From the NCBI GenBank assembly GCA_963798845.1, contig CAWCUS010000001.1, positions 192,001-256,000 of the forward strand: 64,000 nucleotides of DNA, given 5' to 3'. The stretch is from an uncultured Gemmatimonadales bacterium (GTDB taxonomy: Bacteria; Gemmatimonadota; Gemmatimonadetes; Longimicrobiales; RSA9). Positions 1 to 64,000 of the stretch are shown one piece after another (the stretch's first letter is position 1; each line of letters starts with the position of its first letter). The notes under the pieces were generated by a model. It had not been told where the DNA came from, did not search any database, and saw nothing but the letters and a program-made list of their open reading frames with translations. Made by a program: the position numbers and the translations under genes.

Positions 1-675
1 GTCCGTCTCGTCGACCAGCGTCCGGACGTTCATGGTGGAGAGGTCCGCCATGAGCATGAGCGTGCTGCCCCCCGAGACGTTCCCGCTCGCAGACGCGATG
101 ATCTGACCCGCCTCCACGTCCTTCTGGATGATCGTGCCGGTGATCGGCGCGCGGATCGTCACGTCCCCCATGCGCTCTTTCGCGAGCTGGAGGTTCGTCT
201 CCGCCTTGACCAGCTGCGCACGCGCGTTCGCCGCGTCGAGCACCGTGGTCTCCATCTCCTGCTGCGTAAGGACGTTCGCATCGCGCAGCTCCTTCGACCG
301 CTTCGCCTGCGACTGCGCGATCTGGAAGCGCGCCTGCGCCACGTCCAGGTCCGCCTGCGCCTGGTCCAGCCCGTTGCGGACGTCCCGTGGGTCGATCTCG
401 GCCAACAGGGCCCCCTTCTCCACGCGGTCGCCCGTGTCCACGTGCAGGCTCGTGATCTCGCCCGACGCCTTCGACTTCACCTCCACCACGAGGATCGGCT
501 CCACCTGTCCCGAAGCCTCCACCCGGATGTCCAGGTTTCCACGCTCCACGTGCGCGACCTCGTCTTCGTTCCCGCTCACGGTTTCGGCCGCGTCCCCCGA
601 GGCGCAGCCGCCCACGGTTCCGGCCAGAACCGCCAGGCCCAGTCCCCATTCGATCCAGCGTTGCATCAGCCGCAT
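1..675 (-). CDS. Efflux RND/MacA-type periplasmic adaptor (MFP) subunit, runs off the left window edge
   Basis: Translated by hand from ATG at 675 with an AGGAGG SD overlapping the upstream stop: MRLMQRWIEWGLGL...VEASGQVEPILVVEVKSKASGEI...VDTGDRVEKGALLAEID...TIRAPITGTII...VDETD. These are MFP lipoyl and beta-barrel motifs. It directly follows a TolC gene. Confidence 0.9.
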   Translation of the reverse strand, partial: MRLMQRWIEWGLGLAVLAGTVGGCASGDAAETVSGNEDEVAHVERGNLDIRVEASGQVEPILVVEVKSKASGEITSLHVDTGDRVEKGALLAEIDPRDVRNGLDQAQADLDVAQARFQIAQSQAKRSKELRDANVLTQQEMETTVLDAANARAQLVKAETNLQLAKERMGDVTIRAPITGTIIQKDVEAGQIIASASGNVSGGSTLMLMADLSTMNVRTLVDETD

Positions 676-679
676 CCTC

Positions 680-2020
680 CTAGAGCGTACGCCCGATCAG
701 CGACTCCAGCTCCGACTTCGCGAGCAGGTAGTCGTAGCGGGCGTTGATGAGATCGTTCTCCGCCTGCGTCAGCGCGATCTGTGATGAGACCAGGTCGAGA
801 ATCGTACCCGCGCCGTGGTCGTACCGCTCCTTCTGCACCCGGTAGTCCTCCCCCGCCACCGCCACCGACTCCTGCAGCAGCGCCAACTGCTGCTCCGCCA
901 GTTGCACCGAGGCCAGGAGGCGCTCCACCTCTGTCACCACCGCCCGGGACGCATCCTCCGCCTGCGCCGTCGCCAGCGTGACCTGCGCGTTGGCCCGATC
1001 CACCGCCGCCTCGCGCTGCAGGCCGTTGAACAGCGGGTAGGACAGGCGGACGCTGGTGCTCCAGCTCGTGCGCCCGCCGGCCAGCGCGGCGTCCGAGTTC
1101 GCCCAGTTGTACCCGCCACTGAGCCCCAGGGTCGGGACCCACTGGGCCCTGGCCTGGGACAGACCCGACCGGGCGACGTTCAGGTTCGCCTCGGCCGAGA
1201 GAACGGTCGGCGCCTGCGCCAGCACCAGCTCGCGCATCGCCGCCCCGCTCAACGCCAGCGGCTGCGGTTCCAGCTGCTCCGGTCGCGCTGCCTCCACGGC
1301 GCCCGTGATCCCCGCCGCCTGACCCAGGGCGTACATGGCCGTCCGCCGCTGCGTCTCGGCCTGGAGCCACGCCTGCTGCGCGTTCCGCACCTGGAGCCGC
1401 GCCCTCAGAACGTCCGAGCGCGTGGCCTGGCCCGCCTGCAGCCGCTGCCGCGCCGCAAGCTGCTGGGCCTCGGCCTGCTCGATCTGCTGCTTCGTCAGCT
1501 CGATCAGGTCCTCCGCCCGCAGCACGGCGAAGAACGCCGTCTTCGCAGACAGGGCCACGTCGAACCGCCTCGCGGTCAGCGTGGCCTCCGCCGCGGACTC
1601 CGACGCGCGGGCGCTCCGCACCTGCGCCAGGTTCCGGCCGCCCGCGAACAGGTCCATGTTCGACGAGAGCCCGGCGCTGTAGCTGTTGCTCTGATTCGTG
1701 AGCTGGATGTTGGTCTGCGGATCGTAGCGCTGGGAGCTCGATGCCGACGCCCCCGACGAGAACGACAGGCTCGGGAGCATGGAGGCGTACGCCTGCCGCG
1801 TCGCGTACTCCGCCGTGCCGAGCGCCGTAGACGCTTGCACCACCTGCGGGTTCACTTCCAGCGCGCGCGCCACCGCCTCGTCCAGAGTGACCGTGTCCAC
1901 CACGGCGACCGGCGCGATGGTCGGCGCCGCCGCGGTGGTGTCCTGCGCCACTGCCGGCCCCGCGCCGACGGCGCCCGAGAGAGCGCACACGAGCGCGGCC
2001 ACTGCAACGCTGCGTTTCAT
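680..2020 (-). CDS. TolC family outer membrane efflux protein
   Basis: Signal peptide MKRSVAVAAL; TLDEAVARALEVNP, PSLSFS, YPLFNG and C-terminal ARYDYLLAKSELESLIG are typical of OEP repeats. Confidence 0.9.
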   Translation of the reverse strand: MKRSVAVAALVCALSGAVGAGPAVAQDTTAAAPTIAPVAVVDTVTLDEAVARALEVNPQVVQASTALGTAEYATRQAYASMLPSLSFSSGASASSSQRYDPQTNIQLTNQSNSYSAGLSSNMDLFAGGRNLAQVRSARASESAAEATLTARRFDVALSAKTAFFAVLRAEDLIELTKQQIEQAEAQQLAARQRLQAGQATRSDVLRARLQVRNAQQAWLQAETQRRTAMYALGQAAGITGAVEAARPEQLEPQPLALSGAAMRELVLAQAPTVLSAEANLNVARSGLSQARAQWVPTLGLSGGYNWANSDAALAGGRTSWSTSVRLSYPLFNGLQREAAVDRANAQVTLATAQAEDASRAVVTEVERLLASVQLAEQQLALLQESVAVAGEDYRVQKERYDHGAGTILDLVSSQIALTQAENDLINARYDYLLAKSELESLIGRTL

Positions 2021-2210
2021 CGTCCGCCTGTTTCCGGAATCCCCCCATCGGGGCGCATGCCCCGTCTCCGGCCATACAGACGCACGCCGCCCTCGTTTCG
2101 TTGGGGCAACCCGGCCGCTGGCTGTGGTCATCCAATCGGTGTGATACGGCCGCTCCGGCGCGCGCTTCGGAACAAATGCGGCGGTCCGGGCAAACTAATG
2201 AGGCGGTCCA

Positions 2211-2226
2211 TGGCATATGCCGTGCG
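2211..2226 (+). promoter_or_regulatory. Putative sigma-54 (-24/-12) promoter of degP
   Basis: TGGCATATGCCGTGCG has GG at 2212-13, then N10, then GC at 2224-25, about 55 nt upstream of the ATG. Confidence 0.45.
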
Positions 2227-2280
2227 GCCGCGAACGTGTGGATGACTGTGACAGATCCAGAAGGAAGGCGGAGGCGGGCA

Positions 2281-3786
2281 ATGGCAGTGCAAGGCAATAT
2301 GGCCCGGAGAGCGCTGGTGGCATCCCTGCTCCTGGTCGTGGGGTGCGGCCGTGCGGACGCAGCGGCGCAGGTGGAGGACCAGACGCAGGTGCAGCAGACG
2401 CTCGGGAACGTGCCGGCGACCGTGGACACCACCACGGCGGCGTCGCTCTCGAAGACCTTCAGGGCCGCGGCGGCCCGGGCTCTGCCCGGCGTGGTGACGG
2501 TGCAGGTGACGGAGAAGCCGCAGCAGATGGCGGCCTCGCCCTTCCCGTTCCCGTTCGGCCAGCAGGGGCCGCAGCAGCAGGCGCCGGCGCAGCACGGAAC
2601 GGGATCGGGTTTCGTGTTCACCAAGGAAGGCTACATCATCACCAACAACCATGTGGTGGAGAACGCCACGGACGTGCAGGTCCGGTTCGTCGACGGCCGC
2701 GTCTACGACGACGTGGAGGTGGTGGGACGCGATCCGAACACCGACATCGCCGTGATCAAGGTCAAGGGCGATCGCGACTTCCAGCCTCTCGATATCGGAA
2801 ACTCCGATGCCGCCCAGGTGGGCGACTGGGTCCTCGCGCTCGGGAACCCGCTCGACCTCGGCTTCACCGTGACCGCCGGAATCGTCAGCGCCAAGGGTCG
2901 GCGGCTCGGGATCATCCAGGGAGAGGGCGGCGAGAATGGCACGAACGCCACGCCGCCGCTGGAGTCGTTCATCCAGACGGACGCCGCGATCAACCCCGGG
3001 AACTCCGGGGGCCCCCTCGTGGATCTCTACGGCCGCGTCATCGGCGTGAACAGCGCAATCTACTCGCGGACGGGGACATACGCGGGCAATGGCTTCGCCA
3101 TTCCGAGCGCCATCGCGGTCAAGGCAGCGCGCGACATCATTCAGTACGGCTACGTCCGGCGCCCGCGGCTCGGGGTGCTGATCAGCCCCGTGGGCGAAGC
3201 GCAGGCGCAGCTTTACCATCTCCCGACCATCTCGGGCGCAGTCGTCAACGAGGTGGAGCCCGGGAGCCCGGCGGACAAGGCCGGGCTCAAGCCGGAAGAC
3301 GTGGTCACCACGCTGAACGGGCAGCCGGTGACGGATGCCGACGCCCTGACCACCCGGCTCGCCCGCATGAACCCGGGCGACAAGATCACGCTCGGCTACA
3401 TCCGCAACGGCGAGCGGAAGAGCGTTCAGATCGAGCTCGGTCAGTTCGAGGTCAAGCACGCCGAAGCCACCCCGACGAACACCACTGAGTCGGCGGAGGA
3501 GAAGCTGGGCATCGGTCTGACCGATCTCACGCCCGAGATCCGAGACCAGCTCGACCTGCAGCCCGGAGTCGACGGCGTCGTGGTCACGGACGTGGCTCCG
3601 TTCGGACCCGCCGTGGGCGTCCTCCAGCGCGGCGACGTCATCCTGGCCTTCAACCGCAAGCCCGTGAGCAACGTCCGGGCGCTGCAGAGCCTGGCGAAGG
3701 ACGTGGACGCCGGGAGCGTGGTCGTCGTCAAGATCCGCGCGCGCAGCACCGGCAACGTCGGGGTGCGGAGCTTCCGACTCCACTGA
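2281..3786 (+). CDS. degP: DegP/HtrA (Do family) periplasmic serine protease with two PDZ domains
   Basis: GSGF, TNNHVV (His), TDIAVIK (Asp), IQTDAAINPGNSGGPL (Ser), two PDZ domains. GGAGG SD before ATG 2281. Confidence 0.93.
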   Translation: MAVQGNMARRALVASLLLVVGCGRADAAAQVEDQTQVQQTLGNVPATVDTTTAASLSKTFRAAAARALPGVVTVQVTEKPQQMAASPFPFPFGQQGPQQQAPAQHGTGSGFVFTKEGYIITNNHVVENATDVQVRFVDGRVYDDVEVVGRDPNTDIAVIKVKGDRDFQPLDIGNSDAAQVGDWVLALGNPLDLGFTVTAGIVSAKGRRLGIIQGEGGENGTNATPPLESFIQTDAAINPGNSGGPLVDLYGRVIGVNSAIYSRTGTYAGNGFAIPSAIAVKAARDIIQYGYVRRPRLGVLISPVGEAQAQLYHLPTISGAVVNEVEPGSPADKAGLKPEDVVTTLNGQPVTDADALTTRLARMNPGDKITLGYIRNGERKSVQIELGQFEVKHAEATPTNTTESAEEKLGIGLTDLTPEIRDQLDLQPGVDGVVVTDVAPFGPAVGVLQRGDVILAFNRKPVSNVRALQSLAKDVDAGSVVVVKIRARSTGNVGVRSFRLH

Positions 3787-3813
3787 GCCGGCCAAGCCCG
3801 GCGCGCCGCCCGG

Positions 3814-6800
3814 CTATCCCCGGTGCGATTCGCCGCCGTCCTCCTTCGCGGGGGGCGGCGGCGTTTTCGGGATGGTGAGCCAGACCGTGGTCCCCTGCCC
3901 GGCTTCGCTCTCCGCGCCGGCCGCCCCGCCCCACCCCTCGACCAGCCGGCGCACGATCGCGAGCCCCAGCCCCGTCCCGGACGACCGCGTCGAGAAGTGA
4001 GGCTCGAAGATGTGGGGCAGCTGGCTCTCGGGGATCCCGGGACCGTTGTCCTGCACCTCCAGCCGAACGCCGTCGCCCTCGTCCTCCACCCGCACTTCCA
4101 CGACACCACCATCGGGAACGGCAGCGCGTGCGTTCTCGAGCAGGTTGACGATGACCTCCCGCAACTCCGACGCCCGCGCCGCGGCCACGGCGCTGGCGGG
4201 CTCGGCGGAAAGGCGGTAGACCACCGCGCGGTCGGGGGCACGGTACAGCGTGAGGACATCCCGGGCGATGGCGGCCACGTCGACTCGCTCCATCGCGCCC
4301 GTCGCCTCCTGAGGCGCACCGTACCGCGAGAACGCCTTCGCGATCTCGCTGAGCCGCTCGATCTCCGCGAGGATGTGGTCCACGCTCGTGTCGAGGATGG
4401 GCTCGAAATCCGCTCGCCCGTCCCGGTAGGCCCGCCGGATGTGCTGCACCGACAGCTTGATCGGCGTGAGCGGGTTCTTGATCTCGTGCGCCACCTGCCG
4501 CGCCATCTCCCCCCACGCCAGGATCCTGGCCGTCCGGACTTCCTGCGCCCGAGCCCGCCGGAGCCGCCGCGTCATCAGGTTGAACGAGGCGAACAGCTCC
4601 CCGAACTCGTCTCGCCGGTGCTCCGGCAGGCGGACCCGGAGCCGGCCCCGTCCCACGGCCGACGAGGCCCGCCGCAGCTCCCCGATCGGTCGCGCCAGCG
4701 CGCGCCCCACGAGGACCGACAGGCTCAGCGACAGGACCGCGCCAATGAGCACCCCGAAGAGCACCAGGTGACCGAACTCCCGCTGTCGTACCGCGACATC
4801 CCGGGCGGCGAGCCATACGGGCACCGCCACGGTCTCCGAGGAATCCGGCAGGCGACGGTAGGCTACCAGATACGACCGGCCCGCCAGCGACCCGCGCTCC
4901 GTCCCGACCCGGGCCTCGCCCCCCATCATCGCCGTATAGAGGTCCGGCGGCATCCATGCGTCGTATAGACCGAGCTCCACCGCCGCCGGCATCGACGCGT
5001 CCGCGAGAGACCCACGCTCGTAGAACAGCAGATCCTCTCCCGTCCTGCTCGCCGTTTCCTCCAGCCCCGTCTGCGGCAGGAGGCCGGCGGCGTGCGCCAC
5101 CGCGCGCTCCGCCACCTCCCGGGCCGCCCGGGTCACCTCCTCGGCCAGCGCGCGATAAGCCGCCCAGCCGAACACGGCGGTCGGCAGAAGGAAGAACGCG
5201 AAGAGCGATACGATCAGCCGGGCGCGGAACCCGGCCAGCCATCCAGTCCATCCGCCCGGCGGTGCGGGCAGGTCGCCGCGTGCCAGCAGGCCCGCGGTCC
5301 ACAGGCCCGTCAGCAGGAGCAGGTCGAGCGTCACCAGCAGCATGGCCCGGGCGAACCGGATCCCTGCCGGTGGCATGCGCAGCTCCAGACGCGCCTGATA
5401 GGTGTCCGGACCCTCCTGGACCAGCGCCTCCTTTCGCCACGCGGAGCCCACCCGGTGCCAGCTCGTGACGGGCGGAGAGGCGGCACCGGGCTGCGCGCGA
5501 AGGAGGTCGAGCGTGACCGCGCTCCGTGCCTCCCCTTCGATGAAGGTCGCCAGCGCGGACGTCGGCTGCAGGTTGGCGCGCGGCGCCACCGCCACGGACA
5601 CCACCCCTCGGCCGGGCAGAGGAACGGCGAGGATCCGGCTCACACCTCCCCCCTCCGCCGGGATGTTCTCCATGACACCGTGGGACATCGCTTCGGCCAC
5701 CACCCGCTCGACCTCACGCGCGCCGGGATCGTCGGTGTCGAGCCGCACGCCCAGGGGAAGCGAGACCCGCCGCTCACCGGTCAGCTCCCAGAGCGAGATC
5801 TCCAGCGGGTACGGCTCGCTCGCCAGCCCGCTCCCCACCCACGACTCGTACAGCAGGTCCAGCCCCTGCTCCCCCTGCGACTCGGCCTGCTGGAGCTCCG
5901 CGGCGAAACGCACCAGGAGGTACGTCAGGAACGGGTCCGCCCGCGTCCCGAAGGACTCCAGCTCGGCTTCCGCCTGCTCGAGGTTCGCCCGCTCGGACGC
6001 CACCCACAGGTGCGGGATCACGGCCGTCGACGCCAGCCATCCGGCCACCAGCCAGCGCAGCAGCACGTCTCCACGTCCCGCGTAGCCCGCGAGTCCCCGC
6101 GCCGACAGCAGGAAAGGCACGCTCCAGGCAAGCAGCAGCGGCGTGGGTACGGGCCGCCCCGGCGACCAGACCAGCGCGACCACCGCCGACAGCGCCCCGG
6201 CGAGCGCCGCGCCGGCGACAAGGTAAAGGCCCACCGTACGCGGCTCGTCCGGACGCGACGCTCGTGGCATCAGGACCGCTGCCAGCACGCTCAGCAGCAC
6301 TACCGTGGTGGTCTGGAGCACGTACCACAGGGGGGCCACCGACGTCAGCATGGGTAGCCCCGCGCTGGCCGTCATCACGCCGGCGCCAATGGCGAACCCG
6401 CCGCCCACCAGCGCCGCGCCCACCGACAGCCGGAGCCACAGCTCGCTCCGGCGCGTTCCCGGCGGTCGGAGCGTGGACATGAGCGCCGCCAGCGGGAGCA
6501 GCACCACGATCACGCCCTCGATGACGAAGTCCCCGGGCACAGGAAGCACGAAGAAGCCGGGCGAGAACAGCCGGTCGAGCCCGAACGTGCGTCTCAGTGG
6601 CGCCGCCATGAGTGTCATGCTCAGCGCCAGGAGCGGGACCGCACCGGCGAGCCCGCCGCGGTCCTCGACGGAGCGTAGCCACGCGGCCGCGAACAGCCCG
6701 AGCGCCGTCAGCATCAGCACGAACACCATCTCCCGTCCGGTGCGCGCCACCCGGGAACGCCAGTCGCCCTGCGTCAGTGCCGGGAAGCGCGCGTGCATGA

Positions 6801-7551
6801 CGGGCTTCCCCTCCAGCACGAGCGTCCAGTCCGCGCCCGCATCCTCGCCCGCGCCGAACCTCGGACGCTCACCCGTGACCGCCTCGAAGCGCTCGCTCAG
6901 CGCGTTCGTCTTCCCTCGCAGCGGCGGACCCGCCTGCAACAGCATCGCCGCCACCGCCCTCCGCCCTTCCCCTGCCGGCGCCACGGCGTACAGGTAGGTG
7001 AACAGCGTACCGTCCGTGTAGACGATCCCCGGCTCCGCACGCAGCACCGCCTCGGGAAGGCGGCCGCGATGGTGCCCGGCCCAGACCACGGGCCTCCCGT
7101 CCGGATCCACCAGCGCCACGGCCGCCACTTCGGTGCGCTCGCGGATCCGTTCCATCGCGTCGAACGACGCCTCCCACCCGGGGTCCGCCGCCAGGTACGC
7201 CGCCGCGGTCACGCGCCGGATCGCCCCCTCCATCCGGTCCTGGAGCCGTGATGAGAGCCGCTCCTGGCGCGCCGCAACCACTCCCTGCCAGTCCCGGATC
7301 CCGCGCTCCAGCCGCAGTGTCGTGGCCCCGGCTGCGACCAGCCCCAGCGACAGCGCCGCCAGCGCCACCGGCGCCAGGGTCCGCTCGCCGGAGGCACGCT
7401 GTCGGCGCGCTTCGAGCAGCGCCGCCACGACCACGACCACCAAGGCTGTGAGCAACGCCCACGGGGAGAGCGTACGGCTCCACGCCAGCAGCGCCAGGAT
7501 GCCCGCGAATCCCACCGCCGGCACCGTGCGCTTCAGCCCCCGTGGCATCAT
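3814..7551 (-). CDS. Very large multi-TM HAMP sensor histidine kinase (NtrY-like C-terminus), about 1245 aa
   Basis: HAMP (RPIGEL...DEFGELFASFN), H-box ARQVAHEIKNPLTP, N-box NLLENA, G-boxes DNGPGI, FEPHFST and GTGLGL. Start placed at MMPRG after a GGAGA SD. Confidence 0.9.
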   Translation of the reverse strand: MMPRGLKRTVPAVGFAGILALLAWSRTLSPWALLTALVVVVVAALLEARRQRASGERTLAPVALAALSLGLVAAGATTLRLERGIRDWQGVVAARQERLSSRLQDRMEGAIRRVTAAAYLAADPGWEASFDAMERIRERTEVAAVALVDPDGRPVVWAGHHRGRLPEAVLRAEPGIVYTDGTLFTYLYAVAPAGEGRRAVAAMLLQAGPPLRGKTNALSERFEAVTGERPRFGAGEDAGADWTLVLEGKPVMHARFPALTQGDWRSRVARTGREMVFVLMLTALGLFAAAWLRSVEDRGGLAGAVPLLALSMTLMAAPLRRTFGLDRLFSPGFFVLPVPGDFVIEGVIVVLLPLAALMSTLRPPGTRRSELWLRLSVGAALVGGGFAIGAGVMTASAGLPMLTSVAPLWYVLQTTTVVLLSVLAAVLMPRASRPDEPRTVGLYLVAGAALAGALSAVVALVWSPGRPVPTPLLLAWSVPFLLSARGLAGYAGRGDVLLRWLVAGWLASTAVIPHLWVASERANLEQAEAELESFGTRADPFLTYLLVRFAAELQQAESQGEQGLDLLYESWVGSGLASEPYPLEISLWELTGERRVSLPLGVRLDTDDPGAREVERVVAEAMSHGVMENIPAEGGGVSRILAVPLPGRGVVSVAVAPRANLQPTSALATFIEGEARSAVTLDLLRAQPGAASPPVTSWHRVGSAWRKEALVQEGPDTYQARLELRMPPAGIRFARAMLLVTLDLLLLTGLWTAGLLARGDLPAPPGGWTGWLAGFRARLIVSLFAFFLLPTAVFGWAAYRALAEEVTRAAREVAERAVAHAAGLLPQTGLEETASRTGEDLLFYERGSLADASMPAAVELGLYDAWMPPDLYTAMMGGEARVGTERGSLAGRSYLVAYRRLPDSSETVAVPVWLAARDVAVRQREFGHLVLFGVLIGAVLSLSLSVLVGRALARPIGELRRASSAVGRGRLRVRLPEHRRDEFGELFASFNLMTRRLRRARAQEVRTARILAWGEMARQVAHEIKNPLTPIKLSVQHIRRAYRDGRADFEPILDTSVDHILAEIERLSEIAKAFSRYGAPQEATGAMERVDVAAIARDVLTLYRAPDRAVVYRLSAEPASAVAAARASELREVIVNLLENARAAVPDGGVVEVRVEDEGDGVRLEVQDNGPGIPESQLPHIFEPHFSTRSSGTGLGLAIVRRLVEGWGGAAGAESEAGQGTTVWLTIPKTPPPPAKEDGGESHRG

Positions 7552-7560
7552 ACTGTCTCC

Positions 7561-8307
7561 ATGAAGAACACCAACGGAACTCCCCTCGCCCTGGACGAGC
7601 TCAGCTGGATCGACGTCGCGGCCCACCTCGCCCGCGACCCCCGGCTCATCATTCCCGTCGGCGCCCTCGAGCAGCACGGGCCACACCTGCCCCTCGGCAG
7701 CAATGTCGTCATCGCCAGGCAGTTCGCGCTCGATCTGTCCGAGGAATTCGAGGTGCTACGCGCTCCCACGTTCGCCTACGGCGTCAATGTACGGACCGAG
7801 CGCGCGTACGCAGGAACCGCGTCGCTCGGCGGCAAGACCCTGCACCGCGCCATCAATGAGCTGCTCGATGCATGGGAAACGCACGGCATCACGGAGTTTA
7901 TCCTCATCACGGCTCACCGGCACGACCCGCACCTCGATGCGCTGGCCACGCTCGTCACTACCGACGCCCGCGTCCGCGTCGTCGACATCTGGGACGTCCC
8001 CATCCACGACCTCCTCGAAGGTCAGGAGACCGCCGAGCACGCCGGCGAGGCCGAGACCTCCCTCATGCTCCACATCCACCCCGAGCTCGTCCGGATGGAC
8101 CGGGCTCGCGATTTCGAGCTCTCCCCCGAGCAGTTCCGCCGCTACATGCGCGGTGGCATGCCCGCGCCTCCTGCCGGCGGCACCGGGTGCGTCGGCCGAC
8201 CCACCCTCGCCTCCGCCGAAAAGGGCGCCCGCATCTATCTGCGCATCCTCGACGCCATCCGTCGCGCTGTCTTCGTTACCCCCGACCAGGGAACGGACAC
8301 CCTCTGA
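7561..8307 (+). CDS. Creatininase/mycofactocin MftE-like amidohydrolase family protein
   Basis: IIPVGALEQHGPHLPLG and HAGEAETS motifs. Confidence 0.88.
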   Translation: MKNTNGTPLALDELSWIDVAAHLARDPRLIIPVGALEQHGPHLPLGSNVVIARQFALDLSEEFEVLRAPTFAYGVNVRTERAYAGTASLGGKTLHRAINELLDAWETHGITEFILITAHRHDPHLDALATLVTTDARVRVVDIWDVPIHDLLEGQETAEHAGEAETSLMLHIHPELVRMDRARDFELSPEQFRRYMRGGMPAPPAGGTGCVGRPTLASAEKGARIYLRILDAIRRAVFVTPDQGTDTL

Positions 8308-8383
8308 GCGAATCCCGTCTCCGCCCCCGAACTCTCCGCCGCGGACGGGGTATCCTGAGCAGAACCAAAATGGAGAATCGCCG

Positions 8384-9070
8384 ATGATCGCTCGCATGTC
8401 CGCTGCCATCGCCCTCGCGCTCCTCGCTGCGACTGGCAACGCCCAGGCCCAGAGCCAGACCATCGACCAGGGCAGCTTCCGCCTCCTCGTGCGCGGCCAG
8501 CCCGTGGGCACCGAGACCTTCACCATCCAGCGCAAGGGCGAAGGCCCCTCCAGCGTGGTCGTGGCACAGGGACGCGTCGCTCTCGACAATGGCGACGAGA
8601 CCCGAATCCTCCTCCAGACCGACGGCCCCGACCTGCGCCCTGCCGGCTACCAGATCGAGGTCACCGGTGCCGACAAGCAGAGCATCCGCGGTCAGGTCGC
8701 AGGCAACCGGTTCCGCGCCCAGATCGTCTCCAGCGCCGGCGAGATGATGCGCGAGTATCTCACCAGCGACGGTGCCGTCATCATCGACGACGACGTGGCA
8801 CACCAGTACTACTTCCTCTCCCCCCACCTCCAGAACGGCGCCCGCGTTCCCATCATCATTCCCAGGGAAAGCAGGCAGATCTCCGCCACGATCGCCGCAG
8901 ACGGCAACGATTCCGTCGAGATCGACGGCCACCAGGTCTCCGCCCGCAAGTTCACCGTGACTCCCGCGGGCATGCCGGCGCGCACCATCTGGTTCGACGG
9001 ACAGGGCCGCGTCCTTCGCCTCAGCGTCCCCGGCCAGAACTTCGTCGCCGAGCGCACCGCGCTCCCGTGA
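8384..9070 (+). CDS. Secreted hypothetical protein (beta-rich)
   Basis: GGAGA SD, signal peptide MIARMSAAIALALLAATGNAQA, strong GC3 codon bias. Confidence 0.75.
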   Translation: MIARMSAAIALALLAATGNAQAQSQTIDQGSFRLLVRGQPVGTETFTIQRKGEGPSSVVVAQGRVALDNGDETRILLQTDGPDLRPAGYQIEVTGADKQSIRGQVAGNRFRAQIVSSAGEMMREYLTSDGAVIIDDDVAHQYYFLSPHLQNGARVPIIIPRESRQISATIAADGNDSVEIDGHQVSARKFTVTPAGMPARTIWFDGQGRVLRLSVPGQNFVAERTALP

Positions 9071-9112
9071 CTCCCGGTCATGGCACAGTGGGCGGAGCGG
9101 CCCGTGGGACCG

Positions 9113-9155
9113 TTGACAGGTTCTGAACTCTGGTGTATTAGTACGCCAACACACC
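9113..9155 (+). promoter_or_regulatory. Sigma-70 promoter with an overlapping inverted-repeat operator (YtrA/GntR-like)
   Basis: TTGACA (9113-18), 17 nt, TATTAG (9136-41). Inverted repeat GGTGTATTAG-tacg-CCAACACACC (8/10 match). Confidence 0.6.
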
Positions 9156-9250
9156 GGAGCCCTCATGCCCCTGACGTCCCGAAACAAACTGCGAGGCCGG
9201 TGCGTACGGGGGGCGGGTCGCAGTCGAAACACACTCGGATTCGAACCACC

Positions 9251-10744
9251 ATGAACAGATTTGCCGCACTCCTCCTCCTGGGGCTCGCCGTTCATCCGGC
9301 GGTGGCCCAGGAGGCGCCGGCCACGCTCAGCCTCGAGGATGCGATTGCGCTGGCGCGGGAGAACAACCCGGACTACCAGGCTCGCCTGAACGACGAGGGG
9401 GTGGCGGACTGGGGCGTGCGCGCTGCGTATGGAAGCCTGCTCCCATCGGCGTCGGTGAGCGGGGGGCTCAGCTATCAGGGCGGGGGGCAGGCGCGTATCG
9501 GGGGGTATACCACCAGCGACATCGGGCTGGGCACGACGCCGGCCTACTATTACTCGAGCTATTCGGTGGGAGTCAGCCTGGCTCTGTCGGGGGCGGACCT
9601 GTACCGGCTGAAGCAGCAGCGGCAGTCGCGCGCGGCTGTGGTGGCGGGGCTGGAAGCGGCGGGTCTGACGCTGGAGTCCCAGGTGACGCAGCAGTACCTG
9701 GCTGCGCTGCGGGCGAGGGACGGGGTGGAGCTGGCGAAGGCGCAGCTCCAGCGCGCCGAAGCGAACCAGGAGCTGGCGGACGCGCGCTATGCGGCGGAAG
9801 CGGCCACGGTGATCGAGGCGAAGCAGGCCGAGGTGGAGCGGGGCCGGGCCGAGGTGGAGGTGGTGCGGGCGCAGGCGGCGATGGAGACGGAGAAGCTCCG
9901 GCTGCTGACGCTGGTGGGGGTGGACGTGGACCGTGATGTCCGCCTGACCACCGACGTGAAGGTGTTCGAGCCGAAGTGGGACGTTCAGACGCTGATCAGC
10001 GCCGCGCTGGGGGGGCACCCGGACCTGGCGGCCGCGAAAGCCTCGCTCGCGTCGGCGAACGCGGGGATCGGCATGGCGAAGAGTGCGTACTGGCCGCGGC
10101 TGTCCCTGTCGACGGGCCTGTCCGGATATACGCGCCGGGTGGGCAGCGACGCATATCTGCTGGACCAGGCGGAGCAGTCGATGGTGAACGCCCGCGACCA
10201 GTGTGCGCTCACGAACGACATCCTGGGCCGCCTCAGCCCGCCGCTGCCGGCGCAGGACTGCAGCCAGCTCAGGCTGACGGACGAGGACCGGGCGCAGATC
10301 CTCGACCAGAACCGGCAGTTCCCGTTCAACTTCGCGTCGGAGCCGGTGTCGGTGTCACTGGGAATCTCGCTCCCCATCTTCCAGGGGCTGTCGCGGCAGC
10401 AGCAGCTCGAGACGGCGCACGCGCAGGCCGAGGACGCGCGCCTCCAGGTTCGTTCGGAGGAGCTGCGAGTGCGCTCCCAGGTGGAGATCGCCTATCGCAC
10501 GTTGCAGGCCGCGTACAAGGCGGAGAAGCTGGAACAGCGGAACCGGTCGCTCGCCGACGACCAGCTGAAGCTGGCGCGCGAGCAGTATCGTGTCGGCACG
10601 ACGTCGTTCGTGGACCTGATGGAAGCCGAGGCCTTGAAGGCGAACGCGGACCGCGCGTATCTGCTGGCGGTGTATTCATTCCAGGAAACGCTCGCGGCGC
10701 TCGAAGCCGCCGTGGGCCAGCACCTGTCGATCCCCGAGAACTGA
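9251..10744 (+). CDS. TolC family outer membrane protein
   Basis: Signal peptide MNRFAALLLL; LSLEDAIALARENNP, YWPRLSL, LPIFQG, ALEAAVG. Confidence 0.9.
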   Translation: MNRFAALLLLGLAVHPAVAQEAPATLSLEDAIALARENNPDYQARLNDEGVADWGVRAAYGSLLPSASVSGGLSYQGGGQARIGGYTTSDIGLGTTPAYYYSSYSVGVSLALSGADLYRLKQQRQSRAAVVAGLEAAGLTLESQVTQQYLAALRARDGVELAKAQLQRAEANQELADARYAAEAATVIEAKQAEVERGRAEVEVVRAQAAMETEKLRLLTLVGVDVDRDVRLTTDVKVFEPKWDVQTLISAALGGHPDLAAAKASLASANAGIGMAKSAYWPRLSLSTGLSGYTRRVGSDAYLLDQAEQSMVNARDQCALTNDILGRLSPPLPAQDCSQLRLTDEDRAQILDQNRQFPFNFASEPVSVSLGISLPIFQGLSRQQQLETAHAQAEDARLQVRSEELRVRSQVEIAYRTLQAAYKAEKLEQRNRSLADDQLKLAREQYRVGTTSFVDLMEAEALKANADRAYLLAVYSFQETLAALEAAVGQHLSIPEN

Positions 10745-10753
10745 AGTGACAGC

Positions 10754-12058
10754 ATGAAACGAAAGACGAAGGTGATACTGGGCATTGGCACGCTCGTCGT
10801 GCTGACGGGAGCGGGGATCGCCGGCGTCCGAGGCGGCGGCGAGAGCGGGGTGGCGATCCGCACGGCCGCGGTGGAGCAGAAGGACCTGGAAGCGGTGGTG
10901 CGCGCCAGCGGGTGGATCCAGCCGCACGTGGCGGTGGATGTCCAGTCCGACATCATGGGACGGGTCACGGCCCTGTACGTGAAGGAAGGGGACACCGTGG
11001 AGAAGGGCCAGATCCTCCTCCGGATCGATCCCACCCAGTACGAGGCGGCCGTGGCGCGGGCCGAGGCCGGGGTGAGCGAAGCGCTGGCACGCGAGGCGCA
11101 GGCGCGTGCGTCGCGGCTCCAGGCGGAGCAGGCGCTCAAGCGCGCCCGTGAGATCCGGAACACCGATTCGCTGCTGATCAGTCCGCAACAGTTCGAGGAC
11201 GCCGAGACGCAGTCAGAGGTCCAGCGGGCGCTCTACGAAGCAGCGCAGCACGGGGTGGACATCTCGCGCGCGGCTTTGCGGGAGTCGCAGGATCAGCTGG
11301 CCAAATCCGTGATCCGCGCACCCATCGACGGGGTCGTGACGCGCCTCAACATCGAGGAGGGCGAGACCGCGATCGTCGGGACCATGAACAACCCGGGTAG
11401 CCTGCTCCTGACCGTCAGTGACCTGTCCGCGATGGAGGCAGTGGTGCGGGTGGACGAGACCGATGTGCCGTCGATCTCGCTGGGAGACAGCGCCACGATC
11501 TCCATCGACGCGTTTCCGCGCCGCAGGTTCACGGGCCGTGTCACCGAGGTCAGCCACAGCTCGACGCTGCCGCCGGACAGCCGAGGCGTGAATCAGCAGC
11601 AGTCGCAGGCCGTGGACTTCGAGGTCGTGATCACGCTGGACGAGCCGCCGATGGGAATCCGGCCCGACCTGTCGGCTACGGCCGAGGTGGTCACGGCGCG
11701 GCGTCCGGACGCGCTGGCCATTCCGATCATCGCCCTGACGGTGCGTGAGCGGAAGGACGTGGAGAAGCTGGACACGGAGCTCTCCGAGGAGCAGAAGGCG
11801 GCCCTGAACGAGATGACGGACGCCGACCAGCAGGACGTGGAGGGCGTGTTCGTCATACGCGATGGAAAGGCGCGCTTCACGATCGTGGACATCGGGATCA
11901 CGGGCCGGGAGGACTTCGAGGTCCTTCGGGGGCTGACGCCCGCCGACACGGTGGTCGCCGGGCCGTACGAGGCCGTCCGGAAACTGAACAATGGCGACGC
12001 GGTGCGCGTCCTACCTACGGCCGAAGAGTCCGGCCCGGAGACCTCGAAAGCGGAGTAG
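10754..12058 (+). CDS. MacA-like periplasmic adaptor subunit
   Basis: N-terminal [35 protein letters not shown]. Confidence 0.92.
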
Positions 12059-12065
12059 CGCGAAC

Positions 12066-12773
12066 ATGGAAGAGCGGACGGTCATCCGCACGGTCGGATT
12101 GACGAAGGACTACGTCCTCGGTGCGGAGACGGTGCACGCGCTGCGGGGCGTGGATCTGGACGTTGAGCGGAACGACTACGTGGCCATCATGGGGCCATCG
12201 GGCTCCGGCAAGTCCACGTTCATGAACCTGATCGGGTGCCTGGATACGCCCACGTCCGGGGAGTACTGGCTGAACGGGACAACCGTGAGCCGCATGGATG
12301 ACGATGAGCTTGCTGCGATCCGCAACCGCGAGATCGGCTTTGTCTTCCAGACCTTCAACCTTCTGCCGCGGGCCTCTGCGCTGCACAACGTGGAGCTCCC
12401 GCTGATCTATGGAGGCGCCGCGGCGCGGGAGCGGCGCGAGCGGGCGGAGCACGTGCTGGACCGGGTGGGGCTGGCCGACCGCATGGACCACCGTCCAGCG
12501 GAGCTCTCGGGCGGCCAGCGCCAGCGTGTGGCCGTGGCCCGGGCGCTGGTGAACGATCCTGCGATCCTGCTGGCCGACGAGCCCACCGGGAACCTGGACA
12601 CCCACACGGGCGAGGAGATCATGGCCCTGTTCGAGGAGCTCTACGAAGCCGGCCAGACCATCCTCCTGGTCACCCACGAGCACGACATCGCCAAGCACGC
12701 GCGCCGGACCATCACGCTCCGTGATGGCGTGGTCGAGAGCGACAGCCGGAGCCGGACGGTGGTAGGCGCGTGA
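12066..12773 (+). CDS. ABC transporter ATP-binding protein (MacB/LolD family)
   Basis: Walker [10 protein letters not shown], signature [21 protein letters not shown]-loop VTHE. Confidence 0.95.
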
Positions 12774-14011
12774 GGCCCCGCGAAGCCATCCGCCTCGCCC
12801 TCGCGCAGATCCGCGCTCAGAAGCTGAAAAGCTTCTTCAGCGTGGTGGGGGTCATCATCGGTGTCATGTTCCTGATCGCGGTGATCAGCATCGTGGAGGG
12901 CATGAACCGGTACATGGAGGAGGACTTCGCGAAGACGATCTTCGGGCTCAACACGCTGACCGTCAGCCGCACGCCGTCGGTGCAGATGAACACCAGCCGT
13001 GAGCTGTGGCGCGAATGGATGCGGCGCCCCCGACTCCGGCTGGACGACGCCGAGGCCGTCCGGGAGGCTCTCGAGATCCCCTCGCTCGTCGCGGTCGAAA
13101 GCCAGAGCGGCGGTCGAGCCCGATCCGAGCGCGGCGAGGAGGTGGATGGGGTCTGGCTGACCGCGGCCTCCGCCGACTACTTCCGGATCCGGGAGATGGA
13201 GGTGGACCGGGGCCGGCTGTTCGGCCCCCTCGAGGACCAGTCAGGCGTCCCGGTCGTCGTGGTGGGATCGGAGACCGCGGACAAGCTCTTCGGAGCGCTC
13301 GATCCACTCGGCCGGACGGTACGTATCAACAACGTCGCCTTCCAGGTGATCGGCGTGCTGAAGTCGCAGGGAAGCCTGTTCGGCATGTCGCTGGACAACC
13401 GTGCGATCGCACCGTCGCGCTCCGCCATGGCACGATTGACGAACCCTCACGGCGTGGTCGACAACATCCTGGTCAAGACGAATGATCCGGCCGCGCTGCA
13501 GGCTGCCCGGTCCGGTGTCGAGGCGATCATGCGCGTTCGCCACCGCCTGCGTCCCGGTGACGACGACGACTTCGAGATCGAGACCAAGGATGAGTCGATG
13601 CAGTTCTGGCAGAAGCTCAGCCGCATCCTTTTCATTGCGTTCCCGGCGCTGGTGGGGATCGCGCTCGTGGTGGGTGGGATGGTGATCATGAACATCATGC
13701 TCATGTCGGTCGTGGAACGGACCCGCGAGATCGGCATGCGCAAGGCCGTGGGCGCACGCCGGCGCGACATCCTGCTCCAGATCCTCGTGGAATCCGCCAC
13801 CCTGTCCTTCACGGGTGCGGCCATCGGAATCGGGCTCGGGCTGGCCCTGGCGAAGATCGTCGAAGCGGTCTCACCCATGCCGGCGGCGGTGGGAGTTCGC
13901 TGGCTCGTGATCGCGGCCACAATGGGCGTGGTGGTAGGGGTGGTGGCGGGCCTGTACCCGGCATCCCGCGCGGCCAAGCTCGACCCGGTCGTAGCACTGA
14001 GGGCGGAATAG
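12770..14011 (+). CDS. MacB/FtsX family ABC permease
   Basis: [28 protein letters not shown] motif and [21 protein letters not shown] overlap with the ATPase gene. Confidence 0.93.
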
Positions 14012-14012
14012 C

Positions 14013-15263
14013 ATGCGGGTTCTCGGGGCGGTGGAACGGATCCGGGAGGCGGTCTTCATCGCCCTCGAGCAGCTGCGGGCCAACAAGTTCCGCTCGGCCA
14101 TGACGATTCTCGGGATCGTGGTGGGCGTGGCCACGGTGATGACCATGAGTGCGGCCATCGCGGGAATCCGCGGCGAGGCCATGGCCGGGATCGAGGCCGC
14201 GGGGCCGAAGAACTTCATCGTGGGCCGCTACAACTTCGTCGAGATCCAGATCAACGAGCACGGCCCGCCCTGGGGCGACAATCCCAAGGTGACGGCGCGG
14301 GAGGCCGAGCGGCTTCGTCAGCTGTCCCACGTCCGCACGGCCGTAGTCGAGGTCGTGAACGGCAGCGGCAGCATCAGCGGACCGCACGGCGGCGATCCGG
14401 TGAACGCTGCCATCGCGGGAGAGAGCGAGGGCTGGGACGAGTTCACGATCGGGACGTTCACGGCCGGGCACAACTTCCTCCGCTCGGACGTGACGGCGAA
14501 CCGGGCCGTGGTGGTGCTGACGAAGAAGCTCAGCGAGAGCCTGTTCGGCTCTCTGGATCCGATCGGGCGCATGGTCCGGATCGAGGGGTGGCCGTTCACG
14601 GTCATCGGCGTCTACGAGCGCGAGGGGAACATCTTCGGCGACGAAGCCGGCGAGTTCGCCGCGGTCCCGTACACGGCGGCGCTGAAGCAGCTGAAATTCT
14701 GGGATGGCATGCTGCGGGCGCTGGTGGTCACGGCGGACGGATCGACGCAGGCCGAAGCCATGGACGAGGTGATCGGAACGATGCGCGGCATGCGCGGCCT
14801 CCGCCCGGGCGACCCGAACAACTTCGCAGTGATCCGCCAGCAGCAGGTCCTGGACACGTTCAACAAGATCACCGGCGTCTTCTTCATTGTGATGATCGGT
14901 CTTTCTTCCGTGGCCCTGCTGGTGGGCGGCGTGGGGGTGATCGCCATCATGATGATCTCGGTCACGGAGCGAACGCGGGAGATCGGGGTGCGCAAGGCGC
15001 TGGGCGCGCGTCGTCGCGAAATCCTGTGGCAGTTCCTCTTCGAGGCGTCCACGCTCACGGTGGTGGGGGCCACCGTGGGGATGGTCCTGGGCGGGATCGC
15101 GGCCTGGCTGATCAAGACGCTGACGCCGATTCCGGCCGAGGTCCAGCCCGGCGCGGTCATCGCCGCTCTCGTCATGGCAGCCATCGCAGGCGTCTTCTTC
15201 GGCCTCTTCCCTGCCTGGCGAGCTTCTCGGCTCGACCCCGTGGTCGCGCTCCGCTACGAGTGA
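14013..15263 (+). CDS. MacB/FtsX family ABC permease (second paralog)
   Basis: SVTERTREIGVRKALGA and [17 protein letters not shown]. Confidence 0.93.
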   Translation: MRVLGAVERIREAVFIALEQLRANKFRSAMTILGIVVGVATVMTMSAAIAGIRGEAMAGIEAAGPKNFIVGRYNFVEIQINEHGPPWGDNPKVTAREAERLRQLSHVRTAVVEVVNGSGSISGPHGGDPVNAAIAGESEGWDEFTIGTFTAGHNFLRSDVTANRAVVVLTKKLSESLFGSLDPIGRMVRIEGWPFTVIGVYEREGNIFGDEAGEFAAVPYTAALKQLKFWDGMLRALVVTADGSTQAEAMDEVIGTMRGMRGLRPGDPNNFAVIRQQQVLDTFNKITGVFFIVMIGLSSVALLVGGVGVIAIMMISVTERTREIGVRKALGARRREILWQFLFEASTLTVVGATVGMVLGGIAAWLIKTLTPIPAEVQPGAVIAALVMAAIAGVFFGLFPAWRASRLDPVVALRYE

Positions 15264-15985
15264 TGGAGCCGCTCGATCTCCTGGCCCTCGTCGCCCATCC
15301 GGACGACGCCGAGCTGCTGTGCGGCGGTGCGCTCATCCGTGCCGCCGACGCCGGGCACCGCACCGGTGTCCTGGACCTGACGGGCGGAGAGACGGGCAGC
15401 TCCGGCAGCGCCGACCTCCGCGCGCGAGAGGCCGAACGCGCGAGCGAGATCCTCGGTTTGTCGGTCCGGCGGACCGCCGGACTCCCCGACGGAGCGCTGG
15501 AGAACTCGCCCGCCGCGCGTCAGAGCGTGGCCGCGATCCTGCGCGAGCTGCGCCCCGACACGGTCATCCTCATGTGGCCGGAAGGGCGGCACCCGGACCA
15601 CCGCGCGGCGAGCGGGCTCGGCTGGGACGCGAGCTTCGTGGCCGGTCTTCGCAACGCGGACATCCCGGGCTCCCCGTTCCGCCCGCGCAAAGTGCTGTAC
15701 GCGATGGCCTACCGCGAGCACACGCCACGCCCCACCGTGGTCCTGGATATCTCCGCGGTGATGGAGCGGAAGCTGGACGCGATCTTCGCCTACGGCTCGC
15801 AGTTCGAGGGGCGGCGCGGGATGGGCGAGGTCTACCCGGCGGGCCAACGCGATCTGAAGGAGCAGATCCGGGTGCACGCCGCCTACTACGGTGGGCTGAT
15901 CCGAAAGGAGTACGGGGAGCCGTTCTGGACCAGGGAGACCGTGGCGGTGGATGACGTGGCGGGGCTCGCAGTCGCTTCCTTCTGA
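15263..15985 (+). CDS. bshB1: PIG-L family deacetylase, bacillithiol biosynthesis BshB1-like
   Basis: AHPDDAEL, DLTGGETGS, RHPDH and YGSQF motifs. TGATG overlap with the upstream permease. Confidence 0.8.
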   Translation: MEPLDLLALVAHPDDAELLCGGALIRAADAGHRTGVLDLTGGETGSSGSADLRAREAERASEILGLSVRRTAGLPDGALENSPAARQSVAAILRELRPDTVILMWPEGRHPDHRAASGLGWDASFVAGLRNADIPGSPFRPRKVLYAMAYREHTPRPTVVLDISAVMERKLDAIFAYGSQFEGRRGMGEVYPAGQRDLKEQIRVHAAYYGGLIRKEYGEPFWTRETVAVDDVAGLAVASF

Positions 15986-15996
15986 GGTCGTACGGC

Positions 15997-16338
15997 TCAG
16001 CCGCAGCGCACCTCGAGCAGCAAGCGCCGCCAGCTCGGGACATCCTGCCCCGAAACCCGCACCGCACGCGCCTTCGCCGAGCCCCCCCTGAGCAGCCATG
16101 GACCGAGCCAGAACTCGATCTCCGGCGGCAGGTGCCCGATCACGTCACCGCCGGCGCAATGCACCCAGACGCCGGGTTCGTCGTCCACCGGGGGGCCAGG
16201 AAGCAGAACGAGCTCATCCCCTTCGCGCAGCCCGTCCACGCGGGAGAAACGGTCGCCGAAAACCGTCCCATGGACGGTGGCGAAGAAATGCGCCGGGCGC
16301 TCCGGTGGCAAAGCCGGTGGGGTTCTGCGGTATCTCAC
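15997..16338 (-). CDS. Stand-alone HIRAN domain protein
   Basis: ATVHGTVF...LREGDELVL...VWVH...IGHLP pattern. GTG start lies 7 nt after a TATATT -10 box. Confidence 0.7.
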   Translation of the reverse strand: MRYRRTPPALPPERPAHFFATVHGTVFGDRFSRVDGLREGDELVLLPGPPVDDEPGVWVHCAGGDVIGHLPPEIEFWLGPWLLRGGSAKARAVRVSGQDVPSWRRLLLEVRCG

Positions 16339-16459
16339 TGTTAGGAATATAGGGAACCGGCACCAGATATCCACGCCCGGCTCCGGGCCCACGGCGACAC
16401 CGCCGGCCTGCGGGTGACGACGCCGAAACCTACGGATCGGCGAGGGTTATTACGTTCCC

Positions 16460-17602
16460 ATGACCGAACCGCTGCTCTACCTCGACCACGCCGCGACCAC
16501 GCCGCTGAGACCGGAAGCCCGGGCGGCGATGGAGCCATTTCTGTCGGACCATTTCGCCAACCCGTCGAGCTCTCACGCTCCAGGACGGGCGGCGCGAGCG
16601 GCGTTGGAAGAGGCGCGCGAACGCGTGGCCGGGCTGCTGGGCGCCAGCGCGGACGAGGTCGTGTTCACGGGCGGCGGGACGGAAGCCGACAACCTCGCCG
16701 TCCTCGGCCGCTGGCGTGCCGGTGGTCGTGGCGTGGCGCTGTCGGGGGTGGAGCACAGCGCCGTGCGGGCGTCGGCCGCGCAGGCGGCCCGCGAAGGAGC
16801 CTCCACCTGTACGGTTGCCGTGGACGAGGACGGCCGCCTCGATGTCGCCGCGCTGGAGGAGGCGCTCGAAGAGCCTCTGTCCGTGGTTTCGGTCATGTGG
16901 GGGAACAACGAGGTGGGTGCACTGCAGCCGGTGGAACGCGTGGCGGCGCTGTGCCGGGAACGGGGCGTGGTATTCCACACCGACGCCGTGCAGGCCGTGG
17001 GGCACGTGCCCGTCTCGGTGTCGGACGTCCCGGTGGACCTGCTCGCGCTGACCGCCCACAAGTTCGGCGGCCCGCGGGGCACGGGCGTGCTCTTCATCCG
17101 GCGCGGGGTCGAGCTGGAGCCGGTGCTCCACGGCGGAGGTCAGGAGGGCGGCCTGCGGCCCGGTACATCCAACGTGGCCGGCGCCGTCGGGCTGGCCGCG
17201 GCCCTGGAGCGGGCGAGCGCGGAGCTGGCCCATGAAGCCGTCCGCCTGCGCGGGCTTCGGGACGTGTTGGAGAGCCGGATCGCCGCACGGGTCCCCGGTG
17301 TGTCGGTCAACGCCGCGGGGACCGAGCGCCTGCCGCACATCACCAGCCTTGCCGTTTCCGCCGCGGCAGCCGACGTCCTGATGGCATCGCTCGATCTTGC
17401 GGGCGTGGCGGCATTGGCGGGGTCGGCGTGCCACAGCGGCAGCGCGGCGCCCAGCCACGTGCTGGTGGCGATGGGCCGCAACCCGGAGGCGGTCGTCCGC
17501 CTTTCGCTAGGCTGGACCACGACGGAGCGGGACGTGGAGCGGGCCATCGGGATCGTCGCGGACGCGATGGAGCGCGCGCGGACCGTGGGTGCGCCGGCGT
17601 GA
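16460..17602 (+). CDS. iscS: Cysteine desulfurase (IscS/NifS group I)
   Basis: YLDHAATTP, FTGGGTEADN, HTDAVQA, AHKFGGP (PLP Lys), GSAC (catalytic Cys). Adjacent to mnmA. Confidence 0.92.
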   Translation: MTEPLLYLDHAATTPLRPEARAAMEPFLSDHFANPSSSHAPGRAARAALEEARERVAGLLGASADEVVFTGGGTEADNLAVLGRWRAGGRGVALSGVEHSAVRASAAQAAREGASTCTVAVDEDGRLDVAALEEALEEPLSVVSVMWGNNEVGALQPVERVAALCRERGVVFHTDAVQAVGHVPVSVSDVPVDLLALTAHKFGGPRGTGVLFIRRGVELEPVLHGGGQEGGLRPGTSNVAGAVGLAAALERASAELAHEAVRLRGLRDVLESRIAARVPGVSVNAAGTERLPHITSLAVSAAAADVLMASLDLAGVAALAGSACHSGSAAPSHVLVAMGRNPEAVVRLSLGWTTTERDVERAIGIVADAMERARTVGAPA

Positions 17603-18693
17603 CGCGGCTGCCCGGTCGCGGGGAGACGGTGCTCGTCGCCATGTCCGGCGGGGTCGACAGTTCCGTGGCCGCAGCGCTGCTGGTGGAGGAGGGCTACCGG
17701 GTGATCGGGGCCACGATGAAGACCTTCTGCTACGCCGAGACCCCGTCTCACGGGAAGACGTGCTGCGGGCTCGACGGGATCATGGACGCGCGGCGCGTGT
17801 CCGACCGCCTCGGAATCCCGCACTACGTCTTCGACATGGAGGAGTCGTTCGGCAGGGCGGTCATGGACGACTTCGTCGACGAGTACGCTGCGGGACGGAC
17901 GCCGAACCCGTGCGTACGGTGCAACTCCAACACCAAGATCCCCGACCTGCTCCAGCGAGGTCGTGCGCTGGGCGCCGGCTTCATCGCCACCGGTCATTAC
18001 GCCCGGATCCGGCGGGAGGACGGGGGGCCGCCCGCGCTGCTTCGAGCCCGCGACGCGGCCAAGGACCAGTCGTATTTTCTCTGGGGCCTCCCGAGGGAGG
18101 TGCTGGACGTCATCCTCTTCCCGGTCGGGATGCTGACCAAGCCGCAGGTCCGGGCGAGGGCCCGTGCCCTCGGCCTTTCCACAGCGGACAAGCCCGAGTC
18201 GCAGGAGATCTGCTTCGTCCCCACGGGCCGCTACACCGACTTCCTCGCCGACCGCCTGGGCTCGACACACCCCGCCCTGACGCCCGGGCCCATGGTGGAC
18301 GCGCGCGGGGAACGCGTGGGCGAGCACGACGGCTACGCCCGCTATACGGTGGGACAGCGAAAGGGTCTGGGCGGCGGGTTCGGTCGGAAGCTCTACGTCC
18401 TCGGCACGCGGCCGTCGACGAACGAGGTGGTGGTCGGTGGCGAGGAGGAACTGTTCCGGGACGAGGTGGCAGTGGGAGACCTGAACTGGCTGGGTTCCCC
18501 GCCGACCCACGGCGAGGCCGTTGTGGTGCGGTTGAGGCACCAGGGAGACCTCGTGGATGCGACGGTGACAGCGACCGGGAGCGCCGAGATGGTCAAGCTC
18601 CGCCTCGGTGAGCCCCAGCGAGCGATCACGCCAGGGCAGTCGGCCGCGGTGTACCGGGGCGAGGTTCTCGTGGGCGGTGGGCGGATCCGGTAG
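17599..18693 (+). CDS. mnmA: tRNA 2-thiouridine(34) synthase
   Basis: AMSGGVDSSV, TPNPCVRCN, ATGHYA, KDQSYFL, ESQEICF, YTVGQRKG, PGQSA. Confidence 0.96.
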   Translation: MTRLPGRGETVLVAMSGGVDSSVAAALLVEEGYRVIGATMKTFCYAETPSHGKTCCGLDGIMDARRVSDRLGIPHYVFDMEESFGRAVMDDFVDEYAAGRTPNPCVRCNSNTKIPDLLQRGRALGAGFIATGHYARIRREDGGPPALLRARDAAKDQSYFLWGLPREVLDVILFPVGMLTKPQVRARARALGLSTADKPESQEICFVPTGRYTDFLADRLGSTHPALTPGPMVDARGERVGEHDGYARYTVGQRKGLGGGFGRKLYVLGTRPSTNEVVVGGEEELFRDEVAVGDLNWLGSPPTHGEAVVVRLRHQGDLVDATVTATGSAEMVKLRLGEPQRAITPGQSAAVYRGEVLVGGGRIR

Positions 18694-18708
18694 CCCGGCA
18701 TGGATCGC

Positions 18709-18942
18709 TCAGGAAACGTCGTGTGCCTGCCGCAGCAGCGTCCGGAGCTCGTCCTTCGACGCCCGCTCCACCTCGCGCTCCACCTCGGCCGTCGCTCCGT
18801 CCCTCGCCAGCGCGCGGGGCCGCCGGCTCCGATCGGAGAGGCAGAGGAACACGATCTCGGTGTGCTGCGGGAATCCATTCTCGCCGGAAGAAGGAAAGGC
18901 CTCCCAGAGGAGCAGGTCATCGTCCTGGATGATTCGGCTCAT
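18709..18942 (-). CDS. Small hypothetical protein (77 aa)
   Basis: Fills the gap directly after dnaJ on the same strand; normal composition and codon bias. Confidence 0.7.
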   Translation of the reverse strand: MSRIIQDDDLLLWEAFPSSGENGFPQHTEIVFLCLSDRSRRPRALARDGATAEVEREVERASKDELRTLLRQAHDVS

Positions 18943-18947
18943 GGCAT

Positions 18948-20069
18948 TCAGTAACGGAGCTCCGCGGCTTCCGCGAACTCCCGCATCAGCCGCTGCTCGT
19001 TCTCGTTCAGCGTTTCCGGCACCGTGATCTTCACCTGCACGTACTGGTCGCCTCGCTTCCCGTTCCGCTCGATTCCCTGCCGCGGGATTCGGAACTTGGT
19101 CCCGGATTGGGTACCCGGTGGAATCCGAAGCGAGACCTTCTTACCGTCCACGGTTCGCACCCGGATCTTGGACCCGAGCGCCGCCTGGGCGATGTTGACG
19201 GGGACCGTGCAGTGTACGTCGAGTCCCTTCCGGCGGAAAAACCGGTGGGGCTGAACCTGGAACGTGATCAGCAGGTCGCCGGCCGGGCCGCCGCCGCTGC
19301 CCCGTTCCCCCTGGCCGGACAGGCGGAGCTTCGATCCGGTGTCGACCCCCGCGGGCACTTTCAGCCGGATCTGCCGCTCCTGGCGTAGCTGCCCGCTGCC
19401 GCCGCACGCGTGGCACGGCTGCGCGGGGATGTGCCCGCGACCGTAGCACGCCGGACATGGCCGATTCACGGCGAAGCCGCCCTGGCCGAAGGATATCGTG
19501 CCCGAGCCGCCACATTCAGAGCAGACCGTCATGCGGGTGCCCGGCTCCGCACCCGACCCGCCGCAGATGGTGCACTCCTCGGTGACCGGGACAGTGATCG
19601 CAATGGCGCCCCCGCGGGCCGCGGTCTCGAAGGAGATCTCGACGGTGAACTCGACGTCCGCACCCCGCTCCGGGCCGCCACGGGGTTTCCGCTTGCGGCC
19701 GAAGTCGAAGATGGAGCTGAACAGATCGCCCAGGCCGCCGATGTCGCCCAGATCGTCCATCGTGAAGCGGACTCCGCCGCCGCCGGGCTGTCCGGCGAAG
19801 CCGCCGGTCCCGCCGGCTGCACCGCCGAAACCGGAGAACGGTCCCATCCGCCGCATTTGGTCGTACTGCGCCCGCTTCTCCGCGTTGGAGAGGACGGCGT
19901 ACGCCTCACCGATCTCCTTGAAGCGCTCGGCTGCGCGTGGATCGTTCTGGTTCGCGTCCGGATGGTACTGTTTGGCGAGCTTCCGGTACGCCTTCTTGAT
20001 CTCGCCGGCGTCCGCCTTCTCCGAGACTCCCAGGATCTGGTAGTAGTCCTTCGAGGTCGCCGTGGGCAT
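18948..20069 (-). CDS. dnaJ: Molecular chaperone DnaJ
   Basis: J-domain with HPD, G/F-rich region, four CxxCxGxG repeats, C-terminal domain. Confidence 0.97.
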
Positions 20070-20075
20070 GCCGCG

Positions 20076-20672
20076 TCAGCCGCTCCCCTCTGCGGACTCG
20101 TCGTACTGGTGAACCCGGACGCGGGCCGGGCGAATCAGCACGTCGCGGAACCGGTAGCCGGGCTGCAACACGTCGGCCACGCGTCCGTCCTCGGCGGGGT
20201 CGTCGGTCGGGATCGCCATGAGCGCCTCCATGACTTCAGGGTCGAACGGCTGCCCCAGGGCCTGGACGCGCTCGAGCCCGGCGGATTCCAGCACCGATAC
20301 GAACTTCTTTTCCACCAGGCGAACACCTTCCGCGAGGGAGTCGACGGTCGTCCGGGGTCCGGTCTCCTCCACCCGCTGAAGGTCGTCGATCACGTCCAGC
20401 AACCCGCTCACGAGGTCCGCCTGGAGCCGTGCCGCCATCAGCTGCCGCTCGCGCTCGTTGCGCTTCCTGTAATTGTCGAACTCGGCGGCGAGGCGGAGGT
20501 GGCGATCGTTCATCGCCTCGAGCTCTCCACGCAGCTCATCCATCTCGACGGCCACGTCGTTCGTGGCCACGGCGTCCTGGGCGGCCACGTCTCCGGCGTC
20601 CGAAGGCGGGGCGGACGCCTGCGGCTCGTCGGCGGCGGCGGACCGATCTCGTCTCTTATGTTCCGTCATCAT
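20076..20672 (-). CDS. grpE: Nucleotide exchange factor GrpE
   Basis: RLAAEFDNYRKR, FDPEVMEA, QPGYRFRDVLIRPARV. Confidence 0.96.
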   Translation of the reverse strand: MMTEHKRRDRSAAADEPQASAPPSDAGDVAAQDAVATNDVAVEMDELRGELEAMNDRHLRLAAEFDNYRKRNERERQLMAARLQADLVSGLLDVIDDLQRVEETGPRTTVDSLAEGVRLVEKKFVSVLESAGLERVQALGQPFDPEVMEALMAIPTDDPAEDGRVADVLQPGYRFRDVLIRPARVRVHQYDESAEGSG

Positions 20673-20716
20673 CTCGTCAGCTTGGTTGGCAGGCGCAGCT
20701 TCGCGCCGTTCTCGGG

Positions 20717-20754
20717 TGCAATCGGGATGCCGCGGGCGACTGCCGCATTGGCAG
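20717..20754 (-). promoter_or_regulatory. Putative sigma-54 promoter of grpE-dnaJ with an upstream palindrome
   Basis: Minus strand CGGCATCCCGATTGCA (GG-N10-GC with TTGCA). CTGCC-N5-GGCAG inverted repeat at 20740-20754. Confidence 0.55.
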
Positions 20755-20759
20755 CCCGC

Positions 20760-21608
20760 TCACTCCAGCCTGTCCGTGATCCAGTCGCGGATCTCGCCCA
20801 GGACCGCGCCCCGTCCCCGCTCCTGGATGACTTCATGATACATCGCCGGGAGGACGTCCACGCTCACGTTGTCCGACGGGAGGGAGCGGGCGAAGGCGAT
20901 GCTGCGCTCGGCGTCCACGACCTTGTCATCGCCGGCGATGATGAAATGGGCCGGGATGGAAATGCGGTCGCCGCGTCGCAGGGCGAGCTCGATGGCGGAC
21001 GCCGTCTCGGTGAACAGTCGCGGCGTGATGGTGGAGTGGATCTGCGCATCGTCCCGGTAATCGGCGGCGCGCTCCTCGTCGTGGGTGAGCAGCCCGGGAT
21101 CGAGGTGGAACGGGAACGGGAACGCCGGGAGCGTCCGGTTGAGAACGCCGGCGAGGATGGACTGCCAGGGGGGAACCGGGACGGCGGTGCCGAGCCACGG
21201 GGACGTGATGACGGCACCGGCGAGCGGAGACTCATACTCCTCCAGGTATCGCACCGAGATGAGCCCACCGAGGGAGTGGCCGACGAGGAAGAGTGGCGTT
21301 TCCACCGGGAGCAGGCCCTGCACTTCACGGCGGAACCGGTCGAGATCCTGGAGGAATATGTCGAACCTGCGCACGTGGCCCCGCCGCCCCTCGGAGGCGC
21401 CGTGGCCGCGCAGGTCCATGGAGAAGCTGGACAGGGCGTATCCCGCCATGTAGTCCCCGAACTCCTCGTAGCGGCGGCTGTGCTCGAACAGGCCGTGCAC
21501 CACGATCAGGCCGGCGAGGGGCTCGTCCGCTTCCCACGTGCGATAGTGGAGCCGAAGTCGACCCACGCCCTCGAAATAGCCGTGATTCATGCGTGCCGTG
21601 ATGCTCAT
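20760..21608 (-). CDS. Alpha/beta hydrolase (lysophospholipase/monoglyceride lipase-like)
   Basis: VHGLFEHSRRY, DLRGHGASEG, GHSLGG nucleophile, DDKVVD, YHEV. Confidence 0.92.
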   Translation of the reverse strand: MSITARMNHGYFEGVGRLRLHYRTWEADEPLAGLIVVHGLFEHSRRYEEFGDYMAGYALSSFSMDLRGHGASEGRRGHVRRFDIFLQDLDRFRREVQGLLPVETPLFLVGHSLGGLISVRYLEEYESPLAGAVITSPWLGTAVPVPPWQSILAGVLNRTLPAFPFPFHLDPGLLTHDEERAADYRDDAQIHSTITPRLFTETASAIELALRRGDRISIPAHFIIAGDDKVVDAERSIAFARSLPSDNVSVDVLPAMYHEVIQERGRGAVLGEIRDWITDRLE

Positions 21609-22084
21609 TCCGCGTCCTCCAGGAGGTGCCAAAGGACCTCGAGAGCCGCGCGCACGGACTCGGTCCGGACGCGGGCTCGATCCCCGTCGAAGTGGAACCG
21701 GCGAGCGACCTCGCGCCCCCGGAGCGCGGCGGCGATCCAGACCGTGCCCACGGGCTTGTCCGAAGTGCCGCCGCCGGGACCCGCCACACCCGTCACCGCC
21801 ACCGCCGCATCCGCCATGCCGACCCTGAGCGCCCCCGCCACCATTTCCCGGGCGACGGCCTCGGAGACTGCGCCGTGCGCGGACAGGGTGGTTCGGTGCA
21901 CGCCCAGGATCCGTTCCTTGGCGTCGTTCGCGTACGCGACGACGCCCGCCACCAGGAATTCCGAGGCACCGGCCCGGTCCGTGAGGGCCGCGGCCACCAT
22001 CCCGCCGGTGCAGCTCTCGGCGAGCGCGAGCCGGAGTCCCTTCTGCGCGAGGGACCGGGAAACGCTCCCGACCAGGTCCGTCAT
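21605..22084 (-). CDS. cinA: CinA C-terminal domain protein (NMN deamidase PncC-like)
   Basis: AESCTGG, GAVSEAVAREM, TGVAGPGGG, KPVGTVW. Confidence 0.9.
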   Translation of the reverse strand: MTDLVGSVSRSLAQKGLRLALAESCTGGMVAAALTDRAGASEFLVAGVVAYANDAKERILGVHRTTLSAHGAVSEAVAREMVAGALRVGMADAAVAVTGVAGPGGGTSDKPVGTVWIAAALRGREVARRFHFDGDRARVRTESVRAALEVLWHLLEDAE

Positions 22085-22731
22085 GGCCGCGTCGCCCCCG
22101 GCCTGCTCCAGCTCCACAGGTAGACAGCCATGGAGAACACGGTGAGGATGATGGCGATGAGGAGCGACAGCGCGAGCACCGGTCCGTGCAGAAGCCCGCG
22201 CCACAACTCCCAGAACCGCCCCGTCCAGCCGTGCGCCTGGGCGGCGGCGACCAGGGCGTACCAGAGCACTGCGGAGCCGCTGAAGATGTTCTGGAACACG
22301 GCTTTGTACTTCCCCGCCTTCCCCGCCGGAATGACTCGCCCCCGCTGCGCGGCCACCTGCCGGACGATCGTGATCAGGAGCTCCCGACCGAAGATGACGG
22401 CCAGGACCCAGAGGGGGAGGGCGCCCCAGTACGGGAGCGCGTTGAGGGGGCCGGGGCGATGGGAAAGGATGTAGAATGGGATGAAGGTCACGACGAGCAG
22501 CAGCTTGTCGGCCACCGGGTCCATGAGCTTCCCGAAATTCGAGATCCACCCATACTTCCTGGCCAGGTAGCCGTCCCAGAGGTCGGACACGGCGGCGGCG
22601 AGGAAGAGGAGGAAGGCGATGAAGCGGGGCCAGAAGCCGTCGGCGAGGATCAGGAAGAAGACGGCTGGCGCGACCAGGATCCGGCCCACCGTGATGACAT
22701 TGGGGATCGTGCGAGCACGGAGGATGGCCAT
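22081..22731 (-). CDS. pgsA: CDP-diacylglycerol--glycerol-3-phosphate phosphatidyltransferase
   Basis: PNVITVGR, DLWDGYLARK, FGKLMDPVADK. Confidence 0.9.
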   Translation of the reverse strand: MAILRARTIPNVITVGRILVAPAVFFLILADGFWPRFIAFLLFLAAAVSDLWDGYLARKYGWISNFGKLMDPVADKLLLVVTFIPFYILSHRPGPLNALPYWGALPLWVLAVIFGRELLITIVRQVAAQRGRVIPAGKAGKYKAVFQNIFSGSAVLWYALVAAAQAHGWTGRFWELWRGLLHGPVLALSLLIAIILTVFSMAVYLWSWSRPGATRP

Positions 22732-22738
22732 GATCGGG

Positions 22739-23317
22739 TCACCCCAGCCTCTCGAAGACCCGCTTGCTTACACCCCGGAGCGTCTCGAACACGCCGGTCC
22801 CGAGGCTGGCCACGGCCTCGAACTCCTGGAGACCTCCCGGATTCAGCTGGGCGTGGAGCTCTTCCAGCGGCAGCCGGCTCGGGAGGTCCCGCTTGTTGTA
22901 CTGGATCACCGTGGGCAGGTGCTGCGTGTCGTAGCCGTATTCGGACAGGTGCTCGTAGAGGTTCTGCATGGAGGCGAGATTCGCGTCCATGCGCTCGGGT
23001 CCGGAGTCGGCCACGAACACGACCCCGTCGACGTTCTTGAGGATTAGCCGTCGACTCGCGTTGTAGTACACCTGGCCGGGCACGGTGTAGAGGTGAAACC
23101 GGGTCTTGAACCCGCGGATGGTACCGAGAGCGACGGGCAGGAAATCGAAGAAGAGGGTCCGCTCGTTGTCCGTCGCGAGGGAGATGAGGCGCCCCCTCGT
23201 CTCCGGATTCACGGTCTGGTAGACGTATTCGAGATTGGTGGTCTTGCCGCCGAGGCCGGGACCGAAATACACGATCTTGCAGTTGATCTCGCGGCTGGCG
23301 TAGTTGATCACGGGCAT
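22739..23317 (-). CDS. mglA: MglA small Ras-like GTPase
   Basis: [34 protein letters not shown]. Confidence 0.93.
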
Positions 23318-23330
23318 GTTCCGCGCCCCC

Positions 23331-23819
23331 TCACCCGGCGAACAGCCGATCGATCTCGCCGAGCGCGTCCTGTGCGAATCCCGGCTGGAGCGTCGGCCGT
23401 TCCTGCGGCCGTGCCGCGGCTTCGTGGAGGACATCCTCGAGCTGCGGCACAACCTGCCGGATCTGGACCCGGACCGTGCCGTGCGTGGTGCCGCCGTCGA
23501 AGATCGTGGCCAGGATGGCCGCGCCAGCGACGTTGGAGAGGAACATGGACCCGTTCACGCCGCGGTGGTACAGCGAGGCGAACTCCCGCTCGCCGAGCAC
23601 GCCGGCGAGCTGGTCGCTGGCGTCGAAATCGGCGGCCGCCAGAACGGCGAAGCTGATGACGTCGAGGTGGCCGACATCGCCGGCGGTGGTGACGGCCCGC
23701 CCCGATCGGTCGAGGAGGAGCGCACAGCGGGCGCCGGCTTCGGCGACGAACGCGTGGAGCAGACGGTGCAGGCGTTCGAGGTCGTCGGAATCGAGCGCGG
23801 CTATCGGGTCAGAGCTCAT
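23331..23819 (-). CDS. mglB: MglB roadblock/LC7 domain GAP
   Basis: ALLLDRSG...[13 protein letters not shown]...GTVR; lies directly upstream of mglA. Confidence 0.85.
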
Positions 23820-24137
23820 CCGGCAGCCTCGCCGGAGAGAGCCTCCCGAGCTCGAAGGCTCCGCTCCAGCTTGTCCCGCACCTGCTCCGCGCGGCGGCGG
23901 ACCAGCGGCTGGCGTTCCCAGGCGATGTAGTCACGAAGGAGGCGCAGCGAGTCCACCGTGGGCTCGCTCCCGGCGATGTAGCCCAGGGCCGCCAGCCGCC
24001 GCAGCGGTCGACTGCTGAAGAGGTCTCTGCGGTGCCGCGACATTCTGGTTCCGCAGGAAGAGCACGCCGAGCACCGAAGCGGCGGCGGTGGCGATGAGCG
24101 CGATTCCCGTGATGCGAAGGACCTGCTTCATTCTCAT
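23816..24137 (-). pseudogene. Small membrane protein split by a +1 frameshift at about 24044 (possibly a sequencing error)
   Basis: The TM ORF (MRMKQVLRITGIALIATAAASVLGVLFLRNQ) and the ORF MSRHRRDLFS... join in frame if one A is removed from CAG-A-ATG. Confidence 0.7.
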
Positions 24138-24140
24138 CCG

Positions 24141-24743
24141 TCAAAGCTCCCGTCGTCCGGACAGCGCCTCCGCAATGGTGACCCCGTCGGCGTACTCGAG
24201 GTCGCCGCCGACCGGGAGGCCGCGAGCCAGGCGCGTCACCCGCACCCCAGCGGGGCGGACCAGCTTCTGGAGGTAGAGCGCGGTGGCCTCGCCTTCCACG
24301 CTGGGGTTCGTGGCTATGATCAACTCCTGCACGGCGACGCCGGTCTCCCCGCCGGCATCGAGGCGCCGGAGCAGTCGGTCGATGTTCAGCTCCTCGGGGC
24401 CGACACCATCGAGGGGCGAGAGACGTCCACCGAGGACATGGTAAAGCCCGCGGTATTCGCCGGTTCGCTCGATCGCCCCGATGTCGGCGGCCTCCTCCAC
24501 GACGCAGATCACGGACGGATCCCGTCTGGAGTCGGTGCACAGCTCGCAGGGATCGGCTTCGGTGAGATTACCGCATCGGGAGCATTCGCGCACGCGCTCG
24601 GCCACGGCCTGGATGGCGTGGGCCAGCCGGCGGCTCTCCTCGGGACTGCGCTTCAGGAGGAAGAAGGTGAGGCGGAGCGCCGTCTTCCGTCCTATGCCGG
24701 GAAGACGCGACAGCTCGGTCGTGAGCTCGTCGATGACACCCAT
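24141..24743 (-). CDS. recR: Recombination mediator RecR
   Basis: LPGIGRKTA, C4 zinc finger, YHVLGGRLSPLDG, TNPSVEGEATA, LARGLPVGGDLEYAD. Confidence 0.97.
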   Translation of the reverse strand: MGVIDELTTELSRLPGIGRKTALRLTFFLLKRSPEESRRLAHAIQAVAERVRECSRCGNLTEADPCELCTDSRRDPSVICVVEEAADIGAIERTGEYRGLYHVLGGRLSPLDGVGPEELNIDRLLRRLDAGGETGVAVQELIIATNPSVEGEATALYLQKLVRPAGVRVTRLARGLPVGGDLEYADGVTIAEALSGRREL

Positions 24744-24748
24744 TCGCC

Positions 24749-25072
24749 TCAGGGCAGATTCGGCAGCTGGAACGGGAGCGGAAGTCCGCCGGTGAGCTTC
24801 TTGAGCTCTTCCTCATAGAGGCCGCGCGCACGCTGCTGGGCGTCGGAAACGGCCGCGAGGACGAGGTCTTCGAGCATCTCGACGTCGGTGGAGTCCACCA
24901 CGGACGGGTCGATCTTCACCTCCCGGACCCGGCCCTGCCCATCGGCCGTGACCGTCACCATCCCACCGCCGCTGCTGCCGGAGATCTTGTGCTTGCCGAG
25001 CTCCGACTGGAGCTCGGAGAAACGGGCCTGCATTTGCTGGCCCATCTGTAGAATCTGCTGAAAATTCGTCAT
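24749..25072 (-). CDS. ybaB: YbaB/EbfC nucleoid-associated protein
   Basis: GSSGGGMVTV, DVEMLEDLVLAAV; located between dnaX and recR. Confidence 0.93.
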   Translation of the reverse strand: MTNFQQILQMGQQMQARFSELQSELGKHKISGSSGGGMVTVTADGQGRVREVKIDPSVVDSTDVEMLEDLVLAAVSDAQQRARGLYEEELKKLTGGLPLPFQLPNLP

Positions 25073-25097
25073 GAAATTCGCCCGAAGATAGCGGCCG

Positions 25098-26864
25098 TCA
25101 GTCCAGCATTTCAAGGTCCCACTGTTTTACCGCCCGGTCCAGTGCCGGTTCCTCACTGGCCAGCTTCCGAACCTGCTCATCGCGGACGCGCTCCGGTGTG
25201 AGGCGTGCGGACTCGACGCCCCCGGCCGGTCGGACCGCGAGGCGGATCTCGCGACCGAGGCGACGCCTCAGCGCCGCCTCCAGCGCGTCCCTCGCGCGTG
25301 CGTCCAGCATCTCCAGCCCCGGGCCGGGCGGTAGCTCGATGGTGACCCGGTCCTCGTCGTCCTCCACCACGGCGGCAGTCCGGAGGAAGAGCCCGAGCCC
25401 CGGCGGGAGTCCGGCGTTCCCACCCGCCGCGATGGCACGCAGGGCCTCGTCCGCGGTGCCGGGAGCGGCGGCAGCCGCACCGGGAGTGGCGGATCCGAGC
25501 TCAGCGGAGGGCGGCGGTGTCGCTGGCGGGCTCTCGCCGGGTGCGGGCGCGGGCGCGGTCCGCGCTTCTCCCTGCGAGCCTGAAGCCGCTCCTGCCCGTG
25601 TGCCCCCGGACCCCGCAGGGCCACCGCCGGCGCCGGGGGGCACGCCGCGCGGCCTGCGCGGCCGCGGTCGGGGATCGGGCGTGAGGTCCGGTGAGTGCGG
25701 TTCCGGCGCTGGGGCCGCCCCGCCTGCGGCGCGGATCAACCCCTCGACATCGGCAGTTCGCGGGAGATGCGCGAAGCGAAGGAGAAGGGCCTCGAGGAGG
25801 ATACGGGGGTTCCCGCTCTTGCGGAAGCGTCCGTCGGCGTCCAGCTCGGCAGTCTGGGCCAGCATGCGCAGGAGGTCGCCCGTGGAGAACGCCCCGGCGC
25901 GTTCGGCCCAGAGGGGCCGCAGGTCCGGCCGGACCTCAGCGGCGTCGGCACCATCGAAGCGGATGATGAGCAGCGAGCGAACGGCATCGGCGAGGCCGCG
26001 ATAGAACTCACTGAGGTCGTAGCCCCCTTCGACGACGTCCTGGACGAAGCGGAACACGTCTCCCACGCGTCCGGCCGCGATGATGGCAAAGAGGTCGAGG
26101 TAGACCTCGTCCGCCACCAGGCCCAGGATCCGCTGGACGTCGGCGGCCCGAAGCTCGCCCTCGACGAAAGAGAGGGCCTGATCCAGGAGCGAGAGAGCAT
26201 CCCGCATACCGCCTTCGGCGCGACGGGCGAGGAGGAGCAACGCCTGCTCATCCGTCTGCACGCCCTCGGCCTCCAGGACCTGACCGAGGCGCTGGACGAT
26301 GGCCGGCACGCTGAGGCGGTGGAAATCGAAGCGCTGCGTGCGCGAGAGGATCGGGGGCGCGGTTTGCTGGATCTTCTGCGGCTCGGTGGTGGCGAAGATG
26401 AAGACGACGCGGGGCGGCGGCTCCTCCAGGATCTTGAGCAGGGCGTTCCATGCTTCGCGGGTGAGCATGTGCGCCTCGTCGATGATGTACACCTTGTAGC
26501 GCGACTCCTCGGTGGGCGCGTACATGGCGCGCTCCCGTAGGTCGCGGGCGTCGTCCACGCCGCGATTGGAGGCGGCGTCGATCTCCACCACGTCGAGGGA
26601 AGTGCGGCCCGCCCAGATGCGCTCGCACGACTCGCACGTGCCGCACGGCTCCCCGTCCTCGCCGCGGTTCGGGCAGTTCAGCGCCATGGCGAGGACGCGG
26701 GCGGCAGTGGTCTTGCCGACGCCCCGGGGGCCGCTGAACAGGTAGGCGTGGGCCACCCGGCCCCTGGCGATGGCGGAGCGGAGCGTCTCGGAGACGTGCT
26801 CCTGCGTGATCATCTCGGCGAACCGACGGGGACGGTACGTGCGGGCGAGAGCGTTGCGCGTCAT
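25098..26864 (-). CDS. dnaX: DNA polymerase III subunit gamma/tau
   Basis: HAYLFSGPRGVGKTT, EIDAASNRGV, IIDEAHML, LLKILEEPP; Pro/Ala-rich linker. Confidence 0.97.
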   Translation of the reverse strand: MTRNALARTYRPRRFAEMITQEHVSETLRSAIARGRVAHAYLFSGPRGVGKTTAARVLAMALNCPNRGEDGEPCGTCESCERIWAGRTSLDVVEIDAASNRGVDDARDLRERAMYAPTEESRYKVYIIDEAHMLTREAWNALLKILEEPPPRVVFIFATTEPQKIQQTAPPILSRTQRFDFHRLSVPAIVQRLGQVLEAEGVQTDEQALLLLARRAEGGMRDALSLLDQALSFVEGELRAADVQRILGLVADEVYLDLFAIIAAGRVGDVFRFVQDVVEGGYDLSEFYRGLADAVRSLLIIRFDGADAAEVRPDLRPLWAERAGAFSTGDLLRMLAQTAELDADGRFRKSGNPRILLEALLLRFAHLPRTADVEGLIRAAGGAAPAPEPHSPDLTPDPRPRPRRPRGVPPGAGGGPAGSGGTRAGAASGSQGEARTAPAPAPGESPPATPPPSAELGSATPGAAAAAPGTADEALRAIAAGGNAGLPPGLGLFLRTAAVVEDDEDRVTIELPPGPGLEMLDARARDALEAALRRRLGREIRLAVRPAGGVESARLTPERVRDEQVRKLASEEPALDRAVKQWDLEMLD

Positions 26865-26955
26865 CGGGGCTCGGGCGATCCCGGGGCACGTTGGAACAGG
26901 TGCGAGGCGCGCGCCTTGCGAGTGCCTTCACGCGGCGAGCGCGAGTAAAGAAAAT

Positions 26956-27051
26956 GCCCCAGGCGAACCGCAGCGGCGTCCGCGTCACTTACCGCTGCTA
27001 CCTTCACGGTCCTGACGGGTTTCGCGAGCTCGCGCCCTGCGGGCCTGGGGC
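26956..27051 (-). ncRNA. ffs: Signal recognition particle RNA (4.5S)
   Basis: Terminal stem GCCCCAGGC/GCCTGGGGC and helix-8 motif TCAGGACCGTGAAGGTAGCAGC. TACGTT -10 at 27058-63. Usual position upstream of dnaX. Confidence 0.93.
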
Positions 27052-27129
27052 GAAAGGAACGTAACGGCAGGGGAGTCGGGGTTCAACCCCGTCCGGACCT
27101 TCGGACGGGAGTCGCAACGGAGGCACGGG

Positions 27130-27579
27130 ATGGGTGAGGTGGACTGGCGAGCCAACCTGGTGACGAGCGATGAGGAAGTGCGGGGGATCCTCGAGAGCGC
27201 CCGCCGCATAGCGGTGCTGGGGATCAAGCCGGAATTCAAACGCGATCAGCCGGCGCACTACGTCCCTGCCTACCTGAAGGAGGAGGGATACGAGGTGGTC
27301 CCCGTCCCCGTGTACTATCCCGGGGTGACGGAGATCCTGGGCGAACCGGTGTACAGGGAGGTGTCCGCCATACCCGGGCCGGTGGACATGGTGGACGTGT
27401 TCCGCCGTCCCGGCGACATCCCACAGCACGTCGACGATCTCATCGCGAAGCACCCCGACGTGGTCTGGTTCCAGCTGGGCATCCGCAACGACGAAGCTGC
27501 CGAGCGCCTGGCCCGAGCGGGCATCCGGGTGGTCCAGAACCGCTGCACGCTGGCGGACCACCGCCGGTTCGGGCTGTAG
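27130..27579 (+). CDS. CoA-binding domain protein (YccU-like)
   Basis: IAVLGIK, VDMVDVFRR, VVWFQLGIRN, VVQNRC. Confidence 0.92.
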   Translation: MGEVDWRANLVTSDEEVRGILESARRIAVLGIKPEFKRDQPAHYVPAYLKEEGYEVVPVPVYYPGVTEILGEPVYREVSAIPGPVDMVDVFRRPGDIPQHVDDLIAKHPDVVWFQLGIRNDEAAERLARAGIRVVQNRCTLADHRRFGL

Positions 27580-27596
27580 CAACAACGGAGGTGAGC

Positions 27597-27812
27597 GTGC
27601 CGCTGGATTTTCGAAGGGCAACGACGCTGTTCATGGGCACGGAAGAGGAGCTGGCGCGAGCTCTGGGCATGGAGGCGGGCGACCTCCGCCGCTATCGGCA
27701 GCAGCCCGAATCCGTTCCGGACGACGTGCTGGCCCGGCTCGGCAATGTGCTGATGGAGCGGGGACGGGGGATGCGCCGAGTAGGTGAGCTCCTGAAGGAA
27801 GCCGGGGATTGA
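27597..27812 (+). CDS. Small hypothetical protein, possible HTH fold
   Basis: GGAGG SD 5 nt before GTG 27597; EEELARALGMEAGDLRRY resembles a helix-turn-helix. Confidence 0.65.
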   Translation: MPLDFRRATTLFMGTEEELARALGMEAGDLRRYRQQPESVPDDVLARLGNVLMERGRGMRRVGELLKEAGD

Positions 27813-27822
27813 GGGCGGCGGC

Positions 27823-28182
27823 TCACGGCCGCCACGCGTCCTCCAGGTGCCGGACCGATGTTCGGTCGGGTTCACGCGTCACGGAAACGGCATCGAAGCG
27901 GAAGGCCCGGTAGCCGGCCCCCCGCCCGGCGATCCAGCCGAGCGCCGCCGTCGCCAGGTCGCGGCGCTTGGCCGGGCCGATGGCTTCGAGCGGGTCTGCG
28001 AGCCTCGCCGCACCCCGCGCCTTGACCTCCACGAAGGCTACAAGTCCGTCCCGCTCGGCCACCAGGTCGATCTCCTTGTGATGAAAGCGCCAGTTGCGGT
28101 CGAGAATGCGCCAGCCGCGCCCTTCCAGGTAGGCAGCCGCCAGCTCCTCGGCCTTCTGTCCGAACCGTCGTCGCGCATCCAT
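27823..28182 (-). CDS. YraN (UPF0102) family protein
   Basis: GWRILDRNWR, EIDLVA, FVEVKAR, RFDAV. Confidence 0.92.
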   Translation of the reverse strand: MDARRRFGQKAEELAAAYLEGRGWRILDRNWRFHHKEIDLVAERDGLVAFVEVKARGAARLADPLEAIGPAKRRDLATAALGWIAGRGAGYRAFRFDAVSVTREPDRTSVRHLEDAWRP

Positions 28183-28255
28183 GCGGTTCCCTCCCCCGCC
28201 AAGCTGGCGATCGGCCCGGGGCGAAGGAATGGCGCGATGCGCCAACGCTGGGGCA

Positions 28256-29296
28256 TCAGGCCGGGAGCTCGATGGTCGGGGCCATGCGCCGGCCGATCGC
28301 CTCGGCGATGATGCGGGCCTGCTCCATCAGCTCGTCGAACTGAGCCGGGAAAAGCGACTGCGCCCCGTCGGAGATCGCATGGTCCGGATCGGGGTGGACC
28401 TCGACCATCAGGCCGTCCGCGCCGGCTGCGACCGCGGCCCGGGCCATGGGCACGACCTTGGCCCTCAGCCCCGTCCCGTGGCTCGGGTCTGCGATGATCG
28501 GCAAGTGCGACAGGGATTTCACCACGGGGATGGCGGTGAGGTCGAGCAGGTTGCGCGTGTGGGTGTCGAAGCTGCGCACCCCGCGCTCGCACAGGATCAC
28601 GTTCGGATTGCCCTCGCTCACCACGTACTCGGCGGCGAGGAGCAGTTCCTTGATGGTGGCAGCGAGGCCGCGTTTCAGAAGCACCGGCTTACCCACACGG
28701 CCGGCACGGCGCAGCAGCGGATAGTTCTGCATGTTCCGGGCGCCGATCTGCACGATGTCGGCGTGCTCGGCCACGAGGTCGACCATGTCGGGCTCGAGGG
28801 CTTCGGTGACCACGGCGAGGCCGGTCTCTTCGCGGGCGAGGGCCAGGAGCCGGAGGCCGGGCTCGCCGAGCCCCTGGAAGGCATACGGCAATGTGCGCGG
28901 CTTGAAGGCGCCGCCACGGAGCACGGTGGCGCCTGCGGCGCGCACCTGGCGGGCGGCGGTGAGGATCTGGCTTTCCGACTCGACGGCGCACGGGCCGGCG
29001 ATGACCACGACCTCGTCGCCGCCGATGCGGGTGCCGTTGCTCAGCTCGATGATGGTGGGCTCGTCGCGCCATTCCCGCGAGACCTGCTTGTACGGCTGGG
29101 TCACCTGGATGACCTGCTGCACGCCCGGTAGCGCCTCGAGGCGGTCGCTGTCCACCCGGCCATCGTTGCCGACGAGCCCCACGGCGGTGCGCTGCTTGCC
29201 CGGGATCGGTCGGGCTTCGTAGCCCATCTCCTCGATGGTGTGGACGACGCGGCGGACATCCTCGTCCGGGGCCCCGTGATTCATCACGACGAGCAT
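28256..29296 (-). CDS. aroF: 3-deoxy-7-phosphoheptulonate synthase (type I-beta, N-terminal regulatory domain)
   Basis: [55 protein letters not shown]. Confidence 0.96.
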
Positions 29297-30099
29297 GATT
29301 CTCCGGTCGGTTCGGGGATCTCGAAGGCACGGCCGTCCTCGGCGCGGACGGTCTCACCCGTCCAGCCGGCTTCACGGACGAGGCGGACGACGTCCCGCTC
29401 GCCGAGCCAGGGATAGACGTGCGTCACCACGAGCCTCCGCGGCCGGGCCACGCCGGCGAGAGCGGCGAGCCTGGTGGGGGTCAGGTGAATGTCGATGGCC
29501 TCGTCGTCGGGAAGGGAGCACTCGGCCAGGAGCAGGTCGACGCCGGCGAGGAAACGGCCGACATCGTCGGACGGGCCGGTGTCACCGGTGTAGCCGACGC
29601 CGACCTGTTCGTCTCCTCCGTGGTCGGCCGCGGGAGCGGGCCGGACGCGGAAGGCGAGGGACTCGGGCGTGTGGGGCGTCTCGGCCGCAGTGATCTCGAG
29701 CCGACCGATCACGACCGGGTCCCCGGCCCCGATCTCGCGCACGAGGAGCGGGAACCCGGGGTCGGCCACGTGGTCGCCGAAGGCGGCCTCCATGGCGCGG
29801 AGGCGCTCCTGGATGCCCCGCGGCGCCAGGACGGTGAGCGGCGCGCTCCGCCGCTGCCGGACGCCCCACTTCAGGGCGAACAGGAGCGCGGGGAGGTCAC
29901 CGGTGTGGTCGTTGTGGAAGTGTGAAATCGCGACGTGGTCGATCCCCTGCCAGTCGAGGCCGAGACGGGCCATGCTCCCCACCGCCCCGGGTCCGCAATC
30001 CATGAGGAGGCGGGTGTCGCCCTCTTCGACGAAGTAGGCGGAGCAGGCGCGGGTGGGCTCGGGCGCCGCGGTTCCAGAGCCGACTAGGGTGAGGCGCAC
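29284..30099 (-). CDS. MBL-fold metallo-hydrolase (RNase Z-like)
   Basis: LVGSGT, DCGPG, HFHNDH, YTGDT, HLTP, THVY. Confidence 0.9.
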
Positions 30100-30106
30100 G
30101 GGACCG

Positions 30107-33100
30107 CTACGCGGCTCCCGCGGCCGCGCGGGCGACGACGTCACCGAGCTCGACGCCCACGATGGAGCTGACGCCCGGCTCCTCCATGGTGACGCCGTAG
30201 ATCCAGTCGGCGGCTTCCATGGTGCGCGGATTGTGCGTGACGACGATGAACTGCGTGTCGATCTTGAAGCGCTCGAGCATGGCGAGGAAGCGGCCGATAT
30301 TGGCCTCGTCGAGGGGCGCGTCGACCTCGTCGAGGACGCAGAAGGGGCTGGGCTTGACGAGGTAGATGGCGAACAGCAGCGCGAGGGAGGTCAGCGCCCG
30401 CTCGCCACCGGAGAGGAGATGGATACGCTGCGTGCGCTTCCCGCGCGGCGAGGCGGAGATCTCGATGGGGGACTCGAGGGGGTCGTCGGGATCCTCCAGC
30501 CAGAGGTCGCACTGCCCGCCCTCGAACAGCGTCTGGAACGTGGTCCCGAAGTTCTCCCGCACCCGCTCGAACGTGTCCTTGAAGAGCTGACGGGCGGTGC
30601 GATTGATCTCGCGGATGGCCTTCTGCAGGTCGTCGCGGGCCTGGACGAGGTCGGCGCGCTGCTCCTTGAGGAAATCGAGGCGCTCCTTCTCCTCATCGTA
30701 CTCCTCCACGGCGAGCATGTTGATGGGGCCGAGGCGCTCGATATCGGTGATGATCTGCTGGAGCTCGGCGGCGAGCGTGTCCAGCTCCCCGTCCACAGGC
30801 TCCACCATCTCCACCAGCTGCTCGAAGGGGCGGTTCCATTCTACCTCGAGCCGGTCGCGCACCCGCTGCTCGGCCGCGGCGGCCTCGCTCAGGCGGAGCT
30901 GGAGGCGGTGCCGCTCCTCGCCGCTCGTCTCGGCCACCTGGCGCAGCTTGCGGGTCTGGTGCTCCAGCGATTCCAGGGCGTCGCTGGCCTCGCGGAGCCG
31001 CTCGTCGAAGCCGCGCAGCTGTTCCGTGGCCTCATCCCGCCGGACGAAGAGGCTCTCGAGCTCCGCCGCCCCACCCGTGCGCACCTCCTCGAGCTCGTCG
31101 AGGGCGGCGCGGTGCTCCGCCTCCTCCGCATCGAGGGCGACGAGGCGGGCGTCCGCGTGCTCCAGCGATGTTTCGGCGCTGGTGCGACGACGATCGAGCT
31201 CCGCCAGGGCCGCTTCCTCGCGAGCGTGGGCGATGCGCAGCTCGGCGACTTCGTCGCGGACTTCCTCCCACGCCCCCTGGCGTTCGGTCAGCTCCGCCTC
31301 CGCCAGCTCCCGCCGCTCCACCAGGCGCTTCTGCTCCGAGTCGAGCTCCGCGGCCTCGACCATGGCGGCGGCGCCCTCCGCCCTGGCCTGCTCGCCGGCG
31401 GCGCGCAGGCCGGCGCGCTGGCGCTCCAGCTCGTCGCGGCTCCGCTCAGCGCGGGCGCGCTGTCCGGCGCGGGCCGCCTCATCCGCATCGAGGCGACGGA
31501 GCTCCAGCTCCAGGCCCCGCGCCTTCTCCTCCAGCTCGCGCCCTTCCGACTCGGCCTCCTCCACCTTCCCGGCCAGCGATGCGCGGGCGGCGGCCCGGGC
31601 TTCGCGGGTGCGCGCGGCCTCCTCGGCGTGGGTGCGGAGCGCGGCCAGGCGCTCGCGGCGACCGAGGAGCACGGGGTCGGATGCCGGCTCGCCCGCGAAC
31701 TCGAACGCGGCGACCAGCTCCCCGAGCCGGCCGAGGTCTGCTTCCCGGAGGAGCGCCAGGACGCCAGCACCGGGCCCGTGATCGGCGACCCACGATCGGA
31801 GGCGATCAATGGCGGCGTCGTCGGACACCACGAGGGCCTGGAGGAGCGCGCCGACGGTGTTCTCCACGGCGGCGGCTCTGTCATCCGGGAGGCGGAGCAG
31901 CTCTGCCACCGGCCCGACCAGGCCGTCCAGCTCGTCGCGATGCGCCAGGGCGGCCGCCACCGCGGGGCCGAAGCCGTGAAAGTCGCGCTCGAGCGTATCG
32001 AGGGCGGCCACGCGGGCGGACAGCAGGTTCTCGGTGTCCTCCGCCTCGGACAGGGCGCGACGGGACTCCAGCTCCTCCTGTCGGAGCGCAGCGAGACGAT
32101 CCCGGCACGCCTGGAGCTCTTCCCGCGCCTCCTCTTCGGCGGACGCAAGCTCGCGGGCCCGGTGGGCGAACAGGTCGCCCTGCTCCTCCAGGCGCGCGAG
32201 CTCCGACAGCAGCTCCTCGTGCTCGAAGCCCAGCCGCTCCGCCCGCTCCTCGGCGTCGGCGACGCGGGCGCGTCCCGCTCCGGCGGCAGCCCTGAGCTGC
32301 GCCATGCGACTGCCCAGCTCCTGCTCCCGGGTGCGGGTCTCCTGCTCCGCCTGTCTCGCGACCGCCAGCTGCTCGCGTAGCACCCGCTGGCGCTCCTGCG
32401 CCTCGGCCACACGCGAGCCCAGCTCTTCCAGTGACGTGCGACGGGAAGCCAGGTCGTCCACCAGCTGGATGATCTCTTCATCGAGGGTCGCCGCCCTGGC
32501 CCTCGTCTCAGCGCGCTCGGTGGTGATCTGCTGGAGGCGCCGCTGCGAGTGGGCACGACGCTCGTCCGCCACGGCGAGCTCCCGCTCCCGCTGGGCGATG
32601 GCCCGGTTCACCCCTTCAAGCGCCACCGCATGGGTGCCGCGCTGACGCGAGACTTCCGCGCTCTCCAGGCGGCGCCGCTCGAGCTCCGCCTCGGCGGTGC
32701 CCAGCTCGGCGCGTGCCCCGGGTTCCACTCGCGTGAGCTCCTCGAGCCGGCCATCCGCGTCCGCCACCGAGGTCTGCAGCCGCTCCAGCTGGAGCAGCGC
32801 GACGGTCGTCTCGAGGGCGAGGCGGCGCTCCCGCATCTCGTCGAAACGCTCGGCACGCCGCCGCTGCCGGGCCAGGCTCCGCACCTTGGACTCGACTTCG
32901 GAGATCAGGTCGTCGAGGCGGGCCAGGTCGGCCTCGGAACCCTCCAGGCGACGGTTGGCCATCTTGCGACGGTCCTTGTACCGCCCGATCCCGGCGGCCT
33001 CCTCGAACACCTGGCGCCGTTCGTCCGCCTTGTCGCTCAGGAGCGAGTCGACCATCCCCTGCTCGATGATGGCGTAGGCGTTGGCGCCGAGGCCGGTGTC

Positions 33101-33487
33101 GCGGCAGAGGTCGAGAATGTCCTTCAGCCGAGAACTCCTCCGGTTCAGCTCGTAGTCGCTCCCGCCCTCCCGATGCACCGTGCGGCGGATCTCCACCTCA
33201 TCGTGCGGCAGCGGGAGCCGGTGGTCGGCATTGTCCACGACGAGCGCGACTTCCGCCCGGCTGACAGGCCGGCGCTCCGAAGTGCCCTGAAATATGGCCT
33301 CATCCATCCGCGACCCGCGGATGGCGGACGGGCGCTGCTCACCCAGGACCCAGCGGATGGCATCGCTGATGTTCGACTTGCCGCACCCGTTGGGACCCAC
33401 GATGGCGGTCACGCCGTCGTGGAACTCGATCTCGGTGTCATCTGCGAACGACTTGAAGCCGTGCAGCCTGAGCTTGCGGACCTTCAT
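30107..33487 (-). CDS. smc: Chromosome segregation protein SMC (short hinge)
   Basis: GFKSFAD, GPNGCGKSN, Q-loop IIEQG, long coiled coils, LGPINMLA, LSGGE, VLDEVDAPLD. Confidence 0.96.
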   Translation of the reverse strand: MKVRKLRLHGFKSFADDTEIEFHDGVTAIVGPNGCGKSNISDAIRWVLGEQRPSAIRGSRMDEAIFQGTSERRPVSRAEVALVVDNADHRLPLPHDEVEIRRTVHREGGSDYELNRRSSRLKDILDLCRDTGLGANAYAIIEQGMVDSLLSDKADERRQVFEEAAGIGRYKDRRKMANRRLEGSEADLARLDDLISEVESKVRSLARQRRRAERFDEMRERRLALETTVALLQLERLQTSVADADGRLEELTRVEPGARAELGTAEAELERRRLESAEVSRQRGTHAVALEGVNRAIAQRERELAVADERRAHSQRRLQQITTERAETRARAATLDEEIIQLVDDLASRRTSLEELGSRVAEAQERQRVLREQLAVARQAEQETRTREQELGSRMAQLRAAAGAGRARVADAEERAERLGFEHEELLSELARLEEQGDLFAHRARELASAEEEAREELQACRDRLAALRQEELESRRALSEAEDTENLLSARVAALDTLERDFHGFGPAVAAALAHRDELDGLVGPVAELLRLPDDRAAAVENTVGALLQALVVSDDAAIDRLRSWVADHGPGAGVLALLREADLGRLGELVAAFEFAGEPASDPVLLGRRERLAALRTHAEEAARTREARAAARASLAGKVEEAESEGRELEEKARGLELELRRLDADEAARAGQRARAERSRDELERQRAGLRAAGEQARAEGAAAMVEAAELDSEQKRLVERRELAEAELTERQGAWEEVRDEVAELRIAHAREEAALAELDRRRTSAETSLEHADARLVALDAEEAEHRAALDELEEVRTGGAAELESLFVRRDEATEQLRGFDERLREASDALESLEHQTRKLRQVAETSGEERHRLQLRLSEAAAAEQRVRDRLEVEWNRPFEQLVEMVEPVDGELDTLAAELQQIITDIERLGPINMLAVEEYDEEKERLDFLKEQRADLVQARDDLQKAIREINRTARQLFKDTFERVRENFGTTFQTLFEGGQCDLWLEDPDDPLESPIEISASPRGKRTQRIHLLSGGERALTSLALLFAIYLVKPSPFCVLDEVDAPLDEANIGRFLAMLERFKIDTQFIVVTHNPRTMEAADWIYGVTMEEPGVSSIVGVELGDVVARAAAGAA

Positions 33488-34887
33488 GCGCCCCCGGCCG
33501 GCTCGCCAGTCCGCTCCACCAAGCCCCCGCGGACGCCGGCGCTCTCCAGCATCTTCCTCATGGGCTCCGCCTCGGCGGCGCTCGTGTACGCGCCGCCATA
33601 GACGCGGTAGCGCGTGGCCCCGTCCTGGTAGCGGACCGGCACGATGTACGTCGGGATCTCGTGGGCCCTGAGCGAGTCCATGTGGATTCGCGCGTCCTCC
33701 GGGGTGGCGAACTCCCCCAGCCGGAAGGCGAGATGCGTGGGGAGCACCGCCCAGCTGTCCACGGCGGTCTTGTGCCCGTCGTCCACCAGCCGCTGCATGA
33801 GCACCGTCCCGGCCTCACGATCGGCGACGGGGCCTGCCAGGAGCCGGTAGTACAGGTCGCCGCCCACCGACAGCGGCGCGAGAAAGAAGTGAACGTCGGG
33901 CTCGGCTTGCTCGAGCTGCGCCACCCGCTCCTCCGCCGTGGTCAGGTCCTGGTGCGCCTCGACCGCCACGGAGACCGGAATCGGCGTCTCCACCGCCACT
34001 GGCTCCGGCTGCGGCGCGGGACTCGGTGTCTGCGAAACCGGCGACTCGGACACCGGCTCCGGCTCGGGCTCCGCCAGGTACTCCCTGTACAGAAACCAGC
34101 CGGCGAGGGCGAGCACGATGAGCAGCAGCACCACCAGGAAGGGCGACACGGTTCGGCGTCGTTCCTCGTCGGCCCGGAGCAGCGGCGGCTCGCGCAGCTC
34201 CCGCTCGGCGGGAACCGCCTCCCCGGCTTCCGCGGCCGCGGCCGCGGCCATCCCGGGCGGGGGTGCCGGGGCGGCGCCGGGGTCGACGGCGCCGACGATC
34301 TCGCACGCGGAGTCGAGGCGACTCACGGCGCGATGCACCGCCTGCTCGCCGCCGATCACCAGAGCGCGACCGATCCTGCGCGAGAGCGGCGGCAGGCCGG
34401 GGGTGCCGAGCGGCACGTACAGAAGGAGCATGGCCCCTTCGTGGCCGAGCTCGGCGGCAATGCCGTCCCAGCGGTCGCTGGTGAGTACCGCAGCGGGGTC
34501 CGGAACGAACGCGCCCGTGGAAACGAAGTCGAAGTGGCGATCGGCCGGCCTGACGCGAACGTGCCTCAGGGATGCGCCGAAGAGGAACACGTCGGCGAGC
34601 CCCTCCAGGTTCCCGAGGCCGAGCCGCTCGTGCAGCCCCGGTTCCGCCACGGCACCATCGGCGAGGATGGTCAGCGCGCCTCCGCGGCCGCGGGCTTCGG
34701 CCAGGGCGATGGCGGTGCCCGCGGACAGGTCGCCGGGGTCGGGGGCGACGAGAAGCAGGATCTGCGTTTCCGGATCGGTCAGCCCGGGCCCCAGCGTCGG
34801 CGGGATCTCGGCCGACCCGGGGTCGAAGGGGACGGCCTCGGGTCTGCGGTCGGGGCTCATTCGGACGACGGGTTGAGGGTCCTCCAC
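33484..34887 (-). CDS. Membrane protein with a degenerate FlhG/Wzc-like N-terminus, one TM and C-terminal SPOR-like domains
   Basis: ADGAVAEPGLH...EGLADVFLFGASL, a TM segment, a Pro-rich linker, YYRLLAGP and YRVYGGAY. The start is uncertain. Confidence 0.7.
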   Translation of the reverse strand: MEDPQPVVRMSPDRRPEAVPFDPGSAEIPPTLGPGLTDPETQILLLVAPDPGDLSAGTAIALAEARGRGGALTILADGAVAEPGLHERLGLGNLEGLADVFLFGASLRHVRVRPADRHFDFVSTGAFVPDPAAVLTSDRWDGIAAELGHEGAMLLLYVPLGTPGLPPLSRRIGRALVIGGEQAVHRAVSRLDSACEIVGAVDPGAAPAPPPGMAAAAAAEAGEAVPAERELREPPLLRADEERRRTVSPFLVVLLLIVLALAGWFLYREYLAEPEPEPVSESPVSQTPSPAPQPEPVAVETPIPVSVAVEAHQDLTTAEERVAQLEQAEPDVHFFLAPLSVGGDLYYRLLAGPVADREAGTVLMQRLVDDGHKTAVDSWAVLPTHLAFRLGEFATPEDARIHMDSLRAHEIPTYIVPVRYQDGATRYRVYGGAYTSAAEAEPMRKMLESAGVRGGLVERTGEPAGGA

Positions 34888-34925
34888 TCTGGCCGTGTTT
34901 CCCCTCCTTCGGGGTGGCGTGCCGG

Positions 34926-35345
34926 TCAGGTCGAAAGGTCGCCTAATGATAAGCCGAGCGCTCCCGCGGCAAAAGGCGCCCGGCGCAGGTCAGAAGGAAG
35001 GGCCAAAAACCAGGGAGAAGAGGCCGCGGCGCTGGTGGTCGAGCGGGACAGCGTGGTCGAGGCGGAGGATGGAGGAGGGAGGCCTACAGCAGGATCGGCT
35101 TCCGCTCCCGAAACTCGTGTCCCCGTGATCCTGGAGAGGCGGGCATACGCGCGCTCGGCCATGCGGCCGGCGTCCAGCGCCGCCTCCCGTTCCTCGGGAC
35201 AGAAGTAGACGTCGAAGTGTTCGGTGCGGAGGATCTCGAAGTCGAAGGAGCGGTACTGGACCTCGTTGCGGCCGAACTGCGCGGCGACGGGGCCCGGGGC
35301 GGCGGCGAGCAGCGTCGCCGCCAGGAGGACCAGCAGCCGGCGCAT
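34926..35345 (-). pseudogene. Truncated N-terminal fragment of a large secreted peptidase-MA/PD40/BamA-type protein
   Basis: Signal peptide, then AQFGRNEVQYRSFDFEILRTEHFDVYF...AERAYARLSRI. Similarity stops near 35126 and the rest is Ser/Pro-rich read-through. Family assignment is from recall. Confidence 0.6.
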
Positions 35346-35358
35346 GCAGCCTCCGGGT

Positions 35359-35760
35359 TCAGGACTCCAGCGTCAGGAGCGGGGCGTCTCCCCAGAGACG
35401 CTCGAGCTGGTAGAAGTCGCGCGCAACAGGATGGAAGACGTGCACGACGAAATCGATGTAGTCGATGAGCACCCAGCGTCCGCCGCGCAGACCCTCCACG
35501 TGGTCCGGCCGCACATCCTCCCGCTTGAGTCCCTCAATGATGCCCTCGGCGATGCTGCGCACGTGGATGTCCAATGTGCCGGTCGCGATCACGAAAAAGT
35601 CGGTGGCGCCGGTGAGGTCCCGGAGATCGAGGACCGAGAGCTGCCGGGCCTTCCGGTCGCGGGCGAAATCCACCACCCGGGAGAGGTCACGGGTCAGGTC
35701 GGACTCCGAGAGCGTGCGCTGAGGTTTAGCCGCGGATGCGTGACTACGTTCGGTCGCCAT
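35359..35760 (-). CDS. rsfS: Ribosome silencing factor RsfS
   Basis: DFFVIATG, WVLIDYIDFVVHVF, RDFYQLERLWGD. Confidence 0.95.
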   Translation of the reverse strand: MATERSHASAAKPQRTLSESDLTRDLSRVVDFARDRKARQLSVLDLRDLTGATDFFVIATGTLDIHVRSIAEGIIEGLKREDVRPDHVEGLRGGRWVLIDYIDFVVHVFHPVARDFYQLERLWGDAPLLTLES

Positions 35761-35884
35761 TCGAATCACAGTATAACAAGACGACGCGAGGGATGGCACG
35801 TCCGCCTCCCTCGCGCGCTGGTGCGCCCGCAACGCCGCCGCCAGGGGGCGCGCTACGCGGCGGGCCGGGTCGGCAACGCCGTCC

Positions 35885-36346
35885 CTACTCTTCCTTGATG
35901 ACCCAGACCTTCACCTCAGGCCGGACATCGGCGTGCAGCCGCACGGGGACGTTGAAGACGCCCAGGGCCTTCAGCGGCTCGTCCAGGTCCACGTCCCGCT
36001 TGTCCACCTCGAAGTCCAGACCCTGCTGGTTCAGTCGGTCGGCAATGTCGGCGTTCGTGATCGAGCCGAACAGCTTCGACTCCTCGCCCGCCCGCGCGTG
36101 GAACGTGAGCTGGATCTCCTCCAGCTGCGACGCACGCCGGCGCGCCTCCAGGTACGCACGCCTCGCCTGCTGCTCCGCCCGGTCCCGCTCCTGCTCCAGC
36201 TGCCGGATGCTCGCGTCCGTCGCCTCGTACGCCAGCGCCTGCGGGAGCAGGTAATTGCGGGCATAGCCCGGTTTCACGGTGACGATCTCCCCCGCCTCGC
36301 CGAGCTTCTCGACGTCTTCTCTGAGAATCACCTTCACGGTCTTCAT
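35885..36346 (-). CDS. rplI: 50S ribosomal protein L9
   Basis: VKPGYARNYLLPQ, KLFGSIT. Confidence 0.97.
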   Translation of the reverse strand: MKTVKVILREDVEKLGEAGEIVTVKPGYARNYLLPQALAYEATDASIRQLEQERDRAEQQARRAYLEARRRASQLEEIQLTFHARAGEESKLFGSITNADIADRLNQQGLDFEVDKRDVDLDEPLKALGVFNVPVRLHADVRPEVKVWVIKEE

Positions 36347-36357
36347 CTTCGGCTCCT

Positions 36358-37275
36358 TCAGCCTTCGTCGTTCAGCGCCCGCCGACCGGACCGGAGGTCC
36401 AGCCACGTGTCCGTCACCCCCAGGAGCAGCGTGCCGGCCACCACGATCGGGTAGAGAAGCACGCCCACCACCCCGAGCACCACGAGGACCGGCACCTGCG
36501 GGCCCACCAGCGCCAGGATCACCGCCACCAGCACGGCCAGTCCACGGAGCGCGTACAGCGCCCCCATGAAGAACACCAGGTTCGACCCGACACGGGTGGC
36601 CCATCCGGCCGCACCCGCCATGGGCAGAACCAGGAGCGCCAGCCCCACGATAAGGACCCACACGAGCCCATCCGGGAACCGGAACTCCGAGAGCCGACCG
36701 AGCGGCTCGCCTCTCCGTGCCATGGCCCGGTACAGCAGCCACGCCACCCCGAGCGACGCTACGGAGGCCACCCCGAGCAGCGCCGGGAACAGCCGCGCGG
36801 GCAGGTCAGCCGCCTGCTGCACGACCGCGTTGGACTCGGCCAGGGCCGGCCATGCCTGGCGCATCGCCTCGGCAACCTGGCGGTAGTGCGACGCGATGGT
36901 CCAGTCCAGCTCCGACCAGCCGCCCAGCACGGCCACGATCACCGCGGCCGTCGCCGCCGTCGCCGCCGTGGCCATCAGGGCGCGCGGCGTGAAGCCGCGG
37001 GCCGGCAGCAGCAGCGCGGCCAGGATGAACCACCCTCCCAGGAGCAGCGACCACCCACGCCCCACGTACCACAGCGGGTCCTGCCCCGCTCCCAGGAAGG
37101 CCAGCGCGGCCAGGATCGCGGCCGCCGCGAGGAGGACCGGCTTCCGCGGCGGAAGGCCCACCAGCAGGAGCGCAGTCGGGACCATGATCAGCTGGATAGG
37201 GTGCACCACGGAGAACGTGAGCACCACGAGCACCAGCAGGAGGACCGTCGGCCAGCGCGGTCCCCGTCCCGCCAC
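36358..37275 (-). CDS. DUF2232/YybS family membrane protein
   Basis: Multi-TM protein; FRFPDGLVW, GVTDTWLDLR. Usual position between rpsR and rplI. Confidence 0.8.
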   Translation of the reverse strand: MAGRGPRWPTVLLLVLVVLTFSVVHPIQLIMVPTALLLVGLPPRKPVLLAAAAILAALAFLGAGQDPLWYVGRGWSLLLGGWFILAALLLPARGFTPRALMATAATAATAAVIVAVLGGWSELDWTIASHYRQVAEAMRQAWPALAESNAVVQQAADLPARLFPALLGVASVASLGVAWLLYRAMARRGEPLGRLSEFRFPDGLVWVLIVGLALLVLPMAGAAGWATRVGSNLVFFMGALYALRGLAVLVAVILALVGPQVPVLVVLGVVGVLLYPIVVAGTLLLGVTDTWLDLRSGRRALNDEG

Positions 37276-37276
37276 G

Positions 37277-37501
37277 TCAGCTCTCGTAGACGTGCGTGTA
37301 CGGCACGAGCGCGAGATAGCGCGCCCGCTTGATCGCCGTCCCGACCTGCCGCTGATGCCGGGCACACATCCCGGTCATCCGCCGGGGCATGATCTTCCCA
37401 GCGTCGGTCATGATGCGGGAAAGGGAATGCTCGTCCTTGTAGTTGATCTGACGCACGCCCGCCTCACAGAGGGGGCACGGCTTGCTTCTGCCGCCCGCCA
37501 T
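37277..37501 (-). CDS. rpsR: 30S ribosomal protein S18 (Zn-binding C+ form)
   Basis: CPLC, INYKD, GKIMPRRMTGMCARHQR, AIKRAR. Confidence 0.97.
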   Translation of the reverse strand: MAGGRSKPCPLCEAGVRQINYKDEHSLSRIMTDAGKIMPRRMTGMCARHQRQVGTAIKRARYLALVPYTHVYES

Positions 37502-37863
37502 TAGTCCTCCTCCTCGTCTTCGTCGTCGTCCTCGTCACGCGGCGAGCGCGTGGCGATGCTCATGGCCGCCGTGGGCTCCCCTTCGCTGAGGACGATGAGG
37601 TAGCGAACGAGCTCTTCATCCAGCTTGAGCGTTCGCTCCAGCTCGGGCAGCGCGTCGGGGTCGGCCGTGAACTGCACCACCACGTAGTTGCCGGATGTCT
37701 TCTTCCGAATGGGATAGGCGAGCTGCCGCTTGCCCCAGTGGTCCACCGCGGTGATCTCACCGCCACCGTCGGTGATCCGGGCGTGGAACTTGTCCAGCTT
37801 CTCGTTCACCTGTTCCTCGGTCAGGACCGAGTCCAGGATGTAAACGATCTCGTATTCTCTCAC
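37501..37863 (-). CDS. rpsF: 30S ribosomal protein S6
   Basis: MREYEIVYIL, WGKRQLAYPI, acidic tail. Confidence 0.97.
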   Translation of the reverse strand: MREYEIVYILDSVLTEEQVNEKLDKFHARITDGGGEITAVDHWGKRQLAYPIRKKTSGNYVVVQFTADPDALPELERTLKLDEELVRYLIVLSEGEPTAAMSIATRSPRDEDDDEDEEED

Positions 37864-37931
37864 GTTTCTCTCCCGTGGTCGTTCGGCCTCGCCTCCTCGG
37901 GCGAAGCGGGATCAAAGAGCCGTAAATTGTA
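37864..37931 (-). promoter_or_regulatory. rpsF promoter (-10 TACAAT) and putative S6:S18 autoregulatory leader
   Basis: TACAAT at 37926-31. The leader reads UCCC-[GCUUCGCC/GGCGAGGC hairpin]-...CCA-CGGGAG, so UCCC can pair with the SD and a CCR sits beside it. Confidence 0.55.
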
Positions 37932-37967
37932 AGGCTTTGTCGCCCGTCCGTCCACCCCTCATGGCAC

Positions 37968-39080
37968 TCAGACGTTGAACCGGAACAGCAGGATGTCGCC
38001 ATCCGCCACGGTGTAGTGTCGGCCTTCGCTGCGCATCAGCCCCTGCTCCCTCGCTGCCTTCTCGGAGCCCGCCTCCACGAAGTCGCTCCAGGCGACGGTC
38101 TCGGCCCGGATGAAGCCGCGCTCGAAGTCGCTGTGGATCTCGCCCGCGGCCCCCGCCGCGCGCGTTCCCTCGCGAATGGTCCAGGCCCGCACCTCCTTCG
38201 GCCCTGCCGTGAAGAAGCTGATGAGCCCGAGGAGCCGGTAGCCCGCCTGGATCAGGCGGTAGAGCCCGGGCTCGGCCAGGCCATGGGCCTCCAGGTACTC
38301 GTCGCGGTCGGCGGGCTCGAGGGCAAGGACCTCGGCTTCCATTGCGGCGGCCAGCACGACCACCTCGGCCGGCTCGTGGTCGCGGGCGACGGCGTCGCGA
38401 AGCGAGCGCACGTAGCCGTTCCGATCCCCGGCCGCCAGGCCGTGTTCGGTGACGTTCGCCACGTAGAGCTCCGGCTTGGCCGTCAGCAGCTGATACGAAT
38501 GCAGAAGGCGAGCTTCCACCGGGTCCTCGGCGTTCGCCAGCCTGGCGGGCATCCCTTCCGACAGAAGGCCCTGCAGGCGACGAAGTAGCGACGCCTCCTT
38601 CTTCGCGTCCGGTTCCCCGCTCCTCGCCACCTTCTCCGCGCGATCGAGCCGCCGCTCGACCGCCTGCAGGTCGGCCAGCGCCAGCTCGGTGTTGATGATC
38701 CCCCGGTCGCGCGCGGGATCGACGGCGCCCAAGACGTGGGTGACATCGGGATCATCGAAGCAGCGGACGACGTGGACGACAGCGTCCACCTCCCGGATGT
38801 TGGCCAGGAACCTGTTCCCCAGGCCCTCGCCCTCCGAGGCGCCCTCCACGAGCCCCGCGATGTCCACGAACGTCACGGTGGCGGGCACCCGCGACTTCGG
38901 CTGGACCTTTTCCTCCAGCAGGACGAGCCTCGGATCCGGGACTTCGACCACACCGACGTTCGGGTCCACAGTGCAGAACGGGTAGTTGGCCGCGTCGGCC
39001 CCCGCTTCAGTGAGCGCATTGAACAGAGTGGACTTGCCCACGTTCGGCAGGCCCACGATCCCCAGCTTCAGATTCGGCAT
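37968..39080 (-). CDS. ychF: Redox-regulated ATPase YchF
   Basis: [50 protein letters not shown]. Confidence 0.97.
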
Positions 39081-39133
39081 TCCAATCCCGTTGGTGTCCT
39101 GGCGACCCCGCAGGACGCGGAGCTGCTGCGAGT

Positions 39134-39196
39134 CGCCGCAAGAGGGCGCCGCAAGAGGGCGCCGCAAGAGGGCGGCGCGAGAGGCGGCGCGAGAGG
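39134..39196. repeat. Short tandem repeat array
   Basis: CGCCGCAAGAGGG x3 (13 bp), then the related CGGCGCGAGAGG x2 (12 bp), in the ychF/dinB divergent gap. Confidence 0.9.
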
Positions 39197-39285
39197 GCCG
39201 GCCACGCCGCCGCCATTGCCCGCCGTGCGCGGCCGCCGGTAGTCTACCCGGAACGTTCACCATTGTGCGCAGGAGCCCACCGCCC

Positions 39286-39804
39286 ATGCCAAAGCCCGAA
39301 TTCCACACGCTGCTCGAGGAAGCGCTCGAAGCCTGGGAGTACACCCGCGCAGGCGTGATCGCCGAAGCGGAAGGCATCCCGCCCGAACAGTTCGGCTTCC
39401 GTCCCACCGACGAGAGCCGGACGGTGGCGGAGATCCTCGTCCATATCGCCAGCTCGGGCGAGATGATGTCCGGCGAGCTGAGCGATCCGGAGGGCGACTT
39501 CACCCGCCGGTCGTACACCGAGCACATCCGCGAACACGCCGGGGAGATGTCGCCGGACCAGCCCGGGGATGCGCTGATCGCGCTTCTGCGACGGACGGGT
39601 GAGGCGGGGCGTGACCGGCTCCGCCGCGCCGGGTCCCTCCCCATGCTCCAGGGGATCCGTCGCTTCGACGGCACCGTGGGCACGCGCCTGGCCTGGCTGA
39701 ACCACGGGATCGACCACGAGAGCTACCATCGGGGTCAGCTTGCGCTCTACGTCCGCATGATGGGGCACGTGCCAGCGCTGACGCGGCGGATTCGCGGCGA
39801 GTAG
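39286..39804 (+). CDS. DinB/YfiT family protein
   Basis: FRPT...[11 protein letters not shown] and HESYHRGQL (His triad); AGGAG SD upstream. Confidence 0.88.
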
Positions 39805-39834
39805 GCCGGCCCGGCCAGTGGTCGCATGGAAGCG

Positions 39835-39864
39835 AAAACGGCCCCGCACCGTGCGGGGCCGTTT
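39835..39864. terminator. Intrinsic terminator hairpin between convergent dinB and hppA
   Basis: AAACGGCCCCGCAC-C-GTGCGGGGCCGTTT perfect stem; TTTT tail on the minus strand. Confidence 0.8.
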
Positions 39865-39889
39865 CCCCTGCGTTTCGGGGCCGTCCGGC

Positions 39890-42025
39890 TCAGCCGAAGA
39901 TGCCGGCGAGCAGGTGGCGAGCGCCGTCCAGGAAGGACGTGACCGCCTGGTCCGAGACGAGGCCGTGGACGCGGGCGAACCACGGCGCGAGCACGAGGGA
40001 GACCACGCTCATGAGCTTGATCAGGATGTTGAGCGACGGGCCCGACGTGTCCTTGAACGGGTCACCGACGGTGTCACCGACCACGGCCGCCTTGTGCGGA
40101 TCGGAGCCCTTGCCGCCGAGCGCGCCCTTCTCAATGTACTTCTTCGCGTTGTCCCACGCCCCACCGGCGTTGGCCATGAACAGCGCCATGAGCACGCCGG
40201 TCACGGTGGCGCCGGCCAGCATCCCGCCGAGAGCGAGCACGCTGAAGTAGCCGACGACGACGGGGGCGATCACGGCCACCAGGCCCGGCAGGATCATCTC
40301 TCGCAGCGCGGCGCGCGTGGAGATGTCCACGCAGCGGGCGCTGTCGGGCTCCTGCGTGCCGTCCATGATGCCCGGCATCTCGCGGAACTGGCGCCGCACC
40401 TCTTCCACCATGCCGCCCGCCGCGCGGCCCACGGCCGTCATCGTGAGTGCGCTGATGAAGAAGGGCAGCGTGCCGCCGATGAGAAGGCCGATGGTGACCT
40501 GCGGATCCAGGATGTTCAGCCCGGTCCCGGCGCGCAGCCCGACGGCGGTGGTGTAGGCGCTGAAGAGCGCCAGGGCCGTGAGGGCGGCCGACCCAATGGC
40601 GAAGCCCTTGCCCATGGCCGCCGTCGTGTTGCCGATGGCGTCGAGGCCGTCGGTGATGGCCCGAACCTCCGGCCCGAGACCACCCATCTCCGAGATGCCG
40701 CCCGCGTTGTCGGCAATGGGGCCGTACGCGTCGACGGACATGGTGACGCCCGTGGTGGCGAGCATGCCGACCGCGGAAATGCCAATGCCGTAGAGGCCGG
40801 CGAAGTAGTAGGCCACGCCGATGGCCAGGGCGATGAGCAGCACGGGCACCACCGTGGACTCCATGCCGACGGCCAGCCCGTTGATGATGTTCGTGGCCGC
40901 GCCCGTCTTGCTCGCCTCGGCAATGCGGCGGACCGGGCCCGCGGCGGTGTAGTACTCGGTGACCAGCCCGATCGCCACGCCCACCACGGTGCCCGCGACG
41001 ATGGCCCAGAAGGGACCCGTGGCCGGGTACGCCTTGGCGGTGACCGGATCGAAGACCTCGAACCCGAGCGCCTGCACGACGAAGTACATGCTGACCAGGA
41101 AGAGCGCCGCCGCCACGAACATCACGTTGCGCAGGGCCGCGGCCGGGTTGACGCGCTCGAACGCCTTGAGCATCGCGATGCCGATCAGGGACGCGACGAG
41201 GCCGATCATGACCGTGAGCAGCGGCAGCGCCACCGCCTCGGCCCGGTTGGCCGCGTACAGCACGCTGGAAGCGCCGATCGCCATGGTGGCGATGATGCTG
41301 CCGACGTAGCTCTCGAAGATGTCGGCGCCCATGCCCGCCACGTCACCGACGTTGTCCCCCACGTTGTCGGCGATGGTGGCCGGGTTGCGGGGATCGTCTT
41401 CGGGAATGCCCGCCTCCAGCTTTCCGACCAGGTCCGCACCGACGTCGGCGGCCTTGGTGTAGATGCCGCCGCCCACGCGGGCGAACAGGGCAATCGAGCT
41501 GGCGCCCATGGCGTAGCCGCTGATGATCTCGGCAAAGGAGCGGAAGTCGAAGTCGGTGATGGCACCGGAGGCCTTCCACCAGTACCAGATCCCGATGCCG
41601 ACGAGGCCGAGCGCGGCCACGGAGAGGCCCATGACCGAGCCGCCGAAGAATGCGATCCGGAGCGCCTTGCCCTGCCCCGACTCGTTGGCCGCCGCGGACG
41701 TGCGGACGTTGGCCCGCGTCGCCGCGTTCATGCCGAAGAAGCCGGCGAGCACCGAGCTCAGCGCGCCCGTGAAGTACGCCGCGGCGGTGTACACGCCGAT
41801 AGCCCACCAGAGGAGCGCAGCGACCACGACCACGAAGAGCGCCAGGAACGTATACTCCCGGCGCAGGAACGCCATCGCCCCTTCATGGATCCGATCGGCC
41901 AACGTCTGCATGAGTTCGGATCCCGCCGACTGAGCCTTCACGTAATAGAACAGCCCGAGCGCCACTAACAGGCCCACGAGTCCAAGAAGCGGCGCCCACT
42001 GGGTCCATGTCACCAGTTCCGTCAC
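39890..42025 (-). CDS. hppA: Membrane-bound K+-dependent, probably Na+-translocating pyrophosphatase
   Basis: [34 protein letters not shown] (TM6 Glu), [10 protein letters not shown] (Ala form is K+-dependent), [14 protein letters not shown]. Confidence 0.95.
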
Positions 42026-42041
42026 CTGCCCCTCCGTTCTC

Positions 42042-42605
42042 TTATCGGTTGCAGCGGCTCATCGCCGCTTCTATTTCCCCGCCCACCCACAACCCCACCG
42101 CCGTCACCAGCTCGGGCATGAGAGCCAGGACCGCGTCCTCATCCGGCGGATCGAACTCCGACAGAACCCAATCTGCCAGGTCCGCTCCCGGTGGGGGCGA
42201 CCCTACGCCCACCCGCAGCCGCGCGTACTCCTGCGTGCCGAGCGCGGCTTCCACCGACTTCAGGCCGTTGTGCCCGCCCGTGCTGCCTGCCGGACGCAGG
42301 CGTACACGCCCGGTGTCGAGCGCCACGTCGTCAACGACCACCAACAGGTCCTCAGCAATGTCGAATTCCGGATCGGACCGGAGGGGCGCCAGGGCGGCGC
42401 CACTCCGATTCATGAACGTGAGCGGCTTGACCAGCAAGACGCTCCGGCCATCCACCTCTCCGCCGGCCAGGAGCGCGGGGCCGCTCCGCTCGAACGGACC
42501 GAGCCCGTACGCCTGGCTCAATCGATCGACCACCCACCACCCGACGTTGTGCCGGGTGGCTTCGTACTCCGGGCCCGGGTTCCCGAGCCCGCAGATCACT
42601 TTCAC
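42042..42605 (-). CDS. pth: Peptidyl-tRNA hydrolase
   Basis: [30 protein letters not shown]. Confidence 0.97.
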
Positions 42606-42626
42606 GGCGGGGCTCCGGCGGAGGCC

Positions 42627-43304
42627 CTACTCCTCGGCGTCGGACCCCTCGCCCTCGGCCTCTTCCGACTCCTCGCCCACGAGCTCCGGCGCACCGGCCA
42701 CGAGCTCCTCCTCCTCGGCCTCCTCGGCCACCTCGAGAACGGTCGGCGCAGCCACGGTGCACACGGTGCGGTCCAGATCGATCAGGAGATCAATGCCCTC
42801 GGGGAGGTCGAGCTCGCCCACATGGATCGAGTCCCCGATCCCGAGTGTGGAGACGTCGGCCTCGAGCGCGTCGGGGATGTTCTCCACGGCACACACGAGC
42901 TCGACCTCGTGGAGCACGTGCTGGAGCACGCCACCGGCCCGAACGCCGGCGGCGGTGCCGGTCAGCCTGATGGGGACCTCGACCGTGACCCGCTCGCCCG
43001 CGTGGATCTGCTGGAAGTCGACGTGCAGGACTTCCGGCTTGTAGGGGTGAGTCTGGACTTCGCTCACCAGCGCGCGGACGTTGCCGCCCGCCTGCCCCTC
43101 GATCGTCAGATCGATCAGCGTGGTGTCCAGCGAATGCTGCTTCAGCAGCATCTCGAACTCGTGGGCGTCGAGCGAGAGCGCGTGCGTTTCCTCGCCTCGC
43201 CCGTAGACCACTGCGGGAATCCGGCCTGCACGGCGCATGCGACGGGCCGCGTTCTTCCCGGTCTCCGTCCGAAGCGTCGCCTTCAGTGTTGCATTCTCCG
43301 ACAT
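42627..43304 (-). CDS. rplY: 50S ribosomal protein L25/Ctc
   Basis: GRIPAVVYG, HVDFQ, GVRAGG, C-terminal acidic tail. Confidence 0.96.
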   Translation of the reverse strand: MSENATLKATLRTETGKNAARRMRRAGRIPAVVYGRGEETHALSLDAHEFEMLLKQHSLDTTLIDLTIEGQAGGNVRALVSEVQTHPYKPEVLHVDFQQIHAGERVTVEVPIRLTGTAAGVRAGGVLQHVLHEVELVCAVENIPDALEADVSTLGIGDSIHVGELDLPEGIDLLIDLDRTVCTVAAPTVLEVAEEAEEEELVAGAPELVGEESEEAEGEGSDAEE

Positions 43305-43318
43305 GCTTTCCTTCTCTC

Positions 43319-44269
43319 CTAGTCGAACAGCTGGCTCACCGACTCGTTCGAGTGGGTGTACCGGATCGCCCGCGCCAGCAACTGTGCCACCGAGAGCACC
43401 CTGAGTTTGTCGAACCGCCGTGTCTCGGGGACATGCAGCGTGTTCGTGACCACCACTTCCGTGACCGGCGCCTCCGACAACCGCCTGACCGCGGGCCCCG
43501 ACAGCAGCGGATGCGTGGCGGCCACGTAGATCTCCGTGGCCCCACGCTCCTGAAGCGCCTCGATCACGCTCGTCATCGTGCCCGCCGTGTCGATCATGTC
43601 GTCGACCACGATGCACCGCCGGCCCTCCACCTCACCGACGATGTTCAGCACCTCGGCCACGTTGTGGGCGGGGCGCCGCTTGTCGATGATGGCGAAGGAG
43701 GCGTCGATGCGCCGGGCGAAACCCCGCGCCATCTTCGCGGCGCCCACGTCGGGTGCCACCACCACCACATCGCTCAGCTCCATCTGCCGGAAGTATCCGG
43801 TCAGCACGGGTGCGGCGTACAGGTGATCCACCGGCACGTCGAAGAAGCCCTGGAGCTGGTGCGTGTGGAAGTCGATCCCCAGCACCCGCTCGCACCCGGC
43901 CGCCACCATCAGGTTGGCCAGGAGCTTCGCCCCGATCGCCACACGCGGCTGGTCCTTCCGGTCCTGGCGCGAATAGCCATAGTACGGCATCACCGCCGTG
44001 ACCCTCGCCGCCGACGCTCGCTTCGCCGCGTCCACCAGGAGCAGCAGCTCCATGATGCTGTCCGCGGGCGGCGGCGTCGGCTGGACGATGAAGACATCGC
44101 GGCCCCGCGCGTTCTGGTTCAGCCGGACGAAGATCTCACCGTCCGCGAACCGTGACACCGTCGCGTCCGCGAGCTGCTGCCCGAGCGCATCCGCGACCTC
44201 CTCCGCCAGCGGCCGGTTGGCCGTGCCGGAGAGCAGCATCATGGGACCGTGCGCGCTGTCTTCGGGCAT
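43319..44269 (-). CDS. prs: Ribose-phosphate pyrophosphokinase
   Basis: FADGEI, PYYGYSRQDRK, VVAPDVG, VDDMIDTAGT. Confidence 0.97.
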   Translation of the reverse strand: MPEDSAHGPMMLLSGTANRPLAEEVADALGQQLADATVSRFADGEIFVRLNQNARGRDVFIVQPTPPPADSIMELLLLVDAAKRASAARVTAVMPYYGYSRQDRKDQPRVAIGAKLLANLMVAAGCERVLGIDFHTHQLQGFFDVPVDHLYAAPVLTGYFRQMELSDVVVVAPDVGAAKMARGFARRIDASFAIIDKRRPAHNVAEVLNIVGEVEGRRCIVVDDMIDTAGTMTSVIEALQERGATEIYVAATHPLLSGPAVRRLSEAPVTEVVVTNTLHVPETRRFDKLRVLSVAQLLARAIRYTHSNESVSQLFD

Positions 44270-44310
44270 CCGCGTGTAGCCTCATCACCGCCAAGTTTCA
44301 ACAGCCTCGG

Positions 44311-44339
44311 AAGCTATCCGGGTCGTCTGGTCCGGTCAA
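44311..44339 (-). promoter_or_regulatory. Sigma-70 promoter of the prs-rplY-pth operon
   Basis: Minus strand TTGACC, 17 nt, TAGCTT. Confidence 0.6.
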
Positions 44340-44992
44340 CCACCCGACGGCTCGCCGGGCGGAGACTCCGGGGACTTCGTGGGCGTGCGCTCGTCGCGGA
44401 AGTAGTCCTCGGCGAGGCGCGCCATCGTACGCTGGAACACGGCCTGGGCACGGCCACCCGAAAGGCGCATCCGCTCAATGTAGTCCTCCACGGCCTCGTC
44501 CAGCGCCGCGTGATCGCGCAGCACCGCCGCGAACACCGCGGCATTGTCGATATGGGCCCGGATCACGCCCTCCTCGGCTCTCGCCATTGCGAGGCTGACC
44601 CGCTCGTCCATCTCTGCGCCGACCCTGACCTTCCGCGCCAGGCCCTTCATCAGCACGTCGGGACGGAAACGCTTCAGTCCGTCCATTTCACCCGCTTCCT
44701 CGTAGGCCACGGGGAGGGTTGGCCGGTCCTCACCGGCGCCCGATTCGCGGACCGCGATGAGCACGCGTGAACGAACGGACGCGGCCATGGCGTCGTCCAC
44801 GTCCATTTCCGCGAGATAGCGCTCCACTGCCTCATCGAACGGCAGCGACGCGGCCATGAGGGCGATGAAGCGGAGCGCGTGAGCCGTGTGGGCCTCCACG
44901 AGCGCCTCCCACGCCGTGGCGGCGGCCACGTCGATCTGACGGCGCACCGACTCCGGCAGGCGCCGGAATCTCAGCGGTCCAACGGGTGCCAT
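44336..44992 (-). CDS. Hypothetical protein with an internal two-fold helical repeat
   Basis: AGGAG SD and good codon bias. Repeat units ...AHTAHALRF...DEAVERYL... and ...AHIDNAAVF...DEAVEDYI... Confidence 0.8.
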   Translation of the reverse strand: MAPVGPLRFRRLPESVRRQIDVAAATAWEALVEAHTAHALRFIALMAASLPFDEAVERYLAEMDVDDAMAASVRSRVLIAVRESGAGEDRPTLPVAYEEAGEMDGLKRFRPDVLMKGLARKVRVGAEMDERVSLAMARAEEGVIRAHIDNAAVFAAVLRDHAALDEAVEDYIERMRLSGGRAQAVFQRTMARLAEDYFRDERTPTKSPESPPGEPSGG

Positions 44993-45517
44993 GGGGCTTC
45001 TCCTCTACGCTCCAAAATGCCCCCGGGCGGCGAACGCGGACGGCGTCCGGGGGAATCCACACCTGCCTTCCGGGGCGAACATCGGGGCTGCCTCCACGCA
45101 CGCGGCGCAGCCCGTCCCGGGCCCCCGCCCGGCGTCCCCGTACCATCTCCGTCGCGCCTTCCGGCACTCCGGCCCGCTGATGATGACGCGCTTCGACGGC
45201 CCCAGCAAGCGGTGCCCGCCAGTCGGTCACGGCGTGAGGTGGATCACCCACTCGCGGGTCCCGGCGGCGGCGCCCCTTCGTTCACCTCCTGGACGGCTCC
45301 CGCCTCCCCTCACGATCCGGCTCGCGCCGTGATCGGACCGGCCGGTGCCGCAATCCGACCGTCTCCTCGAGCCGGCTTGGCGAATCTGGCGCGACGGCTC
45401 GACATTCCGTACAGCATGAGGCGCAGCCGGGACACCGCCGCTGTCCAGACCCGACATCCGGAGGCCGCATTGGTCGACGCAGAAGCCACTCAGCCGTCTC
45501 CAGCCGTCAGCTCGCAC

Positions 45518-46291
45518 ATGATCGGCGTGGTCGTCGTCGAGGATGAAGGACTGGCGCGCCGCACCATGGTCGACCTCCTCCACGAGGATCCCGAGCTCGA
45601 GGTGCTCGCGGAGACGTGGGGGAGCGACGCCCCGGACGTGATCCGTCGCACCCGGCCCGACCTCATCCTGCTGGACGTGCAGATGCCGGGCATGGACGGA
45701 TTCGAGGTGCTGGCCACTCTCGGACTGGATCTGCCCGTGACCATCCTGGTGACGGCCTACGACTCGTATGCGGTGCGCGCATTCGAGGTCCGTGCGATCG
45801 ACTACGTGTTGAAGCCGTTCACGGACGAACGCCTGCGCGAGTCGGTGGAACGGGCCAAGGAGGTGGTCCGCCGGGGGCTGCGCGACGACGAGGCCAGGAA
45901 GATCCTCAAGCTGGTCAAGAGCCGAACCGGGCGGGGGCTGCCGCCGCTGCCGGTTCAGACGTCCAGGGACCGTGTCATCATCATGGACGGGGCCCGGAAG
46001 CTGATCCTCGACCCACACGCCATCAGCTGGATCGAGGCGGAGGGCCCCTACGCTCGCCTCCATCGACGATCGGATTCGCTGCTGGTGCGCGCATCGCTCA
46101 CGTCGCTGACGGAGCAGCTGGGTCCGCTCGGGTTCTTCCGCATCCACCGCTCCGCGGTGGTGAACATGGGCTGGGTCGAGGAGGTGCGGCCGCTGACCCA
46201 CGGCGACCACCTGGTGGTGTTGACCGAAGGGACGGAGCTGAAGCTGAGTCGCTCGCGACGCGACGCCTTCGAGGAGCGGCTGCTGCCATGA
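45518..46291 (+). CDS. LytTR family response regulator
   Basis: VEDE, LLDVQMPGMDG, TAYD, DYVLKP; LytTR domain FFRIHRSAVVN, LSRSRR. Confidence 0.94.
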   Translation: MIGVVVVEDEGLARRTMVDLLHEDPELEVLAETWGSDAPDVIRRTRPDLILLDVQMPGMDGFEVLATLGLDLPVTILVTAYDSYAVRAFEVRAIDYVLKPFTDERLRESVERAKEVVRRGLRDDEARKILKLVKSRTGRGLPPLPVQTSRDRVIIMDGARKLILDPHAISWIEAEGPYARLHRRSDSLLVRASLTSLTEQLGPLGFFRIHRSAVVNMGWVEEVRPLTHGDHLVVLTEGTELKLSRSRRDAFEERLLP

Positions 46292-47430
46292 GTGCTGGCC
46301 GTGACGGCGACATCCGCCGGGCGACGCTCGACCCGGAGCGCAAGCCCACCCGGTTCGAGGACGCTCTCGGCTTCTGGTTCGTCACGCGCACCCGCAGAGT
46401 GGTCGGCGTGATCGCCGTCTTCCTCGCCATCGCCCTGGTGGCCGCGTCCCAGGTCTACCTGAACTGGCGACAGGCGAACGTCGACGTCCAGTTCCTCCCG
46501 CTGCTCGCGCTCAAGATCGGGGAATGGATGCTGTGGGCGTCCCTCGTCCCCCTCGTCTTCGCCGTGGACCGCCGCTGGGGCTTCGCGGCTGGCCACCCGC
46601 TCGTGGGTACGGCGGTTCACCTGCTCCTGGCCGTCTCCTGGTTCGCCATCCTCAACGGCCTGATGACGGCGGCGGCCCCGCTCGTCGATCCCCTGGCGCG
46701 GCGGGAAGACTTCTGGACCCATTACCTGATCCGCGCAAGCCAGCGATGGCCGAACCAGCTCGTCATCTACTCGCTCATCCTGGCCGTACCCTCGGCGCTC
46801 GGGAGCGTGCTGCAGCGCGAGCGGCTCGAACGGGAGCTGGCAGAGGCCCGGCTCCAGAACCTGCGACTCCAGCTCCAGCCCCACTTCCTCTTCAACACGC
46901 TCCACACCATCGGCGCGCTGGTCCGGTCCGGAGAGCGCGGCACGGCAGTCCACACGATCTCGGCGCTGGCGGACCTGCTCAGAAGAGCGCTTTCCCACGT
47001 CGAGTCCGAGAAGGTCACGGTCGGCGAGGAGATGGAGTTCCTTGACCGGTACTCGACCATCCAGGGCATCCGTTTCGGGAGCCGACTGACGATCCGGACG
47101 TGCGTCGCCGAGGACTGCCGTGGCGCGCTGATCCCGAGCATGATCCTCCAGCCGCTGGTCGAGAACGCGATCCGCCACGGCATCGAGCCGGTGACGTCGA
47201 GGGGTACGATCCGGATCGACATCGAGCGGCGGACCGGCTCGCTGGCCGTGAGCGTGACCGACAACGGGGCCGGGTTCCGCCAGGAGGTCGACGAGACGGG
47301 CTGGGAGGGGATCGGCCTGTCCACTACGAAGCGACGCCTGCGAGCGCTCTACGGCGGCCGTCACCGTCTCAGCATCTCCTCGGACGGGGCGGGTTGCGTC
47401 GTGGCCTTCTCGATCCCGTTCGAGACGTGA
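46288..47430 (+). CDS. LytS/YehU family sensor histidine kinase
   Basis: TM segments, QLQPHFLFNTL, LQPLVENAIRHG, DNGAG, GIGL. ATGA overlap with the regulator. Confidence 0.93.
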   Translation: MSAGRDGDIRRATLDPERKPTRFEDALGFWFVTRTRRVVGVIAVFLAIALVAASQVYLNWRQANVDVQFLPLLALKIGEWMLWASLVPLVFAVDRRWGFAAGHPLVGTAVHLLLAVSWFAILNGLMTAAAPLVDPLARREDFWTHYLIRASQRWPNQLVIYSLILAVPSALGSVLQRERLERELAEARLQNLRLQLQPHFLFNTLHTIGALVRSGERGTAVHTISALADLLRRALSHVESEKVTVGEEMEFLDRYSTIQGIRFGSRLTIRTCVAEDCRGALIPSMILQPLVENAIRHGIEPVTSRGTIRIDIERRTGSLAVSVTDNGAGFRQEVDETGWEGIGLSTTKRRLRALYGGRHRLSISSDGAGCVVAFSIPFET

Positions 47431-47481
47431 GCGGAAGGGACGAATTGTCCGCAGGGGCGACGCTGCGGGCGAGGAAGTGCT

Positions 47482-48336
47482 TCATCCCCCGGCGTCAGGC
47501 CGCAGCAGGACCGCGCCCCCGCCCGAGCGCTTCACCTCGTACATCAGCGCGTCGGCGAGCTGGAACGCCACGGCCGGGGAGTCCGGGGGGCGAGAGAACG
47601 CGACCATGCCCGCGCTGAACGTGATCCGCCATCCCTCTCGGCGCATGCTCTCGTCGAGCCGACGCATGAGCCTGTCCACCACGATGCGCGCCTGATCGAT
47701 GTCGGTGTCCGGTAGCACGATGACGAACTCGTCGCCCCCGATGCGAGCGACCAGGTCGGAGCGCCGGCGCCCCAGGTTCAGCGTCTCTCCCACCCGGCGC
47801 AGCACCCGATCTCCCTCTTCGTGGCCCAGCGCATCGTTGACCGCCTTGAACCCATCGAGGTCCAGGTATCCGACGCAGGCAGGTCGCTCGAGTCGGCGAC
47901 AGAGGTTCAGCGTCACCTGCGTCGCCTCCAGGAGCGCCCGGCGGTTCAGGAGCCCGGTCACGGGATCCGTCCGCGCGAACAGCCGCTCGCGCTCGAATCG
48001 CTCCCGCAGCAATGCCACGAGCACGGCGATGGTGATGAAGTAGGTCAGACGCACGAGCGCGTTCCAGAACGCGGTCGCCGTCGTGTCGTACACGGCGCCG
48101 GACGTCGCGTCCACGAGCAGCCACACCGCTGCCGCCAGGCCGCTGAAGATGAGGCCCGTCATCCGGCTGCCGTACCACGCCATCACCGCGATCGGCGCGA
48201 CGTAGAACACCGAGAACGAGAGCTGGTACCCTGTGACGTGGTCGAGCACGCCGACGACGGCAAGCAGCGTCGAGGCGAGTGCGGCCAGCGCAGGGAGCGA
48301 GAACGGACGCAGCAAGGCGTCCAGGCGCTGCAGCAT
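47482..48336 (-). CDS. Membrane-bound diguanylate cyclase
   Basis: About 4 TM segments; TDPVTGLLNRR, DLDGFKAVND, intact I-site RRSD and GGDEF. Confidence 0.93.
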   Translation of the reverse strand: MLQRLDALLRPFSLPALAALASTLLAVVGVLDHVTGYQLSFSVFYVAPIAVMAWYGSRMTGLIFSGLAAAVWLLVDATSGAVYDTTATAFWNALVRLTYFITIAVLVALLRERFERERLFARTDPVTGLLNRRALLEATQVTLNLCRRLERPACVGYLDLDGFKAVNDALGHEEGDRVLRRVGETLNLGRRRSDLVARIGGDEFVIVLPDTDIDQARIVVDRLMRRLDESMRREGWRITFSAGMVAFSRPPDSPAVAFQLADALMYEVKRSGGGAVLLRPDAGG

Positions 48337-48488
48337 GCGGATCCACGGAGGAGGGATGGTCCGGGCGCCGGAGCCCGGACGGGGACTCCGGCCAATCTTG
48401 CCCAGCCACGCCATCCTCAACGTGGCGTGGGCTTTCTCGCGCGCGACCGCCGCGGGCGACTTCGGTCGCTTCCGCGATCCCGAATCAG

Positions 48489-48559
48489 CTCCCCGGGGTG
48501 GATTCGAACCACCATTGGAGGATCCAAAGTCCTCCGTCCTGCCATTAGACGACCGGGGA
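48489..48559 (-). tRNA. tRNA-Gln (UUG), CCA not encoded
   Basis: Cloverleaf with acceptor stem TCCCCGG/CCGGGGA, anticodon arm GAGGA-CTTTGGA-TCCTC and T arm GGTGG-TTCGAAT-CCACC. Confidence 0.96.
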
Positions 48560-48594
48560 TCGCGTTCCGCGCGCTGTGCGCGGCTCACCGAAGC

Positions 48595-48623
48595 AAGATG
48601 GGCAACGTCGGCGCCGCGATCAA
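48595..48623 (-). promoter_or_regulatory. Putative sigma-70 promoter of tRNA-Gln
   Basis: Minus strand TTGATC, 17 nt, CATCTT. Confidence 0.45.
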
Positions 48624-48741
48624 TCCGAGGCGTTGCGGGACGCGGCCTGCTGGACCACCCGCCTCGACCCGAGGGCCCGGGCGCACCCCTCCACGACGCG
48701 CGCGCTCTCCCGCCCCTCGAAGACCATGGTAAACCTTTTCC

Positions 48742-48773
48742 ATACAAGTATTTAGCGCGGCACGAGGCGTGCG
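48742..48773 (+). promoter_or_regulatory. Putative IHF site plus sigma-54 promoter of the GT4-GH133 operon
   Basis: AT-rich ATACAAGTATTTA (CAA-N4-TTR) directly before CGGCACGAGGCGTGCG (GG at 48759-60, N10, GC at 48771-72). Confidence 0.5.
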
Positions 48774-48874
48774 CTTGGTGCAGGATGCGAGGTCGGCCGT
48801 TCGGTCGATCGGCGCCGGCGTTTTCCCATGTATCACGGGCGTGCAGCCCCACCCACGCAAGGAAGAAGCGGCAA

Positions 48875-49972
48875 ATGAAGATCGCGATGGTCTCCACACC
48901 CTTCGTCGCGGTTCCGCCGAGGGACTACGGCGGTACCGAGCTGGTCGTGAGCGAGCTGACGGAAGGGCTGGCGGCGCTCGGGCACGACGTGGCGCTGTTC
49001 GCAACCGGTGATTCCAGCACGCGGAGCGATCTGCGGTGCTTCTATCCACGGGCGGCGTGGCCGCCGAACGTGATGGACGATCTGAACCACGTATCGTGGG
49101 CGATGCAGGAAGTCATTCACGACGGTTTCGATGTGGTGCACGTGCACTCGGCGGGGGCGCTCGCGTTCGGCCGGCTGATCCCGGGAATTCCGCTGGTCTA
49201 CACGCTCCATCACGTGCGGGACGAGACGCTGTCGAACTTCTACCGGTACTTCCCGGATGTGACGTACGTGGCGATCTCGGAGGACCAGCGGCGTCGGGAG
49301 GTGCAGCTCCCCCGGATGGAAGTCATCCATCACGCGCTGGATCCGGGCGCGTACGAGTGGACGACCAAACCGGAGGACTACGTCCTGTTCATCGGGCGTT
49401 TCGCCGAGATCAAGGGCCTGCACACTGCGGTGGACGCGGCCGCGCGGGCGGGTGTCCGGATCCGCGTCGCCGGCGACACCCATCCCGTGGACCGGGAATA
49501 TGGGGAACGTGAGGTGACGCCGAGGCTTCGGCAGCCTCACGTCGAGTATTTCGGGACCGTCGGAATGGACCGCAAAGTGCCGCTGCTCCGGGATGCGCGC
49601 GCGCTGCTGGTGCCGATCGAGTGGGACGAGCCGTTCGGGCTGGTCATGATCGAAGCGATGTTGTCCGGCTGCCCGGTGGTCGCGTTTCCTCGCGGCAGCG
49701 TGCCGGAGCTGGTGGAGGAGGGCAGGACCGGTTTCGTGGTCCGAGACATGGAGGACATGGTGCGGACGATCCGCCCCGGGGGCCCGTTGGATGGGTTCGA
49801 CCGCCGGCGCTGCCGCGAGCGGGCGGAGGCGCGCTTCGGTCGTCGGCGCATGGTTGAAGAGTATGCAGCGCTGTACGAGCGGCTCCGGGGGTGCGGCGGC
49901 CAGATTCTGCCGAGGCGGCCGGCACGGCCGGAGCTGGAAATCGCGCGAACCACGACGGGGAGGCCGGCATGA
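48875..49972 (+). CDS. Glycosyltransferase family 4 protein
   Basis: VPPRDYGGTE, FIGRFAEIKG, EPFGLVMIEAM (EX7E). Confidence 0.93.
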   Translation: MKIAMVSTPFVAVPPRDYGGTELVVSELTEGLAALGHDVALFATGDSSTRSDLRCFYPRAAWPPNVMDDLNHVSWAMQEVIHDGFDVVHVHSAGALAFGRLIPGIPLVYTLHHVRDETLSNFYRYFPDVTYVAISEDQRRREVQLPRMEVIHHALDPGAYEWTTKPEDYVLFIGRFAEIKGLHTAVDAAARAGVRIRVAGDTHPVDREYGEREVTPRLRQPHVEYFGTVGMDRKVPLLRDARALLVPIEWDEPFGLVMIEAMLSGCPVVAFPRGSVPELVEEGRTGFVVRDMEDMVRTIRPGGPLDGFDRRRCRERAEARFGRRRMVEEYAALYERLRGCGGQILPRRPARPELEIARTTTGRPA

Positions 49973-52179
49973 GCCGACAGTTGCCGGCCGGGCTCGAAGA
50001 GGTCGGCATGAAGGAGGCGGTGGGCTACGCCACGATCGCCTGCCGTGGCGAGTCGGGGCTCGGGAACTCGCTGACGCTGAAGCAGGATCGTCTCTTCCTG
50101 GTGGCCGCCGAGCGGGGCGACATCGCGCCGCCGGGGCACTGCGGGTCCGGGCTGTTCCAGGATGATACGCGGTTCCTGAGCCATTACGCGCTTCGGGTGT
50201 CCGGCGGGACTGCATCACTGCTGTCGTCGCACGCGGGGTCCACCTACAGCGCGCAGATCGATCTGGCGGTGACGGACCGGGAGTTCGGGGGCGAGGATCC
50301 ACGGGCCAACCGCAACAGCGTGCACATCCGGCGAGAGATGGTGCTGAGCGACAGGCTGACGGAGCGCGTGACGCTGACCAACTACCTGACTCACGCCATA
50401 GACTACTGGGTCGAGCTCGCCACGGGAGTCGATTTCGCCGACATCTTCGAGGTGCGCGGCTGGCACAGGGACGTCCGCGGCCAGTTCTACGCACCGGTCG
50501 CCGGGCCGGAGGGGATCGACTACTGGTACAGAGGCACGGATGGCCTGCTGCTCCGGACTCGCGTTCGTTTCGCGACGGCACCCGACGCTGCCGGTCCGCA
50601 CGTTTCCCGATGGACGATGCGACTGGAGCCGGGGGAACCCCGGTCGCTGGAATGGGAGGTCCTCCCGGGTTTCGACCCTGACGACCGCACCGCGCAGCTG
50701 GGCGGGGACCTCGACGCCCGCGTCGCGCCGCTCGCCCGAAGCTACGACCGCTGGCGTGACGAGTGCACGCTGTGGCACAGCAATGTCGAAGCGTTCAACG
50801 CGACCGTCGACCAGGCCGTGGTCGACCTTCGCGCACTCTACGTGGAGGCGGACGGAACCGAGGTGATCTCGGCGGGCATCCCGTGGTACTCCACCGCGTT
50901 CGGCCGGGACTCGATCATCACGTCCTTGCAGACCCTTTCCGTCAACCCCCGCATCGCCTACGACACGCTCCGCTACCTCGCTCTATATCAGGGCGAACGG
51001 GAGGATGATTTCACGGAGGAGCAGCCGGGCCGGATCATGCACGAGATCCGGCGCGGCGAGATGGCCCGCAGCGGCGAGATCCCTCACGTCCCCTACTACG
51101 GCACTGTCAATGCGACGCCGCTCTGGCTCATTCTGCTGCACGAGACCTGGCGGTGGACCGGCAACGCCGAACTCGTGCGAGACCTGCTTCCCCAGGCCCG
51201 CCGGGCGCTCGACTGGATCGACCGCTACGGCGACCTCGATGGGGACGGACTCGTGGAATACGCCGGTCAGGCCGGCAAGGGGCTCGTCAACCAGGGATGG
51301 AAGGACTCCGGGGATGGCGTGCCCTTCCCGGACGGCACGCTCCCGGAGCCCCCGATCGCGCTGGTCGAGGTGCAGGGATACGTCCACGACGCCAAGGTGA
51401 GGACGGCGCAGCTTTTCGAGGCCTTCGGTCAGCAGGACGATGCGGACCGGGTGCGCGAGGAAGCGGCGGCGCTCCGCGACCGGATCCTGGCCCTATTCTG
51501 GGTGGAGGAACTGGGCACGTTCGCGCTGGCGCTGGATGGCCAGAAGCGACCCGTGCCCACCGTGACGAGCAACGCAGGGCACCTGCTCTGGAGCCGGGTT
51601 CCCACGCCGGAGCAGGCCACCCGCATGGCCCAGCTGTTCGGGGGCCCCGACATGTTCTCGGGATGGGGACTCCGGACGCTGAGCGCGGCGCACCCCGTGT
51701 TCAACCCGATGAGCTATCACAACGGCTCGATCTGGCCGCACGACAACGCGCTCGTCGGCCTGGGGCTCTCCCTGAGCGGGCACAAGAGCAGCGCGCTCCG
51801 CATCCTCACGGCGCTGCACCAGGCCGCCACCGGGCTCCGCTATCACCGGCTCCCCGAGCTGTTCTGCGGCATGGACCGCGGCCACGGCGAGGGTCCCGTC
51901 CTCTACCCCGTCAGCTGCTCTCCGCAGGCCTGGGCCGCCGGATCCCTGTTCATGCTGCTCCAGGCGGCGACCGGGATCCTGCCGGACGGCCCGGCCGGCG
52001 AGCTGCACATCCGGGACCCGCTTCTTCCCCTCTTCCTCGACACCCTTACGGTCACCGGGCTCCACGTCGGCCGCTCCCGCGTGACGCTCCAGTTCAGACG
52101 ACGGGGATCACGGACGCTCGCGAACCTGCTGGCCGTCGAGGGCGACCCGCTCCAGGTGAGGATCGAGCTGTCCAGCTGA
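49969..52179 (+). CDS. Amylo-alpha-1,6-glucosidase/glycogen debranching-like protein (GH133 with N-terminal domain)
   Basis: DFADIFEVRG, AGIPWYSTAFGRDS, NQGWKDSGD, YHNGSIWPHDN, LPELFCG, CSPQAWA. ATGA overlap with the GT4 gene. Confidence 0.92.
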   Translation: MSRQLPAGLEEVGMKEAVGYATIACRGESGLGNSLTLKQDRLFLVAAERGDIAPPGHCGSGLFQDDTRFLSHYALRVSGGTASLLSSHAGSTYSAQIDLAVTDREFGGEDPRANRNSVHIRREMVLSDRLTERVTLTNYLTHAIDYWVELATGVDFADIFEVRGWHRDVRGQFYAPVAGPEGIDYWYRGTDGLLLRTRVRFATAPDAAGPHVSRWTMRLEPGEPRSLEWEVLPGFDPDDRTAQLGGDLDARVAPLARSYDRWRDECTLWHSNVEAFNATVDQAVVDLRALYVEADGTEVISAGIPWYSTAFGRDSIITSLQTLSVNPRIAYDTLRYLALYQGEREDDFTEEQPGRIMHEIRRGEMARSGEIPHVPYYGTVNATPLWLILLHETWRWTGNAELVRDLLPQARRALDWIDRYGDLDGDGLVEYAGQAGKGLVNQGWKDSGDGVPFPDGTLPEPPIALVEVQGYVHDAKVRTAQLFEAFGQQDDADRVREEAAALRDRILALFWVEELGTFALALDGQKRPVPTVTSNAGHLLWSRVPTPEQATRMAQLFGGPDMFSGWGLRTLSAAHPVFNPMSYHNGSIWPHDNALVGLGLSLSGHKSSALRILTALHQAATGLRYHRLPELFCGMDRGHGEGPVLYPVSCSPQAWAAGSLFMLLQAATGILPDGPAGELHIRDPLLPLFLDTLTVTGLHVGRSRVTLQFRRRGSRTLANLLAVEGDPLQVRIELSS

Positions 52180-52246
52180 GATGGCATGGGCCGACCGCGG
52201 CAACGGTCCGGGGCCCTGTCCGCGGGTGTCCTTCCCGTGTCTTCCG

Positions 52247-52271
52247 GGAACCGGTTCGTCACAAGACCGTT
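52247..52271 (+). promoter_or_regulatory. Putative ECF sigma promoter
   Basis: GGAAC-N16-CGTT, about 60 nt upstream of the ADOP permease start. Confidence 0.4.
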
Positions 52272-52329
52272 GATCGCGTGCGTGCACGGCCGGAAGTTGG
52301 GTGAGGGCCCCCCCACGCACGGAGACGCA

Positions 52330-54750
52330 TTGTTCCTCGATCGCGCGCGCCAGGACACCCGCCACGCCCTCCGCTCGCTGCGAAGGAACCCCGGCTTCAC
52401 CGCCGTGGTCATCCTCACGCTCGCGGTAGGGGTCGCGGCCAGCGTGACCGTCTTCAGCGTCCTGAACCCGTACCTGCTGCGTCCGCTCCCGTACGGGGCC
52501 CCCGACCGGCTGCTCCAGGTGGAGCAGGTGGACCCCGCGACCGGTGAAGACCGCGCCCGCTTCTCGCTGCCCCAATGGGCCGACTGGCGCGAGCGCAGTG
52601 CGGCGTTCCGCGACCTGGCGGCGTACCGCTACACCACGGTGAACGTGACCGGTACGACGCGGGCCGAGCGGGTCCTGGCTGGCTTCACGACCGGGAACCT
52701 CTTCGCCGTCCTGGGCGTGACACCGGAGCTCGGGCGCGCCTACAGCGAGGCCGACCAGGGGCCCGGCGCCGAGCCGGTGGTGGTCCTGTCGCACGCGCTC
52801 TGGGCCGCTCGTTACGGCGCCGATCCGGCGATCATCGGGCGACCGGTGCGCGTCGACGGCGCCGTCCACACCGTGGTCGGCGTGATGCCGCCGGAGTTCA
52901 ACTTTCCGTGGAACGAAGTGCGGATGTGGGTGCCGCTCAGGGAGGCGCCCGCGTCCGTGGCCCGCGACCACCGGAGCCTGATCCTGGTGGGGCGCCTGAG
53001 CCCGGGAGTCCGGCACGAGGCGGCGCGCGAGGAGCTGCTGGCCATCCAGCGCGAACTCGGCGAGCGCTACCCGGACGTCGACGGCCAGTACAGGGGCGTG
53101 ACCGTGCGACCGCTCCGTGAGGCGCTGAACTTCGCATGGCCTGTCGTGCGCGTGGGCCTCACCCTGCTCCTGGCCGCCGTGGCCAGCCTGCTGCTGATCG
53201 CCTGCGTGAACGTGGCCAGCCTCACTCTCGCCCGGGCTACCACGCGCTCCCGCGAGGCGGCCGTGCGCCGCGCACTCGGCGCGGGCTCCCGCCGTCTCGT
53301 GGCCCAGCTGCTCACGGAAAGCGCGGTTCTCGCCGCCGTGGCCGGCACGCTCGGCGTCGCCCTGGCCTGGCTCGCCATGCGGGCTCTCGCCCCCGCGCTC
53401 CCGGAAGCGCTCTTCCGAGTCGGCACCACCACCCTCGACTGGCGCGTGCTCGCGTTCGCCGTGGCCGTGGCCGCGCTCACACCTCTCGCCTTCGGCCTCG
53501 CGCCCGCGCTCGCCACCTCCCGGATCCCTCCCGCGGACGCCATGCGCGGCACCGGCCGGGGGAGCGGAGGGCGCCGGAGCATGCGCGCCCGACGAGCGCT
53601 GGTTTCGATCGAGGTCGCCCTGGCGGTCACCCTAGTGACGCTCGCATCGCTCCTGTTCCGCAGCTTCGCCGCCGTGCACGCCGTGGACCTCGGCTTCGAT
53701 GCTTCGACGATGGTCGTGCTGGAGGTGGCTCCGCCGGCCAGCGGCTACGCCAATGCGGACGCGCTCCGCACGTACTATGACCGCGCGCTCTCCGCCGTGG
53801 CGGCCGTGCCGGGCGTCACCGCTGCCGGGTTCACGGACCCGCTGCCGTTGAACCACGAGACGTTCACGGTCGCCTACGACGCCGGCGAGCGAATCGATCC
53901 GGATCGGGCGGACCGCGCCACGTACTCCCGTGTGAGCGCGGGGTACTTCACTGCGTCGGGGATCCGGCTCCTGGAGGGCGCCGGTCTCGAGGTGCTGGAC
54001 AGTCGCGACGGGGGTGCCGCGGTGATCGTGAGCCGCGCGCTGGCCGAGCGGGCCTGGCCCGGCTCGAGCGCGCTCGGACGGCGAGTCCGGTTCAGAGCGG
54101 GCGACGCGGCGGTGGATGCGACGGTCGTCGGCGTGGCCGAGGACATTCGCTGGCGCGACATCACCAGCGCCCCCGGACCCCACATCTACCGCGCCATGGC
54201 CCAATCGCCGGCACGCCGGCGCTTCATCATTGCCCGGGCCGCAGCGCCGACGGGCCCCGTGGCGCGGGCGGTGGCCTCGACGGTCGGGGCGCTCGACCCG
54301 GACGTGCCGGTGACGGTCCGGCCCATGACGGAGATCGTGCGAGAGAACGACTTCCAGTGGGCGCTCAGCTCCATCGCTGTGGGCGCATTCGGCGCTGTCG
54401 CGCTGCTGCTCGCGTCCATGGGGATCTACGGCGTGATCGCCTTCTCCGTGGCGCGGCGCAGGAGGGAGCTCGGGATACGGGCTGCCGTGGGCGCCACGGC
54501 CGGCCAGATCCGAAGCCTCGTCGTGCGCGACGGCGTACGCCTCGCCGCCTACGGGGTGGTCGCGGGGGCGCTCCTGGCTCTGGCCGCCGGGCGCCTCGTC
54601 GCCGGGTTCCTCTACGGCGTCCCCGCCGCCGATCCGGTCACCTTCGTGGGGGTCATCGCGCTGTTCGTACTGGTGGCCGCGACCGCCAGCCTGCTCCCGG
54701 CGCGCCGGGCGGCGCGGCTCGATCCGCAGGCGGTGCTTCGGGAGGAGTGA
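52330..54750 (+). CDS. ADOP-type duplicated orphan ABC permease
   Basis: QDTRHALRSLRRNPGF, LLLIACVNVA, GIYGVIAFSV..RRRELGIR, PARRAARLDP. Two MacB_PCD/FtsX halves; TTG start after GGAGA. Confidence 0.9.
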   Translation: MFLDRARQDTRHALRSLRRNPGFTAVVILTLAVGVAASVTVFSVLNPYLLRPLPYGAPDRLLQVEQVDPATGEDRARFSLPQWADWRERSAAFRDLAAYRYTTVNVTGTTRAERVLAGFTTGNLFAVLGVTPELGRAYSEADQGPGAEPVVVLSHALWAARYGADPAIIGRPVRVDGAVHTVVGVMPPEFNFPWNEVRMWVPLREAPASVARDHRSLILVGRLSPGVRHEAAREELLAIQRELGERYPDVDGQYRGVTVRPLREALNFAWPVVRVGLTLLLAAVASLLLIACVNVASLTLARATTRSREAAVRRALGAGSRRLVAQLLTESAVLAAVAGTLGVALAWLAMRALAPALPEALFRVGTTTLDWRVLAFAVAVAALTPLAFGLAPALATSRIPPADAMRGTGRGSGGRRSMRARRALVSIEVALAVTLVTLASLLFRSFAAVHAVDLGFDASTMVVLEVAPPASGYANADALRTYYDRALSAVAAVPGVTAAGFTDPLPLNHETFTVAYDAGERIDPDRADRATYSRVSAGYFTASGIRLLEGAGLEVLDSRDGGAAVIVSRALAERAWPGSSALGRRVRFRAGDAAVDATVVGVAEDIRWRDITSAPGPHIYRAMAQSPARRRFIIARAAAPTGPVARAVASTVGALDPDVPVTVRPMTEIVRENDFQWALSSIAVGAFGAVALLLASMGIYGVIAFSVARRRRELGIRAAVGATAGQIRSLVVRDGVRLAAYGVVAGALLALAAGRLVAGFLYGVPAADPVTFVGVIALFVLVAATASLLPARRAARLDPQAVLREE

Positions 54751-54756
54751 GGCGGT

Positions 54757-55776
54757 TCACGACGGGCCCCGCGGGCGGCGCGGGCGGCCGCGACGCCGGG
54801 GCGTGGCTCGAGCCGTCGTCGCCGGAGCGGTCCGCGTGAGGACCACCCCCACGCCCCCGAATGCGCCGTCGAGCGCCGCGGCGGCCGAGCGCGCAGTGGC
54901 TTCGTCGTCGAAGACGCCGAACACGGTCGAGCCGCTCCCGGCCAGCAGCGCGATCCTCGCGCCTTTCCCGCGCAGCAGGTCGCGAAGCTCTCGCAGGAAC
55001 GGGTAACGGTGGAACAGCGCGGGCTCGAAGTCGTTCTTCGCCCGACCCTCGATCTCGTTCCATGCCAGGGACTCCGGCACCCGGCTGACCGGAGGCCCCG
55101 CCCCCACCGAGGGCCCGCCGCGCCCGTCGTCGCCCGCCCCGTCCTCCTGCATCCCGGCGCCGCGCCGGTCGGGCTCCGCCGCGCCCCGCGCCTCGTCCAG
55201 CCAGGCGTACGCCGCCGGCGTCGGGACGTGGACGGGCGGGAGCGCCAGCACCACGGGGCGGGATTCCGGGGGAGCCAGCTGCATCAGCCGGTCCCCGCGG
55301 CCGGTCCCGACGGCGAGCGGGGCGCCGGAAACGAAAAAGGGGATGTCGCTCCCGAGTTTCCGGGCCACCTGCAGCAGGGCCGCGCCGTCCAATCGGCCGC
55401 GCCACAGGCGCGCCATGGCGAGGAGGGTGGCGGCGGCGTCGCTGGACCCGCCGCCCAGCCCGGCGCCCGTCGGGATGCGCTTTGTAAGGGCGATCTCCAC
55501 ACCCGCCGGCGTCCCGGCCGCCCGGGCGAACGCGGACGCGGCCCGCAAGGCCAGGTTCCTCTCCGGCGGCCCCATGTCCGGCAGCGCGGTGAGCGGGGCG
55601 GCGAAGCCTGGGCGGAGCTCGGCGGCGGGAAGGTCGGGTCGCTGCCGGACGGTGACCTCATCGCCCAGCTCCAGGGCGCAGTAGAGGGTGTCCAGCGGAT
55701 GGTAGCCGTCCGCTCCGACCGCGCCGATCCGCAGCCAGAGGTTGACCTTGGCCGCGGCAGGGACCGTGACGGTCAT
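54757..55776 (-). CDS. ispE: 4-diphosphocytidyl-2-C-methyl-D-erythritol kinase
   Basis: AKVNLWL, GYHPLDT, KRIPTGAGLGGGSSDAA, LGSDIPFF, GSGSTVFG. Confidence 0.95.
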   Translation of the reverse strand: MTVTVPAAAKVNLWLRIGAVGADGYHPLDTLYCALELGDEVTVRQRPDLPAAELRPGFAAPLTALPDMGPPERNLALRAASAFARAAGTPAGVEIALTKRIPTGAGLGGGSSDAAATLLAMARLWRGRLDGAALLQVARKLGSDIPFFVSGAPLAVGTGRGDRLMQLAPPESRPVVLALPPVHVPTPAAYAWLDEARGAAEPDRRGAGMQEDGAGDDGRGGPSVGAGPPVSRVPESLAWNEIEGRAKNDFEPALFHRYPFLRELRDLLRGKGARIALLAGSGSTVFGVFDDEATARSAAAALDGAFGGVGVVLTRTAPATTARATPRRRGRPRRPRGPS

Positions 55777-56876
55777 GGCTTCGAGAGCCCGGCCTCCGGC
55801 GACGTCGTCTCTTCCGACCTCGCCTCCACCGCCTCCTCGACGGCGATCTCGCTGCGGCCCATGTCCGACCACGACAGCCCGGCCCGCCACAGATAGTAGA
55901 GCCCGAGCGCGGTCACGGGGATGAACCCGGCCAGGTGGAGGCCCAGGGCGAACGCCACCGCGCGCGACGAGTCCACGCCCCACACCTGGACCAGTCCGAC
56001 GCGGGCCGCGGCCTCGAACACGCCGAAGAAGCCCGGCGCCGAGGGCAGCGACACCGCGAGCGCGATGATGGACTGAAGGAAAACCGCGGCGATGAACGGG
56101 GCATGAATCCCGAACGCGTGGAAGCCGATCCAGGTGGCCACGGCCACGTTGAGCCACAGCACGATCGACCACGCCAGAACCTGGAGCAGCAGCCGCCAGT
56201 CGCGCAGCGCAGCCGTCCCGTCGAGGAAGGCCGCCAGGGCGTCGATCACCAGTCGCCGCAGGCGGCGGGGGAGGATGCGGGCAACCGTGCGCTCGAACAC
56301 CCGCACGGACGTGGCGGGCCAGGTCGCCATCAGCAGCAGGACGACGAACCCCCCGGCGAGCACCGCGGCAGCGCCGGCCGCGATCGAGCCGAAGTCCTGA
56401 CCGGGCATCTCGGGGAAGCCCGGCCAGCCGAGCGCGATGAAGAGGAGCGCGACCACCATCAGCGCGTCGAAAAGCCGCTCCACCACGAGCGACCCGAACG
56501 CGGCGGACGCACGCACTGGCTCGAAGCGGGTGATGGCGTAAGCCCGCGCGAACTCCCCCACTCTGGCGGGGAGCAGGTTGTTCGCCATGAACCCGATGCA
56601 CGTGGCGGCGTAGCGCGGCCGGAAGCGAGTGCCGGGGAAGGCCGGGCGGAGCAGCGGGCGCCAGCGGAACGCGCGCAGCGGGAAGGGCAGCGTGAGAGCG
56701 ATGGAGGTGAGGATGAGCAGCGGTACGTTGGCCGCACGGATCTCGTGCCAGACCTCGGCCAGATCCACGTCCCGGAACGTGTACCAGAGGAGCACCAGGC
56801 TGAGCAGCACGCCCAGCACCCCTTTCCAATCGAGGAAAGGGCGCCGCCGGATCGGCGCGGCGCCGGCCGCCGTCAC
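55773..56876 (-). CDS. Lysylphosphatidylglycerol synthase TM-domain/flippase-like protein (UPF0104)
   Basis: RAFRWRPLL, ANNLLPARVGEFAR, VERLFD, PSAPGFFG. Confidence 0.88.
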   Translation of the reverse strand: MTAAGAAPIRRRPFLDWKGVLGVLLSLVLLWYTFRDVDLAEVWHEIRAANVPLLILTSIALTLPFPLRAFRWRPLLRPAFPGTRFRPRYAATCIGFMANNLLPARVGEFARAYAITRFEPVRASAAFGSLVVERLFDALMVVALLFIALGWPGFPEMPGQDFGSIAAGAAAVLAGGFVVLLLMATWPATSVRVFERTVARILPRRLRRLVIDALAAFLDGTAALRDWRLLLQVLAWSIVLWLNVAVATWIGFHAFGIHAPFIAAVFLQSIIALAVSLPSAPGFFGVFEAAARVGLVQVWGVDSSRAVAFALGLHLAGFIPVTALGLYYLWRAGLSWSDMGRSEIAVEEAVEARSEETTSPEAGLSKP

Positions 56877-57058
56877 TTCATCCCCAGCCGGATCAGGTCG
56901 AACAGCTCGTCGAGGATCGGGCCCACGGGCGCGTCGGAGACCAGCGCGTCCTCCAGCGCCGTGCGCAGGTCCAGCGCGCGCTGGAGGGCCGGGCCGGGGG
57001 CGTATTCGAGCGTGCCAATGTCCACCTCGGGGGACGGGTCAGGCTCCTTCGCTTCCAT
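56873..57058 (-). CDS. Small hypothetical protein (61 aa)
   Basis: AGAGGA SD, overlaps the next gene's start (GTGA), helical amphipathic sequence. Confidence 0.6.
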   Translation of the reverse strand: MEAKEPDPSPEVDIGTLEYAPGPALQRALDLRTALEDALVSDAPVGPILDELFDLIRLGMK

Positions 57059-57073
57059 GGACTGTCCTCTGCT

Positions 57074-57811
57074 TCAGCAATGACTCGACGGACGCGCGGC
57101 GGCAATGAGCGCCTTCATCTCACGGACGGCCGCCTCAATGCCGGTGAATACCGCGCGGCTGATCACGCTATGGCCAATGTTCAGCTCTTCCACCTCTTCG
57201 ATTCCGGCCACGGCGGCGGAGTTCTCGTACGTGAGCCCGTGACCGGCGTGCACGTCCAGCCCCAGCGAGCGACCGAGCGCCGCCGCACGACGCAGCCGGT
57301 CCAGCTCCGCGGATGCTCCCCGCCCCGGACGCCAGGCGTTGGCATACTCGCCCGTGTGCAGCTCGACGGCATCCACGCCCAGCTCCGCGGCACGCCGCAG
57401 CGTATCCGGATCCGGATCCACGAAGAGCGAGGAGCGGACGCAGGCCTCGCGCAGCCGCTCCAGCGCCGCCGCGAGACGGCTCGTGTCACCGGCGAGTGAC
57501 AGACCGCCCTCCGTCGTGACCTCCTCGCGACGCTCCGGCACCAGCGTCGCCGCCATCGGCTTCAACTCCTGGGCGAGCGCCACCATCTCGTCCGTCCCGG
57601 CCATCTCCAGGTTGACTCCGGTGCGCGCCGTTTCCATGAGCAGCCGCACGTCCCGATCCTGGATGTGGCGGCGGTCCTCGCGCAGGTGCACCGTGATCCC
57701 GTCCGCGCCGCCGAGCTCGGCCAGGACCGCGGCACGCACCGGGTCCGGCTCGTTCGTGCGACGGGCCTGCCGGACCGTGGCCACATGGTCAATGTTGATG
57801 TGGAGGCGCAT
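57074..57811 (-). CDS. pdxJ: Pyridoxine 5'-phosphate synthase
   Basis: [43 protein letters not shown]. Confidence 0.97.
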
Positions 57812-58680
57812 TACTCGCCCAGGAGTGCTTCCAGCTGCTCCGCCCGCTCAGGATCGAGCCCGGCGCCGCGGGCGAGCTGAAGGGTTTCCAGCCCGACCGC
57901 GCAATATAGGCGTCGCTCCCGTCCCGACAACCGGGACAGGTGCAGCCTCACGGTGTCCAGGTCGCCCCGAGCCACCGGCCCGGTGAGGGCAGCGCCGAAG
58001 CCAAGCTGCTCCACGTTGTCCATGGTGCCGCGCATGAGTGGGAGCGCGGCGGCCACGGCCTCATCCTCGGGGATTCCCGCCTCCGCGAGCGTGCGGGCCA
58101 CCACGGCCGCCGCGGCCAGCACGTAATTGGAGGCGAAAACCGCCGCTGCATGGTACAGCGGGCGGAGCGTCGGCGGGATGACCAGGGCCCGCCCTTGCAG
58201 CGCATCCACGACCCGGCGGGCGGCCGTCAGGGCCGCGGGCTCCCCGGCCACCGCGTACGCGCACCCGACAAGGCGGTCGGCGCCGGACCACGGGTCCGCG
58301 ACGGTCTGCAACGGGTGGATGGAGCCCACCGTGTACCCGGCGGCGTGGAGCGGGGCGAGGACGTCCGTGGAGAGCGCGCCGGAAAGGTGGAGCGCCGCGC
58401 AACCGCCTGGGTGCGGACCGCCGAGCGCCACCTGGTTCGCCACCTCCGGCAGTGCGTCGTCGGGCACCGCCAGCAGGAGCACCGTGGTGTTGTCGGGCAC
58501 CGGACCGTACCCCATGCGGTACGACACGTGCTCGGCCGCGCCGTCGAAGAGCGGGTGCGGCGGCGCCTCCGGGGAGCGACCGAAGAAGACCAGGCTTTCC
58601 GCTTCCCGGGCATGATTCAGCGCCACCCCCAGCGCCAGGCCCATGCGGCCCGGCCCCACCACCGCAATCCGCTCGCTCAT
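57811..58680 (-). CDS. Rossmann-like/DUF2520 oxidoreductase (PanG-like ketopantoate reductase candidate)
   Basis: [43 protein letters not shown]. Confidence 0.88.
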
Positions 58681-59975
58681 GCCGCCCCGTTGATCTGGAT
58701 CCCTTCGCGCTGGCGGAGCCGCCCCAGCGTTGGCTGCGGGATCCTGGCTCGCAGGTCGATGATCGTTCCGCGCTCCTCCCGGCTGATCACCTCTCCCTCC
58801 CGGTACACCGTGGCCAGGCTCTCGCCGTCGGCGGCCGGGATCAGCAGCTGCACTTCCGGCCGCTGGCTCCGTACCTGGCCCTCCAGCAGCTCGACGATCT
58901 CCCGCAGGCCGTCGCGCTCCACCGTGGAGGTGAAGACCGCCGGCTCGGCGAACATCGCCCGCGCGTTGGCCCGCAGCGCGGCCTCCTCGTCGTGCGTGAG
59001 CTGATCGACCTTGTTGAACACGAGGGCGAGGGGGACGTCATCGAGATCGAGATCGGTGAGGACGCCCTCCACCACCGTCTTCTGCTCCTCCCAGCGCGGG
59101 TGTGAGCCGTCAATGACGTGGAGCAGGACGTCGGCCTCCGAGGCCTCTTCCAGGGTAGCGCGGAACGACGCGACCAGGTGGTGTGGCAGCTTGCGGATGA
59201 AGCCGACCGTGTCCGTCACCAGCACCTTCGACCCCATGGGCAGCTCCACCTGCCGCGTGGCCGGATCGAGGGTGGCGAACAGCCGGTCCTCGATGAACAG
59301 CTCCGCACCCGAGAGCGACCTCAGCAGGCTGGATTTCCCCGCGTTCGTGTATCCGACCAGCGCCGCCTGGAACTCGCCCGACCGCCCCTTCCGCTGCGTC
59401 GCGCGGCGGCGTGCCACGATCTCCAGCTTGTCCCGCAGGTCGCTGATCCGCCGGCTGATGATCCGACGGTCGGTCTCCAGCTGCGTCTCGCCAGGACCTC
59501 GCAACCCGATTCCACCCCGGATCCGCGACAGGTGGGTCCACATCCGCTTGAGACGCGGGAGCAGGTACTCGAGCTGCGCCAGCTCCACCTGGAGCTGCGC
59601 CTCGTTCGTCCTTGCCCGCGTGGCGAAGATGTCCAGGATCAGCTCCGTCCTGTCCATGATCCGGACGTCCAGGAGGTCCTCCAGATTCTTGCCCTGCGCC
59701 GGCGTCAGCTCGTCGTCGAAGATCACGAGCGTCGCGCCACGGTCCCGCACCACCTGGCCCAGCTGCTTCGCCTTCCCTTCCCCGATGAAGTACCGCGGGT
59801 GCGGCGCCGAGAGCCTCTGGATCAGCACGGCTACGACGCTGGCGCCGGCCGTGTCGCTGAGCCGACCCAGCTCTTCCAGGTGCTCGTCCGCCTGCTCAGG
59901 CGATACTCCCGCCGTCGGTGCCCCCACCAGCACCGCGCACTCCTCAGGCGTTTCGAGCGAGATGATCTCTCTTAT
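58677..59975 (-). CDS. hflX: GTPase HflX (start probably ATA at 59975; alternative TTG at 59990)
   Basis: ILDIFATRA, GPGETQLETDRR, GYTNAGKSS, LFATLD, DTVGFI, NKVD. Confidence 0.95.
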   Translation of the reverse strand: MREIISLETPEECAVLVGAPTAGVSPEQADEHLEELGRLSDTAGASVVAVLIQRLSAPHPRYFIGEGKAKQLGQVVRDRGATLVIFDDELTPAQGKNLEDLLDVRIMDRTELILDIFATRARTNEAQLQVELAQLEYLLPRLKRMWTHLSRIRGGIGLRGPGETQLETDRRIISRRISDLRDKLEIVARRRATQRKGRSGEFQAALVGYTNAGKSSLLRSLSGAELFIEDRLFATLDPATRQVELPMGSKVLVTDTVGFIRKLPHHLVASFRATLEEASEADVLLHVIDGSHPRWEEQKTVVEGVLTDLDLDDVPLALVFNKVDQLTHDEEAALRANARAMFAEPAVFTSTVERDGLREIVELLEGQVRSQRPEVQLLIPAADGESLATVYREGEVISREERGTIIDLRARIPQPTLGRLRQREGIQINGAA

Positions 59976-59997
59976 GGATGCCTCCTCCAAATGACCG

Positions 59998-60469
59998 TCA
60001 TCGGACTTCGGCCTGCGTCACCGTGCCCACGTGCCGGAAGTCCAGATCTCGCCGGACCGGCACCGTCACGGAAACCGTGCCACTCACGCGATAATCGAAC
60101 GCACCCCGGTCGAGCAGGGCGCGTGCGGCCTGGCTCATGCCTTTGTAGGTGAAATTCACCGGCACCGCCACCTCGACGGTGTCGCCGGCGGGCACAGCCA
60201 GGTCGCGATCGATCTGCCCGTCCGTAAAGGGCGACCAGCTTTTCGTGTCCGGCGCCTGGAGCTCGAGCTTGTAGCGCACGCCGTCCGCTTTCAGATCGAA
60301 ATCGTTGGGGTTGTAGATCCCGAGCTGCACGTTCATGATGCCGCCGTTCAGCCCCAGCGACGACAACTGCACTCCGGCCAGCCAGAATGCGGGGCTGCTG
60401 AACCTTCGGCACACACGCACCGAGCATGACCAGCAGCGCGGCCGCCGTGGCCCTGGACCCCACCCGCAA
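59998..60469 (-). pseudogene. LEA type 2 (WHy) lipoprotein split by a +1 frameshift at about 60386 (possibly a sequencing error)
   Basis: GGAGG SD before TTG; lipobox LGAC. VPKVQQPRI joins WLAGVQLSSLGL...YNPNDFDL if one T is removed from ATT-C-TGG. Confidence 0.75.
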
Positions 60470-60479
60470 CCGTTTCCTC

Positions 60480-61928
60480 CTACCCTTCACGATCGCCTCC
60501 GGTCTCGTTCGACTCCACCCGCAGCTTCGCCCACCACGCGAGCCGCTCCGCGATGCGTTTCTCGTGCCCGAACCCGCTCGGCTCGTAGAAGCGCGTTCCC
60601 CGGAGACGCTCGGGCAGGTACTCCTGTGGAATGTAGTGGTCTTCCGATTCGAAGGCGTAGCGATAGTCCTCGCCGTAGCCCAGCTCCTTCATCAGTCCCG
60701 TGGGCGCGTTCCGGATGTGCAGCGGCACCGGCTCGGCCGGCGTATCCCTCGCCGCCGACCGCGCGGCGCCGAACGCGCTGTAGAGCCGGTTCGATTTCGG
60801 CGAAGTGGCCAGGTACACCGCGGCTTCCGCCAGTGCCAGGTCGCCCTCCGGCGACCCGAGCATCTGGTACGCGTCCCTCGCCGCGATGGCGACGCTCAGC
60901 GCCTGCGGGTCCGACAGGCCGACGTCCTCCATGGCCATCCGGATCAGCCGCCGCGCGGCGTATAGCGGGTCTTCGCCGCCTTCCAGCAGCCGTGCCAGCC
61001 AGTACAGTGCGCCGTCCGGGTCGCTCCCCCGCACCGCCTTGTGCAGCGCAGAAATGATGTTGTAGTGCTCCTCGCCTCCCTTGTCATAGCGGGCGACGCG
61101 CTGCTGGAGCGCCTCCTTCGCCCGTCCGGCATCGATCCGCCCGCCCTCGCCCGCCAGCGTGGCCGCCGTCTCGAGGGCGTTGAGGGCGCGACGGGCATCC
61201 CCGTCGGCCTGGACGGCGATGAGGCCGATGGCGGCGTCGTCCACGTCCAGGCCGCGGGCGCCCAGGCCCCGCTCCTGATCGGCGAGCGCGCGACGCAGGA
61301 TCTCCTCCAGCTCCCCCTCGCCGAGCGGCTGCAGCACGAACACGCGCGCCCGGCTGAGCAGCGCACCGATCACCTCGAACGACGGGTTCTCCGTGGTGGC
61401 GCCGATCAGGGAGATGGTGCCCGCCTCGACGTGGGGGAGGAAGGCGTCTTGTTGCGCCTTGTTGAAGCGGTGGATCTCGTCGCAGAACAGGATCGTGCGA
61501 CGCCCCATCCCGCGCAGCCGGGCGTCCGCCTGCTTCATGATCTCCCGAACCCGCGGCACGCCCTCGGTGACCGCGCTGAACGAGACGAAGGTGGAGTTGG
61601 TGCGCTCGGCGATGATGCGCGCGATCGTGGTCTTCCCCGTCCCGGGAGGCCCCCAGAGGATCAGGCTGCCGACCTCGTCCTTCTCGATCAGCTCCCGCAG
61701 CGCCCGCCCCTGGCCGAGCACGGATTCCTGGCCGACGAACTCGTCCAGGGTGCGCGGCCGCATGCGCGCTGCGAGCGGCGCGGCGGCTTCCACCCCCTCG
61801 GCCGACGACCCGGTCACCCCGGCTTGCGCGTCCCCGGACCGCTCCGCCCCGTTCCCGGCGTCCCGACTCTCGCCCGGGGACGGGCCCTCTGCGTTCTTCC
61901 TTCCGCCGAACAGGTCCAGCTCACTCAT
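60480..61928 (-). CDS. rarA: Replication-associated recombination protein A (MgsA/RarA)
   Basis: PLAARMRP, WGPPGTGKTT, DEIHRFNKAQQD, ATTENPSF, SALHKAVRGSD, VPLHIRNAPT. Confidence 0.96.
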   Translation of the reverse strand: MSELDLFGGRKNAEGPSPGESRDAGNGAERSGDAQAGVTGSSAEGVEAAAPLAARMRPRTLDEFVGQESVLGQGRALRELIEKDEVGSLILWGPPGTGKTTIARIIAERTNSTFVSFSAVTEGVPRVREIMKQADARLRGMGRRTILFCDEIHRFNKAQQDAFLPHVEAGTISLIGATTENPSFEVIGALLSRARVFVLQPLGEGELEEILRRALADQERGLGARGLDVDDAAIGLIAVQADGDARRALNALETAATLAGEGGRIDAGRAKEALQQRVARYDKGGEEHYNIISALHKAVRGSDPDGALYWLARLLEGGEDPLYAARRLIRMAMEDVGLSDPQALSVAIAARDAYQMLGSPEGDLALAEAAVYLATSPKSNRLYSAFGAARSAARDTPAEPVPLHIRNAPTGLMKELGYGEDYRYAFESEDHYIPQEYLPERLRGTRFYEPSGFGHEKRIAERLAWWAKLRVESNETGGDREG

Positions 61929-63258
61929 CCAGCCACTCCTGCCGGACGAGCTCCAGGAGCGCGTCCTTCCGGTTCAGCGCGGGCTCGTCCGTCACGCGCT
62001 CCAGCAGCGCCTCGAGAACTTCACCGAAAAGCGGCCCCGGCTGGAGCCCGAGCCCCTTGAGATCCGCTCCGCCAATGGCCAGGTCCGTGGTGGCGAGGGC
62101 GGGCCGCTGGGCCAGCACGTCGCGCACCTTGTGCCACCGCTCGAGCAGATCATCCGGTCGGCCACCGTCCGGATGCCGCGCACGCCACAGCGCGAAGCGG
62201 AGGCGGAAGAGGTCGCGCCAGAGATCGGCCCCGACGTCGCGCAGCCACCGTCGCACTCCGGCGTCGGGCGCATCCGGGGGGAAGAGGTCCGGGTGGTGAC
62301 GCACCAGGCGCGTCACCCGGGCAGTGTCCGCGTTGGACGACTTGAGCCGGCGCATGACGTCCTCCGCCTTGCGCCCGCCCAGCACCTCGTGACCCGTGTA
62401 GCGCCAGCCGCCGCGCAGGTCGCGGGTGCGCGCCGGCGGCATCCCGATGGCGTGCAGCAGCGCCGCGAGCCGGAGCGCGGTCCGCCCCGTCGCAACGGCA
62501 TCGACGGCCCGGAGGGTGACCGTCCACAGGTCGTCGCGGTCCGCCACGGGCGGTTCGCCCGGGAGCGCCGCGAGCTCCGGGTAGAGCGCGCCGAGGGCGC
62601 CCGACTCGCGGTAAAGATCCAGGGCGACGGACGCCCGGCGCGCCTGTGAGAGCACCTTGACCAGCTCCTCCCTCACCCGCTCGGCCGACAGCCCGCGGAG
62701 GTGCGGCACGGCTTCCCGGATGGCCTCCCACGTCCCCGGCGCGACGGTGAGCTCGAACTGTCCTGCGAAACGGAGCGCACGCAGGACCCGAAGGTAGTCC
62801 TCGGCGAAACGCTCGCCGGGGTCGCCCACGGTTCGGAGGCGCCCCAGCTCCAGGTCGCGACGCCCGTCGAACGGGTCGAGCAGCTCGCCCGTGCTCGGCC
62901 GCCACGCCACGGCGTTGATGGTGAAGTCCCGTCGGGAGAGGTCTTCCTGGATGGTGTCGGCGAACTCGACCACGGCGTGCCGGCCGAATGTCTCCACATC
63001 ACGGCGGAACGTGGTGACCTCGTACAGCTGTCCCCCGTCGAGAACGCCGACGGTGCCGTGATCGAGGCCCACGGGGACGGTGCGGCGAAAGAGCCTCGTG
63101 ACGTCGGTAGGGCGGGCGCGCGTCGCCAGGTCCCAGTCCCCGGCGGGGCGTCCGGCTACGCTGTCGCGGACGGCGCCGCCCACGGCCCACGTCTCGAACC
63201 CTTCCTCCTCGAGGCGCTTCGCGATCCGGCGGACCGCCTCCGGCGGGCGGAGGTCCAT
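61921..63258 (-). CDS. cca: Class II CCA tRNA nucleotidyltransferase
   Basis: VGGAVRD, DWDLAT, EVTTFR, RRDFTINA, EDYLRVLRALRF. Confidence 0.9.
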   Translation of the reverse strand: MDLRPPEAVRRIAKRLEEEGFETWAVGGAVRDSVAGRPAGDWDLATRARPTDVTRLFRRTVPVGLDHGTVGVLDGGQLYEVTTFRRDVETFGRHAVVEFADTIQEDLSRRDFTINAVAWRPSTGELLDPFDGRRDLELGRLRTVGDPGERFAEDYLRVLRALRFAGQFELTVAPGTWEAIREAVPHLRGLSAERVREELVKVLSQARRASVALDLYRESGALGALYPELAALPGEPPVADRDDLWTVTLRAVDAVATGRTALRLAALLHAIGMPPARTRDLRGGWRYTGHEVLGGRKAEDVMRRLKSSNADTARVTRLVRHHPDLFPPDAPDAGVRRWLRDVGADLWRDLFRLRFALWRARHPDGGRPDDLLERWHKVRDVLAQRPALATTDLAIGGADLKGLGLQPGPLFGEVLEALLERVTDEPALNRKDALLELVRQEWLDE

Positions 63259-63266
63259 CGCCTCGC

Positions 63267-64000
63267 TCAGCCGCAGAGTACGGATCCGCCGTTCACGTTC
63301 ATGACCTCGCCGGTGATGTGACGGGCGAGGCCGGAGCAGAGGAACACGATCGGGCCGGCGACGTCGTCCGCCGACGCCACCCGGCCCAGCGGGATCGTCC
63401 GCTCGATCCGCTGCCGGCCGCCATCCGAGTAGGAGTAGGCGGCCATCTCCGTGTCGATCCACCCGGGCGCCACGCAGTTCACGGTGATGTCCCGCGGCGC
63501 CAGCTCCACGGCCACCCCCTTCACCAGCGAGATGAGCGCGCCCTTCGTGGCAGCGTAGTCCCCGTGGTTCGCCTCCCCGCGCTGACCGGCGGTGGAGCCC
63601 ACGAGGACGACCCGTCCGCCGTCACCCATGATCCGCGCCGCACCGCGGACGCTGTAGAACACCGAATCCAGGTTCACGGCCAGCGTACGGCGCCACTGGT
63701 CGTCAGACATGGATGCGATCGGCACTTCGGCCACCGGCCAGATGCCCGCGTTGGCCACGAGAATGTCGAGCCCGCCGAATTCCGCTTCCACTTTCCGGAA
63801 CAGCTCGTCCACCGCCGCCGGGGCAGCGAGATCGAGCCCGTCGGCGAACCCGCGCCGGCCCGCGCTCCGGACCTCCGCCACCACCCCGGCAGCGTCCGCC
63901 TCCCGCTCGCGGTAGGTGATGGCCACGTCGGCGCCCGCGCGCGCCAGCATCCGCGCGACCGCCGCGCCCACGCCGCGGGAGCCGCCGGTCACAAGCGCGC
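63267..64000 (-). CDS. SDR family oxidoreductase (FabG-like), start beyond the right window edge
   Basis: TGGSRGVG, ANAGI, YAATK, NCVAPGWIDT. Confidence 0.93.
   Translation of the reverse strand, partial: ALVTGGSRGVGAAVARMLARAGADVAITYREREADAAGVVAEVRSAGRRGFADGLDLAAPAAVDELFRKVEAEFGGLDILVANAGIWPVAEVPIASMSDDQWRRTLAVNLDSVFYSVRGAARIMGDGGRVVLVGSTAGQRGEANHGDYAATKGALISLVKGVAVELAPRDITVNCVAPGWIDTEMAAYSYSDGGRQRIERTIPLGRVASADDVAGPIVFLCSGLARHITGEVMNVNGGSVLCG

Follow-up and report, generated by a model that had tools for sequence, protein, structure and literature searches.

The window analysed here, a 64,000-nucleotide stretch from an uncultured Gemmatimonadales bacterium, contains two genes split by +1 frameshifts and several others with unexpected residues at conserved positions, raising the question of whether these genes are damaged in the organism or only in its assembled sequence. 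The first-pass annotation had read them all as one kind of lesion, CATC changed to CATT (GATG to AATG on the other strand), left by a DNA modification. All 14 strings that it quoted are present in the window, at the places given or within 1–2 bases of them, and six of its seven lesions (two frameshifts and four substitutions) were upheld. The genome under study (G000) was compared with a sister genome/species (G001) used as reference; gene calls were from a home-made caller.

As proposed, both frameshifts are caused by a single extra T in the same word, CATTCTGG, and are cured by restoring CATCTGG. Neither shift site is conserved in G001, where the unshifted word stands in both places. The first splits a small gene (window 23819-24140, ~107 aa in G001), neither half of which had a Pfam match in a profile search. 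Here the window reads GCGACATTCTGG against GCGACAT-CTGG in G001, and the frame changes at 24045/24046 when the G001 protein is aligned to the window. In a comparison with short-read contigs over the stretch 16401-36400, with rows from 24 of 301 pieces, a Logan contig of public run X1 also lacks the surplus base, having 1 base fewer at 24043 (depth 2/2, one contig); among the pieces listed (24/301), this was the only one of four sites in the stretch with an X1 row (the others being 17415, 28890 and 35573). At depth 2, the X1 contig could be from another strain. The second frameshift, in a gene for an LEA_2 lipoprotein (59998-60486 plus an upstream frame, from the ORF layout), falls after the part encoding the lipoprotein signal peptide and before that encoding the LEA_2 domain; G001 has CCCCGGAT-CTGGCTGG where the window has CCCCGCATTCTGGCTGG, the sole gap in 426 aligned bases. 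Genome-wide, a frame switch was found at 9/34 scorable CATTCTGG sites and at 0/275 CATCTGG sites (Fisher p=8e-10), with 0/23 for GATTCTGG and 1/94 for CATTC[ACG]GG as further controls.

Four of the five proposed substitutions affect a residue kept by nearly all relatives. At the IscS position, eight distinct relative genomes carry Ser (7/8) or Ala (1/8) and none Leu (0/8); Ser is present in 11/11 relatives in AroF and 10/10 in RsfS, the G001 codon being TCG in both cases and, for RsfS, in the identical context gcacaTCGgacat. The GH133/GDE position is Asp in 6/6 rows with at least 55% identity. Every confirmed substitution is CATCG>CATTG, i.e. CGATG>CAATG on the other strand. The creatininase GSN was rejected as a lesion: G(S/T)N is found in 12/12 same-family orthologues, and Asp at this position only in three distant homologues (31-40% identity).

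Table 1 Positions of lesions, related features and candidate methylase genes (window coordinates unless a contig is given).
Feature	Location	Strand	Basis or remark
AAT (Asn), creatininase-family gene	7702..7704	+	PF02633 E=1.3e-52; ordinary lineage residue
TTG (Leu) in GCATTGG, class-V aminotransferase (IscS/NifS-like)	17414..17416	+	PF00266 E=6e-71
CATTCTGG with one surplus T	24041..24048	-	Alignment to G001
TTG (Leu) in ACATTG, within KPRT-S-PY of DAHP synthase (AroF)	28889..28891	-	PF00793 E=9e-76
TTG (Leu) in ACATTG, within GT-S-D of RsfS	35572..35574	-	PF02410 E=8e-29
AAT (Asn) in CAATG, within YYG(S/T)V-D-AT, glycogen-debranching-type glycosidase (GH133/GDE)	51109..51111	+	GDE_N_bis PF14742 E=1.5e-45
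Silent C-ATT-G codon, example	57790..57793	-	G001 has CGATG at the same place
TAATG stop/start overlap	57809..57813	-	G001 has TGATG (CATCA on + strand); fits CATC>CATT, silent and unprovable
CCAGAATG (reverse complement of CATTCTGG) with one surplus base	60382..60389	-	Alignment to G001; LEA_2 PF03168 E=1.7e-11
Candidate orphan D12-class adenine methyltransferase	G000 contig C2:213658-214731	-	PF02086, 93.7 bits
Second candidate, Eco57I/PglX-like methylase (Eco57I/N6_Mtase/MmeI-type ORF)	G000 contig C6, ~412.9-416.5 kb		NPPW motif; common to G000 and G001

Across the genome the same word recurs far above chance, as had been claimed from the window. Among codons whose sister-genome counterpart is Ser, G000 has Leu-TTG in 7/40 after CA and in 2/1130 elsewhere (OR 120, p=1e-9), the reciprocal counts for G001 being 5/46 and 3/1085 (p=5e-6). 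G000 and G001 differ by one base, TCG against TTG, at 13 codons, nine of which follow CA (binomial p=7e-12), a dinucleotide that precedes just 2.8% of TCG codons (585/20939). GATCG offers a similar number of opportunities, and Ser/Leu pairs number 1 for GA-TTG versus 9 for CA-TTG. Asp>Asn changes in G000 are likewise enriched in C-AAT-G (10/155 versus 6/562 elsewhere, p=4e-4), whereas this enrichment is absent in G001 (4/217 versus 12/688, and 7/283 versus 14/837). CAT-TGN opposite Arg was seldom seen (1/29 and 0/28), and one lesion-like stop lies in GATTGA rather than CATTGA. No flanking preference beyond CATC(G) was seen and a minority of sites is affected, roughly 3-15% of CATCG or CATCTG(G) in G000 and G001; as the first-pass annotation observed, many CATC sites are intact (659 CATC, 136 CATT, 236 CATCG and 58 CATTG in the window).

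Methyltransferase genes, predicted to lie outside the window, were found there in G000 (D12-class and Eco57I/PglX-like; Table 1). The D12 translation contains DPFSG and DPPY motifs and is 90% identical between G000 and G001. Its gene is solitary, flanked by a TonB-like gene on one side and a KDO-transferase gene on the other, in synteny kept in G001 and G006, and neither a nuclease nor a second methylase was found next to it; the enzyme has no PDB relative and scores just 20.5 bits to TIGR00571. We take the DPPY and NPPW motifs of these methylases to be typical of adenine enzymes. PF00145 (m5C methylase) was matched in 0/2 of G000 and G001 (both ~96% complete) but in 9/14 control genomes, and PF01555 (N4/N6 beta-class methylase) was not found in G000 or G001 either, so that the modified-cytosine (m4C/m5C) route originally suggested is left without an enzyme.

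The reported tendency of Ile ATT codons to follow a C is sharper than claimed: ATT makes up 775/9659 of ATT plus ATC codons in the C-ATT-G context versus 140/9398 in G-ATT-G. Of 61-64 codon contexts, silent CATTG deviates most strongly, by its excess, in G000 (OR 4.1, p=2e-75) and also in G001 (OR 6.5); the CATTG share is 13.3% versus 6.8% for GATTG over ~18,700 sites, and observed/expected ratios are 1.36 for CATTG, 0.80 for GATTG and 1.06 for CATCG, which is not depleted. This enrichment had been taken as part of the modification footprint, but because lesion-free relatives show the same bias, most of it is a genuine trait of the lineage. Pooling of other D12-positive relatives (carriers tested: G003, G006, G007, G008 and G010, related genomes rather than independent samples) again places silent CATTG first (OR 4.1, p=1.7e-14), while in the D12-negative pool it falls outside the top six contexts; the pooled OR is 3.4 with D12 and 1.07 without, the absences in G005 and G009 being weak calls, as the neighbouring KDO-transferase gene was also not found there. 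In D12-positive lesion-free relatives the silent excess is 32/434 versus 14/579; Ser>Leu was counted there at 0/25, and Asp>Asn (4/171 versus 11/590) did not rise above background. N6-methyladenine leaves the excess in these relatives unexplained. TAATG overlaps, also cited as a signal, occur at chance frequency (11 TAATG in 206 T[AG]ATG overlaps, 116 TAA in 2589 TAA plus TGA stops), and at 37499-503 the G001 alignment does not fit CATC>CATT.

The reading we favour, with a probability of about 0.6, is that long-read consensus errors, most likely triggered by N6-methyladenine (6mA) in (C)GATG, gave rise to the frameshifts as well as the Ser>Leu and Asp>Asn substitutions, with the orphan D12 methylase as the best candidate enzyme and the Eco57I/PglX-like methylase as the second. 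CATCG would be written as CATTG (CGATG as CAATG on the other strand) and CATCTG(G) as CATTCTG(G), probably through Nanopore R10.4.1 errors of the ‘RA/TY’ type, where a G immediately preceding the modified A is called A and the complementary C is called T; we infer platform, modification, modification type and enzyme alike from this pattern. Modification-induced Nanopore errors are a known kind of artefact. Two reports describe C2T/G2A errors in R10.4.1 assemblies that vanish in amplified DNA, at motifs including G6mATC and C6mATCTC (Liu et al. 2024, PMC11610603), and RA/TY as the smallest pattern common to the ambiguous positions of 32 species (Lohde et al. 2024, PMC11610573). Like the errors described there, those found here are all transitions, a C>T that reads on the opposite strand as G>A just before an A; they are bound to a short word, the miscalled purine of the confirmed substitutions always lying directly 5′ of A, and only part of the sites flip in the assembly. 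Unlike them, the word is CATCG/CGATG, and +1 insertions recur at CATCTG(G), whereas the cited passages of PMC11610603 and PMC11610573 describe substitutions and make no mention of an insertion of this kind. An asymmetric four-base GATG/CATC word is also the target of MhoVII of Mycoplasma hominis, in which a D12-class enzyme makes 6mA in CATC and is paired with a GATG enzyme (PMC12898733); 6mA would be the modification here too, and our candidate belongs to the class of the CATC-strand enzyme. MhoVII consists of two fused methylases (YhdJ-type and D12) with a nuclease and needs its second, PF01555-type GATG enzyme, whereas the D12 gene here is solitary and G000 and G001 yielded no PF01555 match. 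Taken together, the kind of error published (an R preceding A, or a Y following T) and the shared D12 adenine methylase point to 6mA in (C)GATG.

That the changes are real, either pseudogenes and damaging alleles fixed in the population or programmed +1 frameshifts, is scarcely credible. They are present in the deposited sequence and the X1 contig that argues otherwise is of low depth, but invariant residues of several housekeeping genes (DAHP synthase, RsfS and IscS) are struck within 64 kb, the shifts are missing from G001 and the surplus base from X1, and G001 carries its own, different set of lesions of the same type. Moreover, the Ser>Leu share (17.5%, 7/40, in G000; 10.9%, 5/46, in G001) is close to that of silent C-ATT-G (10.7%, 65/609, and 12.2%, 79/646); because amino-acid-changing sites are struck about as often as silent ones, the lesions behave as assembly errors, not mutations.

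Errors need not imply a modification: CATCG and CATCTG may be hard words for a basecaller or polisher in very GC-rich DNA, the silent CATTG excess being an unrelated codon-context habit. This we regard as unlikely, given how little GATCG is affected and that G000 and G001 have two adenine methylases in common, even though only a minority of sites is hit with no longer motif emerging, the errors recur alike in two species, which a technical bias would also produce, and the silent excess, already present in lesion-free relatives, needs no errors. In the literature, a SATS-type signal seen weakly in GC-rich P. aeruginosa was dismissed as a false positive (PMC11610603), but C2T/G2A errors were gone in amplified DNA (99% correct; PMC11610603) and PCR kits cut ambiguous positions from 2357 to 44 (PMC11610573). 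Somewhat less probable again is methylation of the second C of CATCG (4mC/5mC), the route of the first-pass annotation, giving real silent C>T hypermutation in the lineage plus C>T miscalls in two long-read genomes. A single cause would then cover the silent-only excess of D12-positive relatives and the lesions of G000 and G001, and would suit over-representation of CATTG but not GATTG; it is opposed by the missing PF00145 and PF01555 families, by the presumably adenine-type motifs of the methylases found and by the undepleted CATCG. Motifs with 4mC and 5mC likewise give R10.4.1 errors (PMC11610603).

On the favoured reading, consensus errors triggered by 6mA, the genes that look broken are intact in the organism and its DNA does not carry the lesions, because they are consensus mistakes at one short word. 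About a thousand wrong bases at CATCG are probable in each of G000 and G001, and false frameshifts at CATTCTG(G) may number a dozen or more in each. Where these words occur, a seeming pseudogene or an odd active-site residue should not be taken as biology, and CATTG or CATTCTGG should be flagged where relatives show CATCG or CATCTGG. The error word probably marks the methylated site and is thus a cheap pointer to the probable methylation motif.

Several genera of this uncultured lineage have kept the D12 candidate, and the link between this gene and the silent-site CATTG excess deserves a proper test. Methylcytosine deamination of the Dcm type creates a hot spot, CCWGG>CTWGG. The present case resembles it in that C>T is in excess at silent sites of a single word, in step with methylase gene presence among relatives, and differs in that no cytosine methylase family was found and amino-acid-changing sites are also struck in G000 and G001. 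It is conceivable, if doubtful, that the silent excess is a true evolutionary footprint, CATCG>CATTG mutation or a preference for CATTG being several-fold commoner in D12-carrying genera than in those without the gene, with amino-acid-changing sites spared. If so, either the mutational scar left by an adenine-class methylase would lie two bases away from the base it targets, or cytosine would be the substrate of a D12-like enzyme, and in G000 and G001 the same site would mislead the Nanopore basecaller as well.

All quoted strings were found in the window. Each proposed substitution falls in RCATTG on one strand, and RCATTCTGG is the word at both frameshifts; the motif, CATC to CATT, was rightly named. 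Both +1 frameshifts were borne out by alignment to the sister genome (G001), and the one at 24043 also by a contig from public run X1. When Logan contigs of three public runs were placed on window 16401–36400, the sole indel row was one base left out at 24043 (one X1 contig, depth 2/2); here the assembly under study (G000; 4.26 Mb, 6 contigs, 70% GC; window at C1:192001–256000) has GCGACATTCTGG vs GCGACAT-CTGG in G001. The three substitution sites in that stretch gave no row, which leaves 24043 as the one lesion site there with an independent check. Gene families of the substitution sites were confirmed by Pfam. Among five substitutions proposed at conserved residues, those in DAHP synthase, RsfS, the IscS-like protein and the GDE/GH133-type protein stood, and the creatininase GSN fell: G(S/T)N is present in 12/12 same-family orthologues, D only in three distant homologues, and the Asn is a lineage-wide change at a position earlier taken for a conserved Asp. 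The core observation of the first-pass annotation was thus right for 6/7 sites.

Proposed lesion sites in the window and methylase loci in G000 and relatives (G001, G006)
Feature	Location	Observation
Frameshift	window 24041–48	G001 protein matches 24140–24045 in one frame, 24046–23819 in another
Frameshift	window 60382–89	Single gap in 426 bases aligned to G001, CCCCGGAT-CTGG vs CCCCGCATTCTGG, joining lipoprotein signal peptide to LEA_2 domain
DAHP synthase, KPRT-L-PY		S in 11/11 relatives
RsfS, GT-L-D		S in 10/10 relatives
IscS-like, AA-L-AGSAC		S in 7/8 distinct genomes, A in 1
GDE/GH133-type, YYGTV-N-AT		D in 6/6 rows with identity of at least 55%
Creatininase-family protein	window 7561–8304	HLPLG(S/T)N, with Asn, shared by 12/12 same-family genomes
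Divergent D12 enzyme	G000 C2:213658–214731	358 aa, 90% identical to syntenic G001 gene
D12 loci	G000:C2:212410–216225; G006:C117:1978–5661	
Dam-family gene + DGQHR-domain gene	G000:C6:1354343–1358074	PF02086; near contig C6 end
Eco57I/N6_Mtase/MmeI-type ORF	G000:C6:412600–416601; G001:C4:261374–265600	NPPW motif; 1198 codons stop-to-stop in G000; common to G000 and G001; weak BREX PglX similarity

An apparent frameshift at 27043 is spurious, arising where stop-to-stop ORFs overlap a divergent gene, and window 11990 (AAT vs G001 GAT) is a variable column in which D, N, E, Q and A all occur. The TAATG overlaps, previously read as a lesion sign, are not enriched (TAATG 11/206 of T[AG]ATG vs TAA 116/2589 of TAA+TGA); G001 has TGATG at 57809–13, and at 37499–503 it cannot be aligned for this comparison. 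In runs X1 and X2, contigs bridge window 19290 and 29005 and omit 9714 bases, the shorter side matching over just 23 letters; the join probably reflects a short word in common or a different organism rather than a deletion.

Genes were called by a crude home-made codon log-odds caller, and either this caller or a GC3-based ORF filter underlies all codon counts; the comparison with G000 covered 460 kb of G001 (~90,000 aligned codons). Pooling every C/T difference between the two was dropped, the signal being swamped by real divergence. Single-base TCG/TTG (Ser/Leu) differences numbered 13, with Leu in G000 at 7 and in G001 at 6, and 9/13 Leu codons follow CA vs 585/20,939 TCG codons (binomial p = 7e-12). 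Opposite a partner Ser, TTG was written at 7/40 codons after CA vs 2/1130 elsewhere in G000, and at 5/46 vs 3/1085 in G001; GA·TTG (dots mark codon boundaries) occurred 0 and 1 times in the two genomes. Asp>Asn at C·AAT·G was enriched in G000 (10/155 vs 6/562 elsewhere) and not in G001 (4/217 vs 12/688), and CAT·TGN opposite Arg was rare (1/29 and 0/28). Comparison by tblastn gave one in-frame TGA in CATTGA opposite G001 CATCGA and one in GATTGA opposite CGA; a census of in-frame TGA codons left one GATTGA candidate above the thresholds and no read-through candidate in CATTGA. Outside the window, at G000:C1:335335–335340, CATTGAGATGC (in-frame TGA) stands vs G001 CATCGAAATGC; here the two genomes each have a separate lesion of this type, at a spacing of three bases.

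CATT sites closely resemble CATC sites in their base frequencies from −9 to +11, both over all sites and for in-frame C·ATT·G, giving no longer motif. CATTG was not among the top outliers of a maximal-order Markov scan of 4- to 6-mers (O/E computed directly, 1.36), and a low-power unique-deviation scan of a 20-kb syntenic block across every relative found a CATTG Ser>Leu in no other genome. In the frameshift census only sites flanked on both sides by strong coding signal were scored, both window sites falling in the unscored class. Frame switches occurred at 9 of 34 scorable CATTCTGG sites (85 in total), 6 of 24 CATTCTG[ACT] (94) and 1 of 94 CATTC[ACG]GG (272), and at none of 275 CATCTGG (535), 23 GATTCTGG (63) or 58 CATTCCGG (160); +1 shifts thus recur at CATTCTG(G).

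The claimed excess of ATT after C proved true and sharper than stated (C·ATT·G 775/9659 vs G·ATT·G 140/9398; ATT share after A and after T, 2.5–2.8%). With an Ile partner, the silent C·ATT·G share is 65/609 = 10.7% in G000 and 79/646 = 12.2% in G001 (G·ATT·G, 1.6% and 1.5%), and Ser>Leu changes at CA·TCG are no scarcer (17.5% and 10.9%). Because selection is ignored, invariant residues are hit, the sets of the sister genomes differ, and neither G001 nor one short-read contig has the changes, the lesions are read as consensus errors rather than mutations (probability about 0.9). As assembly artefacts they belong to a kind already described. PMC11610603 describes strand-specific C2T/G2A errors in R10.4.1 assemblies that are lost in amplified DNA, with G6mATC and C6mATCTC among their motifs; PMC11610573 describes ambiguous positions (R or Y), removed by PCR kits, with RA/TY as the minimal pattern common to 32 species. 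The lesions here resemble such RA/TY errors, CGATG>CAATG being an RA case (PMC11610573).

A DNA modification of some kind is a likely trigger. The cytosine modification first proposed is without an enzyme, PF00145 (C5) and PF01555 (N4/N6 beta class) having no match in G000 or G001, and G000 has two PF02086 (D12 class) genes. According to PMC12898733, MhoVII places 6mA on GATG and CATC, the CATC enzyme being D12-class. On the likeness to RA/TY errors, 6mA motifs and the MhoVII D12 enzyme, 6mA placed in (C)GATG by the D12 enzyme common to both genomes would be the best-fitting trigger, a tentative assignment; a non-exhaustive literature search gave no paper in which a GATG/CATC motif is named for the Gemmatimonadota. 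The second PF02086 gene, a Dam-family methylase (TIGR00571, 228 bits), lies directly upstream of a DndB/DpdB-like DGQHR-domain protein (TIGR03187, E = 4e-33); this K-rich pair looks acquired and is confined to G000, with no D12 match at the corresponding place in G001. The G001 copy of the Eco57I-type ORF diverges from that of G000 near the C-terminus, as if frameshifted.

In G000, G001 and G006 the orphan D12 gene lies beside a KDO-transferase gene, in divergent orientation. Orthologues were found in G002, G003, G004, G006, G007, G008, G010 and G011, and not in G012, G013–G016, G018–G020, or, less surely since the neighbouring gene was not found either, G005 and G009; G012 has the KDO transferase, with an aminopeptidase (PF10023) gene at the methylase position. 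In a scan of 61–64 codon-family × next-base contexts (T-share after C vs after G), ATY·G was the top outlier in G000 (OR 4.1, p = 2e-75), in G001 (OR 6.5, p = 4e-21) and in other relatives taken as a pool, where lesions were not seen (Ser>Leu at CA, 0/25; Asp>Asn at C_G, 4/171 vs 11/590 elsewhere). The D12-positive pool without G000 and G001 gave 111/1428 vs 44/1834 (OR 3.4, p = 9e-13) and the D12-negative pool 99/1759 vs 97/1845 (OR 1.07), these being related genomes, not independent samples, whose assembly platforms are not known. Per-genome ORs were 1.5–6.9 in D12-positives and 0.33–1.65 in D12-negatives; the unpublished G014 adds 20 kb to the latter pool, and no claim depends on it. G005, which by identity is the nearest relative beyond the genus, has no bias (18/419 vs 11/307). 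G017, with a weak 37% D12 homologue, gave an ATY·G OR of 1.72 vs 1.63 in its congener G015, where none was found (100 kb each), an uninformative comparison. Since lesion-free relatives keep the silent excess (32/434 vs 14/579), it alone is no proof of errors, and the silent bias belongs for the most part to the lineage itself; in these relatives the silent CATTG excess appears to follow the D12 gene.
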